Program-made: the position numbers and the translations under genes | The notes under the pieces: generated by a model | The model's input: only the letters and a program-made list of their open reading frames with translations | The model's database searches: none | What the model was told of the DNA's origin: nothing | Assembly: GCF_964204645.1 (NCBI RefSeq) | Contig: NC_134031.1 | Span: forward strand, 11,968,088 to 12,032,087 | Length of the DNA: 64,000 nucleotides | Direction: 5' to 3' | DNA from: Tubulanus polymorphus | Lineage: Eukaryota; Animalia; Nemertea | Part shown: one piece after another, positions 1-64,000 of the stretch | How the letters are laid out: each line of letters opens with the position of its first letter | How positions within the stretch are numbered: position 1 is the first letter of the stretch

Positions 1-29
1 AAACTAAATCCATTTCAAATAAACCTTAC

Positions 30-3000
30 ATGGAAAATGTTAGAAATTATATTGATTCACTAGAAATAAAAGATACAATTGAAATATTAGAAACATTACG
101 TAGTAAAATTGGTCCTGCAGCAATTATATTTAGATTTTCTAAAGGTACAACAATAGAAGATTATAGTAAATTTAATGAAATAATAGAAAAAATACTAGAT
201 TTGATAACAGATGTTGAATATCCAAAAATTAGTATCTCTGGGAAAGTAAGTTTTATAAAGTCAGAAGAAAAAATGAATTATAATATTCAAACACTCTCTG
301 AAGAAATAATTTCAAAAACACAAATAAAAGAGAAGTTAGAAAAAATATTAAATGAATTTAAACGTCATATTGAAGAAAGATATTTTGAGGGTTCTGGCTT
401 AACATTGAATGAAATTATATATTTAGATTTAAATGTTTATAATACAAAAAGGAATAAAACATCAAAAAGTAATAAAATGTTTAAAAATGATTCAAACTTT
501 ACAACAGAAAAGGATATGAAAGCATCAAGTTATATCAAATTACCGTTTACAACAAAAGCAGTAATAAATATTCAAAATGAAGATAATAAATGTTTTCTAT
601 GGTCAATTATTAGTTGTTTACACCAAACAGAAGATATGACGCATAGTTTTAGAATAACAAATTACCAGAAATATGAAACATTATATAAAATTGATCAATA
701 TCCAGTAACTATAAAAATGATTCCTAAAATAGAAAAAATTAATAATTTAAAAATAAATGTATTCGAATTAATGCAATTACCAAAGACAAAAGGTGAAAAT
801 ATTAAAGATTATACATTGGAAGCTTTATATTTAACAGAATATTATGATGATGAAAATGCTATAGATTTGTTATATTATAAAAAAGATGAAAATGAACATT
901 ATATGTGGTTAAAACAAATTGATTTATTCTTTAGAACGGAAAGTGATCATCATCGTAAAATTTATCTATGTAGAAAATGTTTATCTAAATTTATGACTGA
1001 GAATACATTATTAAAACATAAAGAATTATGTGATAATAAAGATTTTTGTAAATCAATAATGCCAACAGAAAAAGATTATAAATTGAAATTTACTAATCAT
1101 AAATTTAAGAATATTGTTCCATTTGTAATTTATGGGGATTTTGAATCGTTGAATAAAGAATTAACTAATCAAGATAGAAAAGAAATATATAACAAAAAGC
1201 AATTATTAAAATCAATGGATAAAGGAAATGAATTAAATGAAGACGCAACACAAGACCCACCAATTATAAATACAATTAAAAAAGTTCATCAAAGAGCTGC
1301 TGCTTATGGAATTTACATCAAATCAAATTATCCCGAATTATATGAAAGTCAATATATTTCTTTTAGAGGTGAAAATGTAGTTAATGATTTTTGTGATAAA
1401 ATGATTGAATTAGAAAGTGATTTTACAAAATTATTAAACAAAAATAAAAGAATAGTTATGACAAAAGAAGATGAAATTGATTTTAATTATGCAACTCATT
1501 GTTGTTATTGAGAAAAACGTTTTTATTCATTTGATAAAAGAGTTAGAGATCATGATCATTTGAATTCAAAATATCGTGGAGCTGCTCATGAAGATTGCAA
1601 TTTACAAGCTAAAAAAGTAAATTTCGTACCAATATTATTTCATAATTTATCAGGATATGATACCCATCTATTTATAAAACAATTATCGGGAAAATTGGGT
1701 GCAATTAATCAAGAAATAGAAGAATATAATGCTATGAATGAAGCAAATGTAAGAAAATATGATTTTAAACTATTAGCTAAAATATCTGAAAATTATATTT
1801 CATTTCAATTTGGTTGCATTAGATTTTTAGATTCTTATAGATTTCTAGCAAGTTCATTAGATAATTTATCAAAAAGTTTAGTTGATAATGATTTTGTTAT
1901 AACTCGATATTATTATCCAAATGACCAAGATTTTAAATTATTGAGATATAAAGGCGCAATTCCTTACTCATTTTATAAAACACACGATGATTTTAATGTA
2001 ACAGAATTATTAAAAGATCAATTTTATGATCAATTAAAAGAGGAGTATGTGAAAGACGAAGTGTTTAATAGAACATTAAATATTTGGAACCATTTTAAGA
2101 TGAAAAATCATGGGGAATTAGTTGATTTATATTTAAAATCAGATGTTATGATATTGGCTGACATATTTGAAAAGTTTAGAGAAGTTAATCTAAACCATTT
2201 TAATGTTGACCCTTGTTATTGTTATTCAAGTCCTGGTTTAACCTGGCAATGTGGTTTAAAATATACAAATGTAGAATTAGATTTATTAAAAGAACCAGAT
2301 ATGGTTTTATTATTTGAAAAATCAATTAGAGGTGGAATTAGTGGTGTTATGGGAGATAGGTATTTTAAAGCAAATGATGAATATAAATTATTATATATTG
2401 ACGCCAATAATTTATATGGTTGGGCAATGATGCAACCTCAACCATATAAAATTTTTATATTAACAGAAGTTGAAAATGATGATAAAACTAATTGGGAAAG
2501 CGCAATTATGAGTTTAGAAGATGAAGCACCAATTGGTTATTTCTTTGTAGTTGATTTAGAATATCCTGATAACATAAAGTTTAAAACAAGAAACTTACCT
2601 TATTGCCCAGAACATTTAACTGTAGATGATAGTTATTTAAGTGAATACCAGAAGAAAATAAAACCGAAAGATCATGTTTTTACAGAAAAATTAATACTTA
2701 CTCAAAATAATAAATACAATTATATTGTTCATTATAGAATGTTAAAATTTTATCTAAAACAAGGAATGAAATTGAAGAAAGTACATAGATATATTGAATT
2801 TAATCAATCGAAGTGGTTAGAAAAATATATAGATTTCAATACTCAACAGAGAACAATATCAAAAACAGATTTTGAAAAAGATTTCTTCAAATTAATGAAT
2901 AATAGTTTTTATGGTAAAACATGTGAAAATATTAGAAATAGAAATGATATTGAATTAGTGAATAATTCTGAAAGATTAAGACATTTACAATCAAGTCCTA

Positions 3001-4715
3001 GACATTTAGGAAATAAAAGATTTGAAGATTATTTAACAGCAGTAAAATTAAAAAGAACGTCCATGAAATTTAATAAACCAATATTTATAGGTTCAACCGT
3101 TTTAGAAATTTCAAAGCTATTGATGTATAATTTTTATTACAATGTTTTACAACCATTGTTTGGGGAAAAACATATAGAAATTCTGTACTTCGATTCTGTA
3201 ACGGCCGACACCCCAATATTATTAAAATGTAATAATAAAATATTGGTAAGAAGAATTTCAGAAATAATTCCAAAACAAAATGAATGTTATATTTCATATG
3301 GTGAAAAAGAACTAATACAAATAAATGGTTTAATGGATGTTTGGACAAGAAATGGATGGAAAAAATTAAAGAATATTACTAGGCATAAAACAAATAAGAA
3401 AATCTATAGAGTTAGAACTAAATTAGGATTTGTAGATGTTACAGAAGATCATAGTTTAATTAAACGAAATGGTGATAAAATAAAACCAACTGATATAAAA
3501 ATTGGAGATGAATTATTACATAAAAGATATTTCCAAAGAATGAATCATATGTCATTCGATGAAATTATTGATAATATTTATAATATAGAACACGAAACAT
3601 TAGAAGAAAAAGAATATTTTATCAAAGGATTTTTCATGGGTGATGGTTCAGCAGGTGTGTATAAATATGTTTGGGGTAATAAATATTGTTGGTATTTATG
3701 CAATCAAGACTTAAGATTATTAGAAAGAATTAAGAAATTCTGTGAAGAAGTTTATCCAAATAAAACATTTAGAATCATGGATGTTATGAAATCATCAGCA
3801 GTTTATAGAATACTTGTAAATAATCCTAAAGATTTTGCTATAGAATATAATGATGAATTCTATATTCATGCAATAGTGAAAAGTAATACTTCAACAAAAG
3901 AAAAGATAGTTCCAGATTATGTATTAAATGCAAAAAATAATTTAAGAAAATGGTTCTTTATTGGATTCTACGCAGCTGATGGTACTAAAAAATTTACAAA
4001 GGATAAAAAGATAACCTTTGCACAGAAAGGAAAAGTTGCTATATCAGGGTTAAATATATTATGTAATTCATTAGGCTTCAATATGAATATTGGATTGATT
4101 AAATCTAAACCAAATTGTTTTAATCTAAGCCACACAGAAAAAGATTTAACTGAAGAAGTTAAAGATTTATTTGAAATATATAACCCAACTGACTATGTTT
4201 ATGATTTATCAACAGATGATGGAACATTCAATTCTGGGTTCCCATTAATCCAAAAAAATACGGATGCGTACATACTAAAAATCAAGACAAATGACATAAC
4301 AAAAGACTTAAAAACATTAAAACATCATTTTGATTTTAGTAATTATCCCAAAGATCATGAACTATTTAGCAATGATAATAAAAAGATTCCTGGTAAGTTT
4401 AAAGATGAATTAGGAGGTGATGAAATGATTGAATTTGTTGGGATAAGAAGTAAAATGTATAGTTACAGAACAAAAGATCATGAAGCTAAAAAGTTAAAAG
4501 GAATAACTAAACATGTGGTTGGTAAACATATAGAATTTCAAGATTATATAAAGTGTTTATATAAATCAATTGTAATGAAACACAAAATGAATTGTTTAAG
4601 ATCAGAAAATCATGAGATGTACATTAATGAAGTTGAAAAAACTAGTTTAAATCCATTTGATGATAAAAGGCATATTTCAGATGATGGTATAAAAACATTA
4701 CCTTATGGCCATTAA
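30..4715 (+). pseudogene. Protein-primed family B DNA polymerase (pPolB) with EndoVII/HNH insert and intein; one in-frame TGA at 1509-1511; frame open to the window edge
   Basis: ORFs 30..1511 and 1560..4715 share a frame and are colinear with the 1343-aa PolB of copy B. Motifs YGDFES, FHNLSGYD, YIDANNLYGWAM, KLMNNSFYGK, YFD/TD. TGA replaces the last Cys of CYYC. Confidence 0.93.
3195..4259 (+). mobile_element. Intein (355 aa) with LAGLIDADG homing endonuclease in PolB catalytic motif C
   Basis: In-frame insertion relative to copy B (YFD|TDSY vs YFD|SVTADTP...LIQKN|TDAY). Block A SVTADTPIL, block B VTEDHSL, LAGLIDADG motifs FIKGFFMGDGS and FFIGFYAADGT, block F YVYDLSTDDGTF, terminal KN followed by +1 Thr. 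Confidence 0.95.
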
Positions 4716-6013
4716 AACATAAAATCAATATCATCATACTCGAAATCACTATTGGATTCTTCATTTTCATTTAATTGTTCAGGTTCTTCTTCCATTCCAT
4801 TTTTCTCATTTAAATAAAGTTCTATCTTGTTCCACATTTCATCTCGCTCTCTTTGTTTCTTTTTGTTTGTTAATTCATAAAATGGAATTATAATATCTAG
4901 GTTTAAATAATTTACAATCTTATTTAAAAAGAATTCATAATTTATTGAATCTGTTATTCTATTTTCCAAATAATACATTAATATTTGTTTAAATATTTTT
5001 TTTATATTTTCCATATCTTCTTCTGTTAATTTAGGTTTTTCATAATAATCGTTAAATAATAAATATAAATACATTTTCTTTTGTTTTGTGTTAAATGTTG
5101 ATGGAATAATTGTTTTTATAATATCTTTTTTAGTTATTTCACCATTTTTATTTTCTATTATTTTCATTTTTTCAAGCCATTGCATATATTCTGGTGTATG
5201 ATCTTCTATAGAAAATATTTTAAAAATTTCATCTAGATAATTTAATTTTGGTTCTATGAGAAAATCTCTAGTTTTTTCTTCACCCCATAAATTCTTTTGC
5301 CATCCACATTCAACACAAAATAACACAGTACCTTCTTGTCTTAAGGTCGCATAACTACATTGTGGGCATTTTCGTTTATAATTTATGGGTAATAGATCTT
5401 CATTAAGCTCTTGGTATTTTCTTACGTTTTCTTTATGTTTTATTGTTCTATTATGTAGATTTGAATTACTTGTTGTAATAATCAATTTACAATATTTACA
5501 ATAATATGTTTTTCTTGTTAATTCATTATATTGTTTTTCTAACTTTTCAACTGTTTCTTTATTATCTGGTAACGTTTTCTCATATTTTATTTTTTCTAAT
5601 AAATTATTTTTTCTTTCATTGAATTCAGTTTCAAATTTATTAGAAATTTTATCTATATGTGCTTTACGAAATTGATGATTCTCCCAATCTTCTATATTTT
5701 CAGGGCTATATTTTACTTGACAAGGCTCACAGAAATGATCTTTTATATTATCCTTATCATAGAATAAGAAAGGTCTTTTCCAAATAACTTCAGGTTCAAC
5801 TTCAGCAGAATTACTATCAACATTAGCCGTTGCGCCATTAATTCTACACTTCTCTGAATGTTTTTTAACATAATTTCTTGAGAATAATTTATTACATTTT
5901 GGACAGTTTATTTTAGGGGGTTTATAATTTTCATCATGTTTTTTCATATGTCGAGCCATATTACTTTTTCTTAGAAGTTCACCACAAATTTCGCATGCTA
6001 TCTTCTCATCCAT
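4712..6013 (-). CDS. Multi-zinc-finger protein fused to a poxvirus A2/VLTF3-like late transcription factor domain
   Basis: N-terminal C2H2-type fingers, then the zinc ribbon CPQC...FCVECG and LTEEDMENIKKIFKQILMYYLENRITDSINYEFFLNKI...DEMWNKI. This matches my recollection of vaccinia A2 (IFKHLVFFCQEN...TINYSFFLDKI). Confidence 0.75.
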   Translation of the reverse strand: MDEKIACEICGELLRKSNMARHMKKHDENYKPPKINCPKCNKLFSRNYVKKHSEKCRINGATANVDSNSAEVEPEVIWKRPFLFYDKDNIKDHFCEPCQVKYSPENIEDWENHQFRKAHIDKISNKFETEFNERKNNLLEKIKYEKTLPDNKETVEKLEKQYNELTRKTYYCKYCKLIITTSNSNLHNRTIKHKENVRKYQELNEDLLPINYKRKCPQCSYATLRQEGTVLFCVECGWQKNLWGEEKTRDFLIEPKLNYLDEIFKIFSIEDHTPEYMQWLEKMKIIENKNGEITKKDIIKTIIPSTFNTKQKKMYLYLLFNDYYEKPKLTEEDMENIKKIFKQILMYYLENRITDSINYEFFLNKIVNYLNLDIIIPFYELTNKKKQRERDEMWNKIELYLNEKNGMEEEPEQLNENEESNSDFEYDDIDFMF

Positions 6014-6081
6014 TTATTAAGGAAAAATTTTATTAAAATTAATTTTTAGTGATGAGCGGTAATTTTTTTATGTTATAAATA

Positions 6082-6840
6082 ATGGTAGAATTAAAAGAAT
6101 ACAGAATATTTATTGATTCTAGAAAACTTACAAATTATAAATCTCATAATTTACTAGTACAATTAGATAGAGAATTCAAGAATTGTGTAGATTTAAAATT
6201 AGTTAATATAAGTTTATGTAATTCTTTTTATAATATATCGGATAAAAGTCTAGAACATTTAATTTTTTCAATCTTTTACAAAAAAAGGAATAAATGGTTT
6301 TTTATATATTTAAAACCAGGATTATATAATTTAGATACATTAACACAAGAAATTAATAGAAAAGCTCGAGCTAAATTAGGAAGTGATTCCGGATTTAGTA
6401 TTAGAATTTTAAAAAGTGCTAGTTCTAATAAAATAAAGATTAGGTTAGCTAATGACGAACAATTTAAATTTACAATAAGAAAACCTTTAGCTAAACTGTT
6501 AGGAATTGCACCAGATACCGTTACAGCATACGCAGAAGGTAACTCAAATATAATACCTTTTACACACTTTTATATTTATTGCAATTTAATCGATCCTACA
6601 AAAACATTTGAAGCAACTAAAGATACAATTTGTAATTCTGGTTTATTAAATATTTTACCATTAAAAAATGTCAAACAATTTGGAACTCAAATAAATTATA
6701 ATTTAACTGAATGTGATTTCAAACCTTGTATTCCACATTTCAATAATTTTAAATTAGAAATAAGAAATCATAATGGTTATTTAATTGATTTGAATAACTT
6801 TCCTGTAATTTATGAATTAGTTATAAGATGTAAAGAGTAA
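6082..6840 (+). CDS. Minor capsid (penton, single jelly-roll) protein
   Basis: Size and motifs typical of Polinton PX/penton (IFIDSR; FYIYCNLI; FKLEIRNHNGYLIDLNNFPVIYELVIR); conserved in copy B. Confidence 0.7.
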   Translation: MVELKEYRIFIDSRKLTNYKSHNLLVQLDREFKNCVDLKLVNISLCNSFYNISDKSLEHLIFSIFYKKRNKWFFIYLKPGLYNLDTLTQEINRKARAKLGSDSGFSIRILKSASSNKIKIRLANDEQFKFTIRKPLAKLLGIAPDTVTAYAEGNSNIIPFTHFYIYCNLIDPTKTFEATKDTICNSGLLNILPLKNVKQFGTQINYNLTECDFKPCIPHFNNFKLEIRNHNGYLIDLNNFPVIYELVIRCKE

Positions 6841-6856
6841 TTTTTCACCTATATAA

Positions 6857-7213
6857 ATGAATATAACTGTTGGACCGAGTATATGTTTTGGATTTGATTT
6901 TAAACGTGAGAAAGAAATGAAATTTAACATTAATGATGTAATAACACATATCAAAAATATTGCATTTTCTAATGAAACAACATTTGAGTATGAAACAACA
7001 ATAGATAAAGAAACTTTAAATGTAGAAAAGATTACTAATTTAATTAGAGAATCTTTAAGATTTTATGAATTAGATGAAGATTTTATCATAGATGATATCA
7101 AAAAAATAATAATTGAAATATATGATAATCATAAAACTAGTAATGAAATAAATGTTGAATTAATCATAAATAAGTTAACTAAATATTTTGAAGATAGTAA
7201 TTTTTTTGATTAA
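6857..7213 (+). CDS. Conserved hypothetical protein
   Basis: Near-identical homologue at 26192..26539; TAAATG start. Confidence 0.75.
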   Translation: MNITVGPSICFGFDFKREKEMKFNINDVITHIKNIAFSNETTFEYETTIDKETLNVEKITNLIRESLRFYELDEDFIIDDIKKIIIEIYDNHKTSNEINVELIINKLTKYFEDSNFFD

Positions 7214-7216
7214 TAA

Positions 7217-7438
7217 ATGAGTGATAATAAGTGGATAATAACTGGATTATATAATGGCGCATTACTATCAGTTGGAACTGTTGGTTATTCAATGGTATTA
7301 AAAAAAGTATTCAAAATGGGAAGTGTTAATGTTGATAGATTTGATATAAATGATATTCTAAAATTAACATTAGCAGTTACTTTATCTAATTTAACTATTG
7401 ATTATTTGGAAAAACAAAAATATATTCCTCCCATATAA
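7217..7438 (+). CDS. Small putative membrane protein
   Basis: Two hydrophobic stretches; near-identical copy at 26540..26761; TAAATG start. Confidence 0.7.
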   Translation: MSDNKWIITGLYNGALLSVGTVGYSMVLKKVFKMGSVNVDRFDINDILKLTLAVTLSNLTIDYLEKQKYIPPI

Positions 7439-7462
7439 ATACATAATTTTTTTGTTAAATAA

Positions 7463-7885
7463 ATGGCTTCTGCAATTATAACTATTATAGGATCGGCAAT
7501 TGTTAACGCTTTAGCATTTACTGGTGGTGGTTATTTATTTAAACATATTGATAAAAATAGTTCATTAGGAGAACAAAGAAGACATAACTTAGCGTTAGAG
7601 AAATACAATAAAGCTGCAGAAGAATATAGAGAAAAGAGGCAAAACTATATGGATTATATTAACAAAGAATTATATGATCAGAAGATTTCACATAGAGATT
7701 TTCAATCAGTTGATGATGCAATGAGTTTATATAACGCAGTAACAAATAAAGAAAAATTACATCTATACAAACCTAAATTATCAGATTATTATACCCCAAG
7801 TAAAGAACAACAGAAATATGAAATAATATGGATTTTAGGTGGAACTGTTATTGTTATATTTGTTGCTTATAAATTTACTAATTAG
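7463..7885 (+). CDS. Putative membrane protein (N- and C-terminal hydrophobic helices, central coiled coil)
   Basis: Identical protein at 26786..27208; TAAATG start. Confidence 0.75.
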   Translation: MASAIITIIGSAIVNALAFTGGGYLFKHIDKNSSLGEQRRHNLALEKYNKAAEEYREKRQNYMDYINKELYDQKISHRDFQSVDDAMSLYNAVTNKEKLHLYKPKLSDYYTPSKEQQKYEIIWILGGTVIVIFVAYKFTN

Positions 7886-7904
7886 TAATTTTTATTCTAA
7901 ATAA

Positions 7905-8339
7905 ATGGAAGATAAAGTTGATAGTATTGATATTATTCCTCATGATATAAATAAAACTAAATTAAAAACATATTTAGAAAAACAAATATTAGAATTTGAA
8001 AGTGACTTAAAGATAAAAAAGAAAAAATATTTAAAAAGTAAAATTATATATTATTTGATTATCAGTGGTTCGGTTACAATTAGTTCCGTAATAACATTTC
8101 TAGCAATATTCAGCCCATTAACACCTTTAGCTATATCAATTGGTGTATTAGGATTAAGTTCAAGTGTTTTAACTGGTATAAGTTCAAAATTAAATATAAA
8201 AAGTAATAAAGAAAAAATTAAAACTAATATAAAAGAAATTAATAAATTAAAGAACACACTAGATTATATAATAAGTTTAAATGGTCATATAACAGTTGAA
8301 GAACAAGATAAATTATTAAAAGAATTAATAAATTATTAA
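7905..8339 (+). CDS. Two-TM membrane protein
   Basis: Hydrophobic hairpin IIYYLIISGSV...VLTGI; near-identical copy at 27228..27662. Confidence 0.75.
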   Translation: MEDKVDSIDIIPHDINKTKLKTYLEKQILEFESDLKIKKKKYLKSKIIYYLIISGSVTISSVITFLAIFSPLTPLAISIGVLGLSSSVLTGISSKLNIKSNKEKIKTNIKEINKLKNTLDYIISLNGHITVEEQDKLLKELINY

Positions 8340-8356
8340 TTTTTTTAATTATATAA

Positions 8357-9745
8357 ATGGTAGATAGTTTTCCAAAAGCTTTCCAATATAATAAATCAAT
8401 TAAATATAATATTCCAGCAATAGATTTTAATAAAGATATTACATATAGAAATGAAGTTTTAGATTCATTAATTGATTTATATATTTATGTTACTGAAACT
8501 AATAATTTTAATGCAAAGATGGAAAATATATTTCATGTATATTTAATTAATTTTAAAAAATTGAAAGGTGAAAAACAATGGTTATTAAAATCTAATATGA
8601 AGTATTGGCAGAACCAATTAAATTTTGCTGTTTATTGTGCAACAACAGGATGCGGAATTTGTTGGAATGATCATTTGAATAATTCTAAATATAAATTAAT
8701 TCAAAGTTTATTTAGATTTCATACATACTTTCAAATCAGAATAATATTAAATGAATTAGAGTGCGCTTTACCAGGATCTAGGTATTTCAAAGAATTAGAT
8801 AATAATATCAATTTATCTAAGTTTTATAAAATTTGTAATGAATTTAATATAGATATAAATAATTCTGATTTTAGAACAAAAATTGGAACAATAAGATCAC
8901 TTCCTTGCCCTAAAAAGATTGCAGAATATTGTGCACTTCCCATACCATCTAATAGCTTTTATAATATCTATAATAATAAATTAGGTTATGGTAAAATAGA
9001 AACAAAAGATTTAGAAACATTAAATTTCAATAAATTACCAAAATTTTATGATCATTTAAAACAAGAAAACAATAATGGTTGGGTATATTTTATTTTAGAG
9101 AATAGTGAAGGTTTTACTAAATCAGGTATAGAAAGAATAAATCAATCTATTAGAACTTATTTGATATGTATTCTAGGATCACAAGTTGAAACAAGATCAC
9201 CGATAATTGGAAATTTGAATACATCATTCGATACACAAAAACAATTTAAAGTTTTATTTGAAGATTCAATTCATAATGATAAAAATAGATCGATTCCAGA
9301 AAACATTATAAGATATCAAAATTATTTAGATAAATCTCATGTAAGACTTAATTATTGTATAGGCCCTAATCTATTAATTATTTCTAATGATTTAGTATTG
9401 AAGATGGGAAATATAATTGGTTATAATAATCTAATTAAAACTGCAACAATAAATAATTCATTTGGGTTAAATGATATAAATAAAAAGATTATCACTGCTC
9501 CAAAATTAATGGAAGGTGAAAAAAAAAAAAAAAAAAAAAAAAAAACAGAAACTAAAACTAAGAATATTAAATTAAATAATGATTCTAAAATAAAAGATTA
9601 CAATACATCAGAAAATAATAGAACTGATAAAATTCAACATGATATAATTAAAACTGATAATGATAATAAATCACATGAAAATACTAAATTAGCTATAACT
9701 TGTATAGGAATTGTAATCGGAGGAATATTATATTTTAAATTTTAA
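8357..9745 (+). CDS. C-terminally anchored putative virion membrane protein (462 aa)
   Basis: C-terminal TM LAITCIGIVIGGILYFKF; homologue at 27679..28980. Confidence 0.75.
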   Translation: MVDSFPKAFQYNKSIKYNIPAIDFNKDITYRNEVLDSLIDLYIYVTETNNFNAKMENIFHVYLINFKKLKGEKQWLLKSNMKYWQNQLNFAVYCATTGCGICWNDHLNNSKYKLIQSLFRFHTYFQIRIILNELECALPGSRYFKELDNNINLSKFYKICNEFNIDINNSDFRTKIGTIRSLPCPKKIAEYCALPIPSNSFYNIYNNKLGYGKIETKDLETLNFNKLPKFYDHLKQENNNGWVYFILENSEGFTKSGIERINQSIRTYLICILGSQVETRSPIIGNLNTSFDTQKQFKVLFEDSIHNDKNRSIPENIIRYQNYLDKSHVRLNYCIGPNLLIISNDLVLKMGNIIGYNNLIKTATINNSFGLNDINKKIITAPKLMEGEKKKKKKKKTETKTKNIKLNNDSKIKDYNTSENNRTDKIQHDIIKTDNDNKSHENTKLAITCIGIVIGGILYFKF

Positions 9746-9761
9746 TTTTTTTATTATATAA

Positions 9762-11192
9762 ATGGAAGTAGAAGGTGTAGAAGATATTGGAATGGATCCT
9801 TTTGATGAACCTGGTATAACTGATGAACAACCACCTGATTTTGATGAAACAAGTTTTAATGATGGTAATGAAACAGCATATAATTCTAATTTAACTACAC
9901 CCCAATTTATTGACAAAGCACGTTCAAAGATAAGTATTGAAAATGAAGTACCAGAAATAACAGAAAAAGAATACAATTATCATGAAATTATTCATGATTT
10001 TAAACCAATGTTAAAAAAATCTGGTTTCAATATATCAAATAAAGGTATGGATCATTTAGTAGAAGATTTGAAATATTTAAATGGTGAATATTATTGGAAA
10101 TTGAAAGGTGACTATTATTTTAAGATTTCAAATCTTAAAAGTAGTGATAAAATAATAACACAATCAACTTTAAATTTATTAGAACAATCTAGAATTAAGA
10201 AAATCAATAATGATGTTATAACTGATGTTACAGAAAAAGAAAGATCTGATAATTTAAAAGAATTTAAACAAAGAAATGCTAAATTTTTTAAGATAATTAA
10301 TGAAATTTTAGAAACAGAAACAACTTCTGAACAGAATATAACTTCCAAAACTAGTAAACTTAAATCAAATAAAGTTCCAATTGAAAAACTTTTACCGAAT
10401 GGATTAATTGATGCAACAGATCAAGAATTAGAAGATTTAGATATATTTTCTGATAAAGCAATTAGAGAAATTATTAGTATAAGACTTGCATCTAATAAAA
10501 TTGCACATGATAAAAGTATAAGAGATTTTAAAATTAGAACTTTAGAAAAAGAATTAACTGATAAAAATAAAGAAATAGAAAAAATAAAATCTGATTTAGA
10601 TCATCAAGTAATTGATGAAATAGAATATAGGCAAAAAGAATTACGTTTAGAAAAAGAAAAAGATGATTTAGAATATAACATAGAATTACAAAAAGAAGAA
10701 ATTAAATTATTGTTAAAATCATATGATTATAATATTAATAGATTAAAAGTTATTTTTAAAGATTTGTTGATTAAACCAAATTCTGAAATATCATTAAAAG
10801 ACAGAATAAAGTTATTATTTAAATTAGAAGGAATAACAATTCTTTCAATTGTAACAGCTGTAACTATGTTATTTACAACAATTAGTTTAGCAATATCAAA
10901 TGCTTTGAAATCTACTCCTACTCCCAATAAACCAGATAAACCTCCAGGTAATAATTCTATACAAGATAAAGTTAAGGATGGTTTAAAGAAATTAGCAAAA
11001 TATTTATGGGAACTATCTAAAAAATCTGCTGCAGCATTGCCAGGAGTTATTGCTTCAATTGTTGGTTTTATATTGAAATCTGCAGGAAACATTATTAACT
11101 TTGCTGCTGAACATATTATTTTATTTTTAATTACAGTTGTAAGTGCTATTATTTTTGGTTTAGTAAATATGATATCAAAAAATATCAAGTAA
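9762..11192 (+). CDS. Coiled-coil membrane protein (acidic N-terminus, C-terminal hydrophobic helices)
   Basis: Charged heptad-rich centre and multiple hydrophobic segments; homologue at 28997..30457. Confidence 0.75.
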   Translation: MEVEGVEDIGMDPFDEPGITDEQPPDFDETSFNDGNETAYNSNLTTPQFIDKARSKISIENEVPEITEKEYNYHEIIHDFKPMLKKSGFNISNKGMDHLVEDLKYLNGEYYWKLKGDYYFKISNLKSSDKIITQSTLNLLEQSRIKKINNDVITDVTEKERSDNLKEFKQRNAKFFKIINEILETETTSEQNITSKTSKLKSNKVPIEKLLPNGLIDATDQELEDLDIFSDKAIREIISIRLASNKIAHDKSIRDFKIRTLEKELTDKNKEIEKIKSDLDHQVIDEIEYRQKELRLEKEKDDLEYNIELQKEEIKLLLKSYDYNINRLKVIFKDLLIKPNSEISLKDRIKLLFKLEGITILSIVTAVTMLFTTISLAISNALKSTPTPNKPDKPPGNNSIQDKVKDGLKKLAKYLWELSKKSAAALPGVIASIVGFILKSAGNIINFAAEHIILFLITVVSAIIFGLVNMISKNIK

Positions 11193-11233
11193 ACCATGAT
11201 AAAAAATAAATAATTAATTTTTTTGTTAAATAA

Positions 11234-12482
11234 ATGAGTGGGAGTTATATAAGTCCTTCCAAGATTTCTAGAATATCTAATGCTATTAAAGCAGAAAGAT
11301 CACATCATATAATTACTCATAACCCTTCAAATATTAATCCCGATGAAACTTTATATGTTAGAATCCCTCGATTAACACAAAATACTTTTTATGTTCCAAA
11401 TAGTATTTATTTATCAGCCGATATAAAAGTAACTGGCCATGATAACAATTATGTTGTTGATAATGTTGGAAGATATTTGATTAAAAAATTAACTATAAAG
11501 ATTGGTCCGGAAACAGTTTTCTCATTAGATGATTATAATTTATTTATGCATTATAAAGATTTATGGTTAACTAAAGAAAATAGAAATAATATGATATTTC
11601 AAGGCATCCAATCGGAAAACCATAATAAATTAAGATCTGAAGCCAATAATGCAGTAGTAACTCGTGCCACAGATAATTTGATTAAAAAGATTTATGGAAG
11701 CAAATATAAAATTCCATTAGACTTTGAATTGATAAATAATAATGCACCTTTATATAAATACGCAATTCAAGAAGATATTATATTTGAGATAACATTTGCT
11801 CCTGTAAATGAAATTGTATTATCTAGCGTTGTTAAAGATATGGGTTATAAATTATCGAATATATGTTTAGAATATAACACAGTAACTAATGAAAATATTG
11901 CTAGCACAATTCAAACTCAATACAATCAAGGATTTTCATTATTATATGATTATATTGATAAATTTAAAACTGTAACTATTAATGCAAATGATGAAATAAT
12001 TAATGAGAATATTAACTTTCCTAGAAGATCTATTAAAGGTATATTAATATTTTTTTACTATTGCAACATATTCCAATGGTGCAATAAATGTTGATAATTA
12101 TTATAATCCTGAAATAACAAAAGTAGAAATAACTATTGAAGGTATAGCGAATAAAATATTTTGTCAAGGAATGAGAATGATTGATCAATGGCCAGAAATT
12201 AAAAAACATTTTATGAATGAAAAAGTAAAATCATTTGAAAATTGTAATATTAATCAAATTGATTATTATACCGGTAATAAATATGCATTATGGTTAGATT
12301 TTAGAACAACTGAAGATAATTCATTACATGGTTCTGGAAAAAAACTACAGAACACTAAAGATGGAATACAATTATTCATGAAAAAGAATAAAGGAATCAA
12401 AAATTTTAAAATGCATATTTATATTATATCTGACGCACAATTAAATATTGTAAATTCACAATTAGATAGTATTCAATATTAG
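11234..12482 (+). pseudogene. Major capsid protein (double jelly-roll-like), +1 frameshift in T-run near 12050-12056
   Basis: Colinear with 30530..31776. About 415 aa when repaired, beta-rich and next to INT/ATPase. T7 here versus T6 in copy B. Confidence 0.7.
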
Positions 12483-12512
12483 AAATATAAAGTTAAAATT
12501 AAGGATATATAA

Positions 12513-13640
12513 ATGAGTGGTAAAAAAACTCCTAATATTAAAGAACAATATTTAAGAAATTTATATTACAACCCTGAGAGTTCGGTTGCTTATTCTTCTA
12601 CTAAAAATATATGGCGTAAAGTAAAACAAGATAAATTAGATAAGATAATCCCACAAAATTTAGTTAAACATAAAGATATAAATGAATTTATGTTAGAACA
12701 ACCAACATATACAACACATAAAAAAATTGTTAGAAAATATAAAACTCGTAAAACTATGGTAAGTTATGTAGATCAACAGTGGCAAGGAGATTTAATTGAT
12801 ATGAAAAATGTTAAGAAAGATAATGATGATTATTGGTGGTTATTGAATATAATTGATATTTTTAGTCGTTATGTATGGAGCTTCCCACTTTATAGAAAAG
12901 ATGCTGTACAAACATCAAATGTTTTAAGAAAATTTCTTTCGGATGATAAACTAAAACCAGAAAAAATACAATTTGATGATGGAAAAGAATTTGATAATTC
13001 ACTTGTTCATGGACTTTTAGATTTTCATAATATTAAATATTTTTCAACAAAATCGGATAAAAAAGCAGCAGTTGTTGAACGATTTAATAGAACATTAAGA
13101 ACAAGAATGTGGAAATATTTTACAGCAAATAATACTTTTAAATGGATTGATGTTTTACCAAAATTGATAGAAGGATATAATAATTCTTATCATTCTTCTA
13201 TTGGAATGAAACCTATTGATGCTAGAAAACCTGAAAATGCTGAAATTGTTTGGAATAATTTATATGGAGCATTTCTTGTAGATGATTTTGGTGAACCTAA
13301 ATTTAAAGTTGGTCAAAATGTTAGAATTTCTAAGTATAAAAAGATATTTGATAAAGGATACGATCGAAATTTTACTAGAGAAATATATAAAATAAAAAAG
13401 GTAATAACAACTAAACCATATGTCTATAAATTAGAAGATTTAGATGGTGAAGAAGTTGATGGATATTTTTATGAAGAAGAATTAAGTTTAACTACTGAAA
13501 ATCTAGAACAAGAATATAAAATTGAAAAAGTACTAAAAACAAAAACTATTAAAAGAAAAAAATATTCTTTAGTAAAATGGGTTGGATGGCCAGATAAATT
13601 CAATGAATGGATATTATCAAGTAAAATTAAAAATATATAA
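12513..13640 (+). CDS. Retroviral-like (rve) integrase with C-terminal chromodomain
   Basis: DDE motifs WQGDLIDM, IQFDDGKEF, VVERFNRTL; chromodomain YKIEKVLK...LVKWVGWPDKFNEWI. Confidence 0.95.
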   Translation: MSGKKTPNIKEQYLRNLYYNPESSVAYSSTKNIWRKVKQDKLDKIIPQNLVKHKDINEFMLEQPTYTTHKKIVRKYKTRKTMVSYVDQQWQGDLIDMKNVKKDNDDYWWLLNIIDIFSRYVWSFPLYRKDAVQTSNVLRKFLSDDKLKPEKIQFDDGKEFDNSLVHGLLDFHNIKYFSTKSDKKAAVVERFNRTLRTRMWKYFTANNTFKWIDVLPKLIEGYNNSYHSSIGMKPIDARKPENAEIVWNNLYGAFLVDDFGEPKFKVGQNVRISKYKKIFDKGYDRNFTREIYKIKKVITTKPYVYKLEDLDGEEVDGYFYEEELSLTTENLEQEYKIEKVLKTKTIKRKKYSLVKWVGWPDKFNEWILSSKIKNI

Positions 13641-14249
13641 ATGAATAAGGAATTATTCATATTTGAGCCTCATAATATGTTAATTTCTGGCGTAACAAAT
13701 TGTGGAAAAACTTATTTCATACTAAATTTATTAGAAACTGTTTATAAAAACTATTTTGATAATATAGTATTATTTTGTCCAACATATGAATTTAATCAAA
13801 CTTATGATAGAAATATTACTAGGAATAATAAATTTATTATATTAGATCCTAAAACAGTAAAAGAAAATTTAGATAATTGTATAAAAATAGCAATTGATAT
13901 TTATAAAGGATCAAATACATTATTTATCATAGATGATTGTGCAAATTTACATGATTCAAAAATTAGAGAAAGTGAGTTATGCTATTTAGCTTTCTCTGGG
14001 AGACATTTTGGGATAACAACTTGGGTTTTAAATCAAAAATATAATTCAATTGTTAAAGACTTTAGAGAAAACATTAGATTTCTAGTTTTATTCTACAATA
14101 AAGATAGAAAATCAATGAAAAATGCACTTGAGGAAAATGATATTATTCCACATGATTTACATAATGAATATATGGATAAGTTGAAAAATATTAAAAGATC
14201 AAAATTACTATTTAGATTACAACACCCATTTAAATATGAATTTATTTAA
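13641..14249 (+). CDS. A32/FtsK-like genome packaging ATPase
   Basis: Walker A GVTNCGKT, Walker B LFIIDD, SGRHFGIT motif. Confidence 0.92.
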   Translation: MNKELFIFEPHNMLISGVTNCGKTYFILNLLETVYKNYFDNIVLFCPTYEFNQTYDRNITRNNKFIILDPKTVKENLDNCIKIAIDIYKGSNTLFIIDDCANLHDSKIRESELCYLAFSGRHFGITTWVLNQKYNSIVKDFRENIRFLVLFYNKDRKSMKNALEENDIIPHDLHNEYMDKLKNIKRSKLLFRLQHPFKYEFI

Positions 14250-14515
14250 ATTCAACTAGCTTGTTAATCTAATTGAATTCTAGTTGAATTCTAGTTATTG
14301 GTAGTTGTAACAAAAATCAACTAGATTTAACAATATTTTAACTAGCTTGTCAATCTAGTCTAATTCTAGTTACATTCTAGTTGAATTCTAGTTGTTAGTA
14401 GTTGAAACAAAAATCAACTAGATTTAACAAGAAATAAACAAAAACAACAATATTTCAACTAGCTTGTTAATCTAGTTGAATTCTAGTTACATTCTAGTTG
14501 AATTCTAGTTGCAAC
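14250..14515. repeat. Complex CTAGTT-based tandem/inverted repeat array
   Basis: About three units starting CAACTAGCTTGTTAATCTAGTTGAATTCTAGTT, with internal inverted copies TCAACTAGATTTAACAA. Confidence 0.8.
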
Positions 14516-14542
14516 AACACAACTAATTTATTTGTTTTATAA

Positions 14543-15148
14543 ATGGGAGGTGAAAAGAAAATAAAATCTAAAAATGGTGATGTTCCAATTGAAAAAACTT
14601 TAGATAATTTAGGAATAACAGAAACAAAATTAACTCCAGATGATGGTGCTTTAAATAATGTTACAACAAATAATAATTATGAATATTATCTTTATTGCAA
14701 ACATCAATTAGAAATATTAATAGCATCTGGAAAATGTAAAAAATTTGTCGATAAAAATTTAACTTATAATGAATTAGATACAATGAAATCAGTTGAAATT
14801 ATTAGATTATTTAAGATTTATGAAGCCGCGAGAACAGCTAAAATTAATGACGCGATATCAGAAAATGTAGTAAAAGGTTATAGTAAATTATGTAATTATA
14901 TACTACCAATTGAAGATGAAAATAGATTATATTCCGATTTAAAAAATGATTATTTAGTTATGACTGAATTAAATAAATGGATTGGATATTTATCATTTCA
15001 ATTAGGTGGATTTATGACATTATTATCAACTGGGGTTATAACATTTTCAAATATTGAAAGTAAAAATATTTCTATAATAAATGAGCGAAGTGAAAGAAGT
15101 GAAGGAATTAACTGTGAAGAAAAAACCGAGAACTCAGAAACAAATTGA
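14543..15148 (+). CDS. Conserved hypothetical protein with C-terminal hydrophobic segment
   Basis: Homologue at 34991..35593 (minus); TAAATG start. Confidence 0.75.
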   Translation: MGGEKKIKSKNGDVPIEKTLDNLGITETKLTPDDGALNNVTTNNNYEYYLYCKHQLEILIASGKCKKFVDKNLTYNELDTMKSVEIIRLFKIYEAARTAKINDAISENVVKGYSKLCNYILPIEDENRLYSDLKNDYLVMTELNKWIGYLSFQLGGFMTLLSTGVITFSNIESKNISIINERSERSEGINCEEKTENSETN

Positions 15149-15449
15149 ATGGTCTCGACAATTAGGAATTAAATCACAAGAATATAAAAAAGCTGTAAAA
15201 GAAAAAATAAGTAATAAAAATGTTAATAAAAATGGTGAAAATATTGTTATTTCTACTCCTTCTGATAGTAGAATATTTGATAAATATTTATATTTTACAG
15301 TTGGATTTGTAATTGTATTCATTTTGATTGGGTGTAATTGGTATAAGAAATCAAATAAAATTCATGATATTAGTAATTCTGAACCAACTGCTATCAAAAA
15401 TGAAAGTACTTCTGAAATTCCAAAATTGATAATAAAAAAAATGGATTAA
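15081..15449 (+). CDS. Basic N-terminus, single-TM protein
   Basis: Homologue at 34591..34998 (KQIxWxRxLG motif); TAAATG start. Confidence 0.7.
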   Translation: MSEVKEVKELTVKKKPRTQKQIEWSRQLGIKSQEYKKAVKEKISNKNVNKNGENIVISTPSDSRIFDKYLYFTVGFVIVFILIGCNWYKKSNKIHDISNSEPTAIKNESTSEIPKLIIKKMD

Positions 15450-15601
15450 TATTTTAGAAAAAAAGCAAAAAAAATAATTTTTTTTAATTAATTGAATATC
15501 TCACTACTTTTGTCTATCTATGTGGAGCAATTAAATTGTCCAGATAAGTCATTTCGGATTCTAGATAACCATTATTTTTATTAATTTATTTTTTAAAAAA
15601 T

Positions 15602-15928
15602 TTAATCAACAATTTCTAAATCATGATGACCGTCTTCATTTTTCCCATGATATATTATTTTAAATCCTACTAAATCTTTCAATTCCTCCGTACTCAATGA
15701 AACCCATTAATCAGGTAAAAACACTTTAAATTCTCGTGATGTACTAACATTACAGTAGCTTAAATTAGCTGATACTTTCTCTCCATATTTAGTTTTTATC
15801 TTTTCTAATTTCAATATTTTATGTTCAATTTCTTTTGTAACATCAACTAACTTTTTTATTTCAAATTGTTTTTTTGCTGGTTTTATTCTGTTATTTATTG
15901 TTGCTAAGAATGCTTTTCTATCTCCCAT
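15602..15928 (-). pseudogene. Small conserved protein (possible OB-fold/ssDNA-binding), internal TAA at 15707-15709
   Basis: Reads through the stop as FLPD*WVSLSTEELKDLVGFKIIYHGKNEDGHHDLEIVD, matching the intact 113-aa ORF 25061..25402. Confidence 0.75.
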
Positions 15929-15931
15929 TTA

Positions 15932-15996
15932 TTAGGAAAAAAAATTACTTGTGGTGATGAGTGTTAGGAAAAAAAAATTACTTGTGGTGATGAGTG
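15932..15996. repeat. Two ~32-bp direct repeats in the subterminal region of Polinton A
   Basis: TTAGGAAAAAAAATTACTTGTGGTGATGAGTG x2. Confidence 0.85.
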
Positions 15997-16046
15997 GTGT
16001 CTCGTCCTCTCGTCCTCTGGTATGAAAGCCACATATTCTAATTACT

Positions 16047-17932
16047 TTTGACATTCCTAAAATTCTACAGAGCTCGGATATTACCTTCGACTCGAAGTTC
16101 CTCCCTTGGTCGGAATGCAGTACGGCAGGAATTCCAAATTTTTTCACGTAATGGTCATGTAAAACACGAGCCACACCGACGGCAGACTGATTTCGAGTCG
16201 CAAACGCTAACGCGTATTTCGTGAAATGGTCCGTGACCACGAGCACATCCTCGTAACCACCAGAGGGCTCCAATTTCATAAAATCCACACAAAACATTTC
16301 CATAGGATAAGTCGTCGCAATCGGTACCAGAGGCGCAATCGAAGGTGGACTTTTGAACAACACGCAACGTGAGCACGTTCTCAGATATTTCTCCACATCC
16401 GACTTCATTCCTGGCCAGAAAAATCTACCACTTACGAGTGCCATGGTACGATCACGTCCGGGATGCGACATCTCACCATGTAACAAGCGCAATACCATCG
16501 AGCGCTCGGACTTCGGTAGGACGATCTGGAAGAGTGTTTGTCCATCCATCCATTTCTTCCGACACAATACACCTTCCTTCATCACTAAATTTGGTAAATG
16601 TCGCTTGAAACGCTTCTCTTCTTTCGTTTTCAGAAAAACTTTGTTACCGGTTTCCAAAGAAAGAATAAGGCTACGTAAAACAGGGTCTTCCTTTTGTTTC
16701 AAGGCAATGTCCACCTCACCGACCACAAAACGCCTCTCCGACTGTCCTTCGGTAACCATTAAACCCTCGCAAATCGCTTCTATCACATTCTCCCCGAGGC
16801 GAAGCCTCGATAGAGCATCCGCATCGGTGTTGTTGGCTCCGCTGCAGTACACCAACTCCAAGCGAAAAGGATACGGCAGTTCCCCATTGCGTTTCCGAAC
16901 TAACACCACAGGTGACGAATATGGAGAAGATGAAGGCCGAATTATTCCTGCGTCGAGCATCATTTTCAAGTGTTGACGCACTTCATCTATCATTCCGGGC
17001 GGCACGCGGCGATAGCGTTCTTTAACAGGAGTATCTTCTGTCAAACGGATCCGATGTTTCACCAAGTCAGTCCCTGTCGAACCCAGCTGCTAACGACCCG
17101 TCATGACTAGAAACATCCTGATTCGATATCTTTTTGCTACTATAAACACTATTTACATTCGTTTCACGTTTCGAACTAATACCAGTACAAGCATCAGTGA
17201 ACTTTACTTCATCCGTTCCCACATCTTTCCCGCAGCTTCTCGGTGATCCAATCCAGCTAACCTCACAGGATCGACGTAGAAAACGTTAGCTAACGGAGTC
17301 TTCGCAGGAATTTTTACGGAGGTAGCCCCAATATTACGTACGATCACGGATACCCTATTATACTTACCCCTATTTACAGACGAAACTGACGGCGCAACGA
17401 TTAAATTACCGGGAAGCGTGACGGAAACTTGCGATGTCATCACGTTGAGATCTCCTAGTACTGGAGTTCGCAATATCCCTTTCAATACCATCTCTGAGTA
17501 GGGACCAACTTCGAAAAAAGTATCAGTTTTCACAACAGCATCTTCTGCCTCACTCATCTGATTCACATGTGCCTTCCATGGCAACGGCAAACTTTCCTCA
17601 GACGCATCTAACTGTCGTAGCAGATTTGTTCCTAAAATCACCGGGACTTGTTGCTGATAATCAGTCGTTGGGACAACCAGACATAGCACCCAATGGAACT
17701 GACGTCCTACATCGACTTTAACTTCGGAATAGCCCAAATACGGCAACGAGTGTCCACCGGCGGTAGTTGCATCTAGGATCTCTTCCAACGGGTTAATTTG
17801 AATTCCCATTTCATCAACAAATTTTTTTGACAAAGTCGATACCATGGCCCCGGTATCTATTAATGCGGTACAGCTCCTCCCGTTCACTAGCACATCCATT
17901 TCACTGGCGGGTCCGAGCAAACCATCTATCAA
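16047..17932 (-). pseudogene. Gypsy pol: aspartic protease, RT/RNase H mostly deleted, integrase truncated by Polinton A
   Basis: ALIDTGAMVS protease; RT start VVLVRKRNGEL fused directly to the RNase H end ADALSRL; HHCC zinc finger; VDFM and LHSDQGRNFES core; frame break at 17065-17204. Confidence 0.9.
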
Positions 17933-18012
17933 CTCCTCCTTGGTTATAGTGTCGGGTTTTGGACGTTCGCGTTGGGGGCGTGGTCGTCCCTCTCCACAGC
18001 CCCTTGACCGTT

Positions 18013-20011
18013 TTAATTCACATCCCTCGATGAAGGTCTCGATCCATTCCCCGGACAGTTTTTATAAAAATGCTCTGCTACTTTGCCACACTTAAAACAT
18101 CGATAAGTAGGCGGAGGCATAGGTGTAGGCGTCGCTGGCATCTTGCTCCACTCCGGGCAATTTTTTATATAATGGCCAGGCTGACGACATTTATAACATG
18201 CCTTCCCTACACCGACATCTTTCTCAAGTCTCCTAAGTCGACTATCCATTTCGGAAACCTTGGTGACCAGATCCTTCATTTCTCGATGCATATCATCTAA
18301 CTTTTTCTCCAATTTCACCTCGAAATCACGGGATGTACCGGTTTCCTTCACTATATTCGACATGGCGGCTCGATGCCCCACTTCCCGCGGTATCGCCTTA
18401 CTTCGAGCGGATGATCCCAGAGACTCTTTACTGATCACGAGTTCCTGCTCGACGACCCGAGCTTCAAGAACCAAATCTTGGAAAGACGCCGCGGTTTGCA
18501 ATAACGGACGCACAGCAATTTTTATTTGGGCATTTACCAACCCCGCACAAAACTGATTTCTGACGACCTCGTCCGAAATATCACATGAAAGTCCACGTAA
18601 ATCATCCAACCGACAAGCCCACGAAGCAACATCTTCGTGCGGTTCCTGTTTTGCCGTATAAAAATTCATCATAACCTGTGAGGGTGACAATACACTAGGC
18701 CTACCGAAAATCACTGAAAATTTGTCGATTACCTGTTTCACAGTTACAGACTTGCCCATTGACAGCAATAACTTAGCCGCCGCACCCTTAACCGACCGAC
18801 GAATAGCAGAAATTAAGGTACTGGGACTTATAGTAGTGTGACAGTGGTATTATTGAGTTTCAACAGCAGTCTCAATTCATAGGCAGTGCTGCCATCTTCT
18901 AACGATATCTTAAACTATTCCGCATTCATTATCCAACTCATTCAACAGTGCCATCTTTCGTGATAAAACTTTCGAACTTTGTTCCAGCGTCAGCTTTCAT
19001 ATAACTTTTTGTACTGAGATTGAACCTTAGGAAAATTACGACTAATGCGCGTCAGTTGCTCGTAAGTATTTGCTTCTGCGAGCAACGACTGCCGCTGAAG
19101 AACATAATTCAAAGTTAATGTTACATTTTTCTGGGAAACTGTCACGTATAATGTCCTTTTGTAATGATTTCGGTTGAATAATGATATTTTTATGGGCAAC
19201 GCTGTTGCGCTAACGACAAATTAACGGTCTTTGGCAATGTCATTCGCTAATGAGATGGGTTGGAGAATTGACTATATATACTGGGGTTTTTGGACCGTGG
19301 GGGAGACCGCTAGAAATTTTTAGATCGTTGAGATCGGTTCGTGAAATAAAAGTAATTTTGAAGACAGGAACTCTGTGTGTTGCGACTCGTTTATTCTTGG
19401 ACGTTTGTTAACATTCTATCACTCAAGTGGAATTCAAAGATCCCGTTAGTGACAGTAGGATCACCCTGTAAACAATTAACCTCATTTTTCCATTGCCTAA
19501 AATCCGCTTCTCCTTTACCCCTTTCGCCGCTAAATGAACTTATACGGATATTGCTCCCGAAAGAAACAAACGGGAACCCGCCGGAATTTTTATTAGATAA
19601 TTCCGAGAACCCAGGTTTGGCTGTCAAAACAGGGGATGAAAGACCGAAATCAAGGGTTCTTTGTATTCTCTCTTTTTTTCCTGACCCCCGCTGAACATTA
19701 TCTACAATCTGTTGAGCACGGTTTAAGGCCATCTTATCCAATTCAACCTGTAGTTGCTCGACCACAGAACCTACGTCACTCAAATCTTTGAGGGGAAAAA
19801 CGGTTACCCGATTCGAGTTAATAATGATGTGATCCCGTGTAGCCAATAGTTTCTCCACACTCTCTACTCTAAAAAACACTACCAAATAACCATCATTTCC
19901 TTGCTTCAATAGTTCTATTATACCATGAGAACGTAACGCCCTCTGAAGCTCCTCAGCAGAAACTAATTGTGGGTCAACCTGCGCAACTAACCCACGATCC
20001 TGTAATGACAT
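18013..20011 (-). pseudogene. Gypsy gag (PNMA-like capsid plus CCHC zinc knuckles), split by solo LTR
   Basis: Removing 18837-19458 restores ...CLQGDPTISPSTLISAIRRSVKG...; knuckles CYKCRQPGHYIKNC and CFKCGKVAEHFYKNC. Confidence 0.88.
18837..19454 (+). mobile_element. Solo LTR of an unrelated LTR retrotransposon (618 bp)
   Basis: TGTGAC...GTGACA ends, 4-bp TSD GTAG (18833-18836 and 19455-19458), internal TATATA and AATAAA. Confidence 0.82.
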
Positions 20012-20652
20012 GTTGCTGAGCTTCCGTTTTCCACCCAGAAATAAATGTTTATCTGTATTAATATCCCAAGGTAAATGTCAACTCCGGTACGCTGAGTCGT
20101 TGCTACTAACAGACCTACCTTTTACAAGTGTGCTTACAGCACAATTAAGCTCACAAACTAAAAACTGAACCTACTTAAGCCAGTTTAAGTCAAATCAAAA
20201 TTTTTAATTAATGAAGCATGAGAACTCGTAAGTGAAACTAAATGAATGATTACCCACTCGTCAGGTACAGCTAGTTAAGTTAACAGTAGAAAACAGACAC
20301 CTTAATATTGTTCTCAGCAAAACCAATCAAAATTCATGCACATCACCTTTAATTAAATACATAAACTTAAACCCTACCCCTGACTCCTGGTCAGGATAGC
20401 AAAAATCAAATCAAGTTTTGAAGGAAATAAATCGGAAAAATATAAAATAATAATTGACTTTTTTCAGTCACGAAAATAAATGTAAGTCACACTTTCACCA
20501 CACACCGACTAATCAACGAAAAAAGAGTCACTCCCAGCTGGGAACGCAATGTACATAAACGCAACACAGACGCAAGCAAAATAAAACAAAACTGACTAAA
20601 GAGCGATGTCTCTTCCAGTCAGGGAAACAAAACACAAATCGCAACACACAAG

Positions 20653-21110
20653 AGTAATAGGGGTAATAGGCTTTCAGATCAAAGGTCGAACGGTCGAGCT
20701 CGTAAAAAATGAAAAACATAAAAATAATTACAATTTCTACTTGAATTACTCGCGAAACTCATAAAAATGAAAAATAAATTCTCACACGCTCGAATTTATT
20801 TTTCATTTTATGAGTTTCACTCCTAATTCAAGTAGAAATTGTAATTATTTTTATGTTTTTCATTTTTACTCACCCGCCCGTTCAACCTTTAACCCGAAAG
20901 CCTATTACCCCTATTACTCTTAAAATATTCATATATATATGAATAACATTTAAATCATTGAACTTCTAAAATCAATTTTAATAAAAAATATAGTATTAAA
21001 ATGGAAGCAAATAAGTACTACTGCCCAACATGTAAGATAAATATAGATAAGTCTCAAAAAGCAAGACACAATAAAACTAAAACACATTTAGAGAATAAAT
21101 TGAAACTAGA
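20653..21110 (+). repeat. Left TIR of Polinton B (contains 266-nt hairpin 20653-20918 and the first ~37 PolB codons)
   Basis: Reverse complement of 38468-38925, with about one mismatch seen. Confidence 0.95.
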
Positions 21111-24100
21111 GTATAAAGATGATATATTAGAAACTGAATTAGAAGAATTAAAGAATGAAAAAGAAACATATAAATGTGATACATGTAATCAATCATTCAG
21201 TGATAAAAGATATTATAAAGAACATTTAAAATCTATAAGTCATATTAGAAATAAGAATAATGATATTTTAGGTGAAGATTATTTTGATAATGATAACGAT
21301 AAGAAACAGAAGACAATTAAAAGAATAAAAAATAAATTAAACAATAAAAGACCATATATGGAAGATGTAAGAAATTATATTAATTCATTAGATAATAAAA
21401 AAGATATAGAGATAACCGAAGCATTTAAAAGTGATATTGGTCCAGCAGCTATCGAGTTTAAATTTCATAAAGGAAAAACAATAGAAGAAAATAAAAAACA
21501 TTTAGAAAATATGAAAGAAATAATAAAAATAATTACAGATGTTGAATATCCTAAAATTAGTATATCAGTTAAAGTAAAGTTTATAAAATCTGAAGATAAA
21601 CCAATATATAATATAAATTCTCATTCACAACATATTATATCTAAACAACATATAGATGATAAATTAAATAAATGTTATAATGAAGTAAAAACTAAAATAG
21701 AAGAGAAATATTTTGAAGGATCTGGTTTAATATTTGATGAGATAATATTTATAACTTTACATGTTTATAACACAAAATATAATAAGTTAACTAAATCAAA
21801 ACCAATTGATGAAAATAATTTATCATATTATAAAGAACCTGATATTGAAGCATCGAGTTATATCAAACTACCATTTAAAACTAATGCTGTTATAAACATA
21901 CAAAATTTTGATGATAAATGTTTACTATGGACTATAATAAGTTGTTTACATCCCGCAACTTATAATATTTGTAGATTAACTCATTATAAACAATTTGAAA
22001 ATAATTATAAGATAGATAAGTATCCTGTTAGAATTAAAAATATTCCAAAAATAGAAAGAGATAATAATATAAAGATAAATGTGTTTGATTTAATCAAATT
22101 ACCAAATACAAAAGGTAACAACATAAAACATTATACATTAGAACCTTTATACCTATCAAAAGATTATGATTCAAATGATGTTATAGATATACTATATTAT
22201 GAGAATCATTATATGTGGATTAAACAAATAGATTTATTTTTTAGAACAGAAAGTGATCACCATAATAAAATATATCTTTGTAGAAAATGTTTACATAAAT
22301 TTAGTAATGAAAGTACATTATTAAATCATAAACAACTATGTGATAATCATGATTATTGTAAATTAGTTTTACCAAATGAAAAAGATAAAATATTAGAATT
22401 CAAAAAATATGATTACAAAAATAAAGTACCATTTGTAATATATGGAGATTTTGAATCATTAAATAAAGAATTAACAGATAAAGATAGAAAAGATATATAT
22501 TATAAAAGAAAGAAATTAAATTCTAATGAAAGTGATTATTCAGATCCTATAATAACAAATACTATTAAAAAAATTCATCAAAGTGCTGCAGCTTTCGGGT
22601 TATATATTAAATCTGATTATCCAGAACTAATTGAAAGTGAATATTATAATTACAGAAATGAAAATGTTATCAATCATTTTTGTGACTTATTAATTGAATA
22701 TGAAATAAGATTTAGTAAATTATTGAATACAAATAAAGAAATAATTATGACAGAAGAAGATAAAGAAGAATTTGAGTTTGCAGATAAATGTTATTATTGT
22801 AATCAAGTATTCTATTCATCTGATAAAAAGGTAAGAGATCATGATCATTTGAATGGAAAGTTTAGAGGCGCGGCACATGAGAATTGTAATTTGCAAGCAA
22901 AGAAAATCAATTTTGTCCCCATTATATTTCATAATCTATCAGGATATGATGCACATTTATTTATCAAACAGCTATGTTATAAAATAGAAGAAATCAATAA
23001 TGAAATAGAAATATTAAATTCAAATAGATCAAAAGATAAAATACCAACTTATAAATTTAGAATGTTAGCTAAAACATCTGAGAATTATATATCATTCCAA
23101 TTTGGTTGTCTAAGATTTATAGATTCATATAGATTTTTAAATAGTTCATTAGATAACTTATCAAAATCATTAGTTGATGATGAATTAAAGATATTAAAAG
23201 AATATTACCCAAATAATGATGATTTTCAATTAATGAGATATAAAGGAGCAATTCCATATTCTTTCTATAAAAATCATAATGATTTTAACATAACTGAATT
23301 ATTAAAAGAACAATTCTATGACGAATTAAAAAATGAATATGTTAAAGATGAAGTTTATAATAGAACATTGAATATTTGGAATCATTTCAAAATAGAAAAT
23401 CATGGGCAATTAGTAGATTTATATTTAAAATCAGATGTATTATTATTAACCGATATATTTGAAAGGTTTAGAGATGTAAACCTAAAATATTTCAATATTG
23501 ATCCTTGTCATTGTTATTCATCACCAGGATTAACATGGGATTGTGGATTAAAATTTACAGATATAAAAATGGATTTGTTAACAAATATAGATCAATTACT
23601 ATTATTTGAAAAATCTATAAGAGGAAGTGTTTCAGGTGTATTGGGTGATAGATATTTCAATGTAAATGATAATCCTGGATATAAATTATTATACATAGAT
23701 GCAAATAATCTTTATGGTTGGGCAATGATGGAACCACAACCTTATGGGATGTTTGAAATAACTGAAGTTTTACAACGTGAAAATAATGATGAATTTGATT
23801 GGAAGAAAAGAATTCTAGATATTGCAGATGATTCAGATATTGGTTACTTCTTTGTTGTAGACTTGGAATATCCTGAAAATATTAAATTCAAATCTAGAAA
23901 TCTAGCTTACTGTCCCGAACATAAAACTGTTAAACATGAAGAATTATCAAATTATCAAAAAAGAATTAAACCCGATAATCATATTCATACTGAAAAGTTA
24001 ATGGTAACTCAAGAAGATAAATATAATTACGTTGTGCATAATAGAATGTTGAAGTTTTATTTGAGACAAGGAATGATATTAAAAAAAGTACATAGATATA

Positions 24101-25032
24101 TTTCATTCAGTCAATCTAAATGGTTAGAAAAATATATAGATTTTAATACTACACAGAGAACTAAAGCTAAAACTGATTTTGAAAAAGATTTCTTCAAGTT
24201 AATGAATAATGCATTCTATGGTAAGACTTGTGAAAATATTAGAAATAGAAATGATATTGAGTTAGTTAGTAATGGTAAAAGGATAAGGCATTTACAATCA
24301 TATCCTAAGTTTATAGGTAACAGAATATTTGATGAAAATTTAGCTGCAGTTAAGATGAGAAGAACTTCAATGAAATTTAATAAACCGATTTATGTTGGAG
24401 CTGCAGTTTTAGAATTATCAAAATTACTAATGTATGAATTCTATTATAATATATTACAACCTCATTTTTGGGAAAAACATATTGAAATATTATATTTTGA
24501 TACAGATTCTTACATATTAAAGATAAAAACTGATAACATAACTGATGATTTAAAAACATTAAAACATCATTTTGATTTCAGTAACTATCCTAAAAATCAT
24601 GAATTGTTTAGCAATGATAATAAAAAAGTTCCTGGGAAGTTTAAGGATGAATTAGGTGGTGAAGAAATGATAGAGTTCATAGGTATTAGATCTAAAATGT
24701 ATTCATATAAAACTAAAACTCATGAATCAAAGAAATTGAAAGGAATTACCAAAAGCGTTGTAGAAAAGAATATTCATTTTAAAGATTACATCAATTGTAT
24801 ATTTAATGAAGAAGTTAGAAAACATAAGATGAAATGTTTAAGATCTGAAGATCATGAAATGTATATTGAAGAGATAGAGAAGATAAGTCTAAACCCATTT
24901 GATGATAAAAGATATATTTTAGATGATGGAATCCACACAGTCGCCTATGGTTGCAATTTAGATGAATACATAAAATTCAAAAGAGAAGAAACAAAAGAAA
25001 ATGAGATTATGAAAAGGATTCTAGCGTGTTAA
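21001..25032 (+). CDS. Intact pPolB with N-terminal zinc fingers and EndoVII/HNH insert; intein-free allele
   Basis: 1343-aa ORF with all Exo/Pol motifs and contiguous YFDTDS (empty site 24501/24502); insert CYYC...RDHDHLNGKFRGAAHENCN. Confidence 0.95.
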   Translation: MEANKYYCPTCKINIDKSQKARHNKTKTHLENKLKLEYKDDILETELEELKNEKETYKCDTCNQSFSDKRYYKEHLKSISHIRNKNNDILGEDYFDNDNDKKQKTIKRIKNKLNNKRPYMEDVRNYINSLDNKKDIEITEAFKSDIGPAAIEFKFHKGKTIEENKKHLENMKEIIKIITDVEYPKISISVKVKFIKSEDKPIYNINSHSQHIISKQHIDDKLNKCYNEVKTKIEEKYFEGSGLIFDEIIFITLHVYNTKYNKLTKSKPIDENNLSYYKEPDIEASSYIKLPFKTNAVINIQNFDDKCLLWTIISCLHPATYNICRLTHYKQFENNYKIDKYPVRIKNIPKIERDNNIKINVFDLIKLPNTKGNNIKHYTLEPLYLSKDYDSNDVIDILYYENHYMWIKQIDLFFRTESDHHNKIYLCRKCLHKFSNESTLLNHKQLCDNHDYCKLVLPNEKDKILEFKKYDYKNKVPFVIYGDFESLNKELTDKDRKDIYYKRKKLNSNESDYSDPIITNTIKKIHQSAAAFGLYIKSDYPELIESEYYNYRNENVINHFCDLLIEYEIRFSKLLNTNKEIIMTEEDKEEFEFADKCYYCNQVFYSSDKKVRDHDHLNGKFRGAAHENCNLQAKKINFVPIIFHNLSGYDAHLFIKQLCYKIEEINNEIEILNSNRSKDKIPTYKFRMLAKTSENYISFQFGCLRFIDSYRFLNSSLDNLSKSLVDDELKILKEYYPNNDDFQLMRYKGAIPYSFYKNHNDFNITELLKEQFYDELKNEYVKDEVYNRTLNIWNHFKIENHGQLVDLYLKSDVLLLTDIFERFRDVNLKYFNIDPCHCYSSPGLTWDCGLKFTDIKMDLLTNIDQLLLFEKSIRGSVSGVLGDRYFNVNDNPGYKLLYIDANNLYGWAMMEPQPYGMFEITEVLQRENNDEFDWKKRILDIADDSDIGYFFVVDLEYPENIKFKSRNLAYCPEHKTVKHEELSNYQKRIKPDNHIHTEKLMVTQEDKYNYVVHNRMLKFYLRQGMILKKVHRYISFSQSKWLEKYIDFNTTQRTKAKTDFEKDFFKLMNNAFYGKTCENIRNRNDIELVSNGKRIRHLQSYPKFIGNRIFDENLAAVKMRRTSMKFNKPIYVGAAVLELSKLLMYEFYYNILQPHFWEKHIEILYFDTDSYILKIKTDNITDDLKTLKHHFDFSNYPKNHELFSNDNKKVPGKFKDELGGEEMIEFIGIRSKMYSYKTKTHESKKLKGITKSVVEKNIHFKDYINCIFNEEVRKHKMKCLRSEDHEMYIEEIEKISLNPFDDKRYILDDGIHTVAYGCNLDEYIKFKREETKENEIMKRILAC

Positions 25033-25060
25033 TCAATTTCAATAAAAATTTGTATAATAA

Positions 25061-25402
25061 ATGGATAGTAAACAAGTACACAGTGAATTCTTAGATAGAA
25101 TTAAAGATACTTCAAGCGTCAAATCTGTAGATTATAAATTTAAAAAACTAACTGAGTTAACAATTCACAAGAAATATTTAATTACTAACATTGAAACAAT
25201 TACTAATAAATATGGAGATAAATTAGTAATTCATTTAGAATATGAAGGATTAAAAGGAAATAAATATAAATTCAGAACTTATTTACCAGATAGATTTCAT
25301 AGATTATCAAGTGAAGATCTAGAAGAATTATGTTCTGGTGATTTCTATTTCGTATACAAAGGTAAGAATGAAAAAGGGCACCATGAAATAGATTTCGAAT
25401 AA
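25061..25402 (+). CDS. Small conserved protein (possible OB-fold/ssDNA-binding)
   Basis: Homologue of 15602..15928; directly follows PolB. The function is a guess. Confidence 0.7.
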   Translation: MDSKQVHSEFLDRIKDTSSVKSVDYKFKKLTELTIHKKYLITNIETITNKYGDKLVIHLEYEGLKGNKYKFRTYLPDRFHRLSSEDLEELCSGDFYFVYKGKNEKGHHEIDFE

Positions 25403-25419
25403 GAAAATATGTAAAATAA

Positions 25420-26175
25420 ATGGTGGAATTGAAAGAATACAGAATATTTGTTGATTCTAGAAAACTTACAAATTATAAATCTCATAATTTACTAGTTCAA
25501 TTAGATAGAGAATTTAAGAATTGTGTAGATTTAAAATTAGTTAATATAAGTTTATGTAATTCTTTTTACAATGTATCGGATAAAACTTTTGAACATAGAG
25601 GGTTTATGATTTATATGAGAAATAAAGATAAATGGTTTCATATATTTTTAAAACCAGGATTATATAATTTAGAATCATTAGCGCAGGAAATTAATAGAAG
25701 AGCTCGGTTGAAAATCGGGGGCACTTCTGTATTTGAAATTAAATTTAATAAAATTGATAGTACTAATAAAATTAGAATAAAGATATCTAATGAACAACAT
25801 AAATTTATGGTAAACAAACCACTGGCTAAAATGTTAGGAATTAAACCGCTTACAGTTACTGGAAACGCAGAAGGCAGCTCAAATATAATACCTTTTACAC
25901 ACTTTTATATTTATTGCAATTTAATCGAGCCTACAAAAACTTTCGAAGCAACTAAAGAAACAATTTGTAATTCTAGTATACTAAATATTTTACCGCTAAA
26001 AAATGTTAAACAATTTGGAACTCAAATAAATTATAATTTAACAGAATGTGATTTTAAACCATGCATTCCTAAATTTAATAATTTTAAATTAGAAATTAGA
26101 AATCAAAATGGATATTTAATTGATTTGAATAACTTTCCTGTGATATATGAATTAGTTATAAGATGTAAAGAGTAA
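25420..26175 (+). CDS. Minor capsid (penton) protein
   Basis: Homologue of 6082..6840. Confidence 0.7.
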   Translation: MVELKEYRIFVDSRKLTNYKSHNLLVQLDREFKNCVDLKLVNISLCNSFYNVSDKTFEHRGFMIYMRNKDKWFHIFLKPGLYNLESLAQEINRRARLKIGGTSVFEIKFNKIDSTNKIRIKISNEQHKFMVNKPLAKMLGIKPLTVTGNAEGSSNIIPFTHFYIYCNLIEPTKTFEATKETICNSSILNILPLKNVKQFGTQINYNLTECDFKPCIPKFNNFKLEIRNQNGYLIDLNNFPVIYELVIRCKE

Positions 26176-26191
26176 TTTTTTCACTATATAA

Positions 26192-26539
26192 ATGAATATA
26201 ACTGTTGGACCGAGTATATGTTTTGGGTTTGATTTTAAACGTGAGAAAGAAATGAAATTTAACGTTAATGATGTAATTACACATATTAAAAATATTGCAT
26301 TTTCTAATGAAACAACATTTGAGTATGAAACAACAATAGATAAAGAAACTTTTAATGTAGAAAAGATTACTGAGTCTTTAAGATTTTACGAATTAGATGA
26401 AGATTTTATCATCGATGATATTAAAAAAATAATAATTGAAATATATGATAATCATAAAACTAGTAATGAAATAAATGTTGAATTAATCATAAATAAGTTA
26501 ACTAAATATTTTGATGATAGTAATTTTTTTGATAAATAA
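26192..26539 (+). CDS. Conserved hypothetical protein
   Basis: Homologue of 6857..7213. Confidence 0.75.
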   Translation: MNITVGPSICFGFDFKREKEMKFNVNDVITHIKNIAFSNETTFEYETTIDKETFNVEKITESLRFYELDEDFIIDDIKKIIIEIYDNHKTSNEINVELIINKLTKYFDDSNFFDK

Positions 26540-26761
26540 ATGAGTGATAATAAGTGGATAATAACTGGATTATATAATGGCGCATTACTATCAGTTGGAA
26601 CGGTTGGTTATTCAATGGAATTAAAAAAAGTATTCAAAATGGGAAGTGTTAATGTTGATAGATTTGATATCAATGATATTTTAAAGTTAACATTAGCAGT
26701 TACTTTATCTAATTTAACTATTGATTATTTGGAAAAACAAAAATATATTCCTCCCATATAA
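26540..26761 (+). CDS. Small putative membrane protein
   Basis: Homologue of 7217..7438. Confidence 0.7.
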   Translation: MSDNKWIITGLYNGALLSVGTVGYSMELKKVFKMGSVNVDRFDINDILKLTLAVTLSNLTIDYLEKQKYIPPI

Positions 26762-26785
26762 ATGCATAATTTTTTTGCTAAATAA

Positions 26786-27208
26786 ATGGCTTCTGCAATT
26801 ATAACTATTATAGGATCGGCAATTGTTAACGCTTTAGCATTTACTGGTGGTGGTTATTTATTTAAACATATTGATAAAAATAGTTCATTAGGAGAACAAA
26901 GAAGACATAACTTAGCGTTAGAGAAATACAATAAAGCTGCAGAAGAATATAGAGAAAAGAGGCAAAACTATATGGATTACATCAATAAAGAATTATATGA
27001 TCAGAAGATTTCACATAGAGATTTTCAATCAGTTGATGATGCAATGAGTTTATATAACGCAGTAACAAATAAAGAAAAATTACATCTATACAAACCTAAA
27101 TTATCAGATTATTATACCCCGAGTAAAGAACAACAGAAATATGAAATAATATGGATTTTAGGTGGAACAGTTATTGTTATATTTGTTGCTTATAAATTTA
27201 CTAATTAG
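26786..27208 (+). CDS. Putative membrane protein
   Basis: Same protein as 7463..7885. Confidence 0.75.
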   Translation: MASAIITIIGSAIVNALAFTGGGYLFKHIDKNSSLGEQRRHNLALEKYNKAAEEYREKRQNYMDYINKELYDQKISHRDFQSVDDAMSLYNAVTNKEKLHLYKPKLSDYYTPSKEQQKYEIIWILGGTVIVIFVAYKFTN

Positions 27209-27227
27209 TAATTTTTTTTCTAAATAA

Positions 27228-27662
27228 ATGGAAGATAAAGTTGATAATATTGATATTATTCCTCATGATATAAATAAAACTAAATTAAAAACATATTTAG
27301 AAAAACAAATATTAGAATTTGAAAGTGACTTAAAGATAAAAAAGAAAAAATATTTAAAAAGTAAAATTATATATTATTTGATTATAAGTGGTTCGGTTAC
27401 AATTAGTTCTGTAATAACATTTCTAGCAATATTCAGTCCATTAACACCTTTAGCTATATCAATTGGTGTGTTAGGATTAAGTTCAAGTGTTTTAACTGGT
27501 ATAAGTTCAAAATTAAATATAAAAAGTAATAAAGAAAAAATTAAAACTAATATAAAAGAAATTAATAAATTAAAGAATACACTAGATTATATAATAAGTT
27601 TAAATGGTCATATAACAGTTGAAGAACAAGATAAATTATTAAAAGAATTAATAAATTATTAA
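27228..27662 (+). CDS. Two-TM membrane protein
   Basis: Homologue of 7905..8339. Confidence 0.75.
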   Translation: MEDKVDNIDIIPHDINKTKLKTYLEKQILEFESDLKIKKKKYLKSKIIYYLIISGSVTISSVITFLAIFSPLTPLAISIGVLGLSSSVLTGISSKLNIKSNKEKIKTNIKEINKLKNTLDYIISLNGHITVEEQDKLLKELINY

Positions 27663-27678
27663 TTTTTTAGTTATATAA

Positions 27679-28980
27679 ATGGGGTTTCCAAAAGCTTTCC
27701 AATATAATAAATCAATTAAATATAATATTCCGGCAATAGATTTTAAGAAAAATATTACATATAAAAATATAGTTTTAAATTCATTAACTAATTTAGAAAT
27801 TTATGTTAATGAATCACAGTTTTTTATTTCTAAAATGGAAAATATATTTAATACATATGAAGTTACTTTTACTCGAGATGAATATCATATATATAAAGTA
27901 AAATATAATATGAAATATTGGCAGAATCAATTAAATTTTGCTGTTTATTGTGCAACAACAGGATGTGGAATAAGTTGGAATGATCATTTAAATAACTTAG
28001 ATAAAAATTCAAAGTATTCTGATTTAAAATTAATTCACACAATATTTAGATTTCACACATATTTTCAAATCAGAATAATATTAAATGAATTAGAATGTCC
28101 TTTACCCGGGTCTAAATATTTTAAAGAATTAGATAATAATATTAATATATCCAAGTTTTATAAAATATGTAATGAATTTAATATAAATATTAATTCCGAT
28201 TTTAGAGCGCATGGTAAATTGCAAGGTGTTGGTGAAGAGTATGAAATAAAAAGTATTGATTATATGCATAGAATTTCAGCTTATCATAATTATAAAATTG
28301 ATAATAATAATGGTTGAGTTAATTTCATTTTAGAAAATGGTGAAGGTTTTACAAAATCAGGTATACAAAGAATAAATCAATCTATTAGAATTTATTTGAT
28401 ATGTATTTTAGGCGCTCAAGTTGAAACAAGATCCCCAATAATTGGAAATGATAACACTTCATTCGATGCGCAGAAACAGTTTAAAGTTTTATTTGAAGAT
28501 TCCATACATGATGATAAAAATAGATCGATTCCAGAAAACATTATAAGATATCAAAATTATTTAGATAAATCTCATGTAAGACTTAATTATTGTATAGGCC
28601 CTAATCTATTAATTATTTCTAATGATTTAGTATTAAAGATGGGAAACATAATTGGTTATAATAATCTAATTAAAACCGCAACAATAAATAATTCATTTGG
28701 ATTAAATGATATAAATAAAAAGATTATTACTGCTCCAAAATTAATGGAAGGTGAAAAAAATAAAAAACATATTCAATCAACTGAAACTAAAACTAATAAT
28801 ATTAAATTAAATAATGATTCTAAAATAAAAGATTATAATACATCAGAAAATATAAAAACTGATAATATTCAACATGATATAATTAAACTAAATGATGATA
28901 ATAAATCCCATGAAAATACTAAATTAGCTATAACTTGTATAGGAATTGTAATCGGAGGAATATTATATTTTAAATTTTAA
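27679..28980 (+). pseudogene. C-anchored membrane protein, in-frame TGA at 28315-28317
   Basis: Two same-frame ORFs; TGA replaces the TGG (Trp) of copy A. Confidence 0.8.
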
Positions 28981-28996
28981 TTTTTTTATTATATAA

Positions 28997-30457
28997 ATGG
29001 ATGAAGAAATTCCATTGGATGCTTTTGGTGACGCCCCTGGTATAAGTGATGAACCACAAACTGATTTTAATGAAACTAATATTGATAATGATGATGAATC
29101 AGCATATAATTCTAATTTAGCAGATAGTGGTTCTAAAGCCCCATCAACAGATGAATTTGATAGAAGAACTAGATCAAGAATAAATCCTGAAAATGAAATT
29201 CCAGGTTTAAAAAAGGAAGATTTAGAAAATATTGGATTTATATATAAGTTTCAACATGTATTTAAAGATTCTGGATATAATATAAATAATAGAGGCGCCA
29301 GACTTTTAGTACAAGATTTAAAGTTTTTAGATGGTGAATATTATTATCGTGTGAAAGAAAAATCGGATTATTATATTAATATCTCTAATAAAAATCAAGA
29401 CAAAATAGTAGCAAAATCAACTTTGCTTAAGTCTGACTCATTACTATCTAGAATTAAAAGAATAAGTAATAGTAATGAAATAAAAGATGTAACACAAGAA
29501 GAAATTATTAAAAATAGAAAAGAATTTAAACAAAGAATTAATGAATTATTTGAAACAATCAAAGATAATCAAGAAACAGAAACAACTTCTGAACAGAATA
29601 TAACTTCCAAAACTAGTAAACTTAAATCAAACACTGAAGTTCAAACTGAAAAACTTTTACCGAATGGATTACTTGATGCAACAGATCAAGAAATAGAAGC
29701 TTTAAGTATGTTTTCTAAAAAAACAATTAGAGAAATAATAAGTATACGAAATGATGCCGATAAAATTGCTCGCGAAAAACATATTAGATATAATAAAATT
29801 AAACCTTTAGAAAATAAATTATGTGACACCAGAAAAGAAATAGAACAATTAAAATTAGATAGAGAATTTAAAGTTATTGAAGAAATTGAATTTAAAAAAA
29901 GAAATGCATATTTAGAAAAAGAAATTGATGATTTAGAATAAAACATAGAATTTCAGAAAGAAAAAATGAAATTATTATTAAAATCATACGATTATTGTAT
30001 CAATAGATTAAAAGTTGTTGTTAAAGAGTTAATACTAAAACCAAATTCTGACATATCACTAAAAGATAGAATAAAATTATTATTTAAGTTTGAAGGAATA
30101 ACAGTTCTTTCAATTCTAACAGCTGTAACTATGTTATTCACAACAATAGGTTTAGCTATATCAAATTCACTGAAATCTACTCCTACTCCAAATAAACCAG
30201 ATAAACCTCCAGGTAATAATTCTATACAAGATAAAGTTAAAGATGGTTTAAAGAAATTAGCAAAATATTTATGGGAACTATCTAAAAAATCTGCTGCAGC
30301 ATTGCCAGGAGTTATTGCTTCAATTGTTGGTTTTATATTGAAATCTGCAGGAAACATTATTAACTTTGCTGCTGAACATATTATTTTATTTTTAATTACA
30401 GTTGTAAGTGCTATTATTTTTGGTTTAGTGAATATGATATCAAAAAATATCAAGTAA
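28997..30457 (+). pseudogene. Coiled-coil membrane protein, in-frame TAA at 29939-29941
   Basis: Same-frame ORFs; TAA replaces the TAT (Tyr) of copy A. Confidence 0.8.
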
Positions 30458-30529
30458 ACCATGATATCAAAAAATATCAAGTAAACCATGATATCAAAAA
30501 ATAAATAATTAATTTTTTTTGTTAAATAA

Positions 30530-31776
30530 ATGAGTGGGAGTTATATAAGTCCTTCGAAGAATCATAGAATATCTAATGCTATTAAAGCAGAAAGATCACA
30601 TCATATAATTACTCATAACCCTTCAAATATTAATCCCGATGAAACTTTATACGTTAGAATCCCGAGATTAACACAAAATACTTTTTATGTTCCAAATAGT
30701 ATTTATTTATCAGCTGATATAAAAGTAATCGGTAATAATAATAATTATGTTGTTGATAATGTTGGAAGATATTTGATTAAAAAGTTAACATGGAGATTGG
30801 TCCAGAAACAGTTTTCTCATTAGATGATTATAATTTATTTTCACATTATAAAGATTTATGGTTAACTAAAGAAAATAGAAATAATATGATATTTCAAGGA
30901 ATTCAATCAGAAAACCAAAATAAATTAAGATCAGAAGCTAATAGCGCAATATTAACTAATGATGTAGATAAATTGATAAAAAGTATATATGGAAGCAAAT
31001 ATAAAATTCCATTAGACTTTGAATTGATAAATAATAATGCACCTTTATATAAATACGCAATTCAAGAAGACGTTATATTTGAGATAACATTTGCTCCTGT
31101 AAATGAAATTGTATTATCTAGCGTTGTTAAAGATATGAGTTATAAATTATCGAATATATGTTTAGAATATGATACAGTAACTGATGAAAATATTTCAAGT
31201 ATAATTCAAACTAAATACAATCAAGGATTTTCATTATTATATGATTATATTGATAAATTTAAAACTGTAACTATTAATGCAAATGATGAAATAATTAATG
31301 AGAATATTAACTTTCCTAGAAGATCTATTAAAGGTATATTAATATTTTTTACCATTGGAACGTATACTAATGGTGCAATAAATGTTGACAATTATTATAA
31401 TCCTGAAATAACAAAAGTAGAAATAACTATCGAAGGAATAGCGAATAAAATATTTTGTCAAGGAATGAGAATGATTGATCAATGGCCAGAAATTAGAAAA
31501 CATTTTATGAATGAAAAAATAAAATCATCTGAAGATTGTAACATTAATCAAATTGATTATTATACCGGTAATAAATATGCATTATGGTTAGATTTTAGAA
31601 CAACTGAAGATAATTCATTACATGGTTCTGGAAAAAAACTACAGAACACTAAAGATGGAATACAATTATTCATGACAAAGAAAAAGGGAATCAAAAATTT
31701 TAAAATGCATATTTATATTATATCTGACGCGCAATTAAATATTGTAAATTCACAATTAGATAGTGTTATGTATTAA
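30530..31776 (+). pseudogene. Major capsid protein, -1 frameshift near 30790
   Basis: One base missing versus copy A (TTAACATGGAG vs TTAACTATAAAG). Confidence 0.7.
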
Positions 31777-31808
31777 AATTTTAACTTTAATAAAAATATA
31801 TATAATAA

Positions 31809-32702
31809 ATGGAAGGGGGTAAAGTATATGAAAGAATCAAAGCTGATAAAGAAATCAATGATGATTTGTATTATGTAATACCTTATAAAAGAATAAATGA
31901 ATATATTGGAACATTTTTATTAAATGAATTAAATCAATACAAAGAATATTTAATTGAACGTAATAATAAAAGTGGTGTTGTTAATAATAGTGTAATTGAT
32001 AATAATGTAATACCTACTACACCTGTAATACCTACTACTACATCTGTAATACCTACTACATCTGTAATACCTACTACATCTAATAATAAAATAATATTAG
32101 ATGTTAGTGAAAATAGAAATTATTGTGGTTATTGTAATGGTGAATTTTCAAACGCTCCATCAAATTGGAATAAACATATGAATACAAAGGTACATATTAC
32201 TAATGTTATAGAACGTGTTGGTTTAAGAGAATTTATAGAACACCCATTTAGATATGTTACGAAGTTTGTTTCAAATCAAAAAGTAAATGGTGAAAAAATA
32301 TATGAAGATTTATTATTAGCAACACCTAATAAAGATGAATTAGATTTAACCGATGCTAATGAAATATTAGGATCAAACACTGTAAATGAAATATTAGGAG
32401 CAAACACTAATAAAGATGATAATGAAAATGGTACCATACGCCCACATGGTGATATAATTACAGATAAACATATTGATAATAAAGATTCTATGAAACATAA
32501 AGAAGAAACTATTGATGATATAATAGAAAGGATGAATAAGTTTAAAAATGAAACAACTATTGATGATGCGGTAAAAAGGGTGAAGAATAAGTATAAAAAT
32601 AATGAAGAATTTGAAGAAGAAAATTCGGTAGAGCATTTAAATATGTTGTTAGGGTCTGATAGTGAAAGTGATTCAGAAAGTAATTATCTAACACTCGAAT
32701 AA
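31809..32702 (+). CDS. Hypothetical protein with VIPTT(S) repeats and a C2H2-type zinc finger
   Basis: CGYC...NWNKHMNTKVH; TAAATG start; no counterpart in the visible part of copy A. Confidence 0.7.
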   Translation: MEGGKVYERIKADKEINDDLYYVIPYKRINEYIGTFLLNELNQYKEYLIERNNKSGVVNNSVIDNNVIPTTPVIPTTTSVIPTTSVIPTTSNNKIILDVSENRNYCGYCNGEFSNAPSNWNKHMNTKVHITNVIERVGLREFIEHPFRYVTKFVSNQKVNGEKIYEDLLLATPNKDELDLTDANEILGSNTVNEILGANTNKDDNENGTIRPHGDIITDKHIDNKDSMKHKEETIDDIIERMNKFKNETTIDDAVKRVKNKYKNNEEFEEENSVEHLNMLLGSDSESDSESNYLTLE

Positions 32703-32756
32703 TAAAAGTTGAAAATTTTATAAAATAATAGTAAATAAAAAAAGGTTTTAATTATT

Positions 32757-32884
32757 TAAGGTATCTAATAGGGTATCAGGTATTAGGGCATCTAATGGGG
32801 TATTAGGTATTAAGGTATCTAATGGGGTATTAGGTATTAAGGTATCTAATACATAGGTATTAGGGTATCTAATACATAGGTATA
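32757..32884. repeat. GGTATCTAATGGGGTATTAGGTATTA tandem array between convergent gene blocks
   Basis: About five degenerate units visible. Confidence 0.8.
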
Positions 32885-32891
32885 CAAATAG

Positions 32892-33506
32892 TTATTTTAT
32901 AAATTTATATTCATATGGAAATTGTAATCTCATTAATAATTTTGAACCTTTATTATTCTTTAATTTATTCATATATTCATCATGTAATTCAGGAGGTATA
33001 ATTTGATTTTCTTCCAATGATTGTTGCATAGATTTTCTATCTTTGTTGTAGAATAAAACTAGAAATCTTATATTCTCTCTAAAATCTTTCACAATTGAAT
33101 TATATTTCTGATTTAAAACCCAAGTTGTTATCCCAAAATGTCTACCAGAGAAAGCTAAATAACATAACTCACTTTCTCTAATTTTAGAATCATGTAAATT
33201 TGCGCAATCATCAATAATAAATAATGTATTAGATCCTTTATAAATATCTAATGCAATTTTTATACAATTATCTAAATTTTCTTTTACTGTTTTAGAATTT
33301 AATATAATAAACTTTTTATCTTTAAAAACTATATCTCTATTATACGTTTCATTCATTTCATAAGTTGGGCAGAATAATATTATATTATCAAAATGATTTT
33401 TATAAATAGTTTCTAATAAATATAATATGAAGTGTGTTTTACCACAATTTGTAACTCCAGTTATTAACATATTATGTGGTTCAAATATAAACAAATCTTT
33501 ATTCAT
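32892..33506 (-). CDS. Genome packaging ATPase
   Basis: GVTNCGKT, LFIIDD, SGRH. Confidence 0.92.
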   Translation of the reverse strand: MNKDLFIFEPHNMLITGVTNCGKTHFILYLLETIYKNHFDNIILFCPTYEMNETYNRDIVFKDKKFIILNSKTVKENLDNCIKIALDIYKGSNTLFIIDDCANLHDSKIRESELCYLAFSGRHFGITTWVLNQKYNSIVKDFRENIRFLVLFYNKDRKSMQQSLEENQIIPPELHDEYMNKLKNNKGSKLLMRLQFPYEYKFIK

Positions 33507-34587
33507 TTATTCTTTTAATTTTACTAGATAAAATCCATTCATTAAATTTATCATCATATCCTTTATATTTCACCAAAGAATACTTTTTTCCTTTAAGAGT
33601 TTTTGTTTTCAATACCTTTTCTATTTTGTATTCTATTTCATCTGGGTTTGGTACAAGTGATAATTCTTGTTCATAGAAATAACCTAATATTTCTTCATCT
33701 TTTAAATCAAACAATTTATAAACAAATGGTTTAGTTAATATTATCTTTTTAATCTTGAATATTTCTTCAGTAAAATTAGGGGTGTAACCTTTATAAAATG
33801 TTTTTCTATATTTAGAAATTCTAACATGTTGTCCTATTTTAAATTTAGGTTCTCCAAAATCATGTGTAACAAATGCTCCATATAAATTATTCCAAACTAT
33901 TTCTGAATTTTCTTCTTTTCTAGCTTGTATAGGTTTCATATTTATAGAACTATGTTTAGAATTATTATAACCTTTCACTAAATCATCTAACACATCGATA
34001 TATTTATATGTTTCATTAGCAGTAAAATATTTCCACATTCTAGTTTTCAATGTTTTATTAAATCTTTCTATAACAGATGCTTTTTTATCTGAATGTGTTG
34101 AAAAATATTCTACATCGTTATCAGTTAATAGTTTTTTGAAATGTTTGTTATAAAATTCCTTACCTTCATCAAATTGTATTTTATCTGGGATAGCTTCTTT
34201 AAATATTAATTTGAAAGAATTTGTAACTTCTATTCCAGTTTTATTTTTGATTGGAATTGACCATGCGTATCGACTGAATATATCTATAACATTTAGTATC
34301 CAAAAATATCCTTTGTTATATTCTTCTAAGTTTTTCATGTCAATTAAATCAGCTTGCCATTGTTGGTCAATATATGAAACCATTACTTTTCTTGTTAAAT
34401 ATTTTTTATCCATCTTTTTATGAATTTGATATGTGGGTTGATTTTGTAACCATGATTTTAATTCACTATATTTCATTTTTTCTTTATCAGATTTAATTTT
34501 ATCCCATAATTCCGAAACACTTGAATATGAAACTTCACTTTCTGGGTTATAATATAACGCTCTTAAATATTGTTCTTTTTTCATCAT
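33499..34587 (-). CDS. rve integrase with chromodomain
   Basis: WQADLIDM, IQFDEGKEF, VIERFNKTL; C-terminal chromodomain. Confidence 0.95.
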   Translation of the reverse strand: MMKKEQYLRALYYNPESEVSYSSVSELWDKIKSDKEKMKYSELKSWLQNQPTYQIHKKMDKKYLTRKVMVSYIDQQWQADLIDMKNLEEYNKGYFWILNVIDIFSRYAWSIPIKNKTGIEVTNSFKLIFKEAIPDKIQFDEGKEFYNKHFKKLLTDNDVEYFSTHSDKKASVIERFNKTLKTRMWKYFTANETYKYIDVLDDLVKGYNNSKHSSINMKPIQARKEENSEIVWNNLYGAFVTHDFGEPKFKIGQHVRISKYRKTFYKGYTPNFTEEIFKIKKIILTKPFVYKLFDLKDEEILGYFYEQELSLVPNPDEIEYKIEKVLKTKTLKGKKYSLVKYKGYDDKFNEWILSSKIKRINE

Positions 34588-34590
34588 ATT

Positions 34591-34998
34591 TTAATCCATT
34601 AATAATATTTTAGATTTATTTTCATTTGATTTATTTTCTGGTGGTTTATTGTCTGTACATGGGTAACGAAGTTTCCGTTCATCATTATCATTATCACTTT
34701 CATTATTATTAAATTTTGATTTATATATTACACCGGATAATATAATTACTGTTACTAATCCAATTGTAATATATAATTTATAATTACTTCCAGCATTAGA
34801 AGAATTAGATGGATTATTATTTGAATCAATACCACCGTGTGGGTGCTGTACGGCACCATCAGATAAAGTCTGTGATTCATTTATATCAGTTAATTTCTTT
34901 TTCTTAGCTTTTTTTAATTCTGAAGATCTTTTACCTAATTCTCTTGCCCATTTAATTTGTTTCTCGGATCTAGCCTTTTTCTTAACGCCATCACTCAT
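34591..34998 (-). CDS. Basic N-terminus, single-TM protein
   Basis: Homologue of 15081..15449. Confidence 0.7.
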   Translation of the reverse strand: MSDGVKKKARSEKQIKWARELGKRSSELKKAKKKKLTDINESQTLSDGAVQHPHGGIDSNNNPSNSSNAGSNYKLYITIGLVTVIILSGVIYKSKFNNNESDNDNDERKLRYPCTDNKPPENKSNENKSKILLMD

Positions 34999-35593
34999 TT
35001 ATTTTAGTTAATTTTTGTTCTGATTCATTTTCTGTTTCACTGTTTGGTTGTAGTACATCTGTTTCGTTCTTACCTGATTTATATTCCATAGGTTTGATAT
35101 TCGAAAATGTTATGACGCCAGTAGAAATCAATGTCATAACCGATCCTAATTGAAATGAAGCATAACCGACCCATTTTTGTAATTCAGTCATAACTAAGTA
35201 GTCATTTTTCAAATCACTATATAATTTATTTTCATCATCAATTGGTATTAACTGGTTACATAATTTTGAATAACATTTGACAATACCATCTGAAATAGAA
35301 TCATTTATTCTAGCTAATCTTGACTCTTCATAAATCTTAAAATATTTTATTACTTTTTCTTTATTCATATTATCTAATTCTTGAAAAGTTATTGTTTTAC
35401 CAATAAACTCTTTAGTTTTTCCACTCGCAATCAATAGTTCTAGATGATGCTTACAATATAAATAGTATTCATAATCTATATTGTTATTAACTTGAATAGA
35501 ATTAGAAACAACTGTATCTTTATTATCACTAATACCCAAATCATCTAATGTCTTTTCAATATCAATATTATTCTTATTAGATTTCTTTGACAT
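34991..35593 (-). CDS. Conserved hypothetical protein
   Basis: Homologue of 14543..15148. Confidence 0.75.
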   Translation of the reverse strand: MSKKSNKNNIDIEKTLDDLGISDNKDTVVSNSIQVNNNIDYEYYLYCKHHLELLIASGKTKEFIGKTITFQELDNMNKEKVIKYFKIYEESRLARINDSISDGIVKCYSKLCNQLIPIDDENKLYSDLKNDYLVMTELQKWVGYASFQLGSVMTLISTGVITFSNIKPMEYKSGKNETDVLQPNSETENESEQKLTKINE

Positions 35594-35873
35594 TTATATT
35601 AGAGGAAAAAAGCAAAAAAAAATATTATAAGTATTCTTCAAATGATACTAGCTAGTTAAAGCTAAAGAATTCTAGTATTAGTTATTGTTTTTTTAGTATT
35701 TTTTATTTGTGATATAAAGTATTCTTTTTTGAAAAGAAAATATTAAAAATATAATAGAATTCACAAGCTAGTTGAAGGTATGTAATTTTTATTATATTGT
35801 ATTTAAATTCTATTTGATATCTCACTACTTTTGTTTATCTATTAGGAGCAGTAGTTATAACTGTCCAGATAAG

Positions 35874-36548
35874 TCATTTCGGATCCTTGATATCAAATTC
35901 CTCAACGTATCGTTCATTATTTGGATTATTATTCCATTGATCAATAAATTTCTTTGCTTTTGTTAACTGTTCTGAATATAACTGTAAATCTAGTTTATTA
36001 GATTTGATTTGATTTTCTTTCTTTTCTAAAGGTCTTAAATTTTTCCAACCCCAAATAAGTTTTTTATTGTATTCATCATTCATGTTAAATTTAGATATTG
36101 GTAACACATGATCAATATGGTAATAATCCCCATAATTATCTATATTCATTTTATCATCGAATTGAAATATTATCCATGATTTGAGAAATTCATCTGAACA
36201 ACCCAATAAATTAGATAGTGTTTCTGAATGTGTTTCTTTGTTGAATAATTGTGTTAATCTAGACCGTAAACATTGTTTCAATCTAAAATTAAGATCTGTT
36301 TGATATCTTCCTCTCATATATTCTGTCATATAATCATTATAAGATTCTCTATTATCTTCTCGGTATTGTTTGGTATATAGTTTAAAACAAGTTTTGCAGC
36401 AATATTGAAAACCATCTTTGCTAGTCTTGCGCTTACTAAATTCTGTTAATGATTTATCTAATTCACATTTAGAACACTTTTTGTAATATATGTTTATAAC
36501 GCCAGTGTTATTTGTAATATTGATAATTTGTGGTTGTTCTGGTTCCAT
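35874..36548 (-). CDS. Stand-alone HNH endonuclease of a type common in large DNA viruses
   Basis: Zinc ribbon KKCSKC...CKTC, LLGCS, NYGDYYHIDHVLP, NLRPLEKKENQIKSNK. Confidence 0.82.
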   Translation of the reverse strand: MEPEQPQIINITNNTGVINIYYKKCSKCELDKSLTEFSKRKTSKDGFQYCCKTCFKLYTKQYREDNRESYNDYMTEYMRGRYQTDLNFRLKQCLRSRLTQLFNKETHSETLSNLLGCSDEFLKSWIIFQFDDKMNIDNYGDYYHIDHVLPISKFNMNDEYNKKLIWGWKNLRPLEKKENQIKSNKLDLQLYSEQLTKAKKFIDQWNNNPNNERYVEEFDIKDPK

Positions 36549-36682
36549 TTATTATACGTATTTTTTTACTAAATTGGTTAATATTTTATAATCCTCTTCC
36601 ATTTCTTCGACCAACATCATCCTTTTTCATTCCTCGCTGCTTTTGATAAGTCAGTTTCAATTCCTTGATATCTAAATAATAC

Positions 36683-37033
36683 CACTGGGCAAAACCGCTC
36701 TTATAGGAGCGCTTTTGCTTAATGCGCATGCGTTAATCATAATTATATATTCATTCTGTAAATTCTGTAAAATAGAAACGACCGACATAAAATATCAAAA
36801 CGTGTTCGCACTAAGCAAAACCGCTCTTATTGGAGCGTTTTTACTTAATACGCATGCGCTAATCATAATTATATATTCATTCTGTAAAATAGAAACAACT
36901 GAACATAGAAAATTCAAACGCATGTGCACTAGGCAAAACCGCTCTTATAGGAGCGTTTTTGATCAATGCGCATGCGCTAATCATAATTATATATTCATTC
37001 TGTAAAATAGAAACGACCGAACATAAAAATTCA
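36683..37033. repeat. Three ~120-bp tandem repeats, each with a ~30-bp imperfect palindrome
   Basis: Units start near 36683, 36809 and 36927; core GCAAAACCGCTCTTATAGGAGCGCTTTTGC followed by GCGCATGCG. Confidence 0.9.
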
Positions 37034-37120
37034 CCAATCAGATTTACACAATACATTATACAAGTATGTTCGATCGTTGTATTGACAAAATTTATAGTTT
37101 CAACTAATACATTATTTTAT

Positions 37121-37858
37121 TTATAATTCCAACCAGAACTTTTCAATTTCTGGATCATTGTCAAACATTTTTTCAATATCGTTTAAGTATTTTACTATAT
37201 CAGAAAATGACAAACTTAAAAATTGGAATCTTTTATATGTAATTAATCTCCCTACACTTCTTAATTTTCTTTCATACCCAGCACTAATACCTATATATTT
37301 TTTAACCCAAGAAGTCCAAGAAATCCCCGCAGTTTGTTTATTAAACATTAAAAATCCCCTATTTAAACAATCCCCGAAAATGATATAATCCCATAAATGC
37401 TTTGCTTTTTTAAATAACAAGGTTCTATAATTTTTTTTCAATAAAACAGTTATTTCATTAAATGATGTTACACCTTCTATTTCTTTAAAACTTACATCTT
37501 TTTCATTTGATAATTTTGATTTTAAAAACTTATTTAACTCATTTCCGCTCATTTTCTTTTTAGTTTTTGTTCCTTTTAGTCTTAACAATATTTCTACATT
37601 GGTTGTTGGTCTTTTCGGTAATGATGTTACGCTTGATTGCTGGTTTTCTATTATTTTTTCTAAAATTAATGTCATTTCTTGATGGTAATATAAATGTTTT
37701 TTAACTTCTTCTAACGTTTCATCTTCTATATCGAAAGATTCTTTTACTTCAGTACCCATTTCGGTTGGTTCATCTTCCATTTCGGTTGGTTCATCTTCCA
37801 TCTCGGTTGTCCTCTGAGAATCAAGAGTACTTCTTGATACACACGACATTTTATTCAA
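37121..37858 (-). CDS. Hypothetical protein (TEMEDEP repeats; possible helical DNA-binding C-terminal domain); first ATG at 37849
   Basis: 245-aa ORF with SWTSWVKKYIGISAGYERKL. Confidence 0.65.
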   Translation of the reverse strand: MNKMSCVSRSTLDSQRTTEMEDEPTEMEDEPTEMGTEVKESFDIEDETLEEVKKHLYYHQEMTLILEKIIENQQSSVTSLPKRPTTNVEILLRLKGTKTKKKMSGNELNKFLKSKLSNEKDVSFKEIEGVTSFNEITVLLKKNYRTLLFKKAKHLWDYIIFGDCLNRGFLMFNKQTAGISWTSWVKKYIGISAGYERKLRSVGRLITYKRFQFLSLSFSDIVKYLNDIEKMFDNDPEIEKFWLEL

Positions 37859-38340
37859 CTAAAAGATATCAGCGGTAGAACAGGAACCGCGATATTATAT
37901 GATATAAATATTTTCAAGTCTATCGTTTCTAATTATTATAACTTATTATAGTTCAAGTTATTATCTATCTAACGTAAAATAGAATTAACTGTATGAAGTT
38001 GTAGTTGTCAAAAGCACTTAAAGGTTTCATATTTAATAGCCCCAATAACTACAAAAAACAGTACTTACATTTAGATTTATAATTGTAAACTATAAACTCC
38101 TAATTTCGTTTCGAAAGATAGAATATCCTGAGCACAATGTTACAGCGTATGTCCATTTCCGGGGCGATTTCTAGAATGACACGTCGTTGATTATGCCACG
38201 TCATCTAGTTCCGGTTCTAGAATTTTCTCTACACGTTTGTAATATTATGTGTCATAATGTCTCGTCGTCATAGTAACAACTGTAACGGCTGTGAATTTAT
38301 AGATTTATTCCATAGCTCTGTACATTGAATGTATATAGGT

Positions 38341-38577
38341 TCAAATAGAATCATGTTCTAGTATAAACATCGGATCCTCAACATATTGTTCATTATTTGG
38401 ATCATTATTCCATAATTCAATAAATTTCTTTCCTTTTGTTAACTGTTCTGAATATAACTGAAAATATTCTAGTTTCAATTTATTCTCTAAATGTGTTTTA
38501 GTTTTATTGTGTCTTGCTTTTTGAGACTTATCTATATTTATCTTACATGTTGGGCAGTAGTACTTATTTGCTTCCAT
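38341..38577 (-). CDS. Chimeric ORF: PolB N-terminal 38 aa (from TIR) fused to a duplicate of the HNH C-terminus
   Basis: MEANKYYC...LKLEY is identical to PolB; QLYSEQLTKGKKFIELWNNDPNNEQYVE matches the end of ORF 35874..36548. Confidence 0.6.
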   Translation of the reverse strand: MEANKYYCPTCKINIDKSQKARHNKTKTHLENKLKLEYFQLYSEQLTKGKKFIELWNNDPNNEQYVEDPMFILEHDSI

Positions 38578-38925
38578 TCTAATACTATATTTTTTATTAA
38601 AATTGATTTTAGAAGTTCAATGATTTAAATGTTATTCATATATATATGAATATTTTAAGAGTAATAGGGGTAATAGGCTTTCGGGTTAAAGGTTGAACGG
38701 GCGGGTGAGTAAAAATGAAAAACATAAAAATAATTACAATTTCTACTTGAATTAGGAGTGAAACTCATAAAATGAAAAATAAATTCGAGCGTGTGAGAAT
38801 TTATTTTTCATTTTTATGAGTTTCGCGAGTAATTCAAGTAGAAATTGTAATTATTTTTATGTTTTTCATTTTTTACGAGCTCGACCGTTCGACCTTTGAT
38901 CTGAAAGCCTATTACCCCTATTACT
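38468..38925 (-). repeat. Right TIR of Polinton B (hairpin 38660-38925)
   Basis: Reverse complement of 20653-21110. Confidence 0.95.
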
Positions 38926-39246
38926 CACAAGCACAAGCAACAGAAAGCAAAGCGTGTCACACTTCCTAGTGCAACTTCTCAGTAGCACCGAATTAACTAA
39001 ACTAAACTACGTGGCATCAAGCGCAACAAAATATATTTGAAGCATGCAGGATCATAAACGTACCGTTGGGTGAACTTCGACTCGATTATTTGAAGTATTC
39101 GACTTCTTCGGTCAAATTCTGACGCATTCGACGTATTTTCCCCGTCGGCTTCACGCGATGATCCACGAATATGCGGTTAAGCGCTGAGGTGATGCTCCAA
39201 CTTATCGTAGAAATCTTCCTCGCTGCTTATCTTCCAAGACGCCGTG

Positions 39247-39264
39247 GCCCCACGTTGGGCGCCA
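39247..39264 (-). promoter_or_regulatory. Primer-binding site complementary to tRNA-Lys
   Basis: TGGCGCCCAACGTGGGGC on minus, 1 nt from the LTR end; the canonical tRNA-Lys1,2 PBS. Confidence 0.92.
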
Positions 39265-39265
39265 A

Positions 39266-39609
39266 TGTCGTAACCGCAAAAAAAAGCATGCGCGGGTTAC
39301 TGATTAAAGCGGCCTCGACGACTGGATTTTTCGAAGAAACAGCGACAAAATCCTCACAGTTGACTGCTCACCATCCGGGACAACAACCTGAATATTAAAT
39401 AACAAAACGAGCATGAACCATATGATCATGAAGTTTATTACATCAGGGAAGTGTCTCATCACACTTCCCTGATTACATCAACCTGATTCTCACAATGACC
39501 CGGCAAAACTGATCTGGTCAGCTCATATCAGGTGTTCCTCAGAGGGCAGCACAATACAACCATGAAGCAAGTTGAGCTAATAGCTGCAATGAAAATACTG
39601 GCTACCACA
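39266..39609 (-). repeat. 5' LTR of the Gypsy element (344 bp)
   Basis: TGTGGTAGCC...GGTTACGACA imperfect inverted termini next to the PBS. Confidence 0.8.
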
Positions 39610-39761
39610 TCGTATTGAATTGAATTGAATTGAATTGGCGAACCTGATAGATCTGAAATAGGCCTATCCCAGACCATCATTGATTTATGTTTAGTGGATT
39701 TCGGATTTTCAGGATAGGCCTAGGCCCTAATTGTCATCAAATTACACATTAGGCCTAGGTG

Positions 39762-42700
39762 ATGGCAGCTTCTTCCTACCGATTTGAGGATGGAGTTGAG
39801 AGTGCTAGCGGTGAAGAACATAATACTCCAACCCCTGGAAAGGTCAATCAAGGTAAGAAACTAATAAATGTTGTTTTCAAAAATCATGGTCATATTTAGC
39901 CTACTTCCAGGCTGGTGCGGTACAGTCGGATTTTGCCGATTTTTTCGGATTAATCGAACGATTTAACAATCTCAAAGGCACTCAAATCTTTCTCAAACCA
40001 CCCAGTCCAACGCAGAAATTCGTTAGGCTATCTTTAAGATCAATTTTACGAAGCGGATTGGATTAGGCCTATCATTAACGAAGTTACGAACTGTTGAAGT
40101 GACATAGGCCTACCTATCGACCGATCTGACGGAAAGTTGGCCCCCTTGTCTTTTTATAGGCCTATATAGTACCTAGTCTATTTCAACCTGACTTGAGAGC
40201 ATTTCGGGTGGCCTAGCTCGCTCATTTTTGGTAGTACATACTTCACCCAGTCCTGAGAATGGCCGGTTCGCGGAGCTCCGTATACTGCCTATACTAAAGA
40301 TCTCGCGTTAACCACCCACCCAGTCACGTAGTCGTTATTTTACGTCGAAATTGCGGACTGGCGCTCAGTCAGCACTTTTACCACTCAGTACTGGGCAACT
40401 ACTCATCCGATTTCAATAAATAAACTAACTACACTGACCTTATGTTGTTATCTTTTCATTGTTTACACTCTAAAGAATATATTTGAAGTTCAAGTGGCTG
40501 GAAATTGCCTCTATAAATATTTTAGTACCGCTTTTGTTGTACTAAAAAACGGTTCCTCGCGAGACTCACCCGCATGAAAAAATCAATATCTTACCAACAC
40601 AACAATAGATACCGCTCTGCGCGACTCGTGGATATTTGACAAGTCATGGAAAATCGTTTCATACACAAAATACGATGATAAAATGACTAAATAAACACAA
40701 CAGTAAGAACAAGAAAGATCAGAGGTTTGCAATGATGGTTTATTTTTTGAAATCGGTTGAATGAGAGCTGAGAAGTGATGATATAATTAGAGTTGAATTC
40801 AAAAGAATTTAAAATCGCCGCGCATATGGCTTCCGCGACTTAGTGTCAGGGGTCGCGTTAGCGATATACCACTGACACTAAGGTTCTCAGTGAAGTACAT
40901 ACCTGATAAAGGTCTAATTAGGACCAGAAAGGACAGGCAGTCAACCTAAATCATCATTTTTTAATCCATTTGAAACTGTATTGAAGGATATCCGAAAAGT
41001 CTTCATTGAGTTCCTGAGAGAAAAGAGACTCCATGATTTGAAAGTTTAACAATATGTCTCCATGCCTACCAACTGAAGTTTGATACGTAGGCATGGAACC
41101 AAATTGTTAAACTTTCAAATCATGGAGTCACTTCTCTTCATTTAACCCCTTTCAGTGAAGACTTTTTGGATATCCTTCAATACAGTTTCAAATGGATTAA
41201 AAAATGATGATTGAGGTTGACTGCCTATCCTTTCTGGTCCTAATAAGACCTTTATCAGGTATGTACCACCAAAAATTAGCGAGCTAGGCCACCGGGAATG
41301 CTCTCAAGTCAGGTTGAAATAGACATTAGGATACTGGGGTCAAAATTTTTTTTGTCAGGTCCCTGTGATTCAGACCCAAACTGTCATCAGCAATTCAGTA
41401 CACTGGTTTATTTGGCGCTATTGCACTGTCGTACCCCCCTCATAAATATTTTTATTTCAGCATATTTATTATCAGGGAGGTCTAGGGATTCAAAATCAGT
41501 AACTTTTGACCAAAAAAACTTACTTTTTCTAGGTTAAAATTTTGTCATTTTTGGCCCTAAATCGCGTGTATATTCGCCGATTCGCAACGTCAACAACGCC
41601 ATATTGGGTGTCAATCAAAGTATCTAACACTCCACTGAAATGTCATCACATTAAAACTTTGCAAAAACCATGTTATCAAACATAACCATCTCTGAAAATG
41701 AAGCGTATGTTTGCATTTTCATACTTAGCTATTGATTTAAAGATGTTCTGATGAAGAAAAGTTATTAAAAAAATTTTGTCAATTCAATTAAATTTATTGA
41801 GATATATTTATTTATATGTTTTTGGGTGGTAAATAATACGGAAACATGCCCGACCGTCGGTTTGAATCGAGAAAATCGGCCCCAAATTATCAGAATTTTG
41901 GCTTGGAAAAAATTATTTTTTTTGGTCAAAAGTAATTTATTTTGACTCTACAGACCTCCCTGATTAATAATATACAGAAATAAACATTTTTGGGAGGGGG
42001 GTATGAAAGTGCAATAGCGCCGTTTATTTTATGGTATCTACACTAGAAAGTACATTTTAGCCTGGATTTTGTCTCGAGATCGTCACTATTTTTGAACCGG
42101 ACGCCATATTGGATGGGTCAATCTAAAGTGAAGATTTATTTAGAATATTTGCTGAAACAATGTTTCATGACCCACTCATTTTGAGGAAGAAAAATATAAA
42201 TTTCTTGTCTATTTCAACGATGATATCTAGCATTAATAACCCCAGTGACAGTTGACAAAAATTTGATTAGTTTTATGTACTGATTACCCTCACATCGTTT
42301 CAGTAATAACTTAAGACACAAATCTTCACTTTAAATTTCAAATATGGCGTCCTATCGAAAGATCGTCACGATTCTGAGATAAAAACCGGGCCAAAAATCT
42401 GCTTTCAAGAAGACTATATCACAAAATAAATCACTGCATTGGATTCTGTGAGACATTCTGAAGTTAGAACAGTAATTTGTAATTCAGTAGATTGCGTCAA
42501 TCACGAGAGGGTGCGGATCTGCACTTTTACCCTCTGTTGATAATTATTATGGAAGTGGTTATTTTACTGGTTCCGGTAACCCACTTCTGAAGGATATTTT
42601 GCTGGATATCGTCCTCGCTAATTGGCTGATTAACTGCGCGCATGCGCAGAGAGGTGTGCGACTTAGATAGGTATGTTCATGTCCACGCGGGGCGGCACTA

Positions 42701-45700
42701 TCGATTGTGACGACCATTATTGATTCGGAAAAGTGTGATGCGCGTTTTTACTACGCGTTTTGACATCGCTTAGTAAAATCATTCATAAAACCTGTCAATC
42801 AATGCAAATGAGCTAAAAACTTTTGGAATCAACCAATAAGATGGTTCTTTATCACTTGGGGGTTGGTTTAGTGTAGGCCTATAAATCTGCATTTTAGTCG
42901 GAAGAAAATAGAAATAAAAAAATACCCTTTTTCAAGAGCAAAATTGGTCGGCTCAGGACCCGGAATAAGCGACGAATCATCAGGAATCGGAAGGTTTAGG
43001 ATCTTAAAAATTCAAATAGGCCTACTGAAGACCGCATGATTTTATTTCGTGTCGGGGCTGAGCGATCGCTGCCAGAAAAGTCGCTGTCTAAGTTTTGCGT
43101 TGAAGCGAGCGATACCAAATGGCGGCCGGCACTTGTTATTGAATGGCGACACGCGCCGCGCTGCTCGTGATGAGATCAATATTTATTCATCGGTCTAGCA
43201 GTGAATTTTTGTATTTATTTTCCGATTCATAATTATTCATCACTTTATTTCTGAATATAAGGACAGATTTAGCGAAATGATCGGTAAAAAAAAATTTTGC
43301 GCGCGCGGACCACCACTACGCTCCCGTCAGTAAAGCAGCTGTTGAAAGAGGGAGGCGTCTAATGGGATGAATTGAGGCTTGTGATGGGCAAAAATAGAGG
43401 CGCGAGATGGGACAGTGAGGCACCCAAGGGGATTTTCCAAAAGCAGCAAAATTGAAATTTATATGAAATATTGTTGAAATTTAGCTCAAAACAAAACAAA
43501 TGGATTATTATTTAGTTAGGCATATAATTGGTAGTATTATTACTATTGCTTGGTTTATGTTTCTAAACTGATTGATTTTATTGTCATATCATAAATATAT
43601 TTCAAATTTCAGCGTTTTGAGCTAGGCCAAGCATGATTTTCTGCTATTCTTTACTTAAGGCCTAAATTCATTTAGCAAATAATTGGCTATAATTGGTATA
43701 TTTAAATCAATTTGCAATAGGAGCTCATAGACCTGACTGACAGGCCTTGATAATCATGTTTGATTCATTTCAAAAATTATGTAGTGAAAAAATTAATTTC
43801 ACCTGAATCATATCAATATTTCACAATTTTTCTTGCCGTTAGGTTACCATGGAAACCAAATAATAAAAATAATCTATATAATAATAGATTTTCCTAGTTA
43901 AACTTAGGGCAAACATAAACTATTGATAACTAGTTATTCTATCACCTTTATACATCATAACTTTTGATCTAACATCGATATTTTCATTATTTTACCATTT
44001 TTCGGCTGGTTTCCATGGAAACCATAGGCATTTGGGATCAGATAAAAATTTTGGGTCTTTCAATTGTCACCTGAAAGTGCTATGAGTGTATTGCTCATTA
44101 AATTTCTAGTCTATCTCATTCAGTTTAAGAGATATTGAAGTTTGTTTAGGCCTACATGAAATATTGCCTTCTTACCGTATTTTCCGGCCAATAAGCCGAC
44201 TCGGCCAATAAGCCGAGGGCAGTTTTTTAGCCTAAAATACATGGATTTCATAAAGCTTCGCCCAATAAGCCGAGGCCCTTCATCAGAGATTTTAATTCAC
44301 TGATTTGTCAATTAGTTCGTCTTAATTGACGATTTAAGAGGCTGACAGTAGCGCCCGCCGATGTGTGAGAGTGCTGTGTATATACTATCATCGCCAAGTG
44401 ACTGTGCTATATATAGACTCACTCAGCTGATTACTATACACACAGCCATACACGCAGTACGCGGCTCACTGCTGATTTGCCTATATACTAATGTATGAAC
44501 TGACACGTGGTAGTACGATGAACTCGCGCGTTATATAAATGTATACCATTGCCGCTGTGCGGTGATGGAACAATCAAAGTAAAAATAAAATAGTTCAAAA
44601 TAGATTATAATTGGTAGTAAATAATGACCTCAAATAAATATCGACCACTTTTCTTGATTTTGACGATCATTGAAAGCATTAGAGTAGCATAGATCAGGAA
44701 GTGATTTTTTATGTCAGATCGTATCCGCCCAATAAGCCGATCACGATATTTTGGGTAAAAATCTGAGGCTAGAAAATCGGCTTATTGGCCGGAAAATACG
44801 GTAGATCACAGTTTTTGTGTATTGAAACATGAAGACACTTACTTTTCACTCAAATTTTCAAACTTCAATTTGCGATATTTCGAAAACTACTGAAGATCAT
44901 TCAAATATTTAAAAAGCATATTGTTATTTGAGCCCTCCCCATTCCAACAAGCTTTCTTTCAGTAAGATTGGAGCTATTTGAATTTTTTATGGATATAGCT
45001 AACTTAGAAAATTCGAAGGAAGTGTGGAGAACAGAGTTTGAGAAAAAAGAGCGCATAGAGCGAGACTCAAACTCAGGCCAGTAAATTACTAGCCAGCGTC
45101 TTCCCACTAGATCACAGAGCTTGCTATAAACCACCTGAATGTTTTAACTACCTATATATAGCCTCACCTTACCCTTACCATATCCCTCGTGAAATGTAAC
45201 CCTCTGGACCCTCTTCTCACGTCTTGACACTAACCCTATCCAAACCCTAACCATAAACCCAATTAAATGATTTATGGTTATATAATATAGGCCTATGGAT
45301 CCGGCAAAATATCTTTTACAAGTCGGTATCCGGATCCAGAAAAATAACCACTTCCTTTTATTATTAGGCCTATAAATTTTCCACTTTCCAGCCAAAAATT
45401 TTTCATAGGCCTAAAATGTAACTCCTCTCAGATTCGACTAATAACAGCTAATAAACGTAATTTTCAATTTTTTCAGAAATATAACTCAGCGCCTGACCAT
45501 TTTGAATTTGCGTATAATAATATAGGCCTATTATGAATTAATCCCGTGTAATTACTGGGTCTAAACAGCGACAAGAATAACGCAAAGATCCGTCATCCAT
45601 TGATAAAAGTGCACCCCGAAAAGCCTAAAATTTTCCGGATGACCTAGTCAGTCACCTGACTGGTTTAGTTTCACAATCGGATATTTTCACAAACCACAGT

Positions 45701-48700
45701 CAGAAATGGGAAGGTCATTTTTAGGGTTTTCTGTTTCTTCACAGAAAACTCTATTGAGATTCGTGTGATTATTTTTGGTTTACCTTTATCAGCGATATGA
45801 AGTTGGCATTGAGCCAATTCCTGTAAAATCGCGGTACGTTTTTTAGCCCACTTGGGACTTTAGTCCCAGCGGGCTATTGCGTTCACTTTTCGTTCGTCCA
45901 TCCGTCTGTAGATGGAATCCAGCTATTTTGGGAAGTTTTGAAGACGCCTCAATGTAATGTCTTGATATTTGGCTTACACATGTATCTACCCTAGACACAT
46001 CTTCAGCCCAAAAACTGGCCCTGTCAGAATCAAGATGGCCGACTGGCCACTCTTTGAGGGAAATTTTGAAGATGCTTCGATCAATTACCTTGATCTTTCG
46101 TATATATTTGAATCCCCCAAGGGCCTATCAGTTTAAGAAAAATTGAGTCGATCGGACTCAAGATGGCTGCCCTATGACCTTTTTAGTGCCCAAAAATGTC
46201 AATTTTGGCACGAATTCTGAGTCCTGTAGCTTCCTACTGGTTTGCCATTTCTCATTGCAATTAGTGATGGGTATTCTTTGGAAAGGGAAGTTTTATACCT
46301 GAGACAGGTATTTTTGATCAGCCAATTATGGCGCAATTGGCGGCCATCTTGGTGTCATCAGTACTCATTCGTAGGTGGGAAAAAGTTTTTCCACATAATG
46401 TTGATACCTAAGCATAATTAGTTACCACAATCAATTAGAAAGTTGTAGCCCATAACGTGTTCTATGATTTTGGTGAGTTTCAAGGTCATTGGTTTTTGTA
46501 TATGGCCACCAGGGGGCGATGAATAATACAATAACTTAGTATTTCTATATGTTCGTACCTATGCATATTTTGTTACCACAATCGATTGCAAAGTTGTAGC
46601 TCATGACATTGTCTATGATTGTGGTGAGTTTTAAGGACATAAGTTATTCTGTGTGGTCACCAGGGGACGTTGAATAGTACAATAACTTAGTATTTCTTTA
46701 TTAGACTGGTACCTAGGCATATTTTTGTTACCATGATCAATTGCAAAGTTGTAGTTCATGACATGGGATATACGGGGAATTCCGGCGCTACTATAATAAC
46801 CATGGGAAACTATAAATGGCGAACGTTTGATAGGACTAGGTGCCGTAAAGGTGCGTATTCCAAATGCTCATTGCTGGTGAGAATATAATTATTTCACATA
46901 TCCGCCATAGGTATCGTTTCATTTTAATCTTTGGGGATTGTTTTGATTGTCATTGAAGTGTAAGAGAACATTCACTAACAGATAAGGCCTCCACGTGCGT
47001 ACGGAGTGCATTAGACTGTTACGTACACACTTGTACAGTATGTTCTATGAATGTGGTGAGTTTCAAGGTCATCGCTTATTAGGCCAGCCGTAGGCTGAGC
47101 CTATTACTATACAAATGGAGCGAATTTAAATGACATGGTTTCCACACAAAAGGCTCTTTTGCTTGCCAAGTGAGGGCATATTCGAACAAATCACGTATTT
47201 AAGCGTAATCCATTCTCGGAATTGTAGCGAGCAGAATTTTGAAATAGGGTCTCATAAAAATGTTTTCTGCATTTTTCACGAAAGTTAAATCGGGAAAATT
47301 TCAATTTTTATCAGCCAATCAGGAAGTTGTGTCTTCCCTGTGATTGGTTTATCTGAAAATATCAGCAGATGTTCACGTGAATTATCGCGATTTCATTACT
47401 GGCGCTTTTGCGCATGACGTCATGTATCAACACGCGACAATACTTCCGCGTTCGCTACGTGTTCGCTGATTGGCCCATTTACTGGGAAATTCCACAGAAG
47501 CCTAATGTGGTTTGTTACAAGCGCTGTGATTGGCCCGACCCGATTCTGGCATGGCTTTAGCTTAGTGGGTTCGAATCCCTTGACGGGTGAAGATGATGTA
47601 TCCTATCAATATCTATTGAAACAAATAAGTTTCCCGGTTGGGCAGCCGCGGATATCTACCGGAAGTGTTCCGGTTCGATATTTCGAGGTTTCTTTGAATT
47701 TTGGAGTGATATTGAAATCCGGTAAATACCAGCGGTAGATTGTGAAAACCCATTGCATGATATTTGTATTAGGCCTACTTAATCAACGAAAAGCGTCGGG
47801 GCCGCGCCAGGAGTTTTCGTGATTCAAGTAGCGCAATAGCCTACTTCTTCGTGTTCGTCCACCTCAATTTTCACTCCGCCGATCTCTGACACGGCTCTGT
47901 CCCCGTCGGCGCTGTGATTGCACTTTCGTACCACCAAAATTTTTTATTTCTATATCAGGGAGGTCTGGAGAATAAAAAAGTCAAAATTTGGATATCACAT
48001 AGGCCTGATTTCATCGAATAAGTCGACCATGGTCGTTACGTTTCCGTACTTATTACCACCTAAAACCGTCTGAACAATTTTGTCACAACCAACATTTCGT
48101 TTACAGAAATCAGGTGTTCACGTGAATCCGCGGTATCGTCTACTGTTTTACTTCCGGGTTTTATTTTAAGATTTAAAATTGTATTTCAAGATCGATTTCT
48201 ATGAAATCTTTAGTTGATTTGGTGTTTGGGAGGAATTTTTATTTGCTCTACAGAAAATTCATCCTTGACAATTGCGCAAGGTTCGCGAAAAAAAGGTTTT
48301 ACCAAATCGGGTGTATGACCTTGATATGCTAATTAGCCATGTGCCCGAATTGCAAATTCAATCAAATTTTATTCTGCCAAAAAATGTTAAATACAATTCG
48401 CTTTCCGAGAGTTAATGGTATGCTGCATAGAACTAAGTTGTTTTGAGATGGGTCTTGAAGCTATTGAGGTCGAGAGATAACCATCTAGATAGTTCGTGAG
48501 AGTTCCAAAGTTTTGAAGACGCTTCAAGGTAATGTCTTGATATTTGTTTTATACGTGTATTTACCCTAGACACATCTTCAGGCCAAAAACTGGCCCTGTC
48601 AGATTCAAGATGGCCGACTGGCAGCCATTGTTGTTCGCCAAAATCAGCACTTTTTACACATTTTTGAAGTTTTCGAGGGAAATTTTGAAGACACTTTTAT

Positions 48701-51700
48701 CAATAACCTTGATCATTCGTATATATTTGTATCCCCCGAGGGCCCATCGGCATGAGAAAAATTGAGTCGATCGGACTCAAGATGGCCGTACGGTGACCTT
48801 TTTTGTTCCCAAAAATGTCAATTTTAGCCTGAATTCTGAGTACTGTAGCTTTCTAATGGTGCGCCATGTTTCATTGCAATTTGTAATGGGTATTCTTTGG
48901 AAAGGGATCTTTTATATCCGAGAGGGTATTTTTGACCAGGCAATTATGACGCAGCCATCTTGGGGTCATCAGTACTCATTCGTAGGTGGAAAAAAAGTTT
49001 TTCCACATCATAATTGATACTTAAGCATATTTTGCTACTATAATCAATTGGAAAGTTGTAGCTCATGACATGTTCTATGATCGAGGTGAGTTTCAAGCTC
49101 ATTGGTTTTTTATGGCCACCAGGGGGCGTTGAACAATACAATAACTTAGTATTTCTATATTAGGCCTACATTCGTTCCTGCTGTCTGTGTTAACACACGA
49201 TTTTACTATGTAAATGATATTGAGCAGGGAGTGTATATTGATAAATATAACCCACAGATTACATCATTTATAAAAAGCAAATCTGACAGGCTGGCCATTG
49301 TGCCCCTTGGGGCTCTTGTTGTATATGGTCACCAGGGGCGTTGAATATTGAAATTGTTGGATTTTTGAGCATTTTAAACCACTTTCCAAATGGTCGATAG
49401 GAATCTAGGTGCAATTGTATCCTGAATACAGTAGCATGTTACATAATGTGACCAATCAGCAAGCTGAGTTTTTTTCAATGTGTTCCTCATTCATGAGCAA
49501 GTAGTTATTGTGTTGATTGATATGATGAGTCACTGTCATAAGTTTTTAGTTTGCAGACAGTGGATGGTACATGAAGATGCAGTTGTAGCTCATCGCTTAC
49601 AGAATGAAGAAAGTATGGAAAATTTATAATCATAAGTAGCTATTCTTCCAGTCCGAAAATGTTGCATTTTATTAGAAATGGTCAATTCTAGATAACTCCT
49701 TTTTTAGTTTCATATAAGTCGACAGAGATCCTCTTGTAGGTTTATAGGCCGATATTTAAAAATTGTTCTCATTTCAGATAATTACCATTACGACTATAAC
49801 CGGGAGAATCGAAGAACCATTCGGCAAGATATAATAGATGCCAAAATAGCTCAACATGAAGAGGAACTTAAGGAACAAGAAGAAGCAATGCGACAACTTG
49901 AAGAAAAAAGAAGACAGTACGCTTTTTCAACCTATGAATATGTTAGTAGCAGGCTCTCAGTTAATAACATTAATGAAAAATGTATCTTTAGAGCTGAAGA
50001 AGATGAGATGATTGCTAAACAAGTTATGGAAGATTTGGAAAGAAAAGAAAGAGAAGAACAACACAATATGAAATTAATTGCAAATCAAGATGAGGTCAGT
50101 CCATTCAGTTTCTCTTTTTTGTTAAGATAATTGTTTGCATCCTAGGTCCCAGCCAATATTGTGTTCATATTTCATCCGTTCGGTTGTTTATCTTGTCTGT
50201 CCATATATGGAATCCAAGTATTTTGGGAGGTTTAACTCTTTCACTGTCCAATAGTGTATATTGTAACTAGGCAACGTAATTATTTAAATTCTCGATATAA
50301 AGGTGTTCTTCTAAACACGCCTTTTAAACTATTTCTTATCATACTCGACCCCATAAACTTAAAATATTTATGACCCTTATAGATAATTCCATCAAAAAAT
50401 CTTGATTATTGCATCAAATCATATCTATCGGTGGGCTGGACCCCAAATTATTGTTACTACAAGGTCAAATATGAACGTAATACACTAATGAATGTACTAT
50501 AATTTTCCAAAATATAAATGAAAGTCACAAACAATTACTTTTTAGCGAACCTATGGTTTGCTTTTGCTATCACTAGCTGATGACGTAATGCTTCCAATGC
50601 ATTTGCCTATTGTGAAAAAATTTCAGTAAAACGGGTGGCACACTTTTTATCTAGATGGTCGAGGGGTCTGATTTTTTTATCAGATGTGTCATATAGTATC
50701 TATTTTACGATCTGAAAATTTCATATCATTCCGAACTCGTGTTTTAGTGAAATAATCGAAAATATGCCAACATCAAAGCAAATTGCCGTTCTTTTTGTAT
50801 ACATGCATTTCTGTAAAATAGACCCGGACTGCTAGTACTATAAAGTTTTGGGTGTTGTTCAAAGATTTTCACATAATTTTCGCTGAAAAACGTCTAGATT
50901 TACTCCCAGGCCGGGAGTCCCACTCGCGCCTAGCTCTCAATAATGTGGCTCGACCTATGAACTATTGTTTCTTGGATAGATCAAGAAATATGGTAGCCTA
51001 TAAGCACATTTTCAAATTTCAAGGATGGACAGAATGCGCCGAATGGTGGATTTCAATTTCAAATTTGAATCAATCGAGATTAAGGTTAAATTTCATTTCA
51101 TAATATTTCAGTATTACATTATTCGATATTTTACACAAGGCCTCCAAGTGCGCGCGGAAATCATTAGATTGGACTGTTACAAACACACCCGCGTACAGTA
51201 CACTACTATAGTGATACTGTAACGCTGCTTGCTGGCGCATTTGACATTTCATCAGCAGAAGAGCGCTGTGTTTTCTGTTTGATAGAATTTGTAATAAATT
51301 GTAATTTCTTGTGGCCTGAAAATACTAAGCAGCAAACTATAGGTATAGGTCGAGGTCTGAATATTGTAGTGGTAAATTCCAGGATTTAAAACGATCTAAT
51401 ACGCCTATTTCTTACTGCACCAGTATTTTAGCTTCCCGACCATACATTCAGCCACCCTCTGATATGTGACATCATATGAATTTTATTTGAATATTTTTTC
51501 ATATTATGAAAATATTTCTTTGAAAATATAAGATAGTTTCCATGCCGCGCCTACCTGTATCCTACGAAATTTTGGATGTGGACCGTAAACAAATGTATAT
51601 CTTTAGTCTTATTTGACTACAAAATAATCCTTTAAGAAAGATAATATACAATATTTAAACTTGTAAAACTTTGAAGTCACGAATTAAAAAGATTTTTCAA

Positions 51701-54700
51701 GCAAATGCCCTTACCCCAAACAACCTCTAGCTTTCAAGGTAAACCACACTTTGCCCATGGGCAATTTATCTAGATAGTCCTGAGATCTGATTTTTTTATC
51801 GGAGGTGTCATATAGTATCTATTTTAAAATCTGAAAATTTCACAGAATTCTGAACTCGTGTTTTTGTGAAATAATCGAAAATATACCAAAATTGAAGCAA
51901 ATTGCCGTTCTTTTTGTATACATGCGTTTCTGTGAAATCAAAGTAGACCCAGACTGCTAGTTCTATAAAGTTTTGGGTGTTGTTCAAACATTTTCACATA
52001 ATTTTAGCTGGAAAAACGTCTAGATTTACTTCCAGGGCTGTCTAAACGAAGGGGTCTGACTCGCACCTAACTCTCTTATAACGTGGCTCGACCTATGAAC
52101 TATCGTTTCTTGGATAGATCCAAGAAATATGGTAGCCTTTTAGGAACATTTTTGAAATTCAAATGTGGACAGAATTCGCCGAAGGGTGGATTTTTATTTT
52201 AAATTCGAATCAATCGAGATCAAGGTTAAATTTTATTTCATAATATTTCAGTCGCAATGTTGACATTTTGTTTCTACAGATCTAAGTTTCAGTTTCTTTA
52301 ATTATATATGTGAATGACCCCGATGTGTCTCCATACACTAGACACCGCGCACTACCGCATTTCCTGGTTTATTCACACGTGTATTTACACGGTATTTCTG
52401 CTCATTGAAGGTTAGTATATATGAATAATGATTGTCATTGGTCCTTAGTGCCCTGAAAATGTCTACTACAGCAAGATGTTAGTACGGGACCGACGGACAG
52501 GATATCAATCTCTTGTCTAGTTTTACGCTCTGATTGCAATTCAATTCAATGCAATTTAATTTTCACTTTATATCTATTGATCTTATTACGCATTGTTTTA
52601 CAGATACCGGTACGCCAAGAATGAATCAACACTTCGACTCATTGAAGCAGAGATTGTTATCCTTTAAGAAAGATAAAATACAATATTTAAACTTGTAGAA
52701 CTTTGAAGTCACGAATTAAAAAGATTTTTCAAGCAAGATTTTTGAATTATAGATTTTTTCAAGAAACACGTTTCAACCAACATTCTACTGATATGATTAG
52801 GCCTAGCTCCTATCCTATCTTTTGATATAAATATTATTATCTGAAAATAAATATGGTTCAGCCCACTTGGGACTTAAGTCCCAGCGGGCAATTGCGTTCA
52901 ATTTTCGTTGTGTGTCCGTCCGTCCGTCTGCTCGTTTGTAGACGGAATCCAGTTATTTTGGGAAATTTTGTAGACGCTTCAAGATAATGATTGATATTTG
53001 GGTTACACATGTATCTACCCTAGACACATCTTCAGCCCAAAAAATGGCCCTGTCAGATTCAAGATGGCCGACTGGCAGCCATTGTTGTTCGCCAAAATCA
53101 GCACTTTTAACACATATTTCAAGTTTTGGAGGTAAATTTTGAAGACGCTTTGAACAATTATCTTGATTTTTTGTAGGTATTTATATCCCCCGTAGGCCCA
53201 TGGGCATAAGAAAAATTGGGTCGATCAGACTCAGATGGCCGTCTTGTGACCTTTTTTGTGCCCAAAAATGTCAATTTTGGCCTGAATTCTGAGTCCTGTA
53301 GCTTCCTAATGGTTTGCTATTTTCCATCAAAATCTGTGGTGGCTATTCTATGGAAAGGGATCTTCAATAGCTGAGACAGGGATTTTAGATCGGCCAATTA
53401 TCACAATTGGCAACCATCTTGGTGTCATCAGTACTCATTCGTAGGTGGAAAAAAGTTTTTCGACATTATATTGATACCTAAGCATATTTTGTTATCACAA
53501 TGAATTAGAAAGTTGTAGCTTATAACGTCTTCTATATTGTGGTGATTTCAAGGTCATTGGTTTTTGTATATGGCCACCAGGGGGCGTTGAATAATACAAT
53601 ATCTTAGTATTTAATAATAATAATAATAATAATGGATAATAGTAATATATTTTCTTATATAGCGCACCCCTACATGGTAATCGGTGCGCTTTACATAGAT
53701 ATAAATCATTTTAACCGTATTAAAACATAATATGAAAGATCAGTTATACATTTTTCTAAAAAAGTATGTTTTTAAATTTGATTTAAAACATTCAACAGAC
53801 GGACTTAGTTGAATGCTCATGGGAATTTCATTCCATAAGGCAGGAGCTGCAAATTGAAAAGCCCGGTTTCCAATTGCACGTTTGGAGACTAGACGACCTA
53901 GACGACGAGGTTTTACTAGACGACTGGTATCATGACTAGAACGAAGTGACCTGGTTGGTGTATAAATTGACAGCAGGTTCTGGAGATATTCCGGACCTTG
54001 GTCATGAAGACATTTATATGTGATCACCAACAATTTAAATTCTATTCTGATGGACACTGGTAACCAGTGCAATGACTTTAAAATTGGTGTTATGTGCTGT
54101 GATTTTCTAACTTTACTAATCAGTCGAGCAGCATTATTCTGAACTAATTGCAGACGTTTGACCAAAGTAGCATTAGATGCAACTAGTAATGAATTAGCAT
54201 AATCAAGTCGGGAGGTAACTAACGATCAAATAGCTGCCTTACATGATGCATCATCGAGTAGATGCCGAATTTTGCTGATTGAATAAAGATGATAGTTAGC
54301 TATTCTGCAAGTATTGTTAACATGGCTAACAAAAGAAAGGTTATCGTCAAAAGTTACACCAAGGTTTTTCATCTGACTTGAAGGAGAGATAACCTTGTCA
54401 TCTATAATAAGATTGAGATCACTAGGCAAAAGCCCCTAGGCATGTGATGATCCCATAATTATAAATTCAGTTTTCTCACCATTTGCCTTCACCTTGTTGA
54501 TGGTCATCCAATTGAACAATACACTAACGAGACAATTAATTTGCTGCAATGTAGACATGACATCAGCAAGGACTTTAGGATTCACTACTTTGTATAACTG
54601 GTCGTCATCTGCATAAATATGGTATCGTGTAGAAAATGACCTTATTATTGCACCTATAGGCTGCACATATAAAGTAAAAAGTATAGGACCTAAAACCGAT

Positions 54701-57112
54701 CCTTGTGGAACGCCACATTTGAGTGGCTTACTAGTAGAGCTTGATCCCTTGACGACAACAGTTTGAGTCCGTCCCTTAAGGTAAAAACCAATGACAGACA
54801 AAACATCGGCCTCGAAGCCATAAGTTACCCGAAGACGTTCGAGAAGAATCAGTGCTATGTCTCAGGGCTATGTAGAGCGCGATAAGCCGATTGAAAAGGC
54901 TCATAGAGATCATGGACTTTGAGATGTTCAGTTATTCTGCAAACAATTACCTTTTCAATGACTTTCGAAAGAAAAGGAATGTTAGATACGGGGCAGTAAT
55001 TTTTAAGTATTTGATGATCAAGGGATGACTTCTTTAAAATTGGGTGAATAATTGCATCCTTGAGAGCATCTGGAAAAACTCCAGAAGTGATACACCTGTT
55101 TACTATATTGACCAAAACATGCAACATTCCAGACTCCTCAAAATTAGATTTCAGCAATATCGTAGGAACCGGATCCAAATTACAAGATTTGGCCGGCATA
55201 GAACCTATGAGTTTGCTAAGCTCAGCACAATTAGTCTCAGCGAAAATAGATAATTTTGGTGCCATGGTTTGATCAAGTTCATACATAGGATGACATACAT
55301 TCGAATCCAGATCATCACGAATCTTTATGAGTTTATCAGTATAATAGGTGCTGAACTTCTCAGCCACCTCTGTCACCTGCTGGTAAAATCTTAATGTCCC
55401 TATTTTAAAAGTTCATGATTAATTACTCTAAAAGTTTGTTTTACATTAGTCATTTTACACTGATAGTATAAAGCTTTTGCCTCTTTAATCATGAGGACAA
55501 CACAATCTCTTTGTGAAACAAACATTTGCTTGTGAACCTTAAGTCCGCTTTTCTGCCACTGCTGCTCTAGTTTTCGCCTGAGTTGTCGTGCCTCATGTAT
55601 TTCGGCGGTGTACCATTTTGACGTAGTATTTTAGTATTTCTATATTATATTTCTACCAATGCATGTTTTGTTACCACAATCAATTGCAAAGTTGTACTTC
55701 ATGACATCTATGATTGTGGTGAGTTTCAAGGTCATTAGTTATTCCATTAAGACACCAGGGGGCGGGGAAAAGTAGAATAGCTGAGTATACCCTTATTATA
55801 TTGGTAATTAGACATATTTTGTTACCATGATCAATTGCAAAGTTATAGCTCATGACATGTTCAATGAGTGTGGTGAGTTTCAAGGACATTGGGTTTTGAA
55901 TATGGTCGCCAGGGGGCGTTAAATAGTAGAATAACTTAGTATTTCCATATTTAATTGGTAACAAGGCATATTTTTTATTTTACAAAATCGTAGCTGCTGA
56001 CATGTTCTTTGATTGTGGTTAGTTTCAAGGTCATTGGTTTTTGTATATGGTCACCAGGGGGCGTTGAATATTGAAATTGTTAGATTGTTGAGCATTTGAA
56101 ACCACTTCCCAAGTGGGCATGGTGTCCCTGGACCCCTAGTTTTACTAAAGGGCGAATTGAATGGATTAAGCAAAAATATATTTTGTAATTGGTTTTTCAC
56201 TAAAGTTGAAAGCCGTTGGTTTCATATTTTATTAGAAATTGATAGCATCGAGTCTGATATATACACGACTGGAATACTTGTTTTATCATCATAAGTTGAA
56301 GCATAAACTATGCAGTCTAGACAAACCAGTGTTTGTATCCCTTTTACACTGATTTTGCACTTATTGAAGGATTGCTTTAACGTCTTCTGTAACTTATTTG
56401 AATCAAAGAAAGAGAGAATTCGAAACATTAATAAAGATGCTTAAAAAAATCAATATCAGATGAAAATGAATATACATAAGTCTGAAATCAAATCCCACAA
56501 TCACGAGATCGTAAAAGTTTTATAATATGGAAACTATTAGAATTTATTAAGAACCTGAATTTTCGGTTTTACACTAAAAACCATTTGAAGGAAGAAAAAT
56601 GAAAATGGTTTTCAGACAGTTTGATTCTTTATTTTGTCAATTAGTGTTTTTCATTCTCAAAATGGCCTGAAGTTTGCTTTTCAAATGGCCTGGAATGGCC
56701 TGAAATGAAGCCTGGCCTGGAGGCTATGAACCCTGTCAGTAGTTTCTAAGTAATGCTAAGTTAACATTAACATTGTCTTATGACTTCCAACCATTTTACC
56801 GGGTGGTCCACAGTTAACCAATGCCGATTGAATATTGAAATCGGCAGAATGTTGAGCATTTTCAACCATTGCCCTAATGAGCATGATGTTCCTTGACCCC
56901 TAGGTCAGGCTTATGACAACAAAAAGATTTCTATTTTTAGCAATTTGCGAAACAACTACAAGAAAAAGAGCGACGTCGATATGAGCATTACCTTGAAAAG
57001 AGAAAAGCAAGAGAATTAGCGAGGGAGAGACGTAGATTAGAACGATCATTAGTTAAACAACACAAGGAAATTCAAGGACTGTCTAGTGGCATAAACATTA
57101 GGAGTCATTCAG
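39762..57112 (+). CDS. CCDC50: Host CCDC50 (Ymer)-like gene, partial; coding exons 39762-39852, 49550-49612, 49778-49916, 49992-50094, 56941-57112
   Basis: GT-AG introns with compatible phases give ...PGKVNQVCRQWMVHEDAVVAHRLQNEENNYHYDYNRENRRTIRQD...DEMIAKQV...DEQFAKQLQEKE, matching the CCDC50 N-terminal domain and MIU-like DxxxAxxLQ motifs. Confidence 0.8.
40176..41324. mobile_element. Foldback/palindromic MITE with a nested 655-bp insertion (40241-40895, TIR CTTCAC..TGAGAA, TSD TACATA)
   Basis: 40176-40240 plus 40896-41070 is the reverse complement of ~41085-41324. Confidence 0.75.
44175..44801. mobile_element. Tc1/mariner-pogo type MITE
   Basis: TIR CCGTATTTTCCGGCCAATAAGCCGA at both ends, TA TSD, internal CCAATAAGCCGA repeats. 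Confidence 0.88.
45845..47075 (+). mobile_element. Helentron-associated (DINE/HINE-like) non-autonomous element, copy 1
   Basis: 5' GCCCACTTGGGA..TCCCAGCGGGC, GTCC microsatellite and ~120-bp tandem repeats; homologous to 52861-56140. Confidence 0.65.
48505..49400 (+). mobile_element. Same HINE-like family, partial copy 2
   Basis: Colinear similarity to 45930-46560. Confidence 0.6.
50628..52735. repeat. ~1.1-kb-period direct duplication of an unclassified repeat
   Basis: 50646-51110 recurs at 51766-52250; 51628-51703 recurs at 52661-52735. Confidence 0.7.
52861..56140 (+). mobile_element. HINE-like element, full-length copy 3, interrupted by a LINE
   Basis: 12-bp subterminal IR GCCCACTTGGGA (52861) / TCCCAAGTGGGC (56107-56118), GTCC microsatellite, tandem repeats, 3' short hairpin then CTAG-TTTT. 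Confidence 0.7.
53613..55630 (-). mobile_element. 5'-truncated CR1/L2-group LINE, decayed RT ORF2
   Basis: GVPQGSVLGPILF, YADDDQ, PVSNIPFLSKVIEK, LHWLPV; (TTA)n tail; candidate TSD TTAGTATTT (53604-53612 and 55631-55639). Confidence 0.9.
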
Positions 57113-58191
57113 GTTTGGATTTATTTTATTAATTCGTATACATCCAGTTTGCAATCATGTAAAATGGGCGCCTCAAAATGTGAAATCACATTCACCTATA
57201 TTAAAATCATAATTGTACTGTCAAAGTTCCCATATAGTTCACGTATTTCAAATGTTATATGTTTCAAACTTGGTACGTAGGTAAGACATGGTCTGAGAAA
57301 CATTCCTTATACATTCCTTACATTCCATTATACCCCCACCTGGGCTGTAGTCTACCTGGTTTAAATGCACTGACACTGCAAATTATACTAATAGGGGAAC
57401 TGCAGTGAAAAACTAATTGGCCATTCATCTCTACTCATGTTGCTTAGCATAATACTAGTTGAAATTTCTAATTCTCCCTAATTAAATCATATACAACGAT
57501 TTTCATACTGTTATCACCAGAATTTATGGCAGATGAGAGCCGCCATATTTAAATTCTTAAGTGAGGTATGTAACATTGTTGATGTAGTCCTGACCCATCA
57601 CATACATGAGTGTGTACACAAATGGATACACTCATCAAAGATCTCCGTTGAAAATTGCTATTAAAATACTCCTGGGCTGTCAGTGGGGTCTCTCATATTA
57701 TTTATCCGTCCACTCAGTGAAACATATCCAAATAATTGCTGATGTGGCATTATCAGTGGTGCTAGTTTTCCGGAAATATCCTTCTGGAAATTTAAGATCG
57801 CCTCCATGGCACACTGATACAGTCACTCTCTATTTAGTACAGTCTTGAATGGTCTTGAATAAAATTTTGAGCAGCAATGAAATAATTGCCTAATATTGGC
57901 AGTGGAATGCTGTCATCTATTCATCTTATCAAATGTCCATTGTGTTCATTAGTTCGTCAGTATTGCTTTGTCTTACAACACGTGTTTATTAAGCCAGCCA
58001 TAGGCTGAGCCTATTACTATACAAATGGAGCGAATTTAAACGACATGGTTTCCAGAGTAAAGGCTCTTTGACTGTGCAACTGAGCATATATTCAAACAAA
58101 TCATTCATGAGAGCATTATCCATTCTCCAACCAATTTTGAAAGAGGGCTTCATTTTATGTGTGTGAATTCCTCCTTATAGCAAAGTATAAA

Positions 58192-59189
58192 CCCTTTCAA
58201 TACCACTACCGTATGGCATACGGTACAAATTGACAAGCTAGCATACCCGTACCGTATGTGATACAGTATCACTTAACCCTTCTTCTAGAAGGGCATATCT
58301 ATCAGTATCAGCCGGTGCTGCCATCTGCATAAAATCCAAGATGGCAACAGCCAGGAAAAAATAATTTGGCTGGATGAAATGGTTCAGCAGCTCGTATAGG
58401 CCTATGATGCTGACAGTGATGTTGGTGACTGGAAATTTGGTAGTGAACAAATTGAGAGTGACAACGAATATGACAGCAGCAGTTCAGATGATGAGACTTA
58501 GTCAAAAAATAGGTTTATAGTGCCGGCTATGATTTTGATGATGAAAATGAAATCAGTGACAATTTTTTAGACCCTGTTGATACGGTTGTCATGGCAACGG
58601 ACACCAATAACAAAAATGAATAACCAGAAACTGTCCATCCTCAAGGTCACATATATCCAAATAATTTGTCTTATTTGTAAGCCCAATGGTCATCAACACC
58701 ATGGTATACAATGTATCAGTCTCAAACACATATACGTAACAATTTTCTGAGGCCTGAAATTATACCCCAATGAAACCCCTTACATCTGGCCTTCTGACAT
58801 ATCATGGTAAATAAGTGGAAAAATAAACTTTTTAGTTGTTCTATTGCTTTGAAATTTTAACTACATAAAGTAAGGATATATGGCATACAATTTCAGTTGG
58901 AATTGAATAGATCAGTGCATTTTGCTGGGAGACAGAGCACTTTATCTGAAACTTAATCATTAATTTTTTTCATGGCGGCCATCGTGGAGTATGTGACCTT
59001 GACCTCAAGTTCACTTATATCCAAATTATTTATGTCTACATTGTTGCCCCAAAAGTTATCAACAACATGCTATATAAATTTTCTGTGTCAGATACCTTGG
59101 TAACTATTTATGAAGTTTCAAATATACCCCTATAAACCCCTAAATTCCCTCCGGTACAGCAGCGGAGACACTATGTGGTATGGAAAGGG
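58192..59189. mobile_element. piggyBac-type non-autonomous element
   Basis: TIR CCCTTTC(A/C)ATACCA at both ends, TTAA on the right and TAAA on the left. Confidence 0.65.
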
Positions 59190-60199
59190 TTAAATTGACA
59201 AAGAGTAAGCGATCAGAACCGCGACGAGCATTCCATAAATAAACCAATCGGATTTCAGGACTGTACTAATACATTGTGACAACAGTCGCGACAATATGAG
59301 CTTTTGGGTGGAATATTCTTATTTGCGCCACAGAAAATATCACTGACAATTGTGCAAAGTCCACGAAAAATAGCTTTTTCTCAAATCGGATGGATGACCT
59401 TGATATGCTAATTAGCCATGTGCTCAAATTGCAAATTCAATTTTATTCTGCAACAAATATCAAATCCAATTCAATTTGAAAAGCCTTGAATTCAGCACCT
59501 TGGTCTTGAATATTGATTTTAGGGCCCTAAATTTCGAAAATGTTGGAAATCTGTAGATTTATGATTGTTTTTTGTAATGATGGAAATTTTGATTACACCG
59601 TGACGATGTCTGATGCACGGTAAATAAATTGTATTGATTTCTTTTTTTATCCTTGGAGATCTATGTTGTACAGTAGGTATCTATTTGAGTCATTGGGGAA
59701 AACCCACTACTATATATATATATGATGAATCATCATTCAGTCGTGTGTGATTACTGCATGCATAGCGCTTTTCATGGAGATGATGTCAATTTACTTTGAC
59801 CATGGATCCTCTCTGAAATCCTGCCAAAAACATCTGGTTGAAAAAAGTTGTGTTTTCATCAGATTTAATTAACTCTTATCAGACCAGGCTTCCTAATTTC
59901 AACAATACCCTCTCAGACCAGGTTTTCAATAGACTAATTACAATAAAACAAAGGCCCTTTTTTAAAGTCCTGTAGCTCCTAAAATATGGTGACCCTCAAT
60001 ACGCAAAAAAAGTTTATGAATGCATTCATTTGTGGTGGAAAATCATCATAAATCGTGATAAAACATGCGATTTTTGATGATTTTTGAAAACAAAAATTAC
60101 TACTGGTTACCTAGCAAATATGATGTCTAATGTATGGTATATAAATCGTTTTAATTTCTTTTTTATCCTTGGAGACCTATGTTGTACAGTAGGTTTCAA

Positions 60200-60860
60200 C
60201 AAATACTTAAAACAAAGTTGCCTACGGAGCTCTGCGTGAAATATCAAAATTGTCCTACCTTACTGCTGGTAATTTGCATCAAAGTAGCAGTACAGTTTTT
60301 ACACCGGAATGATGTCTGTTTTCGTTAAACATATATATTATCAACCCTCTTTGTGCACACAACACAATCAGTTTTCCCACCATCAGATCTTTAAATAAAA
60401 TGGCGTTCTGTGAGACGAAACTCATTGTCAACGAGGCTCGGTTTTCTGCCTTTCCTTTTTTCGACGTTTGGAGTATATCCTTCTCGCAACTGATGGGCAA
60501 TTTTAAGTCTTAATGTTCTATCCATCGGTTTTTCAGTGACGCTCTCGTAAAGAATGAACAAATTAGTAATTGACGATACAACGATATGCATATGCATTTT
60601 AGAGCTTGGTGTTCATCACAAAAATACAAATTCATCTGATCGTTTCGATCAACGCCACTCATGAAGTGGTTATAGTATCTATTGCACTATGTTTTCGACA
60701 GTTCTATGCCCTTCTTGTGCAGTTCTATCTCACACACATTTTTCAACATTTGTTTTGTCATGGATAGACAATAAAAGACAAACCAAATGCTTATCTACCC
60801 AGTCGATGGCTAGAATATTCACATTGTGCATAAACATTGGTGAAATAGCAACTGACCTCT
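60200..60860 (-). pseudogene. piggyBac transposase C-terminal remnant
   Basis: WVDKHLVCLLLSIH, YYNHFMSGVDRNDQM and LRLKIAHQL motifs; frameshifted. Confidence 0.75.
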
Positions 60861-62499
60861 GGGAATATAGTCATCATTATTCACTATGTGAAGGAAGCGC
60901 ATAATAGCAATAAACCTACTACGGCTCATGATTTTCTGTACAGCTGGTGTTTCTATCAGTTTGTCGGTTGACCAATAGTTCTTGAATTCCCCTTTTCTAC
61001 GCAGATGCTGAATTTTGAAAAAGGGCCTCGTTAGGATTTATATGAGCTTTTTCACAAAAATCTGAACGCAAATATACCTGTTTTAAAAAGCCAATCAGAT
61101 AGCAAAGACTCCTCTATGATTTGCATAGCCACAGAGATCAGCAGGTGTTCACTTGAACCCGCGGTATCGTCAACTGTTTTACTTTATTTTACTTCGGGTT
61201 TTATTTTAAGATAAAAAATCGTATTTCAAGATCGATTTATCTTTAGTTGATTTGGTATTTGGGAGGAATATGTTTACATGCACTTCAGAAATATCATCGA
61301 CAATTATGCAAAGTTAGAAAATTAGCTTTTCCTCAAATCGAATGGATGACCTTGATATGCTAATTAGCCATGTGCCCAAACTGCAAAGTAAATTTCTAAT
61401 GATCCTGCATGTGCTGCCATTTTCAGCCAATTCAACGATCTAAAAATCAGTATCCTGCACAGGATTGAGACTGATCCAATGCTAGAGAACACTCATAAAA
61501 CACTGCAAGTCCCAATTCCTCAATACAAGTGACTTGCAGAACAACTGAAAGGAATTTAAAATTGAACAAAAAATAAAAAAGAGCCTCTATGACACACATT
61601 GGAAACAAATCCAATAAACAGTGTCAATCCTTAGCCACAATCCTTTGAACACAAAAACCATCCATGAATTGGAACACAATTCAATAACGTAGAATCAATA
61701 ATCTCATTTATTGTATTGGCGAGTCAGCTCCGAATACAAAAATCACCAGATGTGACTACATCGCTATGACTAAATGTGAAATGCGGAAAAAATTCCCAAT
61801 GCCTTGAATGTATATATTTATACTCATGTACAATATATGTGCTCTCTATTAGGATGCTGCACCTATAAACTCAAGTATGCATGCCAATATATTTGCAGTA
61901 TGCTATGTCTCTCTATATTAACTACTGTTAACCTGTTGGTATGACTCATTGGCACAACTTAAAAGACTACAAATTGATTAACAAACACACACGTAACACG
62001 TAACACAACATATGCACATATACACGTAAGTAAAGATCCCTCACATAAATCCCAGTAAAAACCCGTGAAGGATTTATTCCCTGAAATCCAAATATGGAAT
62101 CAGGCAAAACCATAGAATAAATATATGCAACTCGGAAACTCTAAAGACGGTTTTCCATGTCTCATGCTGGAACTGCTGCTAAAGCCATCCATCCAACAAA
62201 ATCTGCAGTAATCCATAGCACCAGATAATGGCTATCCGGCTCTGTCATGAGTTATACTGTCTAACTTCCAAACGCTACTACAATCACCTGCAATACATTA
62301 AAATGTGAGTTTGCAATAACTAACAGGAGCGGGCAGGGTGGGCGTTATTATACCTCTTCCATTCACTCATAAAATTATAATTTACACTGATACATTACAC
62401 TGATAAAATTAGGAAATTTTATTTCATTCACTCCATACATAGGTATAATAACGTATGTTCAACGCTAAAAATCCAGTGACGGAATAGATAACTAATGTT

Positions 62500-64000
62500 A
62501 AGCTAACACACTCCAAGTACTTCCATTAACTGGTACTATCCTACTGCAAGCCTAGCAGTAGTCGCAGCTTTTCCAAAAAGTTCATACAATAATTCTCTGC
62601 AATTTTGCCTTATAAAAATCTGAACCACTTGTTAGGTGATAGAGAACTCCACCACTGGTGCGTGGATACCTAGAGACACAGACTTGAAATTGTTATGACT
62701 CCAATTTCCTCAGCTCAGGATGAGTGACCAACTCGACTCCTATGACCTGTCCCAATGATGCCGGTATTCATAAAATATTGGCTGATCCGTCAGCCTCGAC
62801 ATTAACCAACCCTGACCAATGCTCTGTGGCTGGCGCCTCAAGGTAACACTTCTATTATGCCAGTCTATTATGCCCGCAAAATCCAGGCCCATGCTGGAAA
62901 CAAGCATTTTGTTAAAATCATGCTAACATGGTTAAGGCCTTTTAATATTACATAATTCAGTGTCCATGCAACTCTAGCAGACCTGTTAGATATCTATAGA
63001 AATGCTTCAGGTCGTATATGACCCCACTGATCGAATTCATATCCTTAAGGAAAATTCTGATTAACGACCTATAGGAGCCCTGTACCTCTATTGGGGCTAC
63101 CCGAGAGGATGGTATTGAAACCAGTAGCACTCACAGGCATGTGACGCCTAATCCAAAGGACTACATTTACTGGGCACTGAACCCAGCCCTTTGTGGGAAA
63201 ATTAAATTTCCCTTCCGTCACCAGCCCTAGGATGAACCATGGCCTAGCAGAAGCTTCTCCACGATTCAACTGCTTAAGGTGCATTTGTTTTGCAGTGACA
63301 TTCACCGACAAATTCATAAATATTAGATTATTATTCATTTGAGAAAATCAAAATGATCTTCATATCTGATTCACCTTGTTCCTAGAACCTGATCATGGAC
63401 AGGTCGATGTATTGAGTCACCCTTGAGTCAACAGGCTCAGCATAAATGCCCATACTCTATGGTCAGTTCCTTAGAGGCCTATACATACTCAAGGCTAGGT
63501 GTTATAGGAATCAATTTCCATGTAGGCCCAATCACCTTACACTTATGAAATCCACAGTTGCGTAGAATGCCTATAACCCCATAACGGCATTGTATTGTCT
63601 ACTTTTGCTATGTAGGGAGTCTATGCACCCTTGTCAATGCATTCTGCACATTGTAACGAGTGGGAAAAACCCCGCAAAGGGATCCCTGTGTAACTATTTG
63701 ACTAGTCCCCTGTCTCCGATCAACATTAATCAGCATCCAGCCCGGTTGACCAGAACAGTCTCACGACTGTCACTCATCAGTCAACTGATACTGAGAATCA
63801 CCATTGTATGAAGTCATCAGAATGTGACATCTTACTCCAGCCAGAAACCATAGATGTTTCCGGCGACCAACCGTAACGCTGAACTGTCAGTGGAGGACTC
63901 TGCAGATTCCATGACCTACAGTGCCCAGAAAGGGATCATCCAATATCTTCACATAGGTCCTCAGTGGCTGATTCGCAAAGCTCTGTATTTCAGCACCTGA
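62500..64000 (-). pseudogene. Highly decayed LTR-retrotransposon integrase-like remnant
   Basis: RHMPVSATGFN resembles the Gypsy integrase RxTPHSATGFSP motif; heavily disrupted and boundaries approximate. Confidence 0.35.

Follow-up and report, generated by a model that had tools for sequence, protein, structure and literature searches.

Integrated Polintons of the nemertean Tubulanus polymorphus with poxvirus-late-type gene starts: candidates for transcription by a pox-type helper

In a window of 64,000 nucleotides from Tubulanus polymorphus (NC_134031.1, positions 11,968,088 to 12,032,087) we found two integrated and partly decayed Polintons, copies A and B, whose genes begin with a compact signal of a T-tract and TAAATG. 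This signal has the geometry of the vaccinia late promoter and points to a Polinton lineage that is transcribed by a pox-type helper in the fashion of a virophage, a reading to which we assign a probability of roughly 0.6.

Results and Discussion

Judged by their sequences, both elements are Maverick/Polintons (class Polintoviricetes, 'adintoviruses'). In common with this class they have a protein-primed family B polymerase (PF03175 with E 4e-16 in A, to which the ORF of B is related), an RVE integrase (PF00665) and an A32-like packaging ATPase (PF04665), the latter two above the cut-off in both copies, as well as a putative capsid gene (Capsid_N with E 0.003, below the cut-off; 210 homologues, mostly of 405–430 aa, and no sequence match in the PDB), a size of about 18 kb, an animal host and, in B, perfect terminal inverted repeats (TIRs) of 462 nt flanked on either side by the 6-bp target-site duplication CACAAG. 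They differ from it in the intein of A, in the 269-nt hairpins at the ends of B and in that no maturation protease was detected, as a Pfam search of 36 ORFs gave no match for the adenovirus-type cysteine protease present in most group 1 Maverick-Polintons. From gene content alone they probably belong to group 2 as this is delimited in bioRxiv 10.64898/2026.06.19.733378. The features of copy A are the following, in coordinates of the window.

1..15931, no single strand: Polinton copy A, partial; its left part extends beyond the window, and on the right it is truncated by a Gypsy fragment at 15931
30..4715, plus: protein-primed DNA polymerase B (PF03175, E 4e-16); a stop at 1509-1511 breaks the ORF, start not scorable
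3195..4259, plus: intein of 355 aa with a LAGLIDADG-like domain, in the YFD/TD motif of the polymerase
4712..6013, minus: VLTF3/A2-like domain (about residues 205-415) with zinc fingers fused to it; TAAATG start
6082..11192, plus: seven conserved genes, TAAATG at six starts; among them a possible penton (6082-6840, from a weak DUF5901 match and its size) and a SLATT-like membrane protein (7905-8339), the rest unnamed
11234..12482, plus: putative major capsid protein gene, broken into 11234-12094 and 12171-12482; Capsid_N E 0.003, below the cut-off; TAAATG start
12513..14249, plus: RVE integrase with chromodomain, then A32-type packaging ATPase; both TAAATG
14543..15928, both strands: two conserved small genes (plus) and a 73-aa relative of the 25061 gene of B (minus); all TAAATG

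Copy B lies within a retrotransposon remnant and is complete.

15932..20646, minus: remnant of a Gypsy-type LTR retrotransposon (gag, protease, integrase), with B inserted in its 5' region
20647..20652, plus: target-site duplication CACAAG, left copy
20653..21114, plus: left terminal inverted repeat, 462 nt; its outer 269 nt form one long imperfect hairpin (-95.1 kcal/mol, z -23)
21001..25032, plus: polymerase ORF of 1343 aa, unbroken and without intein, with an endonuclease VII-like domain; TAAAATG start behind an A-tract
25061..30457, plus: gene block orthologous to A, with a penton candidate (25420-26175, from size and a weak DUF5901 match); genes 27679-28980 and 28997-30457 are split; 8/8 scored starts TAAATG
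30530..31776, plus: putative major capsid protein gene, frameshift near 30790-30823; TAAATG start
31809..32702, plus: accessory gene of 297 aa, also present in three close relatives; TAAATG start
32892..35593, minus: ATPase, integrase and two small conserved genes; block inverted with respect to A
35874..36548, minus: HNH-like gene (weak HNH_4 match, E 0.043); TAAATG start
37121..37849, minus: orphan ORF of 242 aa; TAAAATG start
38464..38925, minus: right terminal inverted repeat, identical to the left one in inverse orientation
38926..38931, plus: target-site duplication CACAAG, right copy

The polymerase ORFs of A and B are 74–76% identical in DNA. The insertion of B is precise and its empty site was seen in three runs. 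For the orphan ORF neither a family nor a PDB match was found and its structure model was poor (pLDDT 46); Rfam families were absent from the window. Since the capsid genes are interrupted in both copies, neither A nor B could produce particles unless other copies helped.

TAAATG is found at 13 of 14 scorable starts in A and at 14 of 17 in B (14/18 if the TIR-proximal 78-aa ORF 38341-38577 with TAGAATG is included), which amounts to 27/31 in both copies pooled against a background of 5–7%. TAA precedes 32/604 non-start ATGs in A and 44/715 in B, and 285 of 3965 first ATGs (7.2%) in shuffled element DNA occur as TAAATG. At p=0.08 the excess at starts corresponds to a binomial P of ~1e-13 for A and ~1e-12 for B, although the two samples are not independent because A and B are related (72–90% nucleotide identity). 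The starts deviating from TAAATG are TAAATAATG (6082), TAAAATG (21001 and 37849) and TAAAATATG (34587), and all four retain TAAA, which is described as an intermediate-type initiator in PMC11980589. Our recount thus reproduces the numbers and the exceptions of the preliminary description, and the strings that it had quoted at 7463, 11234 and 8357 were found in the sequence.

A run of at least five T ending 5–9 nt before TAAAT precedes 17 of the 27 TAAATG starts of both copies, while most of the other ten (both ATPases, the integrase of A and some small genes) show an A-tract and then T's. Nine nt before TAAAT a T is present at 89% of the window starts against 32–39% at 76 internal TAAATG sites, and the T peak 9–11 nt upstream has the geometry of the vaccinia late promoter, in which the T at the tenth nt is reported to be conserved (PMC11980589). 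Both marks of a poxvirus late promoter, TAAAT over the ATG and a T-tract about ten nt upstream, are therefore present. As had been noted before, neither element encodes an RNA polymerase: subunits were detected neither in 36 ORFs of the window with Pfam nor in 14 with NCBIfam, and 108 ORFs of related loci, picked from 183 non-capsid ORFs plus one added by hand, contain no poxvirus RNA polymerase subunit. A late-gene motif of a large DNA virus combined with the lack of an own RNA polymerase is a mark of the virophage lifestyle.

An equal frequency of TAAATG in other Polintons, which the preliminary description had named as evidence against its proposal, was not found in relatives of the elements. 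Here we used the capsid gene for sorting and scored only the other genes, making the comparison non-circular. In relatives with a TAAATG capsid start (20–44% GC) 64 of the 70 remaining genes also start with TAAATG, against 1/23 in relatives with a different capsid start. The motif is kept at 36–44% GC and is missing in relatives of 26–31% GC; TAAATG starts are a lineage trait and not a result of AT bias. Their distribution follows the capsid tree, a quick version with SH-aLRT only, 60 rows and an unresolved backbone, restricted to loci with at least 150 aa of unbroken capsid. Nine nt before TAAAT a T is found at 94% in close relatives, and in a second clade at 75–81% at -9 to -11. In 21 divergent gene pairs, some from redundant loci, both genes start with TAAATG and lie 14–72 nt apart or overlap by 22–28 nt. 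Depletion of the poxvirus early terminator TTTTTNT in the coding strands (13 observed, 30 expected) was rejected as a further marker, as it reflects general homopolymer avoidance (T5VT 0.64, T5VV 0.71, A7+ 0.34); in the non-TAAATG genes of a poxvirus-like locus the loss is specific to the terminator (T5VT 0.38 vs T5VV 1.09).

Judged from its sequence and a structure model, the VLTF3 gene of A is real, with poxviral A2-type proteins as its best matches. The protein is 29% identical over 200 aa to P0199, a protein carrying PF04947 and PF08792, and the only match of its VLTF3 domain that has a named family is this Pox_VLTF3 plus A2L-ribbon protein. By this match and by Foldseek it contains the zinc ribbon and the helical VLTF3 domain that mark the VLTF3/vaccinia A2 family, and direct searches gave no VLTF3 match in Pfam for the protein and no match in the PDB for the model. 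In Foldseek entomopox and cowpox VLTF3 take ranks 2–4 (E ~1e-5) and VLTF3s of giant viruses ranks 5–10, a small lead of only about tenfold in E-value obtained with a model whose alignment included two pox-type rows. The preliminary description had treated a VLTF3 gene, a giant-virus-type intein, an HNH gene and hairpin ends as common property of the elements. Each is seen in one copy only: VLTF3 and the intein in A and not in the complete copy B, a stand-alone HNH-like gene with a weak match (E 0.043) in B, and hairpin ends likewise seen only in B. Terminal palindromes are present in other polinton-like elements too.

The same helper-dependent life with another cytoplasmic large DNA virus as the helper (asfa-, ego-, irido- or another nucleocytovirus), whose late initiator would be TAAAT-like by chance, appears rather unlikely to us. 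It would suit the intein, whose closest homologues outside Polintons (38% over ~300 aa) are in pol-delta-like and not in poxviral polymerases, the 40 matches with solved structure not including a pox polymerase, and the VLTF3s of giant viruses match the fold too. TAAAT-like motifs are also described for iridovirus promoters, including TAAAT inside ranavirus polymerase promoters (PMC5294985), and the literature searched, as far as accessible, yielded no description of egovirus promoters. However, the best VLTF3 matches are poxviral, and poxvirus late promoters are documented to combine TAAAT at the ATG with a T some ten nt further upstream, a pattern conserved as far as salmon gill poxvirus; the late motifs given for Mimivirus, CroV and ASFV differ from it.

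Transcription as an autonomous nuclear element is likewise unlikely. Host RNA polymerase II would then act on a compact element promoter, perhaps with host TBP and the VLTF3-like factor of the element, and the pox likeness would stem from shared ancestry or convergence. Vaccinia late promoters are reportedly targeted by TBP and YY1, and the element family is very abundant in host DNA with precise insertions, both of which would fit. RNA polymerase II starts ~24–30 nt from a TATA box, though, so that with the box directly at the ATG the start site would fall inside the ORF, and TATAAA is present at only 10/27 window starts and 17/87 starts in relatives. Also 100 of 110 starts have T at -3 and so a poor Kozak context, the 4-kb polymerase ORF contains 15 sense AATAAA, most genes end without this signal (AATAAA after 19/83 gene ends, background 15%), and the complete copy B does without VLTF3. 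Avoidance of AATAAA itself failed as a marker to separate TAAATG-positive from TAAATG-negative elements: the coding strands show none (127 observed, 123 expected), nor is it clear in TAAATG-negative relatives (O/E 0.90), leaving this comparison without a proven nuclear control. Polinton genes are transcribed in corals: PMC11131425 reports core-gene transcripts from roughly half of 49 elements, in corals that may or may not have been infected.

That the motif is a relic of a helper-dependent ancestor and no longer used, with the present copies spreading only as transposons, we consider improbable. Broken genes in both copies and the lack of a helper in our scans of viral contigs agree with it, but TAAATG is retained among capsids only 33–73% identical to the window capsid, and also at the starts of accessory genes that vary from element to element, which implies ongoing selection, and integrase and polymerase would still need a route of expression. 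A mere product of AT bias (the elements have 22–25% GC), of stop-start coupling (TAA-ATG) or of an upstream gene's poly(A) signal (AATAAA) running into the following start is already largely refuted and has hardly any chance left. In its favour, AATAAATG stands at 17/27 window starts, and in 6/71 tandem starts the TAA of the motif serves as the stop of the preceding gene. Against it, AATAAATG is found at 30/87 starts in relatives, where the two positions ahead of TAAATG are free to vary, 35 starts have a divergent neighbour and lack a gene upstream on their own strand, the T-tract spacing is fixed, and the motif does not follow GC content.

With a pox-type helper, which we favour, transcription of the genes would be cytoplasmic and would rely on the helper's post-replicative RNA polymerase. 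A particle would enter together with the helper or meet a helper-infected cell, and the helper polymerase would initiate in the AAA of TAAATG, so that transcripts would carry a poly(A) leader made by slippage and hardly any templated 5' UTR. The linear genome would be copied by the element's own polymerase and inserted into host chromosomes by its integrase, so that copies pile up and decay, and VLTF3, where present, may tune late transcription of the helper or compete for it. Of the preliminary proposal, the motif, its vaccinia late geometry and its conservation in divergent relatives thus stand, whereas no helper turned up: scans of viral contigs for the capsid, the intein, the ATPase and the VLTF3 alignment revealed no relatives of the elements, a word-index search with the VLTF3 protein gave no relatives, and the one poxvirus-like viral contig found has no link to this host. 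The single run presumed to be RNA yielded next to nothing and was counted neither way. The non-pox affinity of the intein, the missing VLTF3 of B, the coral transcription (PMC11131425) and the TAAAT-like iridovirus promoters (PMC5294985) argue against a pox helper, and this reading gives no account of how a poxvirus in the cytoplasm gets to an element inside a chromosome. The suggestion that A and B act as inherited antiviral defence is unsupported, as the capsid genes of both are broken.

Expression and particle formation of animal Mavericks/Polintons are described as unsettled, with no virions observed (bioRxiv 10.64898/2026.06.19.733378). If our reading is true, a promoter matched to the helper explains why particles are missed without the right co-infection, the virophage lifestyle, known from protists, also covers elements integrated in animal genomes, and a poxvirus-type virus is predicted in this host. 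New in our analysis is also that TAAATG-negative relatives often carry an ASFV-late-like TATA at the start instead (28/54), and that one of them has a different VLTF3. Tentatively, and with less confidence than would make it our expectation, animal Polintons of this group might as a rule be virophages of cytoplasmic large DNA viruses, each branch with the late initiator of its helper: TAAATG and a pox-type VLTF3 here, an ASFV-like TATA beside the ATG and a different VLTF3 in a sister branch. The contexts of start codons in animal genomes could then be read as traces of poxvirus- and asfarvirus-like invertebrate viruses yet to be discovered, and the abundant integrated copies could be an inherited defence.

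Comparison with known systems

VLTF3 homologues have already been reported in some polintoviruses (PMC11131425, PMC8502044). Promoters of animal Polintons go unmentioned in the accessible text of PMC8502044, PMC11131425, PMC11296320, 10.1101/2023.08.22.554363 and two 2026 preprints, and our literature search gave no report of TAAATG pox-late-type starts in Polintons.

Vaccinia late and intermediate promoters, as described in PMC11980589 and PMC5294985, agree with the starts of A and B in TAAAT(G) over the start codon, in the T about ten nt upstream and in TAAA variants with an upstream A-tract. Here they occur as predicted promoters in a chromosomally integrated element without an RNA polymerase gene. 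Polinton-like viruses from entomopoxvirus occlusion bodies are proposed poxvirus hyperparasites in animals, one lineage being a divergent Maverick-Polinton branch, but they are described as ~12 kb in size, with a cysteine protease and without RVE integrase (PMC11296320); the main text of that study contains no promoter, motif or VLTF analysis and its supplement no promoter or VLTF. The EMALEs of Cafeteria share with A and B the RVE integrase, the many copies and the lack of an RNA polymerase, and their element types have distinct promoter motifs matching the late promoter of a helper, as is proposed here; such virophage promoters are said to predict which helper reactivates them (PMC10945749). 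EMALEs belong to the Virophaviricetes and live in a protist, their helper is known, and both reactivation and protection have been proven (PMC10945749), whereas A and B reside in an animal and carry a pox-type motif read from their DNA.

Organization and state of the two Polinton copies

Two gene-dense AT-rich blocks (21-26% GC) with Pfam matches to polymerase B, an RVE integrase with chromodomain and an A32 ATPase enclose a block of 41-47% GC that carries the gag, protease and integrase of an LTR retrotransposon, likewise according to Pfam. The AT-rich blocks are two Polinton copies:

Copy A: partial, starts left of the window and stops at 15931, where it abuts a Gypsy fragment
Copy B: 20653-38925, complete, with perfect terminal inverted repeats (TIRs) of 462 nt and CACAAG flanking each end

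The boundaries of copy B are confirmed by contigs of three public runs from one organism, in which 20646 is joined to 38926 with six letters in common; this empty form may represent either an allele without the element or a further Gypsy target copy. Thousands of divergent contigs from these runs map onto the element and its summed depth, which is not readable as a copy number, mostly exceeds the left-flank depth by a factor of hundreds, together pointing to a large element family. Neither copy has an intact capsid gene: that of A is interrupted and that of B frameshifted. In addition, A has a stop within the polymerase, and two genes of B are split.

Several local features accompany the copies. 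At the junction of A and Gypsy (15932-15996) 33 nt are duplicated, including the promoter-like T-tract of copy A's last gene, and the Gypsy remnant has lost most of its reverse transcriptase. A run of 27 A (9519-9545) within ORF 8357-9745 of copy A, which the ortholog in B does not have, could be an assembly error; long A-runs are otherwise avoided in the coding DNA of the element (O/E 0.34). Beside the ATPase block of A, AT-rich non-coding DNA (14240-14515) contains 11-nt TCTAGTTGAAT repeats, with related sequence in B at 35640-35800. Copy B also has a 118-nt unit that contains short palindromes (GCGCATGCGC) and occurs three times in tandem (36683-37033), flanked by the HNH-like gene and an orphan ORF, and, within its right end, a chimeric ORF of 78 aa (38341-38577, minus strand, start TAGAATG) made of the polymerase's first ~38 residues, from the TIR, and a copy of the C-terminus of the HNH-like gene. 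The flank holds dispersed and tandem host repeats of 151-154 nt (46397-46766, 49014-49145, 53471-53600, 55643-56077), a possible host exon at about 49850-50110 (plus strand) and LINE-like reverse transcriptase remnants, one at 53740-55630 (minus strand), which presumably fit animal DNA.

The TAAATG start signal and its distribution

Our count reproduced the TAAATG starts of the preliminary description (13 of 14 scorable starts in A, 14 of 17 in B) and the same four exceptions, all of which keep TAAA. Since TAAATG is found at 5.3% (A) and 6.2% (B) of the non-start ATGs and at 7.2% of the first ATGs of shuffled DNA, a kind of control that had been proposed, both composition and a 'first ATG after a stop' rule fail to explain it. 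The T-tract described upstream indeed lies at a fixed distance, with T at -9 relative to TAAAT in 89% of the window starts and at -10 and -11 in 74-78%, compared to 32-39% at 76 internal TAAATG sites. In vaccinia, TAAAT(G) overlaps the start codon of late genes and the T ten positions upstream is conserved; intermediate genes have TAAA, preceded at a greater distance by an AT-rich tract (PMC11980589; also PMC5294985). The polymerase of copy B starts with TAAAATG behind an A-tract, and A-tracts tend to precede the ATPase and integrase starts and T-tracts those of the central block, which hints at two possible temporal gene classes.

The capsid fragment has 210 homologs, and a profile search gave 83 related loci. 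Among the 38 with at least three ORFs of at least 100 aa and a clear state, the other 45 being too short, decayed or intermediate, the trait is bimodal, with at least 60% TAAATG starts in 20 loci and at most 15% in 18. For a non-circular test 28 non-redundant loci (12 near-duplicates removed) were classed by the capsid start alone and their other conserved genes scored: 64 of 70 have TAAATG where the capsid does (19 loci, 20-44% GC) but 1 of 23 where the capsid lacks it (9 loci, 26-49% GC), a difference whose P value of 7e-15 is too optimistic because the loci are kin. In a quick capsid tree TAAATG occurs throughout the clade of the window (17 rows), in most of a second clade (19 rows), in the loci L026/L032 and in L037 within an otherwise negative clade. 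The T peak at -9 to -11 is kept in both clades and at loci of at least 30% GC. In 21 divergent gene pairs both members have TAAATG at a spacing of 14-72 nt or with an overlap of 22-28 nt; the signal is therefore short and retained even within the coding sequence of the opposite gene. One positive relative (L003:10340-10981) encodes a deoxynucleoside kinase (PF01712, E 2e-31).

TAAATG, the predicted pox-type promoter, is thus a strong signal at the sequence level, and the element carries no RNA polymerase gene. We give a probability of roughly 60% to a lineage that would be transcribed by a pox-type post-replicative polymerase in the cytoplasm of a helper-infected cell, with chromosomal integration as a side branch or reservoir.

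VLTF3, intein and terminal hairpins

The preliminary description had called on a VLTF3 gene (poxvirus late transcription factor), a giant-virus-type intein and hairpin ends. ORF 4712-6013 (minus strand) of copy A has no direct VLTF3 match in Pfam; a full-library search gave 23 matches, mostly zinc fingers. Notable among them are two full-length relatives and two that match the C-terminal domain. P0199, one of the two C-terminal matches (29% identity across 200 residues), carries Pox_VLTF3 and an A2L zinc ribbon; a 232-kb viral contig holds a gene 63% identical to it, and the product of that gene has both domains as well. The domain model (pLDDT 79) matches an unnamed protein and then entomopox, cowpox and entomopox VLTF3 (E 1e-5 to 3e-5), with giant-virus VLTF3s ranking below from E 1e-4. 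The domain is accordingly a VLTF3, probably of pox type, with the reservation that the alignment behind the model included two pox-type rows. The fold thus stands for copy A, while copy B is without VLTF3; at its contig end, L003 carries the N-terminal portion of this gene.

The 355-aa intein (3195-4259) is closest to inteins of other protein-primed polymerases (39-46% over the full length), followed by those of RNA-primed polymerases (38%). Among solved structures the best relatives of these latter polymerases are polymerase delta, with no pox enzyme among the matches listed. This suggests a trace of past contact with giant viruses and gives no pointer to poxviruses. A helper from another nucleocytovirus group nevertheless seems improbable to us, if the least so of the alternatives. 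The intein family is common in protein-primed polymerases on long contigs (P0212, P0213, P0215, P0220; clusters of 41, 55 and 17 members), suggesting that many intein-bearing Polintons may reside in eukaryote assemblies.

The terminal hairpin is real (z -23) but is no pox-specific sign, as palindromic TIRs are known in other virophages and polinton-like viruses (bioRxiv 10.64898/2026.07.28.741278) and polinton polymerases bring their own terminal protein (PMC11161782). At 20653-20921 and 38657-38925 a second, inverted copy of the terminal 23 nt lies at the inner base of the 269-nt hairpin, and the end sequence is therefore present twice per TIR; other element copies in public runs miss 63 nt at the hairpin tip.

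Host transcription and other readings of the motif

Transcription by host Pol II is slightly less probable still: a TATA box (TATAAATG) is seen at 10 of 27 window starts and 17 of 87 in relatives, and from such a position the Pol II start would fall inside the ORF. AATAAA is not avoided in coding strands (127 observed, 123 expected), a test without nuclear control since TAAATG-negative relatives hardly avoid it either (71 against 78 expected). The pox early terminator at first seemed depleted, but this reflected general homopolymer avoidance and was discarded as evidence. That the motif is a relic we consider quite unlikely. A non-promoter feature is highly implausible: stop-start coupling is disfavoured, since of 71 tandem starts just 6 take their TAA from the upstream stop and 35 starts lie next to a divergent gene, and although AATAAATG at 17 of 27 window starts would suit a poly(A) signal, it occurs at 30 of 87 starts in relatives, and AATAAA lies within 60 nt of 4 of 28 convergent gene ends and at 19 of 83 gene ends overall (background 15%).

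Predicted lifestyle and comparison with known systems

For the pox-type reading we infer the start site, the leader, the dependence on a helper and its identity; that chromosomal copies are reactivated, or defend the host, is speculative. Since transcription of coral polintoviruses is seen in field colonies (PMC11131425), the silence assumed earlier for integrated copies should be treated with caution. We found no report of pox-type promoters in Polintons in the literature covered, mainly outside subscription journals, and the paper on polinton-like viruses associated with entomopoxviruses (PMC11296320) contains no promoter analysis.

Of 54 conserved genes in 14 TAAATG-negative relatives, a set with some redundant or incomplete rows, 28 have TATA no more than 12 nt ahead of the ATG (background 7.7%), and 46 have a purine at -3. 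TATA near the ATG, often as TATAG or TATAA, occurs in L014:623-9361, L016, L017, L019, L020, L021 and L024, most clearly in L014, which has a TTTTC tract upstream; its VLTF3-like gene (6543-7052) matches Pox_VLTF3 weakly (E 6e-4) and aligns poorly with the VLTF3 of the window. These few loci are not obviously ordinary nuclear elements. Their TATA starts resemble late initiation in ASFV, which occurs at TATA with a median UTR of 9 nt (PMC7163114), and TAAATG and TATA relatives, few as the loci are here, parallel the Cafeteria virophage types, which have distinct promoter motifs for distinct helpers (PMC10945749).

Follow-up and report, generated by a model that had tools for sequence, protein, structure and literature searches.

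How did an intein-like insertion come to lie in the DNA polymerase of a transposon in an animal genome, and does it still move? The question is raised by a window of 64,000 nucleotides (the whole stretch of DNA analysed here) from Tubulanus polymorphus, a palaeonemertean ribbon worm, which holds two Polintons: A, with the insertion in its polymerase gene, and B, without it. An earlier note on this locus had proposed a homing intein that moved from a giant-virus (NCLDV) polymerase into a Polinton during co-infection, with B as the empty allele. We hold, with a probability of roughly three in four, that this is a Polinton polymerase intein which is predicted to splice itself out and which probably propagates through cleavage of polymerase genes that lack it, followed by copying into the cut.

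A pol-c intein predicted to splice interrupts a Polinton polymerase

1..15930, no strand: Polinton A, partial, with polymerase, central gene block, integrase and A32 ATPase; right boundary approximate
3..3194, plus strand: N-extein of the Polinton A protein-primed family B polymerase (PolB; PF03175, E 3e-19), running off the left window edge
3195..4259, plus strand: full-length class-1 intein of 355 aa, recognised from domain profiles, alignment and a fold model; Hint N-terminal part at residues ~1-110, two-motif LAGLIDADG endonuclease at ~135-310, Hint C-terminal part at ~320-355
4260..4715, plus strand: C-extein of the Polinton A polymerase, starting with the +1 Thr of the catalytic D/TD motif

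The 355-aa in-frame insertion described earlier is borne out: positions 3195-4259 translate without a stop, from SVTADTP to PLIQKN, in frame between YFD (ending at 3194) and TDAY (starting at 4260) of the Polinton A polymerase. All the motifs that had been named for it are present, namely Ser1, TxxH (T83-x-x-H86), two LAGLIDADG motifs (GFFMGDG with D150 and GFYAADG with D262), block F (VYD, D337), the terminal Lys-Asn and the +1 Thr. Ser1 and the +1 Thr are nucleophiles of the class-1 type and N355 is the C-terminal Asn. In an alignment of 83 rows T83, H86 and D337 are each invariant, D150 and D262 are 99% conserved, and K237 is also kept in the copy A intein. The penultimate residue is Lys354 and not His, which is usual but not universal in class-1 inteins; relatives have K, S or H at this position, Lys being common to P0007, P0008 and giant-virus relatives.

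Profile searches and structure agree with this reading. TIGR01445 (intein N-terminus) reaches 29.9 bits, above its cut-off of 24.5, and PF14528 (LAGLIDADG_3) 28.1, above 22.5, while PF14890, at 30, stays under its cut-off of 35.8. The closest match among solved sequences is PI-PkoII (E 2e-6); matches to tissue factor (E ~0.08) were set aside as chance. A single-sequence fold reached a pLDDT of 36, and the alignment-based AlphaFold model (83 rows; pLDDT 93.7, pTM 0.92) was used instead. Its top Foldseek matches in the PDB are PI-PkoII (E 2.5e-17), the archaeal VMA inteins TliVMA and PhoVMA, PI-PfuI, PI-SceI and I-DmoI, and in BFVD polymerase entries of giant viruses come out on top (phycodnavirus, Pandoravirus, Marseillevirus, Megavirus). 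The N- and C-terminal parts form a Hint fold, as TIGR01445, the model and Foldseek all indicate, so that the domain match which the earlier note had asked for was found, and the two LAGLIDADG helices with their acidic residues belong to an I-DmoI-like fold (rmsd ~3.2 A).

The insertion lies between YxD and TD of PolB motif C, and its assignment to the pol-c site stands, with YFD/TD here against YGD/TDS in Mimivirus (PMC549080, available part). The proposed likeness to the Mimivirus intein holds for the first Ser, the last Asn and the +1 Thr in the same part of that source. Homologues that lack the insertion exactly and in frame are found in copy B and within the P0005 family. We conclude that 3195..4259 is a real, complete pol-c intein, predicted from sequence and model to splice.

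The interrupted Polinton is one of several nested elements beside an animal gene

12513-13640: Polinton A integrase (rve and chromo)
13641-14249: Polinton A A32 ATPase
15932..20652, minus strand: Gypsy-like LTR retrotransposon remnant adjoining A, with gag zinc knuckle, aspartic protease and integrase
20653..38925, no strand: Polinton B with both ends, 462-nt terminal inverted repeats that are 99.6% identical
20962..25032, plus strand: Polinton B polymerase, open and intein-free, 1356 aa from stop to stop
24487..24516, plus strand: empty pol-c site of B, a candidate endonuclease target, junction at 24501/24502
39762..57111, plus strand: host gene with a CCDC50 N-terminal domain, in four coding segments (39762-39851, ~49778-49916, 49992-50094 and 56941-57111)
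53740-55630 and 60391-61037, both minus strand: broken elements by the host gene

Both elements carry Polinton hallmark genes (PF03175 on A, with B assigned through the 72-77% amino acid identity of the two polymerases; PF00665 and PF04665 on both). B has the terminal repeats and a 6-bp target duplication (CACAAG) within the Gypsy element. The ends of A are outside the window: it runs off the left edge, and no right terminal repeat of A was found within the window. A Capsid_N match at 11234-12094 is weak (E 0.003, below cut-off), and the window holds no Pfam match to a maturation protease. The earlier note was silent on two defects of copy A: its polymerase frame meets a stop codon ahead of the intein, at 1509-1511, and Gypsy truncates the element at ~15.9 kb. 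Copy A is a decaying member for which a role as active donor is unlikely, and the active copies are likely to be others in the genome.

Copy B is uninterrupted at 24501/24502, as had been claimed: it reads YFDTDSY unbroken in translation, and the self-BLAST of the window breaks at the insertion (23-3194 matching 21351-24501, and 4258-4708 matching 24500-24950). Its description as an allele of A is contradicted by the comparison of the two genes, whose nucleotide identity is 74% and between which 8 of the 30 bases around the site differ; B represents a sister family. The central block of A (6077-12520) is 86-90% identical to that of B (25414-31812) overall and 98% identical over ~0.9 kb at ~7273-8173, which implies that the two families exchange DNA, whereas their polymerases, integrases and ATPases are only 67-88% identical, and the integrase-ATPase pair of B is in the opposite orientation relative to A. 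The sequences point to sister families with recent module exchange, not to alleles.

The mobile elements are nested, with Gypsy adjoining the truncated A and the complete B inserted in the 5' region of Gypsy. A single LTR-like end remains of the Gypsy remnant (15932-20652 and 38926-39700), and we take a site near 39250 to be primer-binding-like and to belong to this element. In B, at least three central genes contain stops or frameshifts. Each B terminal repeat includes an imperfect palindrome of ~270 bp (20650-20921 and 38657-38926; 86% self-complementary), and the right one contains the beginning of the polymerase gene, so that a short mirror ORF arises (38341-38616, minus strand) in which a zinc-finger-like N-terminus is fused to the end of the neighbouring gene's sequence. 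Both polymerases also contain an endonuclease VII-like (His-Me finger) segment, with PF02945 just under cut-off, at residues 597-645 of the B polymerase (P0002); it is a second endonuclease-like insert besides the intein.

The four segments of the host gene correspond to residues 1-168 of a Tubulanus polymorphus protein with zero amino acid differences, and their junctions have GT-AG ends where inspected. The homologue search for this gene returned one protein among 349 candidates, with the NCBI name Tubulanus polymorphus. Since the flanking exons are identical to a protein of this species, the animal context supposed by the earlier note is confirmed. Remains of two further elements, a LINE reverse transcriptase and a piggyBac-like transposase, both broken, are found in the introns of the host gene or downstream of it.

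The intein belongs to a Polinton clade related to giant-virus inteins

Among the best 120 of 215 matches to the intein, the top relatives sit at the same site in other Polinton-type polymerases. Identity to the copy A intein is 63% for P0004, 49% for P0005, 47% for P0006, 46% for P0007 and for P0008, 42% for P0011 and 41% for P0010; the other relatives among these 120 are in RNA-primed PolBs (~40% and below) and topoisomerase II-type proteins. The nearest relatives outside Polintons are giant-virus PolB inteins, at 41-42% identity. A search of representatives (best 150 of 2052) added two fragments: P0386, which is 65% identical and is followed by a Polinton C-extein, and a piece of an intein whose nearest relative is P0006. 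In all, at least eight Polinton-type polymerases besides copy A hold a related intein at pol-c.

Two trees were built with midpoint rooting, a quick one from 105 inteins and a more careful one, under a mixture model, from 53 selected rows. All nine Polinton-type inteins fall on one branch (support 100/100), which is present in both trees and has a stem of 0.42 changes per column. Its sister (93/94, not starred) comprises 14 inteins of RNA-primed PolBs, three of them from giant-virus MAG loci of IMG/VR (L001, L002 and L010), and three of phage-type PolBs. The proposed affinity to NCLDV is therefore upheld as far as giant-virus members occur in the sister group, but this group also holds the phage-type inteins. 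The simplest reading of the trees is a single entry into protein-primed polymerases from a large-DNA-virus pool, its direction being suggested by the nesting of the Polinton clade in a far more diverse RNA-primed set under midpoint rooting only. The move from an RNA-primed PolB would then have occurred once and long ago, and, since the nearest relatives of the copy A intein are in Polinton-type polymerases, its immediate donor was most likely another Polinton.

Several side observations concern the wider family. The phage-type PolBs P0012, P0393 and P0394 (PHROG 262) have inteins nested among those of giant-virus PolBs, which suggests traffic of inteins between large phages and giant viruses. 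An annotated phage collection yielded one weak match (27%), and no protein-primed PolB was found in 125 loci from IMG/VR and metagenome contigs. In the green alga Chloropicon primus, P0085/P0155, annotated as DNA polymerase delta catalytic subunit, have a related intein at YGD/TDS. Close relatives of the pol-c intein also occur at a non-allelic site, after TDQD or TEGD, in topoisomerase II-type proteins (P0009, which holds two inteins, P0078, P0090 and P0105-P0121), where they form one clade within the PolB inteins.

Occupied and empty polymerases and a putative conversion tract

Only 2 of the best 120 relatives of the B polymerase (of 5625 matches) hold the intein and 118 gave no match to it, a share that understates intein frequency since an empty query ranks empty proteins higher. 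In a polymerase tree of 125 rows (six rows lacking motif A were dropped, and P0007 was too distant to include) the 6 occupied polymerases are spread over six positions, with 119 empty ones around them, and the starred branches require at least five changes. At the deep level intein groups follow polymerase groups and the identities of inteins and exteins are similar, as in A against P0004 (intein 63%, extein 59-61%). Such similarity is compatible both with exchange between close kin and with inheritance accompanied by repeated losses. No further occupied members were found among 106 and 63 cluster members.

P0007 departs from this pattern, with an intein 42-49% identical to the others and exteins only 16-32% identical. 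It is a strong PF03175 polymerase that BLAST cannot align to the B polymerase, and it contains what we take to be a VSR-like motif. By an AU test (p = 0.079), P0007 need not lie inside the other Polinton inteins; in either position, the gap between its intein and its extein identities favours a jump. From Pfam scores only, we infer that P0007 is of the Alpha type and A and B of the Beta type, following the definitions of Starrett et al. in the available part of PMC8502044.

The named proteins among the best 120 of 5625 relatives of the B polymerase are from a dragonfly and from an entry labelled Sulfurimonas, both intein-free. The UniRef protein P0189, which bears the label Sulfurimonas sp., shares 63% identity with the polymerase region of Polinton B and falls into one group with it; eukaryotic or viral DNA binned with bacterial sequence is its probable source. 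Many empty relatives (P0169, P0172, P0178-P0185 and others) have D-C-D in place of D-T-D at the catalytic motif, which would alter both the +1 nucleophile and the target site.

The P0005 family gives the clearest picture of occupied and empty copies side by side. Its cluster has 136 members, on contigs of up to 1.0 Mb among those listed, may span several genomes and belongs to another genome than that of the window's worm. Of 15 members listed, 7 are occupied, 6 are empty and 2 do not cover the site, the occupied and empty proteins differing by an exact insert of 346 aa. All 10 fixed extein differences between the two groups lie between residues -7 and +44 of the insert, and none lies in the other ~1,140 positions; identity between occupied and empty members is 71-75% in this tract and 96-99% outside it. 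For 10 of 10 differences in 51 of 1191 positions the probability is ~1e-14, taking the window as fixed and the sites as independent, although the tract was delimited after seeing the data, with the insertion point as anchor. A pattern of this kind is expected from homing in which the flanks are co-converted from a diverged donor. In the P0008 cluster the empty member P0144 is 99% identical to the occupied P0008. The coexistence of occupied and empty copies that the earlier note had described is seen in the mixed P0005 family; copy B is an empty member of a sister family and no allele of A.

Around the copy A site a possible trace is much fainter:

3183..4271, plus strand: flanking codons, four on each side of the intein, third-position G+C 6/8 against a background of 0.146

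This 8-codon window has the highest third-position G+C in the polymerase gene, and its G/C-ending codons may be the remnant of an old co-converted tract, a weak, post hoc suggestion. As another candidate mark of co-conversion we considered the 'TDA' start of the C-extein shared by A and P0386, which was rejected: 13 of 118 empty relatives have TDA.

Copies in raw reads

Raw reads were taken from a separate study with the same species label (12% of run X5) and may come from another animal. The genome they represent contains many intein-bearing copies. Median depth is ~178 over the intein, ~302 over the A exteins and ~481 over the B polymerase, from which we estimate that about one-fifth to one-fourth of the A and B family polymerase copies are occupied, a rough figure since B reads also land on conserved parts of A. 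These depths are ratios and not copy numbers, the window at 23001-43000 offering no single-copy baseline. The stop at 1509-1511 is apparently private to copy A. In the 40 of 761 difference rows examined, 11 of them in the intein, 4 of 5 intein differences that segregate among reads are at third codon positions, against 4 of 6 at first or second positions for those nearly private to copy A. The numbers are small and fit a constrained intein family with a decaying copy A.

Alternative explanations

Could the Polinton be non-animal DNA joined artificially to animal sequence? Its G+C of ~23% is far below the ~36% of the host flank and the junctions of Polinton A with its host lie outside the window. 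Against this, B sits in the Gypsy element with a 6-bp target duplication, its end is 837 bp away from exon 1 of the worm gene, the reads of the separate study cover the intein deeply, and 1367 reads leave the B terminal repeat into unlike flanks, which implies many insertion sites. We give contamination or artefact next to no credence. The transfer envisaged by the earlier note, directly and recently from a giant-virus RNA-primed PolB during co-infection and with copy B as the homing target, draws on a real kinship, in that giant-virus PolB inteins use the same site and are the nearest ones outside Polintons, both at 41-42% identity and as top BFVD matches. The tree of inteins largely refutes it: other Polinton inteins are much closer (63%, 65%) and form a clade on a long stem, and the third-position G+C of the intein (0.152) equals that of the host polymerase gene (0.146), as expected after long residence. 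What survives of the NCLDV origin is the kinship and not a recent donor, and a direct transfer of this kind seems very improbable to us.

An intein that truly splices but no longer moves here deserves closer attention. It would have descended vertically with family A, with an endonuclease that cannot cut the resident sites, homing having happened earlier, in free virus stages or other hosts. The 8 of 30 site bases and the 26% of the gene at which A and B differ are in keeping with this, as are the similar intein and extein distances for most pairs; long vertical descent with many losses also fits the latter. No read joint that skips exactly the intein was found for family A among the 15 of 25 joints examined, and a minority of reads (28-31 of ~175) have a small indel inside the endonuclease region. 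Yet both LAGLIDADG aspartates and the conserved lysine are kept in an open frame, all eight full-length Polinton inteins found (337-355 aa) retain the endonuclease domain, although the full-length query favours such inteins, and the P0005 family has a sharp conversion tract among near-identical copies. On balance we regard loss of mobility as unlikely and prefer a self-splicing intein that likely spreads by homing.

Discussion

For this Polinton intein, established chemistry suggests how splicing would proceed. The polymerase would be translated with the intein, Ser1 and His86 would drive the N-terminal acyl shift, the +1 Thr would take over the extein, and Asn355 would cyclise, restoring the D-T-D motif. 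The freed LAGLIDADG domain (D150, D262) could then cut an unoccupied pol-c site in a close Polinton relative, whether this is integrated or replicating in the same nucleus, and homologous repair from the occupied copy would bring in the intein with a short flanking stretch of polymerase; it is the P0005 tract and the patchy distribution that suggest cutting in close relatives and copying by repair. The lineage may have reached protein-primed polymerases in a single event, drawn from the pol-c inteins that large DNA viruses carry, with later moves mostly between close Polinton families and at least one long jump. We lean, by a little over even odds, towards the broader view that Polintons have their own long-lived homing inteins, the first in animal nuclear genomes, which still invade empty polymerase genes across the many germline copies of animals and can jump between the two Polinton polymerase classes despite their deep divergence.

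With the catalytic motif interrupted by the insert, any active carrier has to undergo translation and splicing in animal cells, which is relevant to the question whether Polintons still use their own polymerase for replication. The common ancestry of Polinton and giant-virus inteins is an independent line of evidence for a past encounter of Polintons with large DNA viruses in a single cell. Where one animal genome holds many copies with and without the intein, the homing cycle can be put to a direct test.

The earlier statement that inteins are essentially unknown from metazoan nuclear genes agrees with a 2026 preprint, which in its available part describes them as unknown from metazoan nuclear genomes. 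Green et al. 2018 place eukaryotic inteins in fungi, algal plastids and large viruses (PMC5784728, available part). The intein described here is a counter-example in an animal nuclear genome, though in a virus-like element and not in a host gene. Our literature search, which InBase and Repbase lay outside, found no Hint-bearing intein reported from a Polinton polymerase or an animal nuclear genome, and no earlier intein from a protein-primed polymerase. The accessible parts of PMC12220804 and PMC13768754 mention inteins only in general, and the word 'intein' is absent from the accessible text of the adintovirus paper PMC8502044 and one supplementary file. A Polinton-specific intein lineage is apparently undescribed.

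Several known systems resemble the copy A intein in part. Chilo iridescent virus shares with it an intein in a DNA virus of animals, and this intein reportedly sits in ribonucleotide reductase. Invertebrate iridoviruses, to which it belongs, carry inteins (available parts of PMC549080 and of PMC5784728, where they are counted); it is a free large virus with a Gln-ending intein, whereas A passes down the germline of its host. Inteins in viral-like DNA polymerases are described from nuclear scaffolds of Klebsormidium, Tetrabaena and a labyrinthulid, together with inteins of Anaeramoeba (Gallot-Lavallee et al. 2023, PMC10710043). Like A they are virus-borne and in eukaryotic nuclear genomes, and spread within a genome is proposed there, but in the portion available to us the carriers are algae and protists with viral-like polymerases, and the words 'polinton', 'maverick' and 'metazoa' are absent from the accessible text and two supplementary files. 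HNH and VSR endonuclease insertions are reported in Polinton pPolB2 (Jeong et al., bioRxiv 10.1101/2023.08.22.554363), which we take to be the source behind the remark of Krupovic et al. 2024 that endonuclease inserts in pPolB may 'result from intein invasions' (PMC11071308, available part). These inserts are, like the intein of A, endonuclease domains in animal Polinton polymerases. They are described as nuclease domains, and the terms 'intein', 'Hint', 'homing' and 'LAGLIDADG' are absent from the main text of the preprint as accessible to us, whereas A has a complete Hint domain, a split catalytic motif and exact empty counterparts.

A close parallel is with the pol-c (position III) inteins of family B polymerases, known from Mimivirus R322 and archaeal PolI (Ogata et al. 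2005, PMC549080, available part). These and other Nucleocytoviricota PolB inteins share with A the site and the combination of Ser1, terminal Asn and +1 Thr; the Mimivirus and archaeal inteins also share with it a length of ~350 aa and a LAGLIDADG domain, and the Nucleocytoviricota PolB inteins are its nearest outside relatives in the tree and in BFVD. The hosts differ: known pol-c inteins interrupt an RNA-primed replicase of giant viruses or archaea, whereas that of A interrupts the protein-primed polymerase of an integrating, multicopy element of the animal germline, and the Polinton inteins form their own clade.

Follow-up and report, generated by a model that had tools for sequence, protein, structure and literature searches.

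Very few genes are common to all giant viruses, and VLTF3 is among them; its product is thought to contact the transcribing polymerase of these viruses, and its mechanism is poorly understood. In poxviruses, the corresponding gene, A2L, is described as an intermediate gene, and late transcription in vitro requires its product (PMC11980589). The same source gives the anatomy of the promoters concerned: late promoters carry TAAATG at the start codon and a T-rich upstream region, and intermediate promoters combine TAAA with an A-rich upstream region. A second account describes the late promoter as a T-containing core followed by a spacer of 5 to 7 bp and TAAAT(G/A), with no 5' UTR (PMC5294985). 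In one study, VLTF3 was conserved in 73 of 73 giant viruses, including phycodnaviruses devoid of an RNA polymerase of their own (bioRxiv 10.1101/455816). This retention argues that the family can work with the host RNA polymerase II.

The gene has also been encountered in smaller elements. A report on stony corals finds it in polintoviruses of these animals, and states that it had previously been reported in a polintovirus subgroup, citing Krupovic and Koonin 2016 (PMC11131425). It is mentioned among the PLV genes for the Tetraselmis PLVs (PMC9356565), it occurs at about 30% in two PLV clusters (bioRxiv 10.64898/2026.06.19.733378), and an isolated VLTF3 is described in a sea-anemone genome (PMC5294986). 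The use of viral promoters by small integrating elements is familiar from virophages: Sputnik and mavirus are described as using the late promoter of their helper, and PgVV-14T an early one (bioRxiv 10.1101/2022.07.28.501842).

The gene described here was found in a 64,000-nucleotide stretch of DNA, the whole of which is called the window below. Its product resembles poxvirus VLTF-3 (vaccinia A2L; entomopoxvirus proteins P0008-P0010) in the succession of a zinc ribbon and a helical core. It differs from it, however, by an N-terminal extension of about 210 residues that holds four zinc fingers and by an acidic tail, and its gene lies in an integrating element of 15-18 kb that contains no RNA polymerase genes. 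As in polintoviruses and PLVs, for which an exchange with giant viruses has been proposed, VLTF3 is here a patchy accessory gene; by contrast, the text passages of those accounts that were compared mention neither a zinc-finger array nor a link to TAAATG promoters. A full-text literature search combining TAAAT with polinton or Maverick returned, by title, nothing on TAAATG promoters, and none of a further set of listed papers contained TAAATG. Within the parts of the literature covered, VLTF3 in a Polinton subgroup is already in print, and no mention was found of the finger array or of the poxvirus-type promoters, an earlier depiction of them being possible. The first-pass annotation of the window had placed VLTF3 outside the standard Polinton gene set; this holds in that it is not a core gene, and has to be amended in that a polintovirus subgroup was already reported to carry it (PMC11131425). 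As in virophages, almost all genes of a small integrating element are immediately preceded by a short conserved motif of a giant-virus promoter type. Unlike in virophages, the motif is here of poxvirus type, the flank looks animal-like, no helper is known, and the element has a VLTF3 of its own.

Two Polinton elements in the window

Two related elements were recognized in the window, with a G+C content of 22-25% (23% for the element that carries the gene) as compared to 36-47% in the flanks. Element A extends from the start of the window to about position 15600, and its ends are not both inside the window. It encodes a protein-primed family B polymerase with an intein (3..4715, plus strand; Pfam DNA_pol_B_2 at 3.3e-19, together with Intein_splicing and LAGLIDADG_3) and, further on, an integrase of the rve type that bears a chromodomain, as well as an A32-type packaging ATPase (12513..14249, plus strand; Pfam rve 3.6e-9, Chromo 2.1e-4, Pox_A32 3.3e-13). 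The combination of a protein-primed family B polymerase with a retrovirus-type integrase is a Polinton hallmark. Another, terminal inverted repeats, is found in the sister element B (20652-38926), which has perfect inverted repeats of 463 nt (100% complementary). Evidence for a capsid gene consists of a weak Capsid_N match (E 0.0029, below the cut-off), and no protease was detected in the elements by Pfam. The polymerase gene of element A contains an in-frame TGA, so that this copy of the element may be decaying.

Element B shares the integrase and ATPase genes with A. The two elements are 74-90% identical at the DNA level, and the integrase-ATPase block is inverted between them. The polymerase gene of B has 74% nucleotide identity to that of A; its product gives no direct Pfam polymerase match and bears at its N-terminus two U1-type fingers, which are encoded inside the terminal repeat of B. 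The VLTF3-like gene is placed tail to tail with the polymerase gene of element A. No second full-length copy of it was found in the window by tblastn with the encoded protein, and at the corresponding place element B has an unrelated ORF of 113 aa (25061-25402). Because element B has no such gene, the factor would be either dispensable or supplied in trans.

The surroundings of the elements were also inspected. A fragment of an LTR retrotransposon lies between A and B. The right flank is devoid of long ORFs; it contains an exon-like match to CCDC50_N (E 4e-6) and a piece of a reverse transcriptase, which together suggest an intron-rich, animal-like host. No helper virus is visible in the window, and we know of none for these elements.

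A zinc-finger array, a ribbon and a helical core in a single protein

The VLTF3-like gene occupies positions 4712..6013 on the minus strand (stop codon 4712-4714), as do all the features described in this section, and encodes a protein of 433 aa, P0001. Fingers 1 and 2 (residues 7-56; 5846..5995) are of the classical C2H2 / C2HC type, as indicated by ligand conservation and by a match of residues 4-57 with the C2H2 fingers of CTCF (phmmer against PDB sequences, E 7.7e-5). Their ligands are C7/C10/H22/H26 for finger 1 (residues 7-26) and C37/C40/H52/C56 for finger 2 (residues 37-56). Finger 3 (residues 95-119; 5657..5731), with ligands C95/C98/H113/H119, has the U1/JAZ-like spacing CxxC-x14-H-x5-H; the ligands are kept, and the counterpart of this finger in the relative P0003 passes Pfam zf-C2H2_jaz (E 6.6e-6). 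Finger 4 (residues 172-193; 5435..5500) is of the U1 type, with an H-x5-H ending and ligands C172/C175/H187/H193, also kept; Pfam zf-U1 recognizes it at E 1e-6, with 28.9 bits where the cut-off is 22.

These fingers occupy the roughly 210 N-terminal residues, ahead of the VLTF3 part. The latter opens with the zinc ribbon (residues 216-236; 5306..5368), a CxxC-x13-CxxC motif that can be aligned to the ribbon of A2L type in bona fide VLTF3. Its ligands C216/C219/C233/C236 fall opposite the ribbon of P0005, a protein that passes PF08792, and three short strands are predicted for it in the AlphaFold model. The helical core follows (residues 261-401; 4811..5233), as delimited by hhalign, BLASTP and a Foldseek search of BFVD. 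The protein ends with an acidic tail (residues 405-433; 4715..4801), predicted to be disordered from its sequence and from a pLDDT below 50 at model residues 204-229.

The first-pass annotation had drawn attention to the segment 4810-5370, describing a zinc ribbon and the helical motif IFKQILMYYLEN...SINYEFFLNKI...W behind about four C2H2-like fingers, in a gene of a Polinton, present in A only and itself starting at TAAATG. This segment corresponds to residues 215-402, that is, the ribbon and the helical core, and the quoted motif falls in that core. The description was confirmed for the ORF 4712..6013, in which four fingers and the CxxC ribbon could be located. The assignment to a Polinton agrees with the protein-primed polymerase, rve integrase and A32 ATPase of element A, the restriction to A holds within the window, where tblastn finds nothing but the gene itself at full length, and the start codon indeed lies within TAATAAATG.

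The C-terminal half belongs to the VLTF3 family

Direct comparison with Pfam did not reveal the family: PF04947 (Pox_VLTF3) was absent among the 18 families listed by hmmscan for P0001 at E <= 10, and PF08792 (A2L_zn_ribbon) gave no direct match. Word-indexed searches with residues 205-433 found no homologue either. An exhaustive phmmer search with the same residues against 1.84 billion representatives returned five proteins at E <= 0.001. Two of them, P0002 (E 3e-45) and P0003 (E 2e-23), have the entire finger-ribbon-core architecture, the lengths of these two finger-bearing relatives being 697 and 446 aa, and a match of 281 aa consists of the ribbon and core without fingers. Matches from this search pass the VLTF3 profile itself: P0005 (phmmer E 2e-5) passes PF04947 at 1.3e-24, and P0006 (phmmer E 9e-4) does so at 3.4e-37.

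A profile of P0001-P0003 was then compared by hhalign to one of six bona fide VLTF3, three of which are named entomopoxvirus VLTF-3 by NCBI (P0008-P0010); the result was 97.3%, with E 2.4e-11 over 135 columns. By BLASTP, P0001 is 39% identical over 77 aa to the VLTF-3 of Amsacta moorei entomopoxvirus (AMEV; E 4e-9), and this closeness to entomopoxvirus proteins may come from a common A+T-rich composition. With a protein language model, 27 of the 30 nearest clusters belonged to the Pox_VLTF3 set. Six residues of the core (E332, I337, F341, Y359, L370 and W394) are intact in P0001 and invariant in all six aligned sequences, bona fide VLTF3 included. A further profile search also returned VLTF3; it was not counted as independent, since two VLTF3 sequences were already in the profile. 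In other collections, PHROGs gave no match to P0001 below E 0.29, the phmmer search of PDB sequences gave matches to the fingers only, and a phage collection gave one chance match (E 6). IMG/VR scans yielded no match for P0001 or P0006, and with alignment A4 the AMEV record alone was recovered.

The fold was predicted with AlphaFold. Whereas a model from the single sequence was unusable (pLDDT 38.9), a 12-row alignment, which contains VLTF3 rows, gave a model with a pLDDT of 74.2. Foldseek returned 11 BFVD matches at E <= 1e-3 for this model, and seven of these are named VLTF3 or late transcription factor; they come from cowpox, two entomopoxviruses, Megaviridae, Pandoravirus, Marseillevirus and Tetraselmis virus 1. 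The best named match is that of cowpox, at E 1.2e-5 and TM 0.56 for a model built with VLTF3 rows. A structural search against the PDB gave weak matches, with pre-initiation-complex and vaccinia polymerase entries the best (E 0.05-0.1, TM about 0.15). TFIIB and the cyclin-fold initiation factors have the same order of a zinc ribbon and a helical domain, and weak structural matches were obtained to TFIIB, pre-initiation complexes and cyclins; a TFIIB-like fold of P0001 is a tentative suggestion.

Since phmmer, hhalign, BLASTP, the fold and the language model agree, we conclude that the C-terminal half of P0001 is a divergent true member of the VLTF3 family. The homology put forward at the outset is thereby borne out by sequence (phmmer; BLASTP E 4e-9), profile and fold, and the outcome named there as its refutation, a lack of any significant profile or structural match, did not occur. 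Among the checks suggested for it, the Pfam search for Pox_VLTF3 did not give a direct match, whereas profile comparison with bona fide members did (hhalign, E 2.4e-11); the AlphaFold and Foldseek route led to the seven named proteins just mentioned.

The finger-VLTF3 fusion is a small conserved family

P0001 can be aligned from end to end with P0002 and P0003. At all 20 metal ligand positions, those of the four fingers and of the ribbon, a Cys or a His is present in each of the three proteins, for an overall identity of 35-46%. As judged from these sequences, ligand conservation across the three proteins exceeds chance, and the finger-VLTF3 fusion is a small conserved family that recurs in two further public proteins. 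Orthologues of the gene lie in the metagenome loci L001 and L002. In L001, the 697-aa orthologue is convergent, that is, tail to tail, with a polymerase-like ORF of 1336 aa, the N-terminus of which bears a U1-type finger. A search of a protein atlas with the whole of P0001 gave no cluster above 0.76; as a lead only, this hints that no large protein cluster is similar to the complete architecture.

Most genes start inside TAAATG and carry short upstream boxes

The start codon was embedded in TAAATG for 22 of the 31 ORFs of the two window elements, as compared to 5-9% of all ATGs (binomial, 4e-17). The same was seen at all 14 ORF starts of the metagenome loci L001 and L003, and for the L002 gene. 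In a 20-kb stretch of AMEV, six of 17 ORFs start inside TAAATG, and one of these six is its own VLTF-3, a likeness to the gene for P0001. Upstream of the hexamer, three classes of sequence are shared by orthologous genes across A, B and the metagenomic relative. In the structural-module genes, TAATTTTTTT is followed by a spacer of 5-8 nt and then by TAAATG. A DNA pattern search for a T-run placed 5-9 nt ahead of TAAATG found 15 sites in the window where 0.13 were expected; the eight sites in A and seven in B are not independent events, because the elements are related copies. Before the structural-module ORFs of element A, seven such sites are spread over 6838..11236 (plus strand), at 6838, 7198, 7444, 7886, 8337, 9743 and 11215.

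Upstream of the genes for the integrase and the ATPase stands a GTAAAATTAA box. The putative promoter of the VLTF3-like gene (6011..6044, minus strand) is made of a TTAATTTTAATAAAA box, a spacer, and a TAAATG that overlaps the start codon. An AATTT(T/C)AATAAAA box precedes the VLTF3-like gene in all three lineages, the same box and TAAATG being found upstream of the L001 and L002 orthologues, and it is also present at the polymerase gene and two further ORFs of element B. These putative promoters are about 22 nt long, one per gene, and are accommodated in intergenic gaps of 15-25 nt. On sequence grounds, the T-run, spacer and TAAATG of the structural genes are the layout of a poxvirus late promoter, and the A-rich box of the VLTF3-like and polymerase genes resembles poxvirus intermediate promoters.

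More ordinary origins of the motif were considered and discarded. As an artefact of ORF calling, TAAATG requires an ATG placed right after an in-frame TAA, a situation of 5-9% of ATGs as compared to 22 of 31 starts. It is also found where the upstream gene is divergent, for example at 6011-6016, and would not there be the poly(A) signal of that gene. Finally, TATAAA was not taken for an ordinary TATA box, since this would put the start site past the ATG.

Forms with and without the gene coexist

Read depth was examined in a DNA sequencing run labelled with the same species, using its raw reads. Depths are raw sums over both directions, not scaled to a single-copy baseline, and are therefore not copy numbers. 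On this raw scale, element parts, VLTF3-like gene included, were covered about 160- to 1040-fold: depth was 237-279 in the bins of the VLTF3-like gene, 235-395 in those of the polymerase, 158-183 in those of the intein, and up to 1038 in those of the structural genes. At position 6081, 314 reads switch to the B-type junction, which indicates that forms with and without the VLTF3-like gene coexist. The depth across the gene argues that it is not a one-off.

Possible role of the protein and nature of the polymerase

What does such a protein do in the element? The reading that we tentatively favour, while giving it somewhat less than an even chance, is that P0001, a genuine VLTF3 homologue behind four fingers, is an optional factor which the element encodes in order to activate the TAAATG-type promoters of the Polinton itself. 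Expression would then proceed as a cascade, in which the VLTF3-like factor and the polymerase are made first, from the intermediate-like promoter, and the capsid genes later, once switched on by P0001. The zinc ribbon and helical core would contact the transcribing polymerase, and the fingers would contribute DNA or RNA binding that favours element promoters. Two of the four fingers, however, are of the U1/JAZ type, which in known proteins binds RNA and not promoter DNA; the absence of the gene from element B and the in-frame TGA in the A polymerase also speak against an activator. As to the polymerase, we prefer one of poxvirus type, brought by a co-infecting virus, which would read the promoters of an element with a virophage-like lifestyle. 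This preference comes from the initiator, whose overlap with the start codon leaves no room for a leader, from the promoters of about 22 nt, from the low G+C content relative to the host, and from the retention of the promoters in element B, where the factor is missing. It has to be set against an integrase of the rve/chromodomain kind, which inserts the element in nuclear DNA, and against the read depth, which fits nuclear life equally well. Stated in full, the lineage would parasitize, in the manner of a virophage, an as yet undiscovered cytoplasmic virus of poxvirus-like kind that infects a marine animal, the helper polymerase would read the poxvirus-type intermediate and late promoters in front of all its genes, and the zinc-finger VLTF3 would pull the helper late machinery onto the element genes; so specific a scenario is in our view doubtful.

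Host RNA polymerase II is a close rival for the reading of the promoters, given the nuclear location of the DNA, the lack of a known helper, and the retention of VLTF3 by giant viruses that have no RNA polymerase (bioRxiv 10.1101/455816). P0001 could then be an autonomous nuclear factor that activates the TAAATG promoters with polymerase II, perhaps through TBP on the TATAAA-like initiator and with no helper, B-type elements being complemented in trans by A-type copies of the same genome. This is a real possibility, albeit on the unlikely side. It accords with the rve integrase with its chromodomain, with the perfect inverted repeats in nuclear DNA, and with an animal-like flank that has a CCDC50_N exon in a window without a helper; the depth of the gene (237-279) close to that of the polymerase bins (235-395), and the 314 junction-switching reads by which both forms coexist, are also in its favour. 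It accommodates the promoters less easily, since an initiator overlapping the start codon would make polymerase II transcripts nearly leaderless, a TATAAA used as TATA box would put the start site downstream of the ATG, and promoters of about 22 nt for each gene are in the style of cytoplasmic viruses and virophages. The G+C content, 20-25% as compared to 36-40% in the flank, also stands against it.

Two other roles appear less likely than activation, because the genes of the element use the same promoter type and the VLTF3-like gene is conserved. P0001 might be a decoy, which would bind the late promoters or late factors of a helper without activating them and damp its late genes, either for the element or as a host defence. 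An array of 210 aa and an acidic tail added to a VLTF3 core that is kept, and the optional status of the gene among elements, would suit such a dominant negative, as would the protection that endogenous virophages can give to host populations (PMC10945749). Yet a general inhibitor would silence the element too, as its own genes share the promoter type, the six invariant core residues are intact, and no helper is known; we consider the idea improbable. The initial annotation had proposed a captured helper factor retargeted by the fingers, and had left the choice between action at element promoters and a dominant negative effect; we infer from the promoter anatomy that the former is the likelier. 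Alternatively, the gene might have come from a large DNA virus and now be a passive passenger of element A, without a role there. The in-frame TGA and intein of the A polymerase, as well as the absence of the gene from the recently inserted element B, would be expected for such cargo. But the ORF is intact over 433 codons, and relatives at 35-46% identity have preserved the architecture, the 20 ligand positions, the promoter box and the place beside the polymerase, so that we give inert cargo an equally low probability.

A small element that lacks an RNA polymerase and combines a finger-fused VLTF3 with poxvirus-style promoters is a compact setting for studying the target that VLTF3 recognises and the polymerase with which it works. 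Should a helper polymerase read the promoters, the element would be the first example of a virophage-like partner for a poxvirus-type virus, and one in an animal. Should host polymerase II do so, the poxvirus late promoter and VLTF3 would predate the viral polymerase, a point relevant to the proposed origin of giant viruses from Polinton-like ancestors. Another VLTF3-fold protein that is longer than the poxvirus one, and whose name also refers to a zinc finger, is 'Zinc finger protein B385R' of African swine fever virus. It is among the fold matches of P0001, where it is weak (E 0.026), and it differs in that it comes from a virus with its own RNA polymerase.

Integrity and read depth of the two elements

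Two related Polintons lie in the window. Element B (20652-38926) is bounded by perfect 463-nt terminal inverted repeats (20652-21114 and 38464-38926), and this perfection points to a recent insertion. The first 38 codons of its polymerase ORF fall within the repeats and include a zinc finger of the U1 type, to which finger 4 of element A's VLTF3-like protein also belongs. Between the two elements lies an LTR retrotransposon fragment (15932-20011; 43-47% G+C) with a gag zinc knuckle, an aspartyl protease and an integrase, which may have truncated the right end of element A.

The protein-primed polymerase of element A carries a single in-frame TGA (1509-1511, + strand), which leaves its reading frame in two parts, 3-1511 and 1512-4715; either the copy is decaying or the stop is read through. 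ORF 1560-4715 contains an intein (3194-4258, + strand; Pfam Intein_splicing 3e-5, LAGLIDADG_3 7e-5) that includes a homing-endonuclease domain of the LAGLIDADG type; the element B polymerase has no intein. In DNA reads from a sequencing run labelled with the same species, depth over the intein was about half that over the remainder of the element A polymerase gene. Depth in such a run also falls to about 36 at 9824-10340, against 300-1000 on both sides, so few genomic copies contain this segment of the 476-aa ORF.

Gene arrangement and host flank

The integrase-ATPase block is in opposite orientation in element A (12513-14249, + strand) and element B (32892-34587, - strand). Integrase and ATPase genes alike retain their own promoter box (GTAAAATTAA ... 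TAAATG), as is also the case in L003, a locus from a metagenomic relative. Adjoining the finger-VLTF3 gene of L003 is a deoxynucleoside kinase gene (9260-9901, - strand; Pfam dNK 1.7e-31), for which elements A and B contain no counterpart within the window. The ORF divergent from the VLTF3-like gene is found in both elements (6082-6840 in A, 25420-26175 in B), with weak, below cut-off matches to DUF5901 (E = 1e-3 and 4.5e-4, respectively).

Exon-like matches to CCDC50_N (49708-50127, E = 4e-6) and TCF25 (48436-48696, E = 5e-4) occur in a flank that, within the window, is devoid of long ORFs, which suggests an animal-like host genome.

Follow-up and report, generated by a model that had tools for sequence, protein, structure and literature searches.

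Polinton B, a complete insertion in the window (the whole 64,000-nt stretch of DNA analysed here), carries a long, imperfectly paired hairpin at each of its ends, and the question raised by this locus is whether such a structure is a working part of the element and, if so, what it does there. Polinton exit from the chromosome and replication have so far been modelled from sequence alone. The hairpin is real, family-wide and probably under selection for pairing, and the mirror-image variation of its two halves among copies makes it likely to be a working end signal, through which a free single strand would restore the site where its own replication starts.

The limits and genes of Polinton B are given in Table 1. 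Both hallmarks of the group are present, namely TIRs of some hundred base pairs (462 bp) and a 6-bp TSD, as are further Polinton features: a PolB with predicted terminal-protein, vOTU, exonuclease and polymerase regions, an RVE integrase and an A32-like ATPase. The element is a member of the Polintons and not of the poxvirus or parvovirus end types. The two TIRs differ at two positions (TIR positions 347 and 459). The TSD CACAAG flanks both ends, and the hairpin is flush with it. A Pfam run on 17 of the 20 Polinton B ORFs of at least 90 aa returned no match to an adenain-like maturation protease, which is typical of Polintons but lies outside the PolB-plus-integrase definition, and no match to an HUH Rep/NS1 nickase. 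The two ORFs of the probable major capsid gene gave no Pfam or PHROG match, and their homologue in copy A, a related Polinton in the same window, matched Pfam Capsid_N weakly (E 0.003). Three genes (27679-28980, 28997-30457 and 30530-31776) are in two pieces in B and are longer or differently split in copy A, which, despite the near-identical TIRs of B, reflects either recent decay or assembly errors. Three 118-bp tandem repeats with short palindromes (36683-37033), lie between the EndoVII ORF and a 242-aa ORF and may serve as an array of binding sites or origins.

Table 1. Coordinates of Polinton B, its terminal hairpins and adjoining features in the window
Feature	Position	Strand	Remarks
LTR-retrotransposon (Gypsy-like) body	15932..20652	-	Pfam gag-asp protease, zf-CCHC, Integrase_H2C2, rve; from sequence
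TSD left	20647..20652	+	CACAAG; from sequence
Polinton B, one complete insertion	20653..38925	.	18,273 bp; TIRs, TSD and gene content
TIR left	20653..21114	+	462 bp; overlaps start of PolB ORF
Left terminal hairpin	20653..20918	.	266 nt; - strand (3'-terminal) folds better than +
Terminal motif, 9-nt unit twice	20653..20670	+	AGTAATAGG GGTAATAGG; from sequence; reverse repeat at inner end of hairpin, 20901-20918
Bubble 1	20676..20680	+	faces 20891-20895; A-C mismatches; highly polymorphic across copies
Bubble 2	20694..20701	+	faces 20870-20877; CTC core without listed variant; loop of shortest form (12 reads)
Outer-arm segment skipped	20705..20762	+	58 nt; 101 reads
Bubble 3	20749..20753	+	faces 20819-20823; partly closed in 55% of reads
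Loop	20782..20791	+	10 nt; two listed variants (20784, 20788), both transitions
Inner-arm mirror segment skipped	20807-20862		56 nt; 59 reads
pPolB	21001..25032	+	1343 aa, uninterrupted; zinc fingers, predicted terminal-protein domain, vOTU, exonuclease, EndoVII-like insert (about 594-632), polymerase motifs
Probable major capsid gene	30530..31776	+	two ORFs (30530-30823, 30790-31776)
A32-like packaging ATPase	32892..33506	-	Pfam Pox_A32 E 1.9e-12
RVE integrase with chromodomain	33499..34587	-	Pfam rve E 7.9e-9, Chromo E 8.3e-5
Stand-alone endonuclease VII/HNH-family ORF	35874..36548	-	224 aa; PHROG 1035 E 3.6e-19
TIR right	38464..38925	-	462 bp
Right terminal hairpin	38660..38925	.	exact reverse complement of left; + strand is 3'-terminal here
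TSD right	38926..38931	+	CACAAG; from sequence

Polinton B sits inside the leader of the Gypsy-like element, and this leader resumes after 38931. The insertions are nested (window 15932-20652 and 38932-39270), with B placed between gag and a primer-binding-site-like motif (39247-39264), which we take to be of the tRNA-Lys type. The Gypsy-like element adjoins the truncated copy A at a 33-bp tandem duplication. Copy A aligns to B from B position 699 (A 23) to about 15,240; on the PolB side it is cut off by the start of the window at position 1, and on the opposite side its alignment stops in the interior of B, ~3 kb short of the end. The ACTACT of copy A at 15503 has its counterpart internal to B, near 35824. 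Neither terminus of A lies in the window, and A was rejected as a hairpin-less control; the comparison in the initial annotation, which had contrasted the visible end of copy A with the ends of B, is void for the same reason. The copy A PolB (1734-4715) has an insertion in motif C that is absent from B and matches Pfam Intein_splicing (E 4.5e-5) and LAGLIDADG_3 (E 5.9e-5), and is probably an intein that carries a homing endonuclease, here in what is likely a Polinton of an animal; the eukaryote-named homologues point to an animal host. The integrase-ATPase block runs in the same direction as PolB in A (12513-15449) and in the opposite direction in B (32892-35593), a module inversion between related Polintons.

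In the PolB of B, Pfam recognised the EndoVII insert alone, and in the copy-A homologue DNA_pol_B_2. An alignment of 77 PolB sequences showed Ser241, which lies in a GSG, to be kept in 76 of 76 aligned rows, while the vOTU residues C307 and H403, the Exo I residues D483 and E485, and residues C597, C600, H614, H616, C629 and N630 of the EndoVII insert are each invariant (77/77). An AlphaFold model of residues 101-700 (pLDDT 82, pTM 0.43) shows an alpha/beta domain in which a loop containing Ser241 connects helix 2 to the final strand. The Polinton terminal protein is described with a serine at this place in a little-finger-like fold in the accessible text of bioRxiv 10.1101/2024.03.18.585575, from which the roles of the PolB domains are also taken. 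The Foldseek matches listed for the domain were Y-family polymerases (108-133 columns, E about 0.01, prob 0.8-1.0), including an isolated little finger, and none had E ≤0.001. On the basis of motifs, model and fold matches, PolB appears to retain the predicted terminal-protein fold and to be a complete-looking protein-priming polymerase. No PDB entry was matched by the sequence of the EndoVII insert.

The initial annotation described the outer 266 nt of each TIR as an inverted repeat with arms of ~128 nt, and this description was borne out, the arms being joined by a 10-nt loop, TCACACGCTC (20782-20791). The stem of the Polinton B hairpin has 13 mismatched pairs and two single-base bulges, and the three bubbles lie where they had been placed (Table 1). 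The 11-nt terminal motif AGTAATAGGGG does occur four times, at 20653 and 38660 and in reverse at 20908 and 38915; with its 9-nt units, the motif is a candidate replication origin. When folded as DNA, the left hairpin reached -94.9 kcal/mol (z -24.4) on the + strand and -107.5 kcal/mol (z -28.2) on the - strand, and 0 of 200 shuffled sequences folded as well. The predicted fold sets the 3' end on its own template, as in a parvovirus rolling-hairpin terminus, and an incompletely paired AT-rich hairpin, as found at poxvirus and asfarvirus telomeres, is present. The term AT-rich holds in that the hairpin is 68% AT, but its GC content (31.6%) is above that of the whole element (24.4%), and AT amounts to 87% in the middle stem and 52% in the basal 50 nt. 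It is also correct that the bubbles are identical at both ends of B; they agree, however, merely because the two TIRs are identical, and across the family they vary. Rfam returned 11 matches to the hairpin, all far below gathering scores and to generic long hairpins.

The hairpin is neither unique to one copy nor unsupported by raw reads, which show it in a high-copy family. From 1,934 Mb (~12%) of run X6, which has the species label of the best-matching dataset, 15,331 reads were recruited on 20300-21800 and 9,441 on 20625-20975. Summed depth rose from ~30 in the flank to ~700 inside PolB and ~1,850 over the inner TIR, and ranged from 800 to 4,800 along the hairpin. In the second read set, 2,789 reads ran past 20652/20653 into DNA without a common sequence (agreement 0.33-0.35). 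The depth excess and the reads with unrelated flanks together indicate a family of many sites and high copy number that carries the hairpin. Contigs of runs X1-X3 cease matching at 20652, and one X2 contig extends 324 nt with other sequence, a continuation that would fit an empty site. Run X5, from a second organism (5% of words), gave just two contig pieces of ~36 nt, from immediately inside the hairpin, which speak neither for nor against it. No RNA dataset was among those listed as containing the sequence, a result without bearing on expression. There was no pile-up of molecule ends in the single raw-read run X6, and no free form of the element was seen. At 20652-20653, the reads with foreign DNA before the terminus exceed the inner-TIR depth, an excess that can come from solo hairpin modules or from subfamilies with a different inner TIR. 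At 20801-20809, 81 raw reads with 52 start sites switch strand, which is seen in no contig and represents either a branched or inverted-loop variant or a library artefact. Directly inside the hairpin is a small AT palindrome (20926-20946) with a 2-nt length polymorphism in ~40% of reads.

Variation in the reads is mirrored between the arms. Of 90 variants, 40 were listed, and the 36 inside the hairpin were used (22 in the outer arm, 2 in the loop and 12 in the inner arm), the 4 outside being dropped. A complementary allele at the mirror position was found for 5 of the 12 listed inner-arm variants, compared with an expected 0.79 (p 0.0002; 200,000 permutations), in unphased data in which reads of one arm can be placed on the other and mimic a mirror change, chiefly in the middle stem. 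Restricting the comparison to the 50 bp at the base, in which flanking host DNA or inner-TIR sequence fixes the position of most reads, left 5 variants, of which 3 were mirrored (mean 0.75, p 0.02). The mirrored pairs are 20663/20908 (32%, 38%), 20668/20903 (53%, 51%), 20691/20880 (22%, 41%), 20720/20852 (36%, 66%) and 20729/20843 (84%, 76%), and two of the five are transversions. Further listed variants, two inner and three outer, close a mismatch of copy B. No listed partner was seen for 5/12 inner and 14/22 outer variants, some of which are probably misaligned length variants.

The hairpin also varies in length and in its unpaired parts. The mirror segments skipped in the outer and inner arms (Table 1) differ by two nucleotides, corresponding to the two bulged bases. 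The segment 20755-20817 is missing in 143 reads and also in X1, X2 and X3 contigs, which turns bubble 3 into the loop, and the shortest form turns at bubble 2. Loose ends behind 20709 and before 20881 are complementary by eye, which suggests a subfamily with another arm sequence and the same symmetry. On the 5'-terminal strand, CTC stands opposite a CTC-like triplet at bubble 2, at bubble 3 and in the loop, and we infer that the hairpin is nested and has grown or shrunk, with bubbles 2 and 3 each representing a loop motif that has been split. The covariation preserving the bubbles that had been proposed as a check is mostly absent: bubble 1 drifts, varying at four positions among the listed variants, and bubble 3 is partly closed in more than half of the reads. 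The loop too has its two transitions, and the bubbles are therefore not a fixed code; only the loop and the core of bubble 2 are largely constant among the variants listed.

Flop copies of the hairpin would be expected to reveal themselves in one of three ways: by variants at 20699-20701 or 20870-20872, by reads with loose ends behind 20918, or by joints that switch strand where the hairpin begins. No such sign appeared among the 40 of 90 variants listed (smallest 195 reads), six loose-end classes of X6 (smallest 469) and 15 of 91 joints. Flop is at most a minority among integrated copies, and flip/flop ends of the poxvirus or AAV type, implied by the comparisons in the initial annotation, find no class to support them among those listed. 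The mismatches have a polarity as well. On the 5'-terminal strand, 7 of the 13 are A-C and 6 are pyrimidine-pyrimidine, so that they are G-T or purine-purine on the 3'-terminal strand, and all 13 favour folding of the latter (7/7 for the wobble type, p 0.016, counting blocks that are not independent). A hairpin in host DNA at 40895, used as a control, was mixed in this respect. Transition variants without partners were split just 5 to 2 in polarity, and strand-biased mutation could be an alternative source of it. For the whole palindrome, refolding of the duplex as a pair of hairpins would cost ~120 kcal/mol, and for the innermost stems 24-31 kcal/mol (a nearest-neighbour difference, computed without a junction or supercoiling term). 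Because full extrusion is so costly, the fold is relevant on single strands rather than in the chromosome, and the earlier suggestion of excision through a full cruciform is disfavoured. The control hairpin (40895-41266) is a near-perfect, MITE-like structure of 372 nt without a match to the Polinton hairpin; a related 66-nt piece lies at 40176-40241, and further inverted repeats at 41414-42430.

Scans retrieved 163 Polinton-related loci. The nearest relatives (L023-L025 and L029, with 65-86% integrase identity) contained no terminus. Long hairpins are present directly inside AGTAGT in two loci of ~41% integrase identity, L046 (211 nt) and L043 (150 nt), and L099 has one of 56 nt. In L046 and L043, unlike B, the terminal motif is outside the stem, and no 3'-strand polarity is seen; in L099 the mismatches have this polarity (4/4). 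An automatic terminus survey of the 98 loci with a length of 4 kb or more gave 163 motif sites, most of them chance occurrences and none a TSD-verified end; 4 of the 163 sites (L046, L043, L099 and L151) had a stem score of at least 12 starting within 40 nt. The L151 stem (score 13) coincides with an intergenic motif that is repeated, and it was left out of the ends counted. Probable Polinton ends at the contig edges of L156, L172, L108 and L112 showed no hairpin and, with several probable ends lacking it, the hairpin is dispensable for Polintons in general. In L017, an inverted repeat of 525 nt falls within the coding sequence of PolB where the contig ends; it was discarded because it is likely to be an artefact of assembly. 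Locus L011 (4657-4840) has one 184-nt hairpin between integrase and PolB, in a contig without a long TIR; the AGTAGT motifs at its base face the genes, and it may be a joined-end (circular) form. The terminal 18-mer was found at 10 loci in viral contigs, all unrelated and none of which folds; a 22-mer gave 0 matches in metagenome contigs, as did PolB when used as a single query against viral contigs. The Polinton integrase also matches 43 contigs (L103-L145) that had been binned with bacterial or archaeal genomes, where they are probably eukaryotic contamination.

The reading preferred here, tentatively, is that fold-back of the 3' end quite possibly gives single-stranded intermediates a local duplex origin and a repair template for protein priming. 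Excision or strand-displacement copying would free a single strand, whose 3'-terminal 266 nt would fold locally, faster than TIRs 18 kb apart could meet. The folded 3' end would then meet the inner copy of the terminal motif, so that a short double-stranded origin would be rebuilt, the terminal-protein domain would prime opposite the 3' end, and copying back through the hairpin would keep one orientation. A trimmed 3' end could be refilled on the inner arm, carrying changes from arm to arm. The mismatches would prevent extrusion of the palindrome while it is in the chromosome and would later tip the balance towards the perfect duplex; the bubbles would be no fixed signals but loop motifs that were split as the nested hairpin grew or shrank. 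A fold-back origin would explain why the hairpin is flush with the TSD, why the terminal motif occurs a second time, why the mismatches have a polarity, why the listed read classes show one orientation and why the terminal-protein domain has been kept. It poorly explains why basal mismatches survive, since refilling on the inner arm should erase them. The fold-back role raised in the initial annotation is favoured by the mirror variation, the 3'-strand polarity and the hairpins in distant Polintons, but not in its flip/flop version.

A recessed 3'-OH at the base of a hairpin is a natural primer, and this suits self-priming too. According to this main alternative, itself rather unlikely, the folded 3' end would itself prime synthesis to give a closed end or a head-to-head junction, and one orientation would be kept because a nuclease (for instance one of the two EndoVII domains, in PolB or in the separate ORF) would cut one arm only. 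In its favour, pairing extends to the very 3' end at the base of the stem, of the two strands the 3'-terminal one folds better, and two EndoVII-family domains are encoded, the insert with its Zn and catalytic positions invariant. There are precedents in the accessible parts of two reports, namely asymmetric resolution of the MVM left-end dimer junction (PMC1185569) and hairpin priming as proposed for Halocafeteria elements (bioRxiv 10.64898/2026.07.28.741278), and the lone hairpin of L011 is placed as a joined-end form might show it. Against self-priming, the predicted terminal-protein fold and vOTU are retained, the ORFs covered by Pfam have no HUH/Rep match, EndoVII inserts are widespread in this group of PolB and are interpreted as invading homing endonucleases, and the 15 of 91 joints listed include no head-to-head junction at the hairpin base. 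Accidental fold-back copying could instead have left a by-product without selected function, its symmetry kept by template switching between arms and TIR-to-TIR homogenisation. Accidental annealing is named as an alternative in the available text of the same Halocafeteria preprint; short direct repeats flank the segments that distinguish the length classes, a pattern known from slippage at hairpins, many variants are unpartnered, and hairpins are patchy among probable Polinton ends. Such an origin is unlikely: a 13/13 polarity and a constant loop and CTC cores are unexpected from neutral conversion, even if strand-biased mutation could give the polarity, and the listed classes include no hairpin-free end joined directly to the inner TIR.

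The remaining alternatives give the structure a role outside replication priming. It is improbable that it acts as a signal on duplex or packaged DNA, either as a cruciform for excision or as a mismatched hairpin read by a packaging protein, as in vaccinia. There, structure is needed over sequence and mismatches are required for assembly, according to the accessible text of PMC8956199, and Polinton B encodes an A32-like ATPase and EndoVII domains, with bubble-type asymmetry persisting in most copies. The cost of extrusion counts against this role, as do the need of a cruciform for both strands to fold, when the mismatches favour one, and the lack of a flip/flop class among those listed; nor is there any sign of a helper virus in these data. 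Mimicry of helper telomeres, another early suggestion, fails on this last point and on the complete-looking protein-priming polymerase that the element keeps. The 266-nt unit might also be a miniature element with AGT...ACT ends, moved alone by the Polinton integrase, of which an inverted pair caps the core in the manner of a composite transposon. Terminal motifs stand in transposon orientation at both ends of the unit, and the excess of foreign-flank reads over inner-TIR depth would agree with this, but the excess could equally come from subfamilies with differing inner TIR, the unit has no TSD of its own (CACAAG outside, CTTAAA inside) and no solo copy occurs within the 64-kb window, which leaves this quite improbable. 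Action as RNA, for example as a hairpin transcript or a stop to read-through transcription, is very improbable. G-T polarity equals G-U polarity, and RNA folding gave -171 vs -140 kcal/mol between the strands, but the terminal genes are transcribed inward, so that the favoured strand would be an antisense read-out, and the Rfam matches all fell far below gathering scores. A hybrid route in some animal Polintons, in which a terminal-protein polymerase is kept alongside parvovirus-like 3' hairpin priming and one-sided resolution by the element's own EndoVII domain, is rather unlikely, and under it the capping hairpin may move as a mini-element too. If true, it would give the so far unexplained nuclease inserts of Polinton polymerases a part in end processing and would connect replicons primed by a protein with those primed by a hairpin.

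Among known systems, Polinton B shares with standard Polintons and Mavericks ~460-bp TIRs, an AGT start, a 6-bp TSD, a TP-vOTU-Exo-Pol polymerase and an RVE integrase. The standard model of Kapitonov and Jurka reportedly involves end-to-end pairing of the two TIRs only, whereas each end of B can pair with itself. The TIRs are viewed as protein-primed origins in the accessible text of PMC8097293 and bioRxiv 10.1101/2024.03.18.585575. The end motifs given for vertebrate Mavericks in the former, (AGT)2 or (AG)3, were not found at the end of Polinton B, which is AGTAAT with a 9-nt repeat. The panhandle-only model may be incomplete, because terminal palindromes recur in distant Polintons.

In the literature searched, terminal palindromes are reported in this supergroup solely for virophages and PLVs of Halocafeteria, in a paper whose supplements may list pPolB cases. 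The available part of that paper (bioRxiv 10.64898/2026.07.28.741278) describes them in Halocafeteria seosinensis endogenous virophages (subtypes 1, 2, 5 and 6) and PLV subtype 4. As far as this text goes, those elements share with Polinton B a palindrome inside the TIR and beside the TSD, integration by RVE and the same supergroup; they differ in coming from a protist, in palindromes of 52 nt in the example with up to 4 mismatches, and in mostly non-pPolB replication genes. Polinton B, in contrast, has 266 nt and 13 mismatches in a likely animal element with an uninterrupted pPolB, and population-level mirror variation. Terminal palindromes are thus newly extended from mostly non-pPolB protist elements to a pPolB element. 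No report of terminal hairpins in pPolB animal Polintons was found in a search that lay outside the founding Polinton papers and Repbase entries; hairpins or palindromes are not mentioned in PMC8097293, PMC12220804 or bioRxiv 2023.08.22.554363, 2022.07.12.499685, 2024.01.15.575659 and 2025.02.07.637071, and in the accessible portion of PMC11296320 hairpins are mentioned for poxviruses only.

The systems with folded ends each match Polinton B in part. Poxvirus hairpins join the two strands covalently at the tip. They resemble the Polinton B hairpin in being AT-rich and incompletely paired (PMC8956199, in part) but occur as flip and flop, whereas the B palindrome lies in duplex inside the end, with no flop class among those listed. 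In the bidnavirus, a pPolB-encoding relative, the strands pair through inverted repeats, and its ends are explicitly described in the accessible text as forming a panhandle only, without terminal palindromes (PMC4938981). The left end of MVM is likewise a 3'-terminal imperfect hairpin with bubbles, and a single orientation is possible there through asymmetric resolution (accessible text of PMC1185569). MVM needs the HUH nickase NS1, and none was detected in the B ORFs covered by Pfam. To our knowledge, parvoviruses have no integrase, TSD or terminal-protein polymerase. For Streptomyces, the available text of PMC5449611 describes terminal-protein priming together with fold-back repair on the 3' overhang. 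By analogy, the patching of ends by Tap and Tpg would correspond to protein priming on a folded 3' strand and refilling of a trimmed end in Polinton B. The Streptomyces system, as far as described there, is bacterial, with separate Tap and Tpg and several short palindromes in the first 180 nt, and a few bases are repaired on the first palindrome; B has one long nested hairpin with a 128-bp arm. A 266-nt, mirror-varying, one-orientation, strand-favouring end offers a concrete substrate for separating protein priming, self-priming and nuclease cutting, and the end of Polinton B may work, by analogy, like that of Streptomyces or the left end of MVM.
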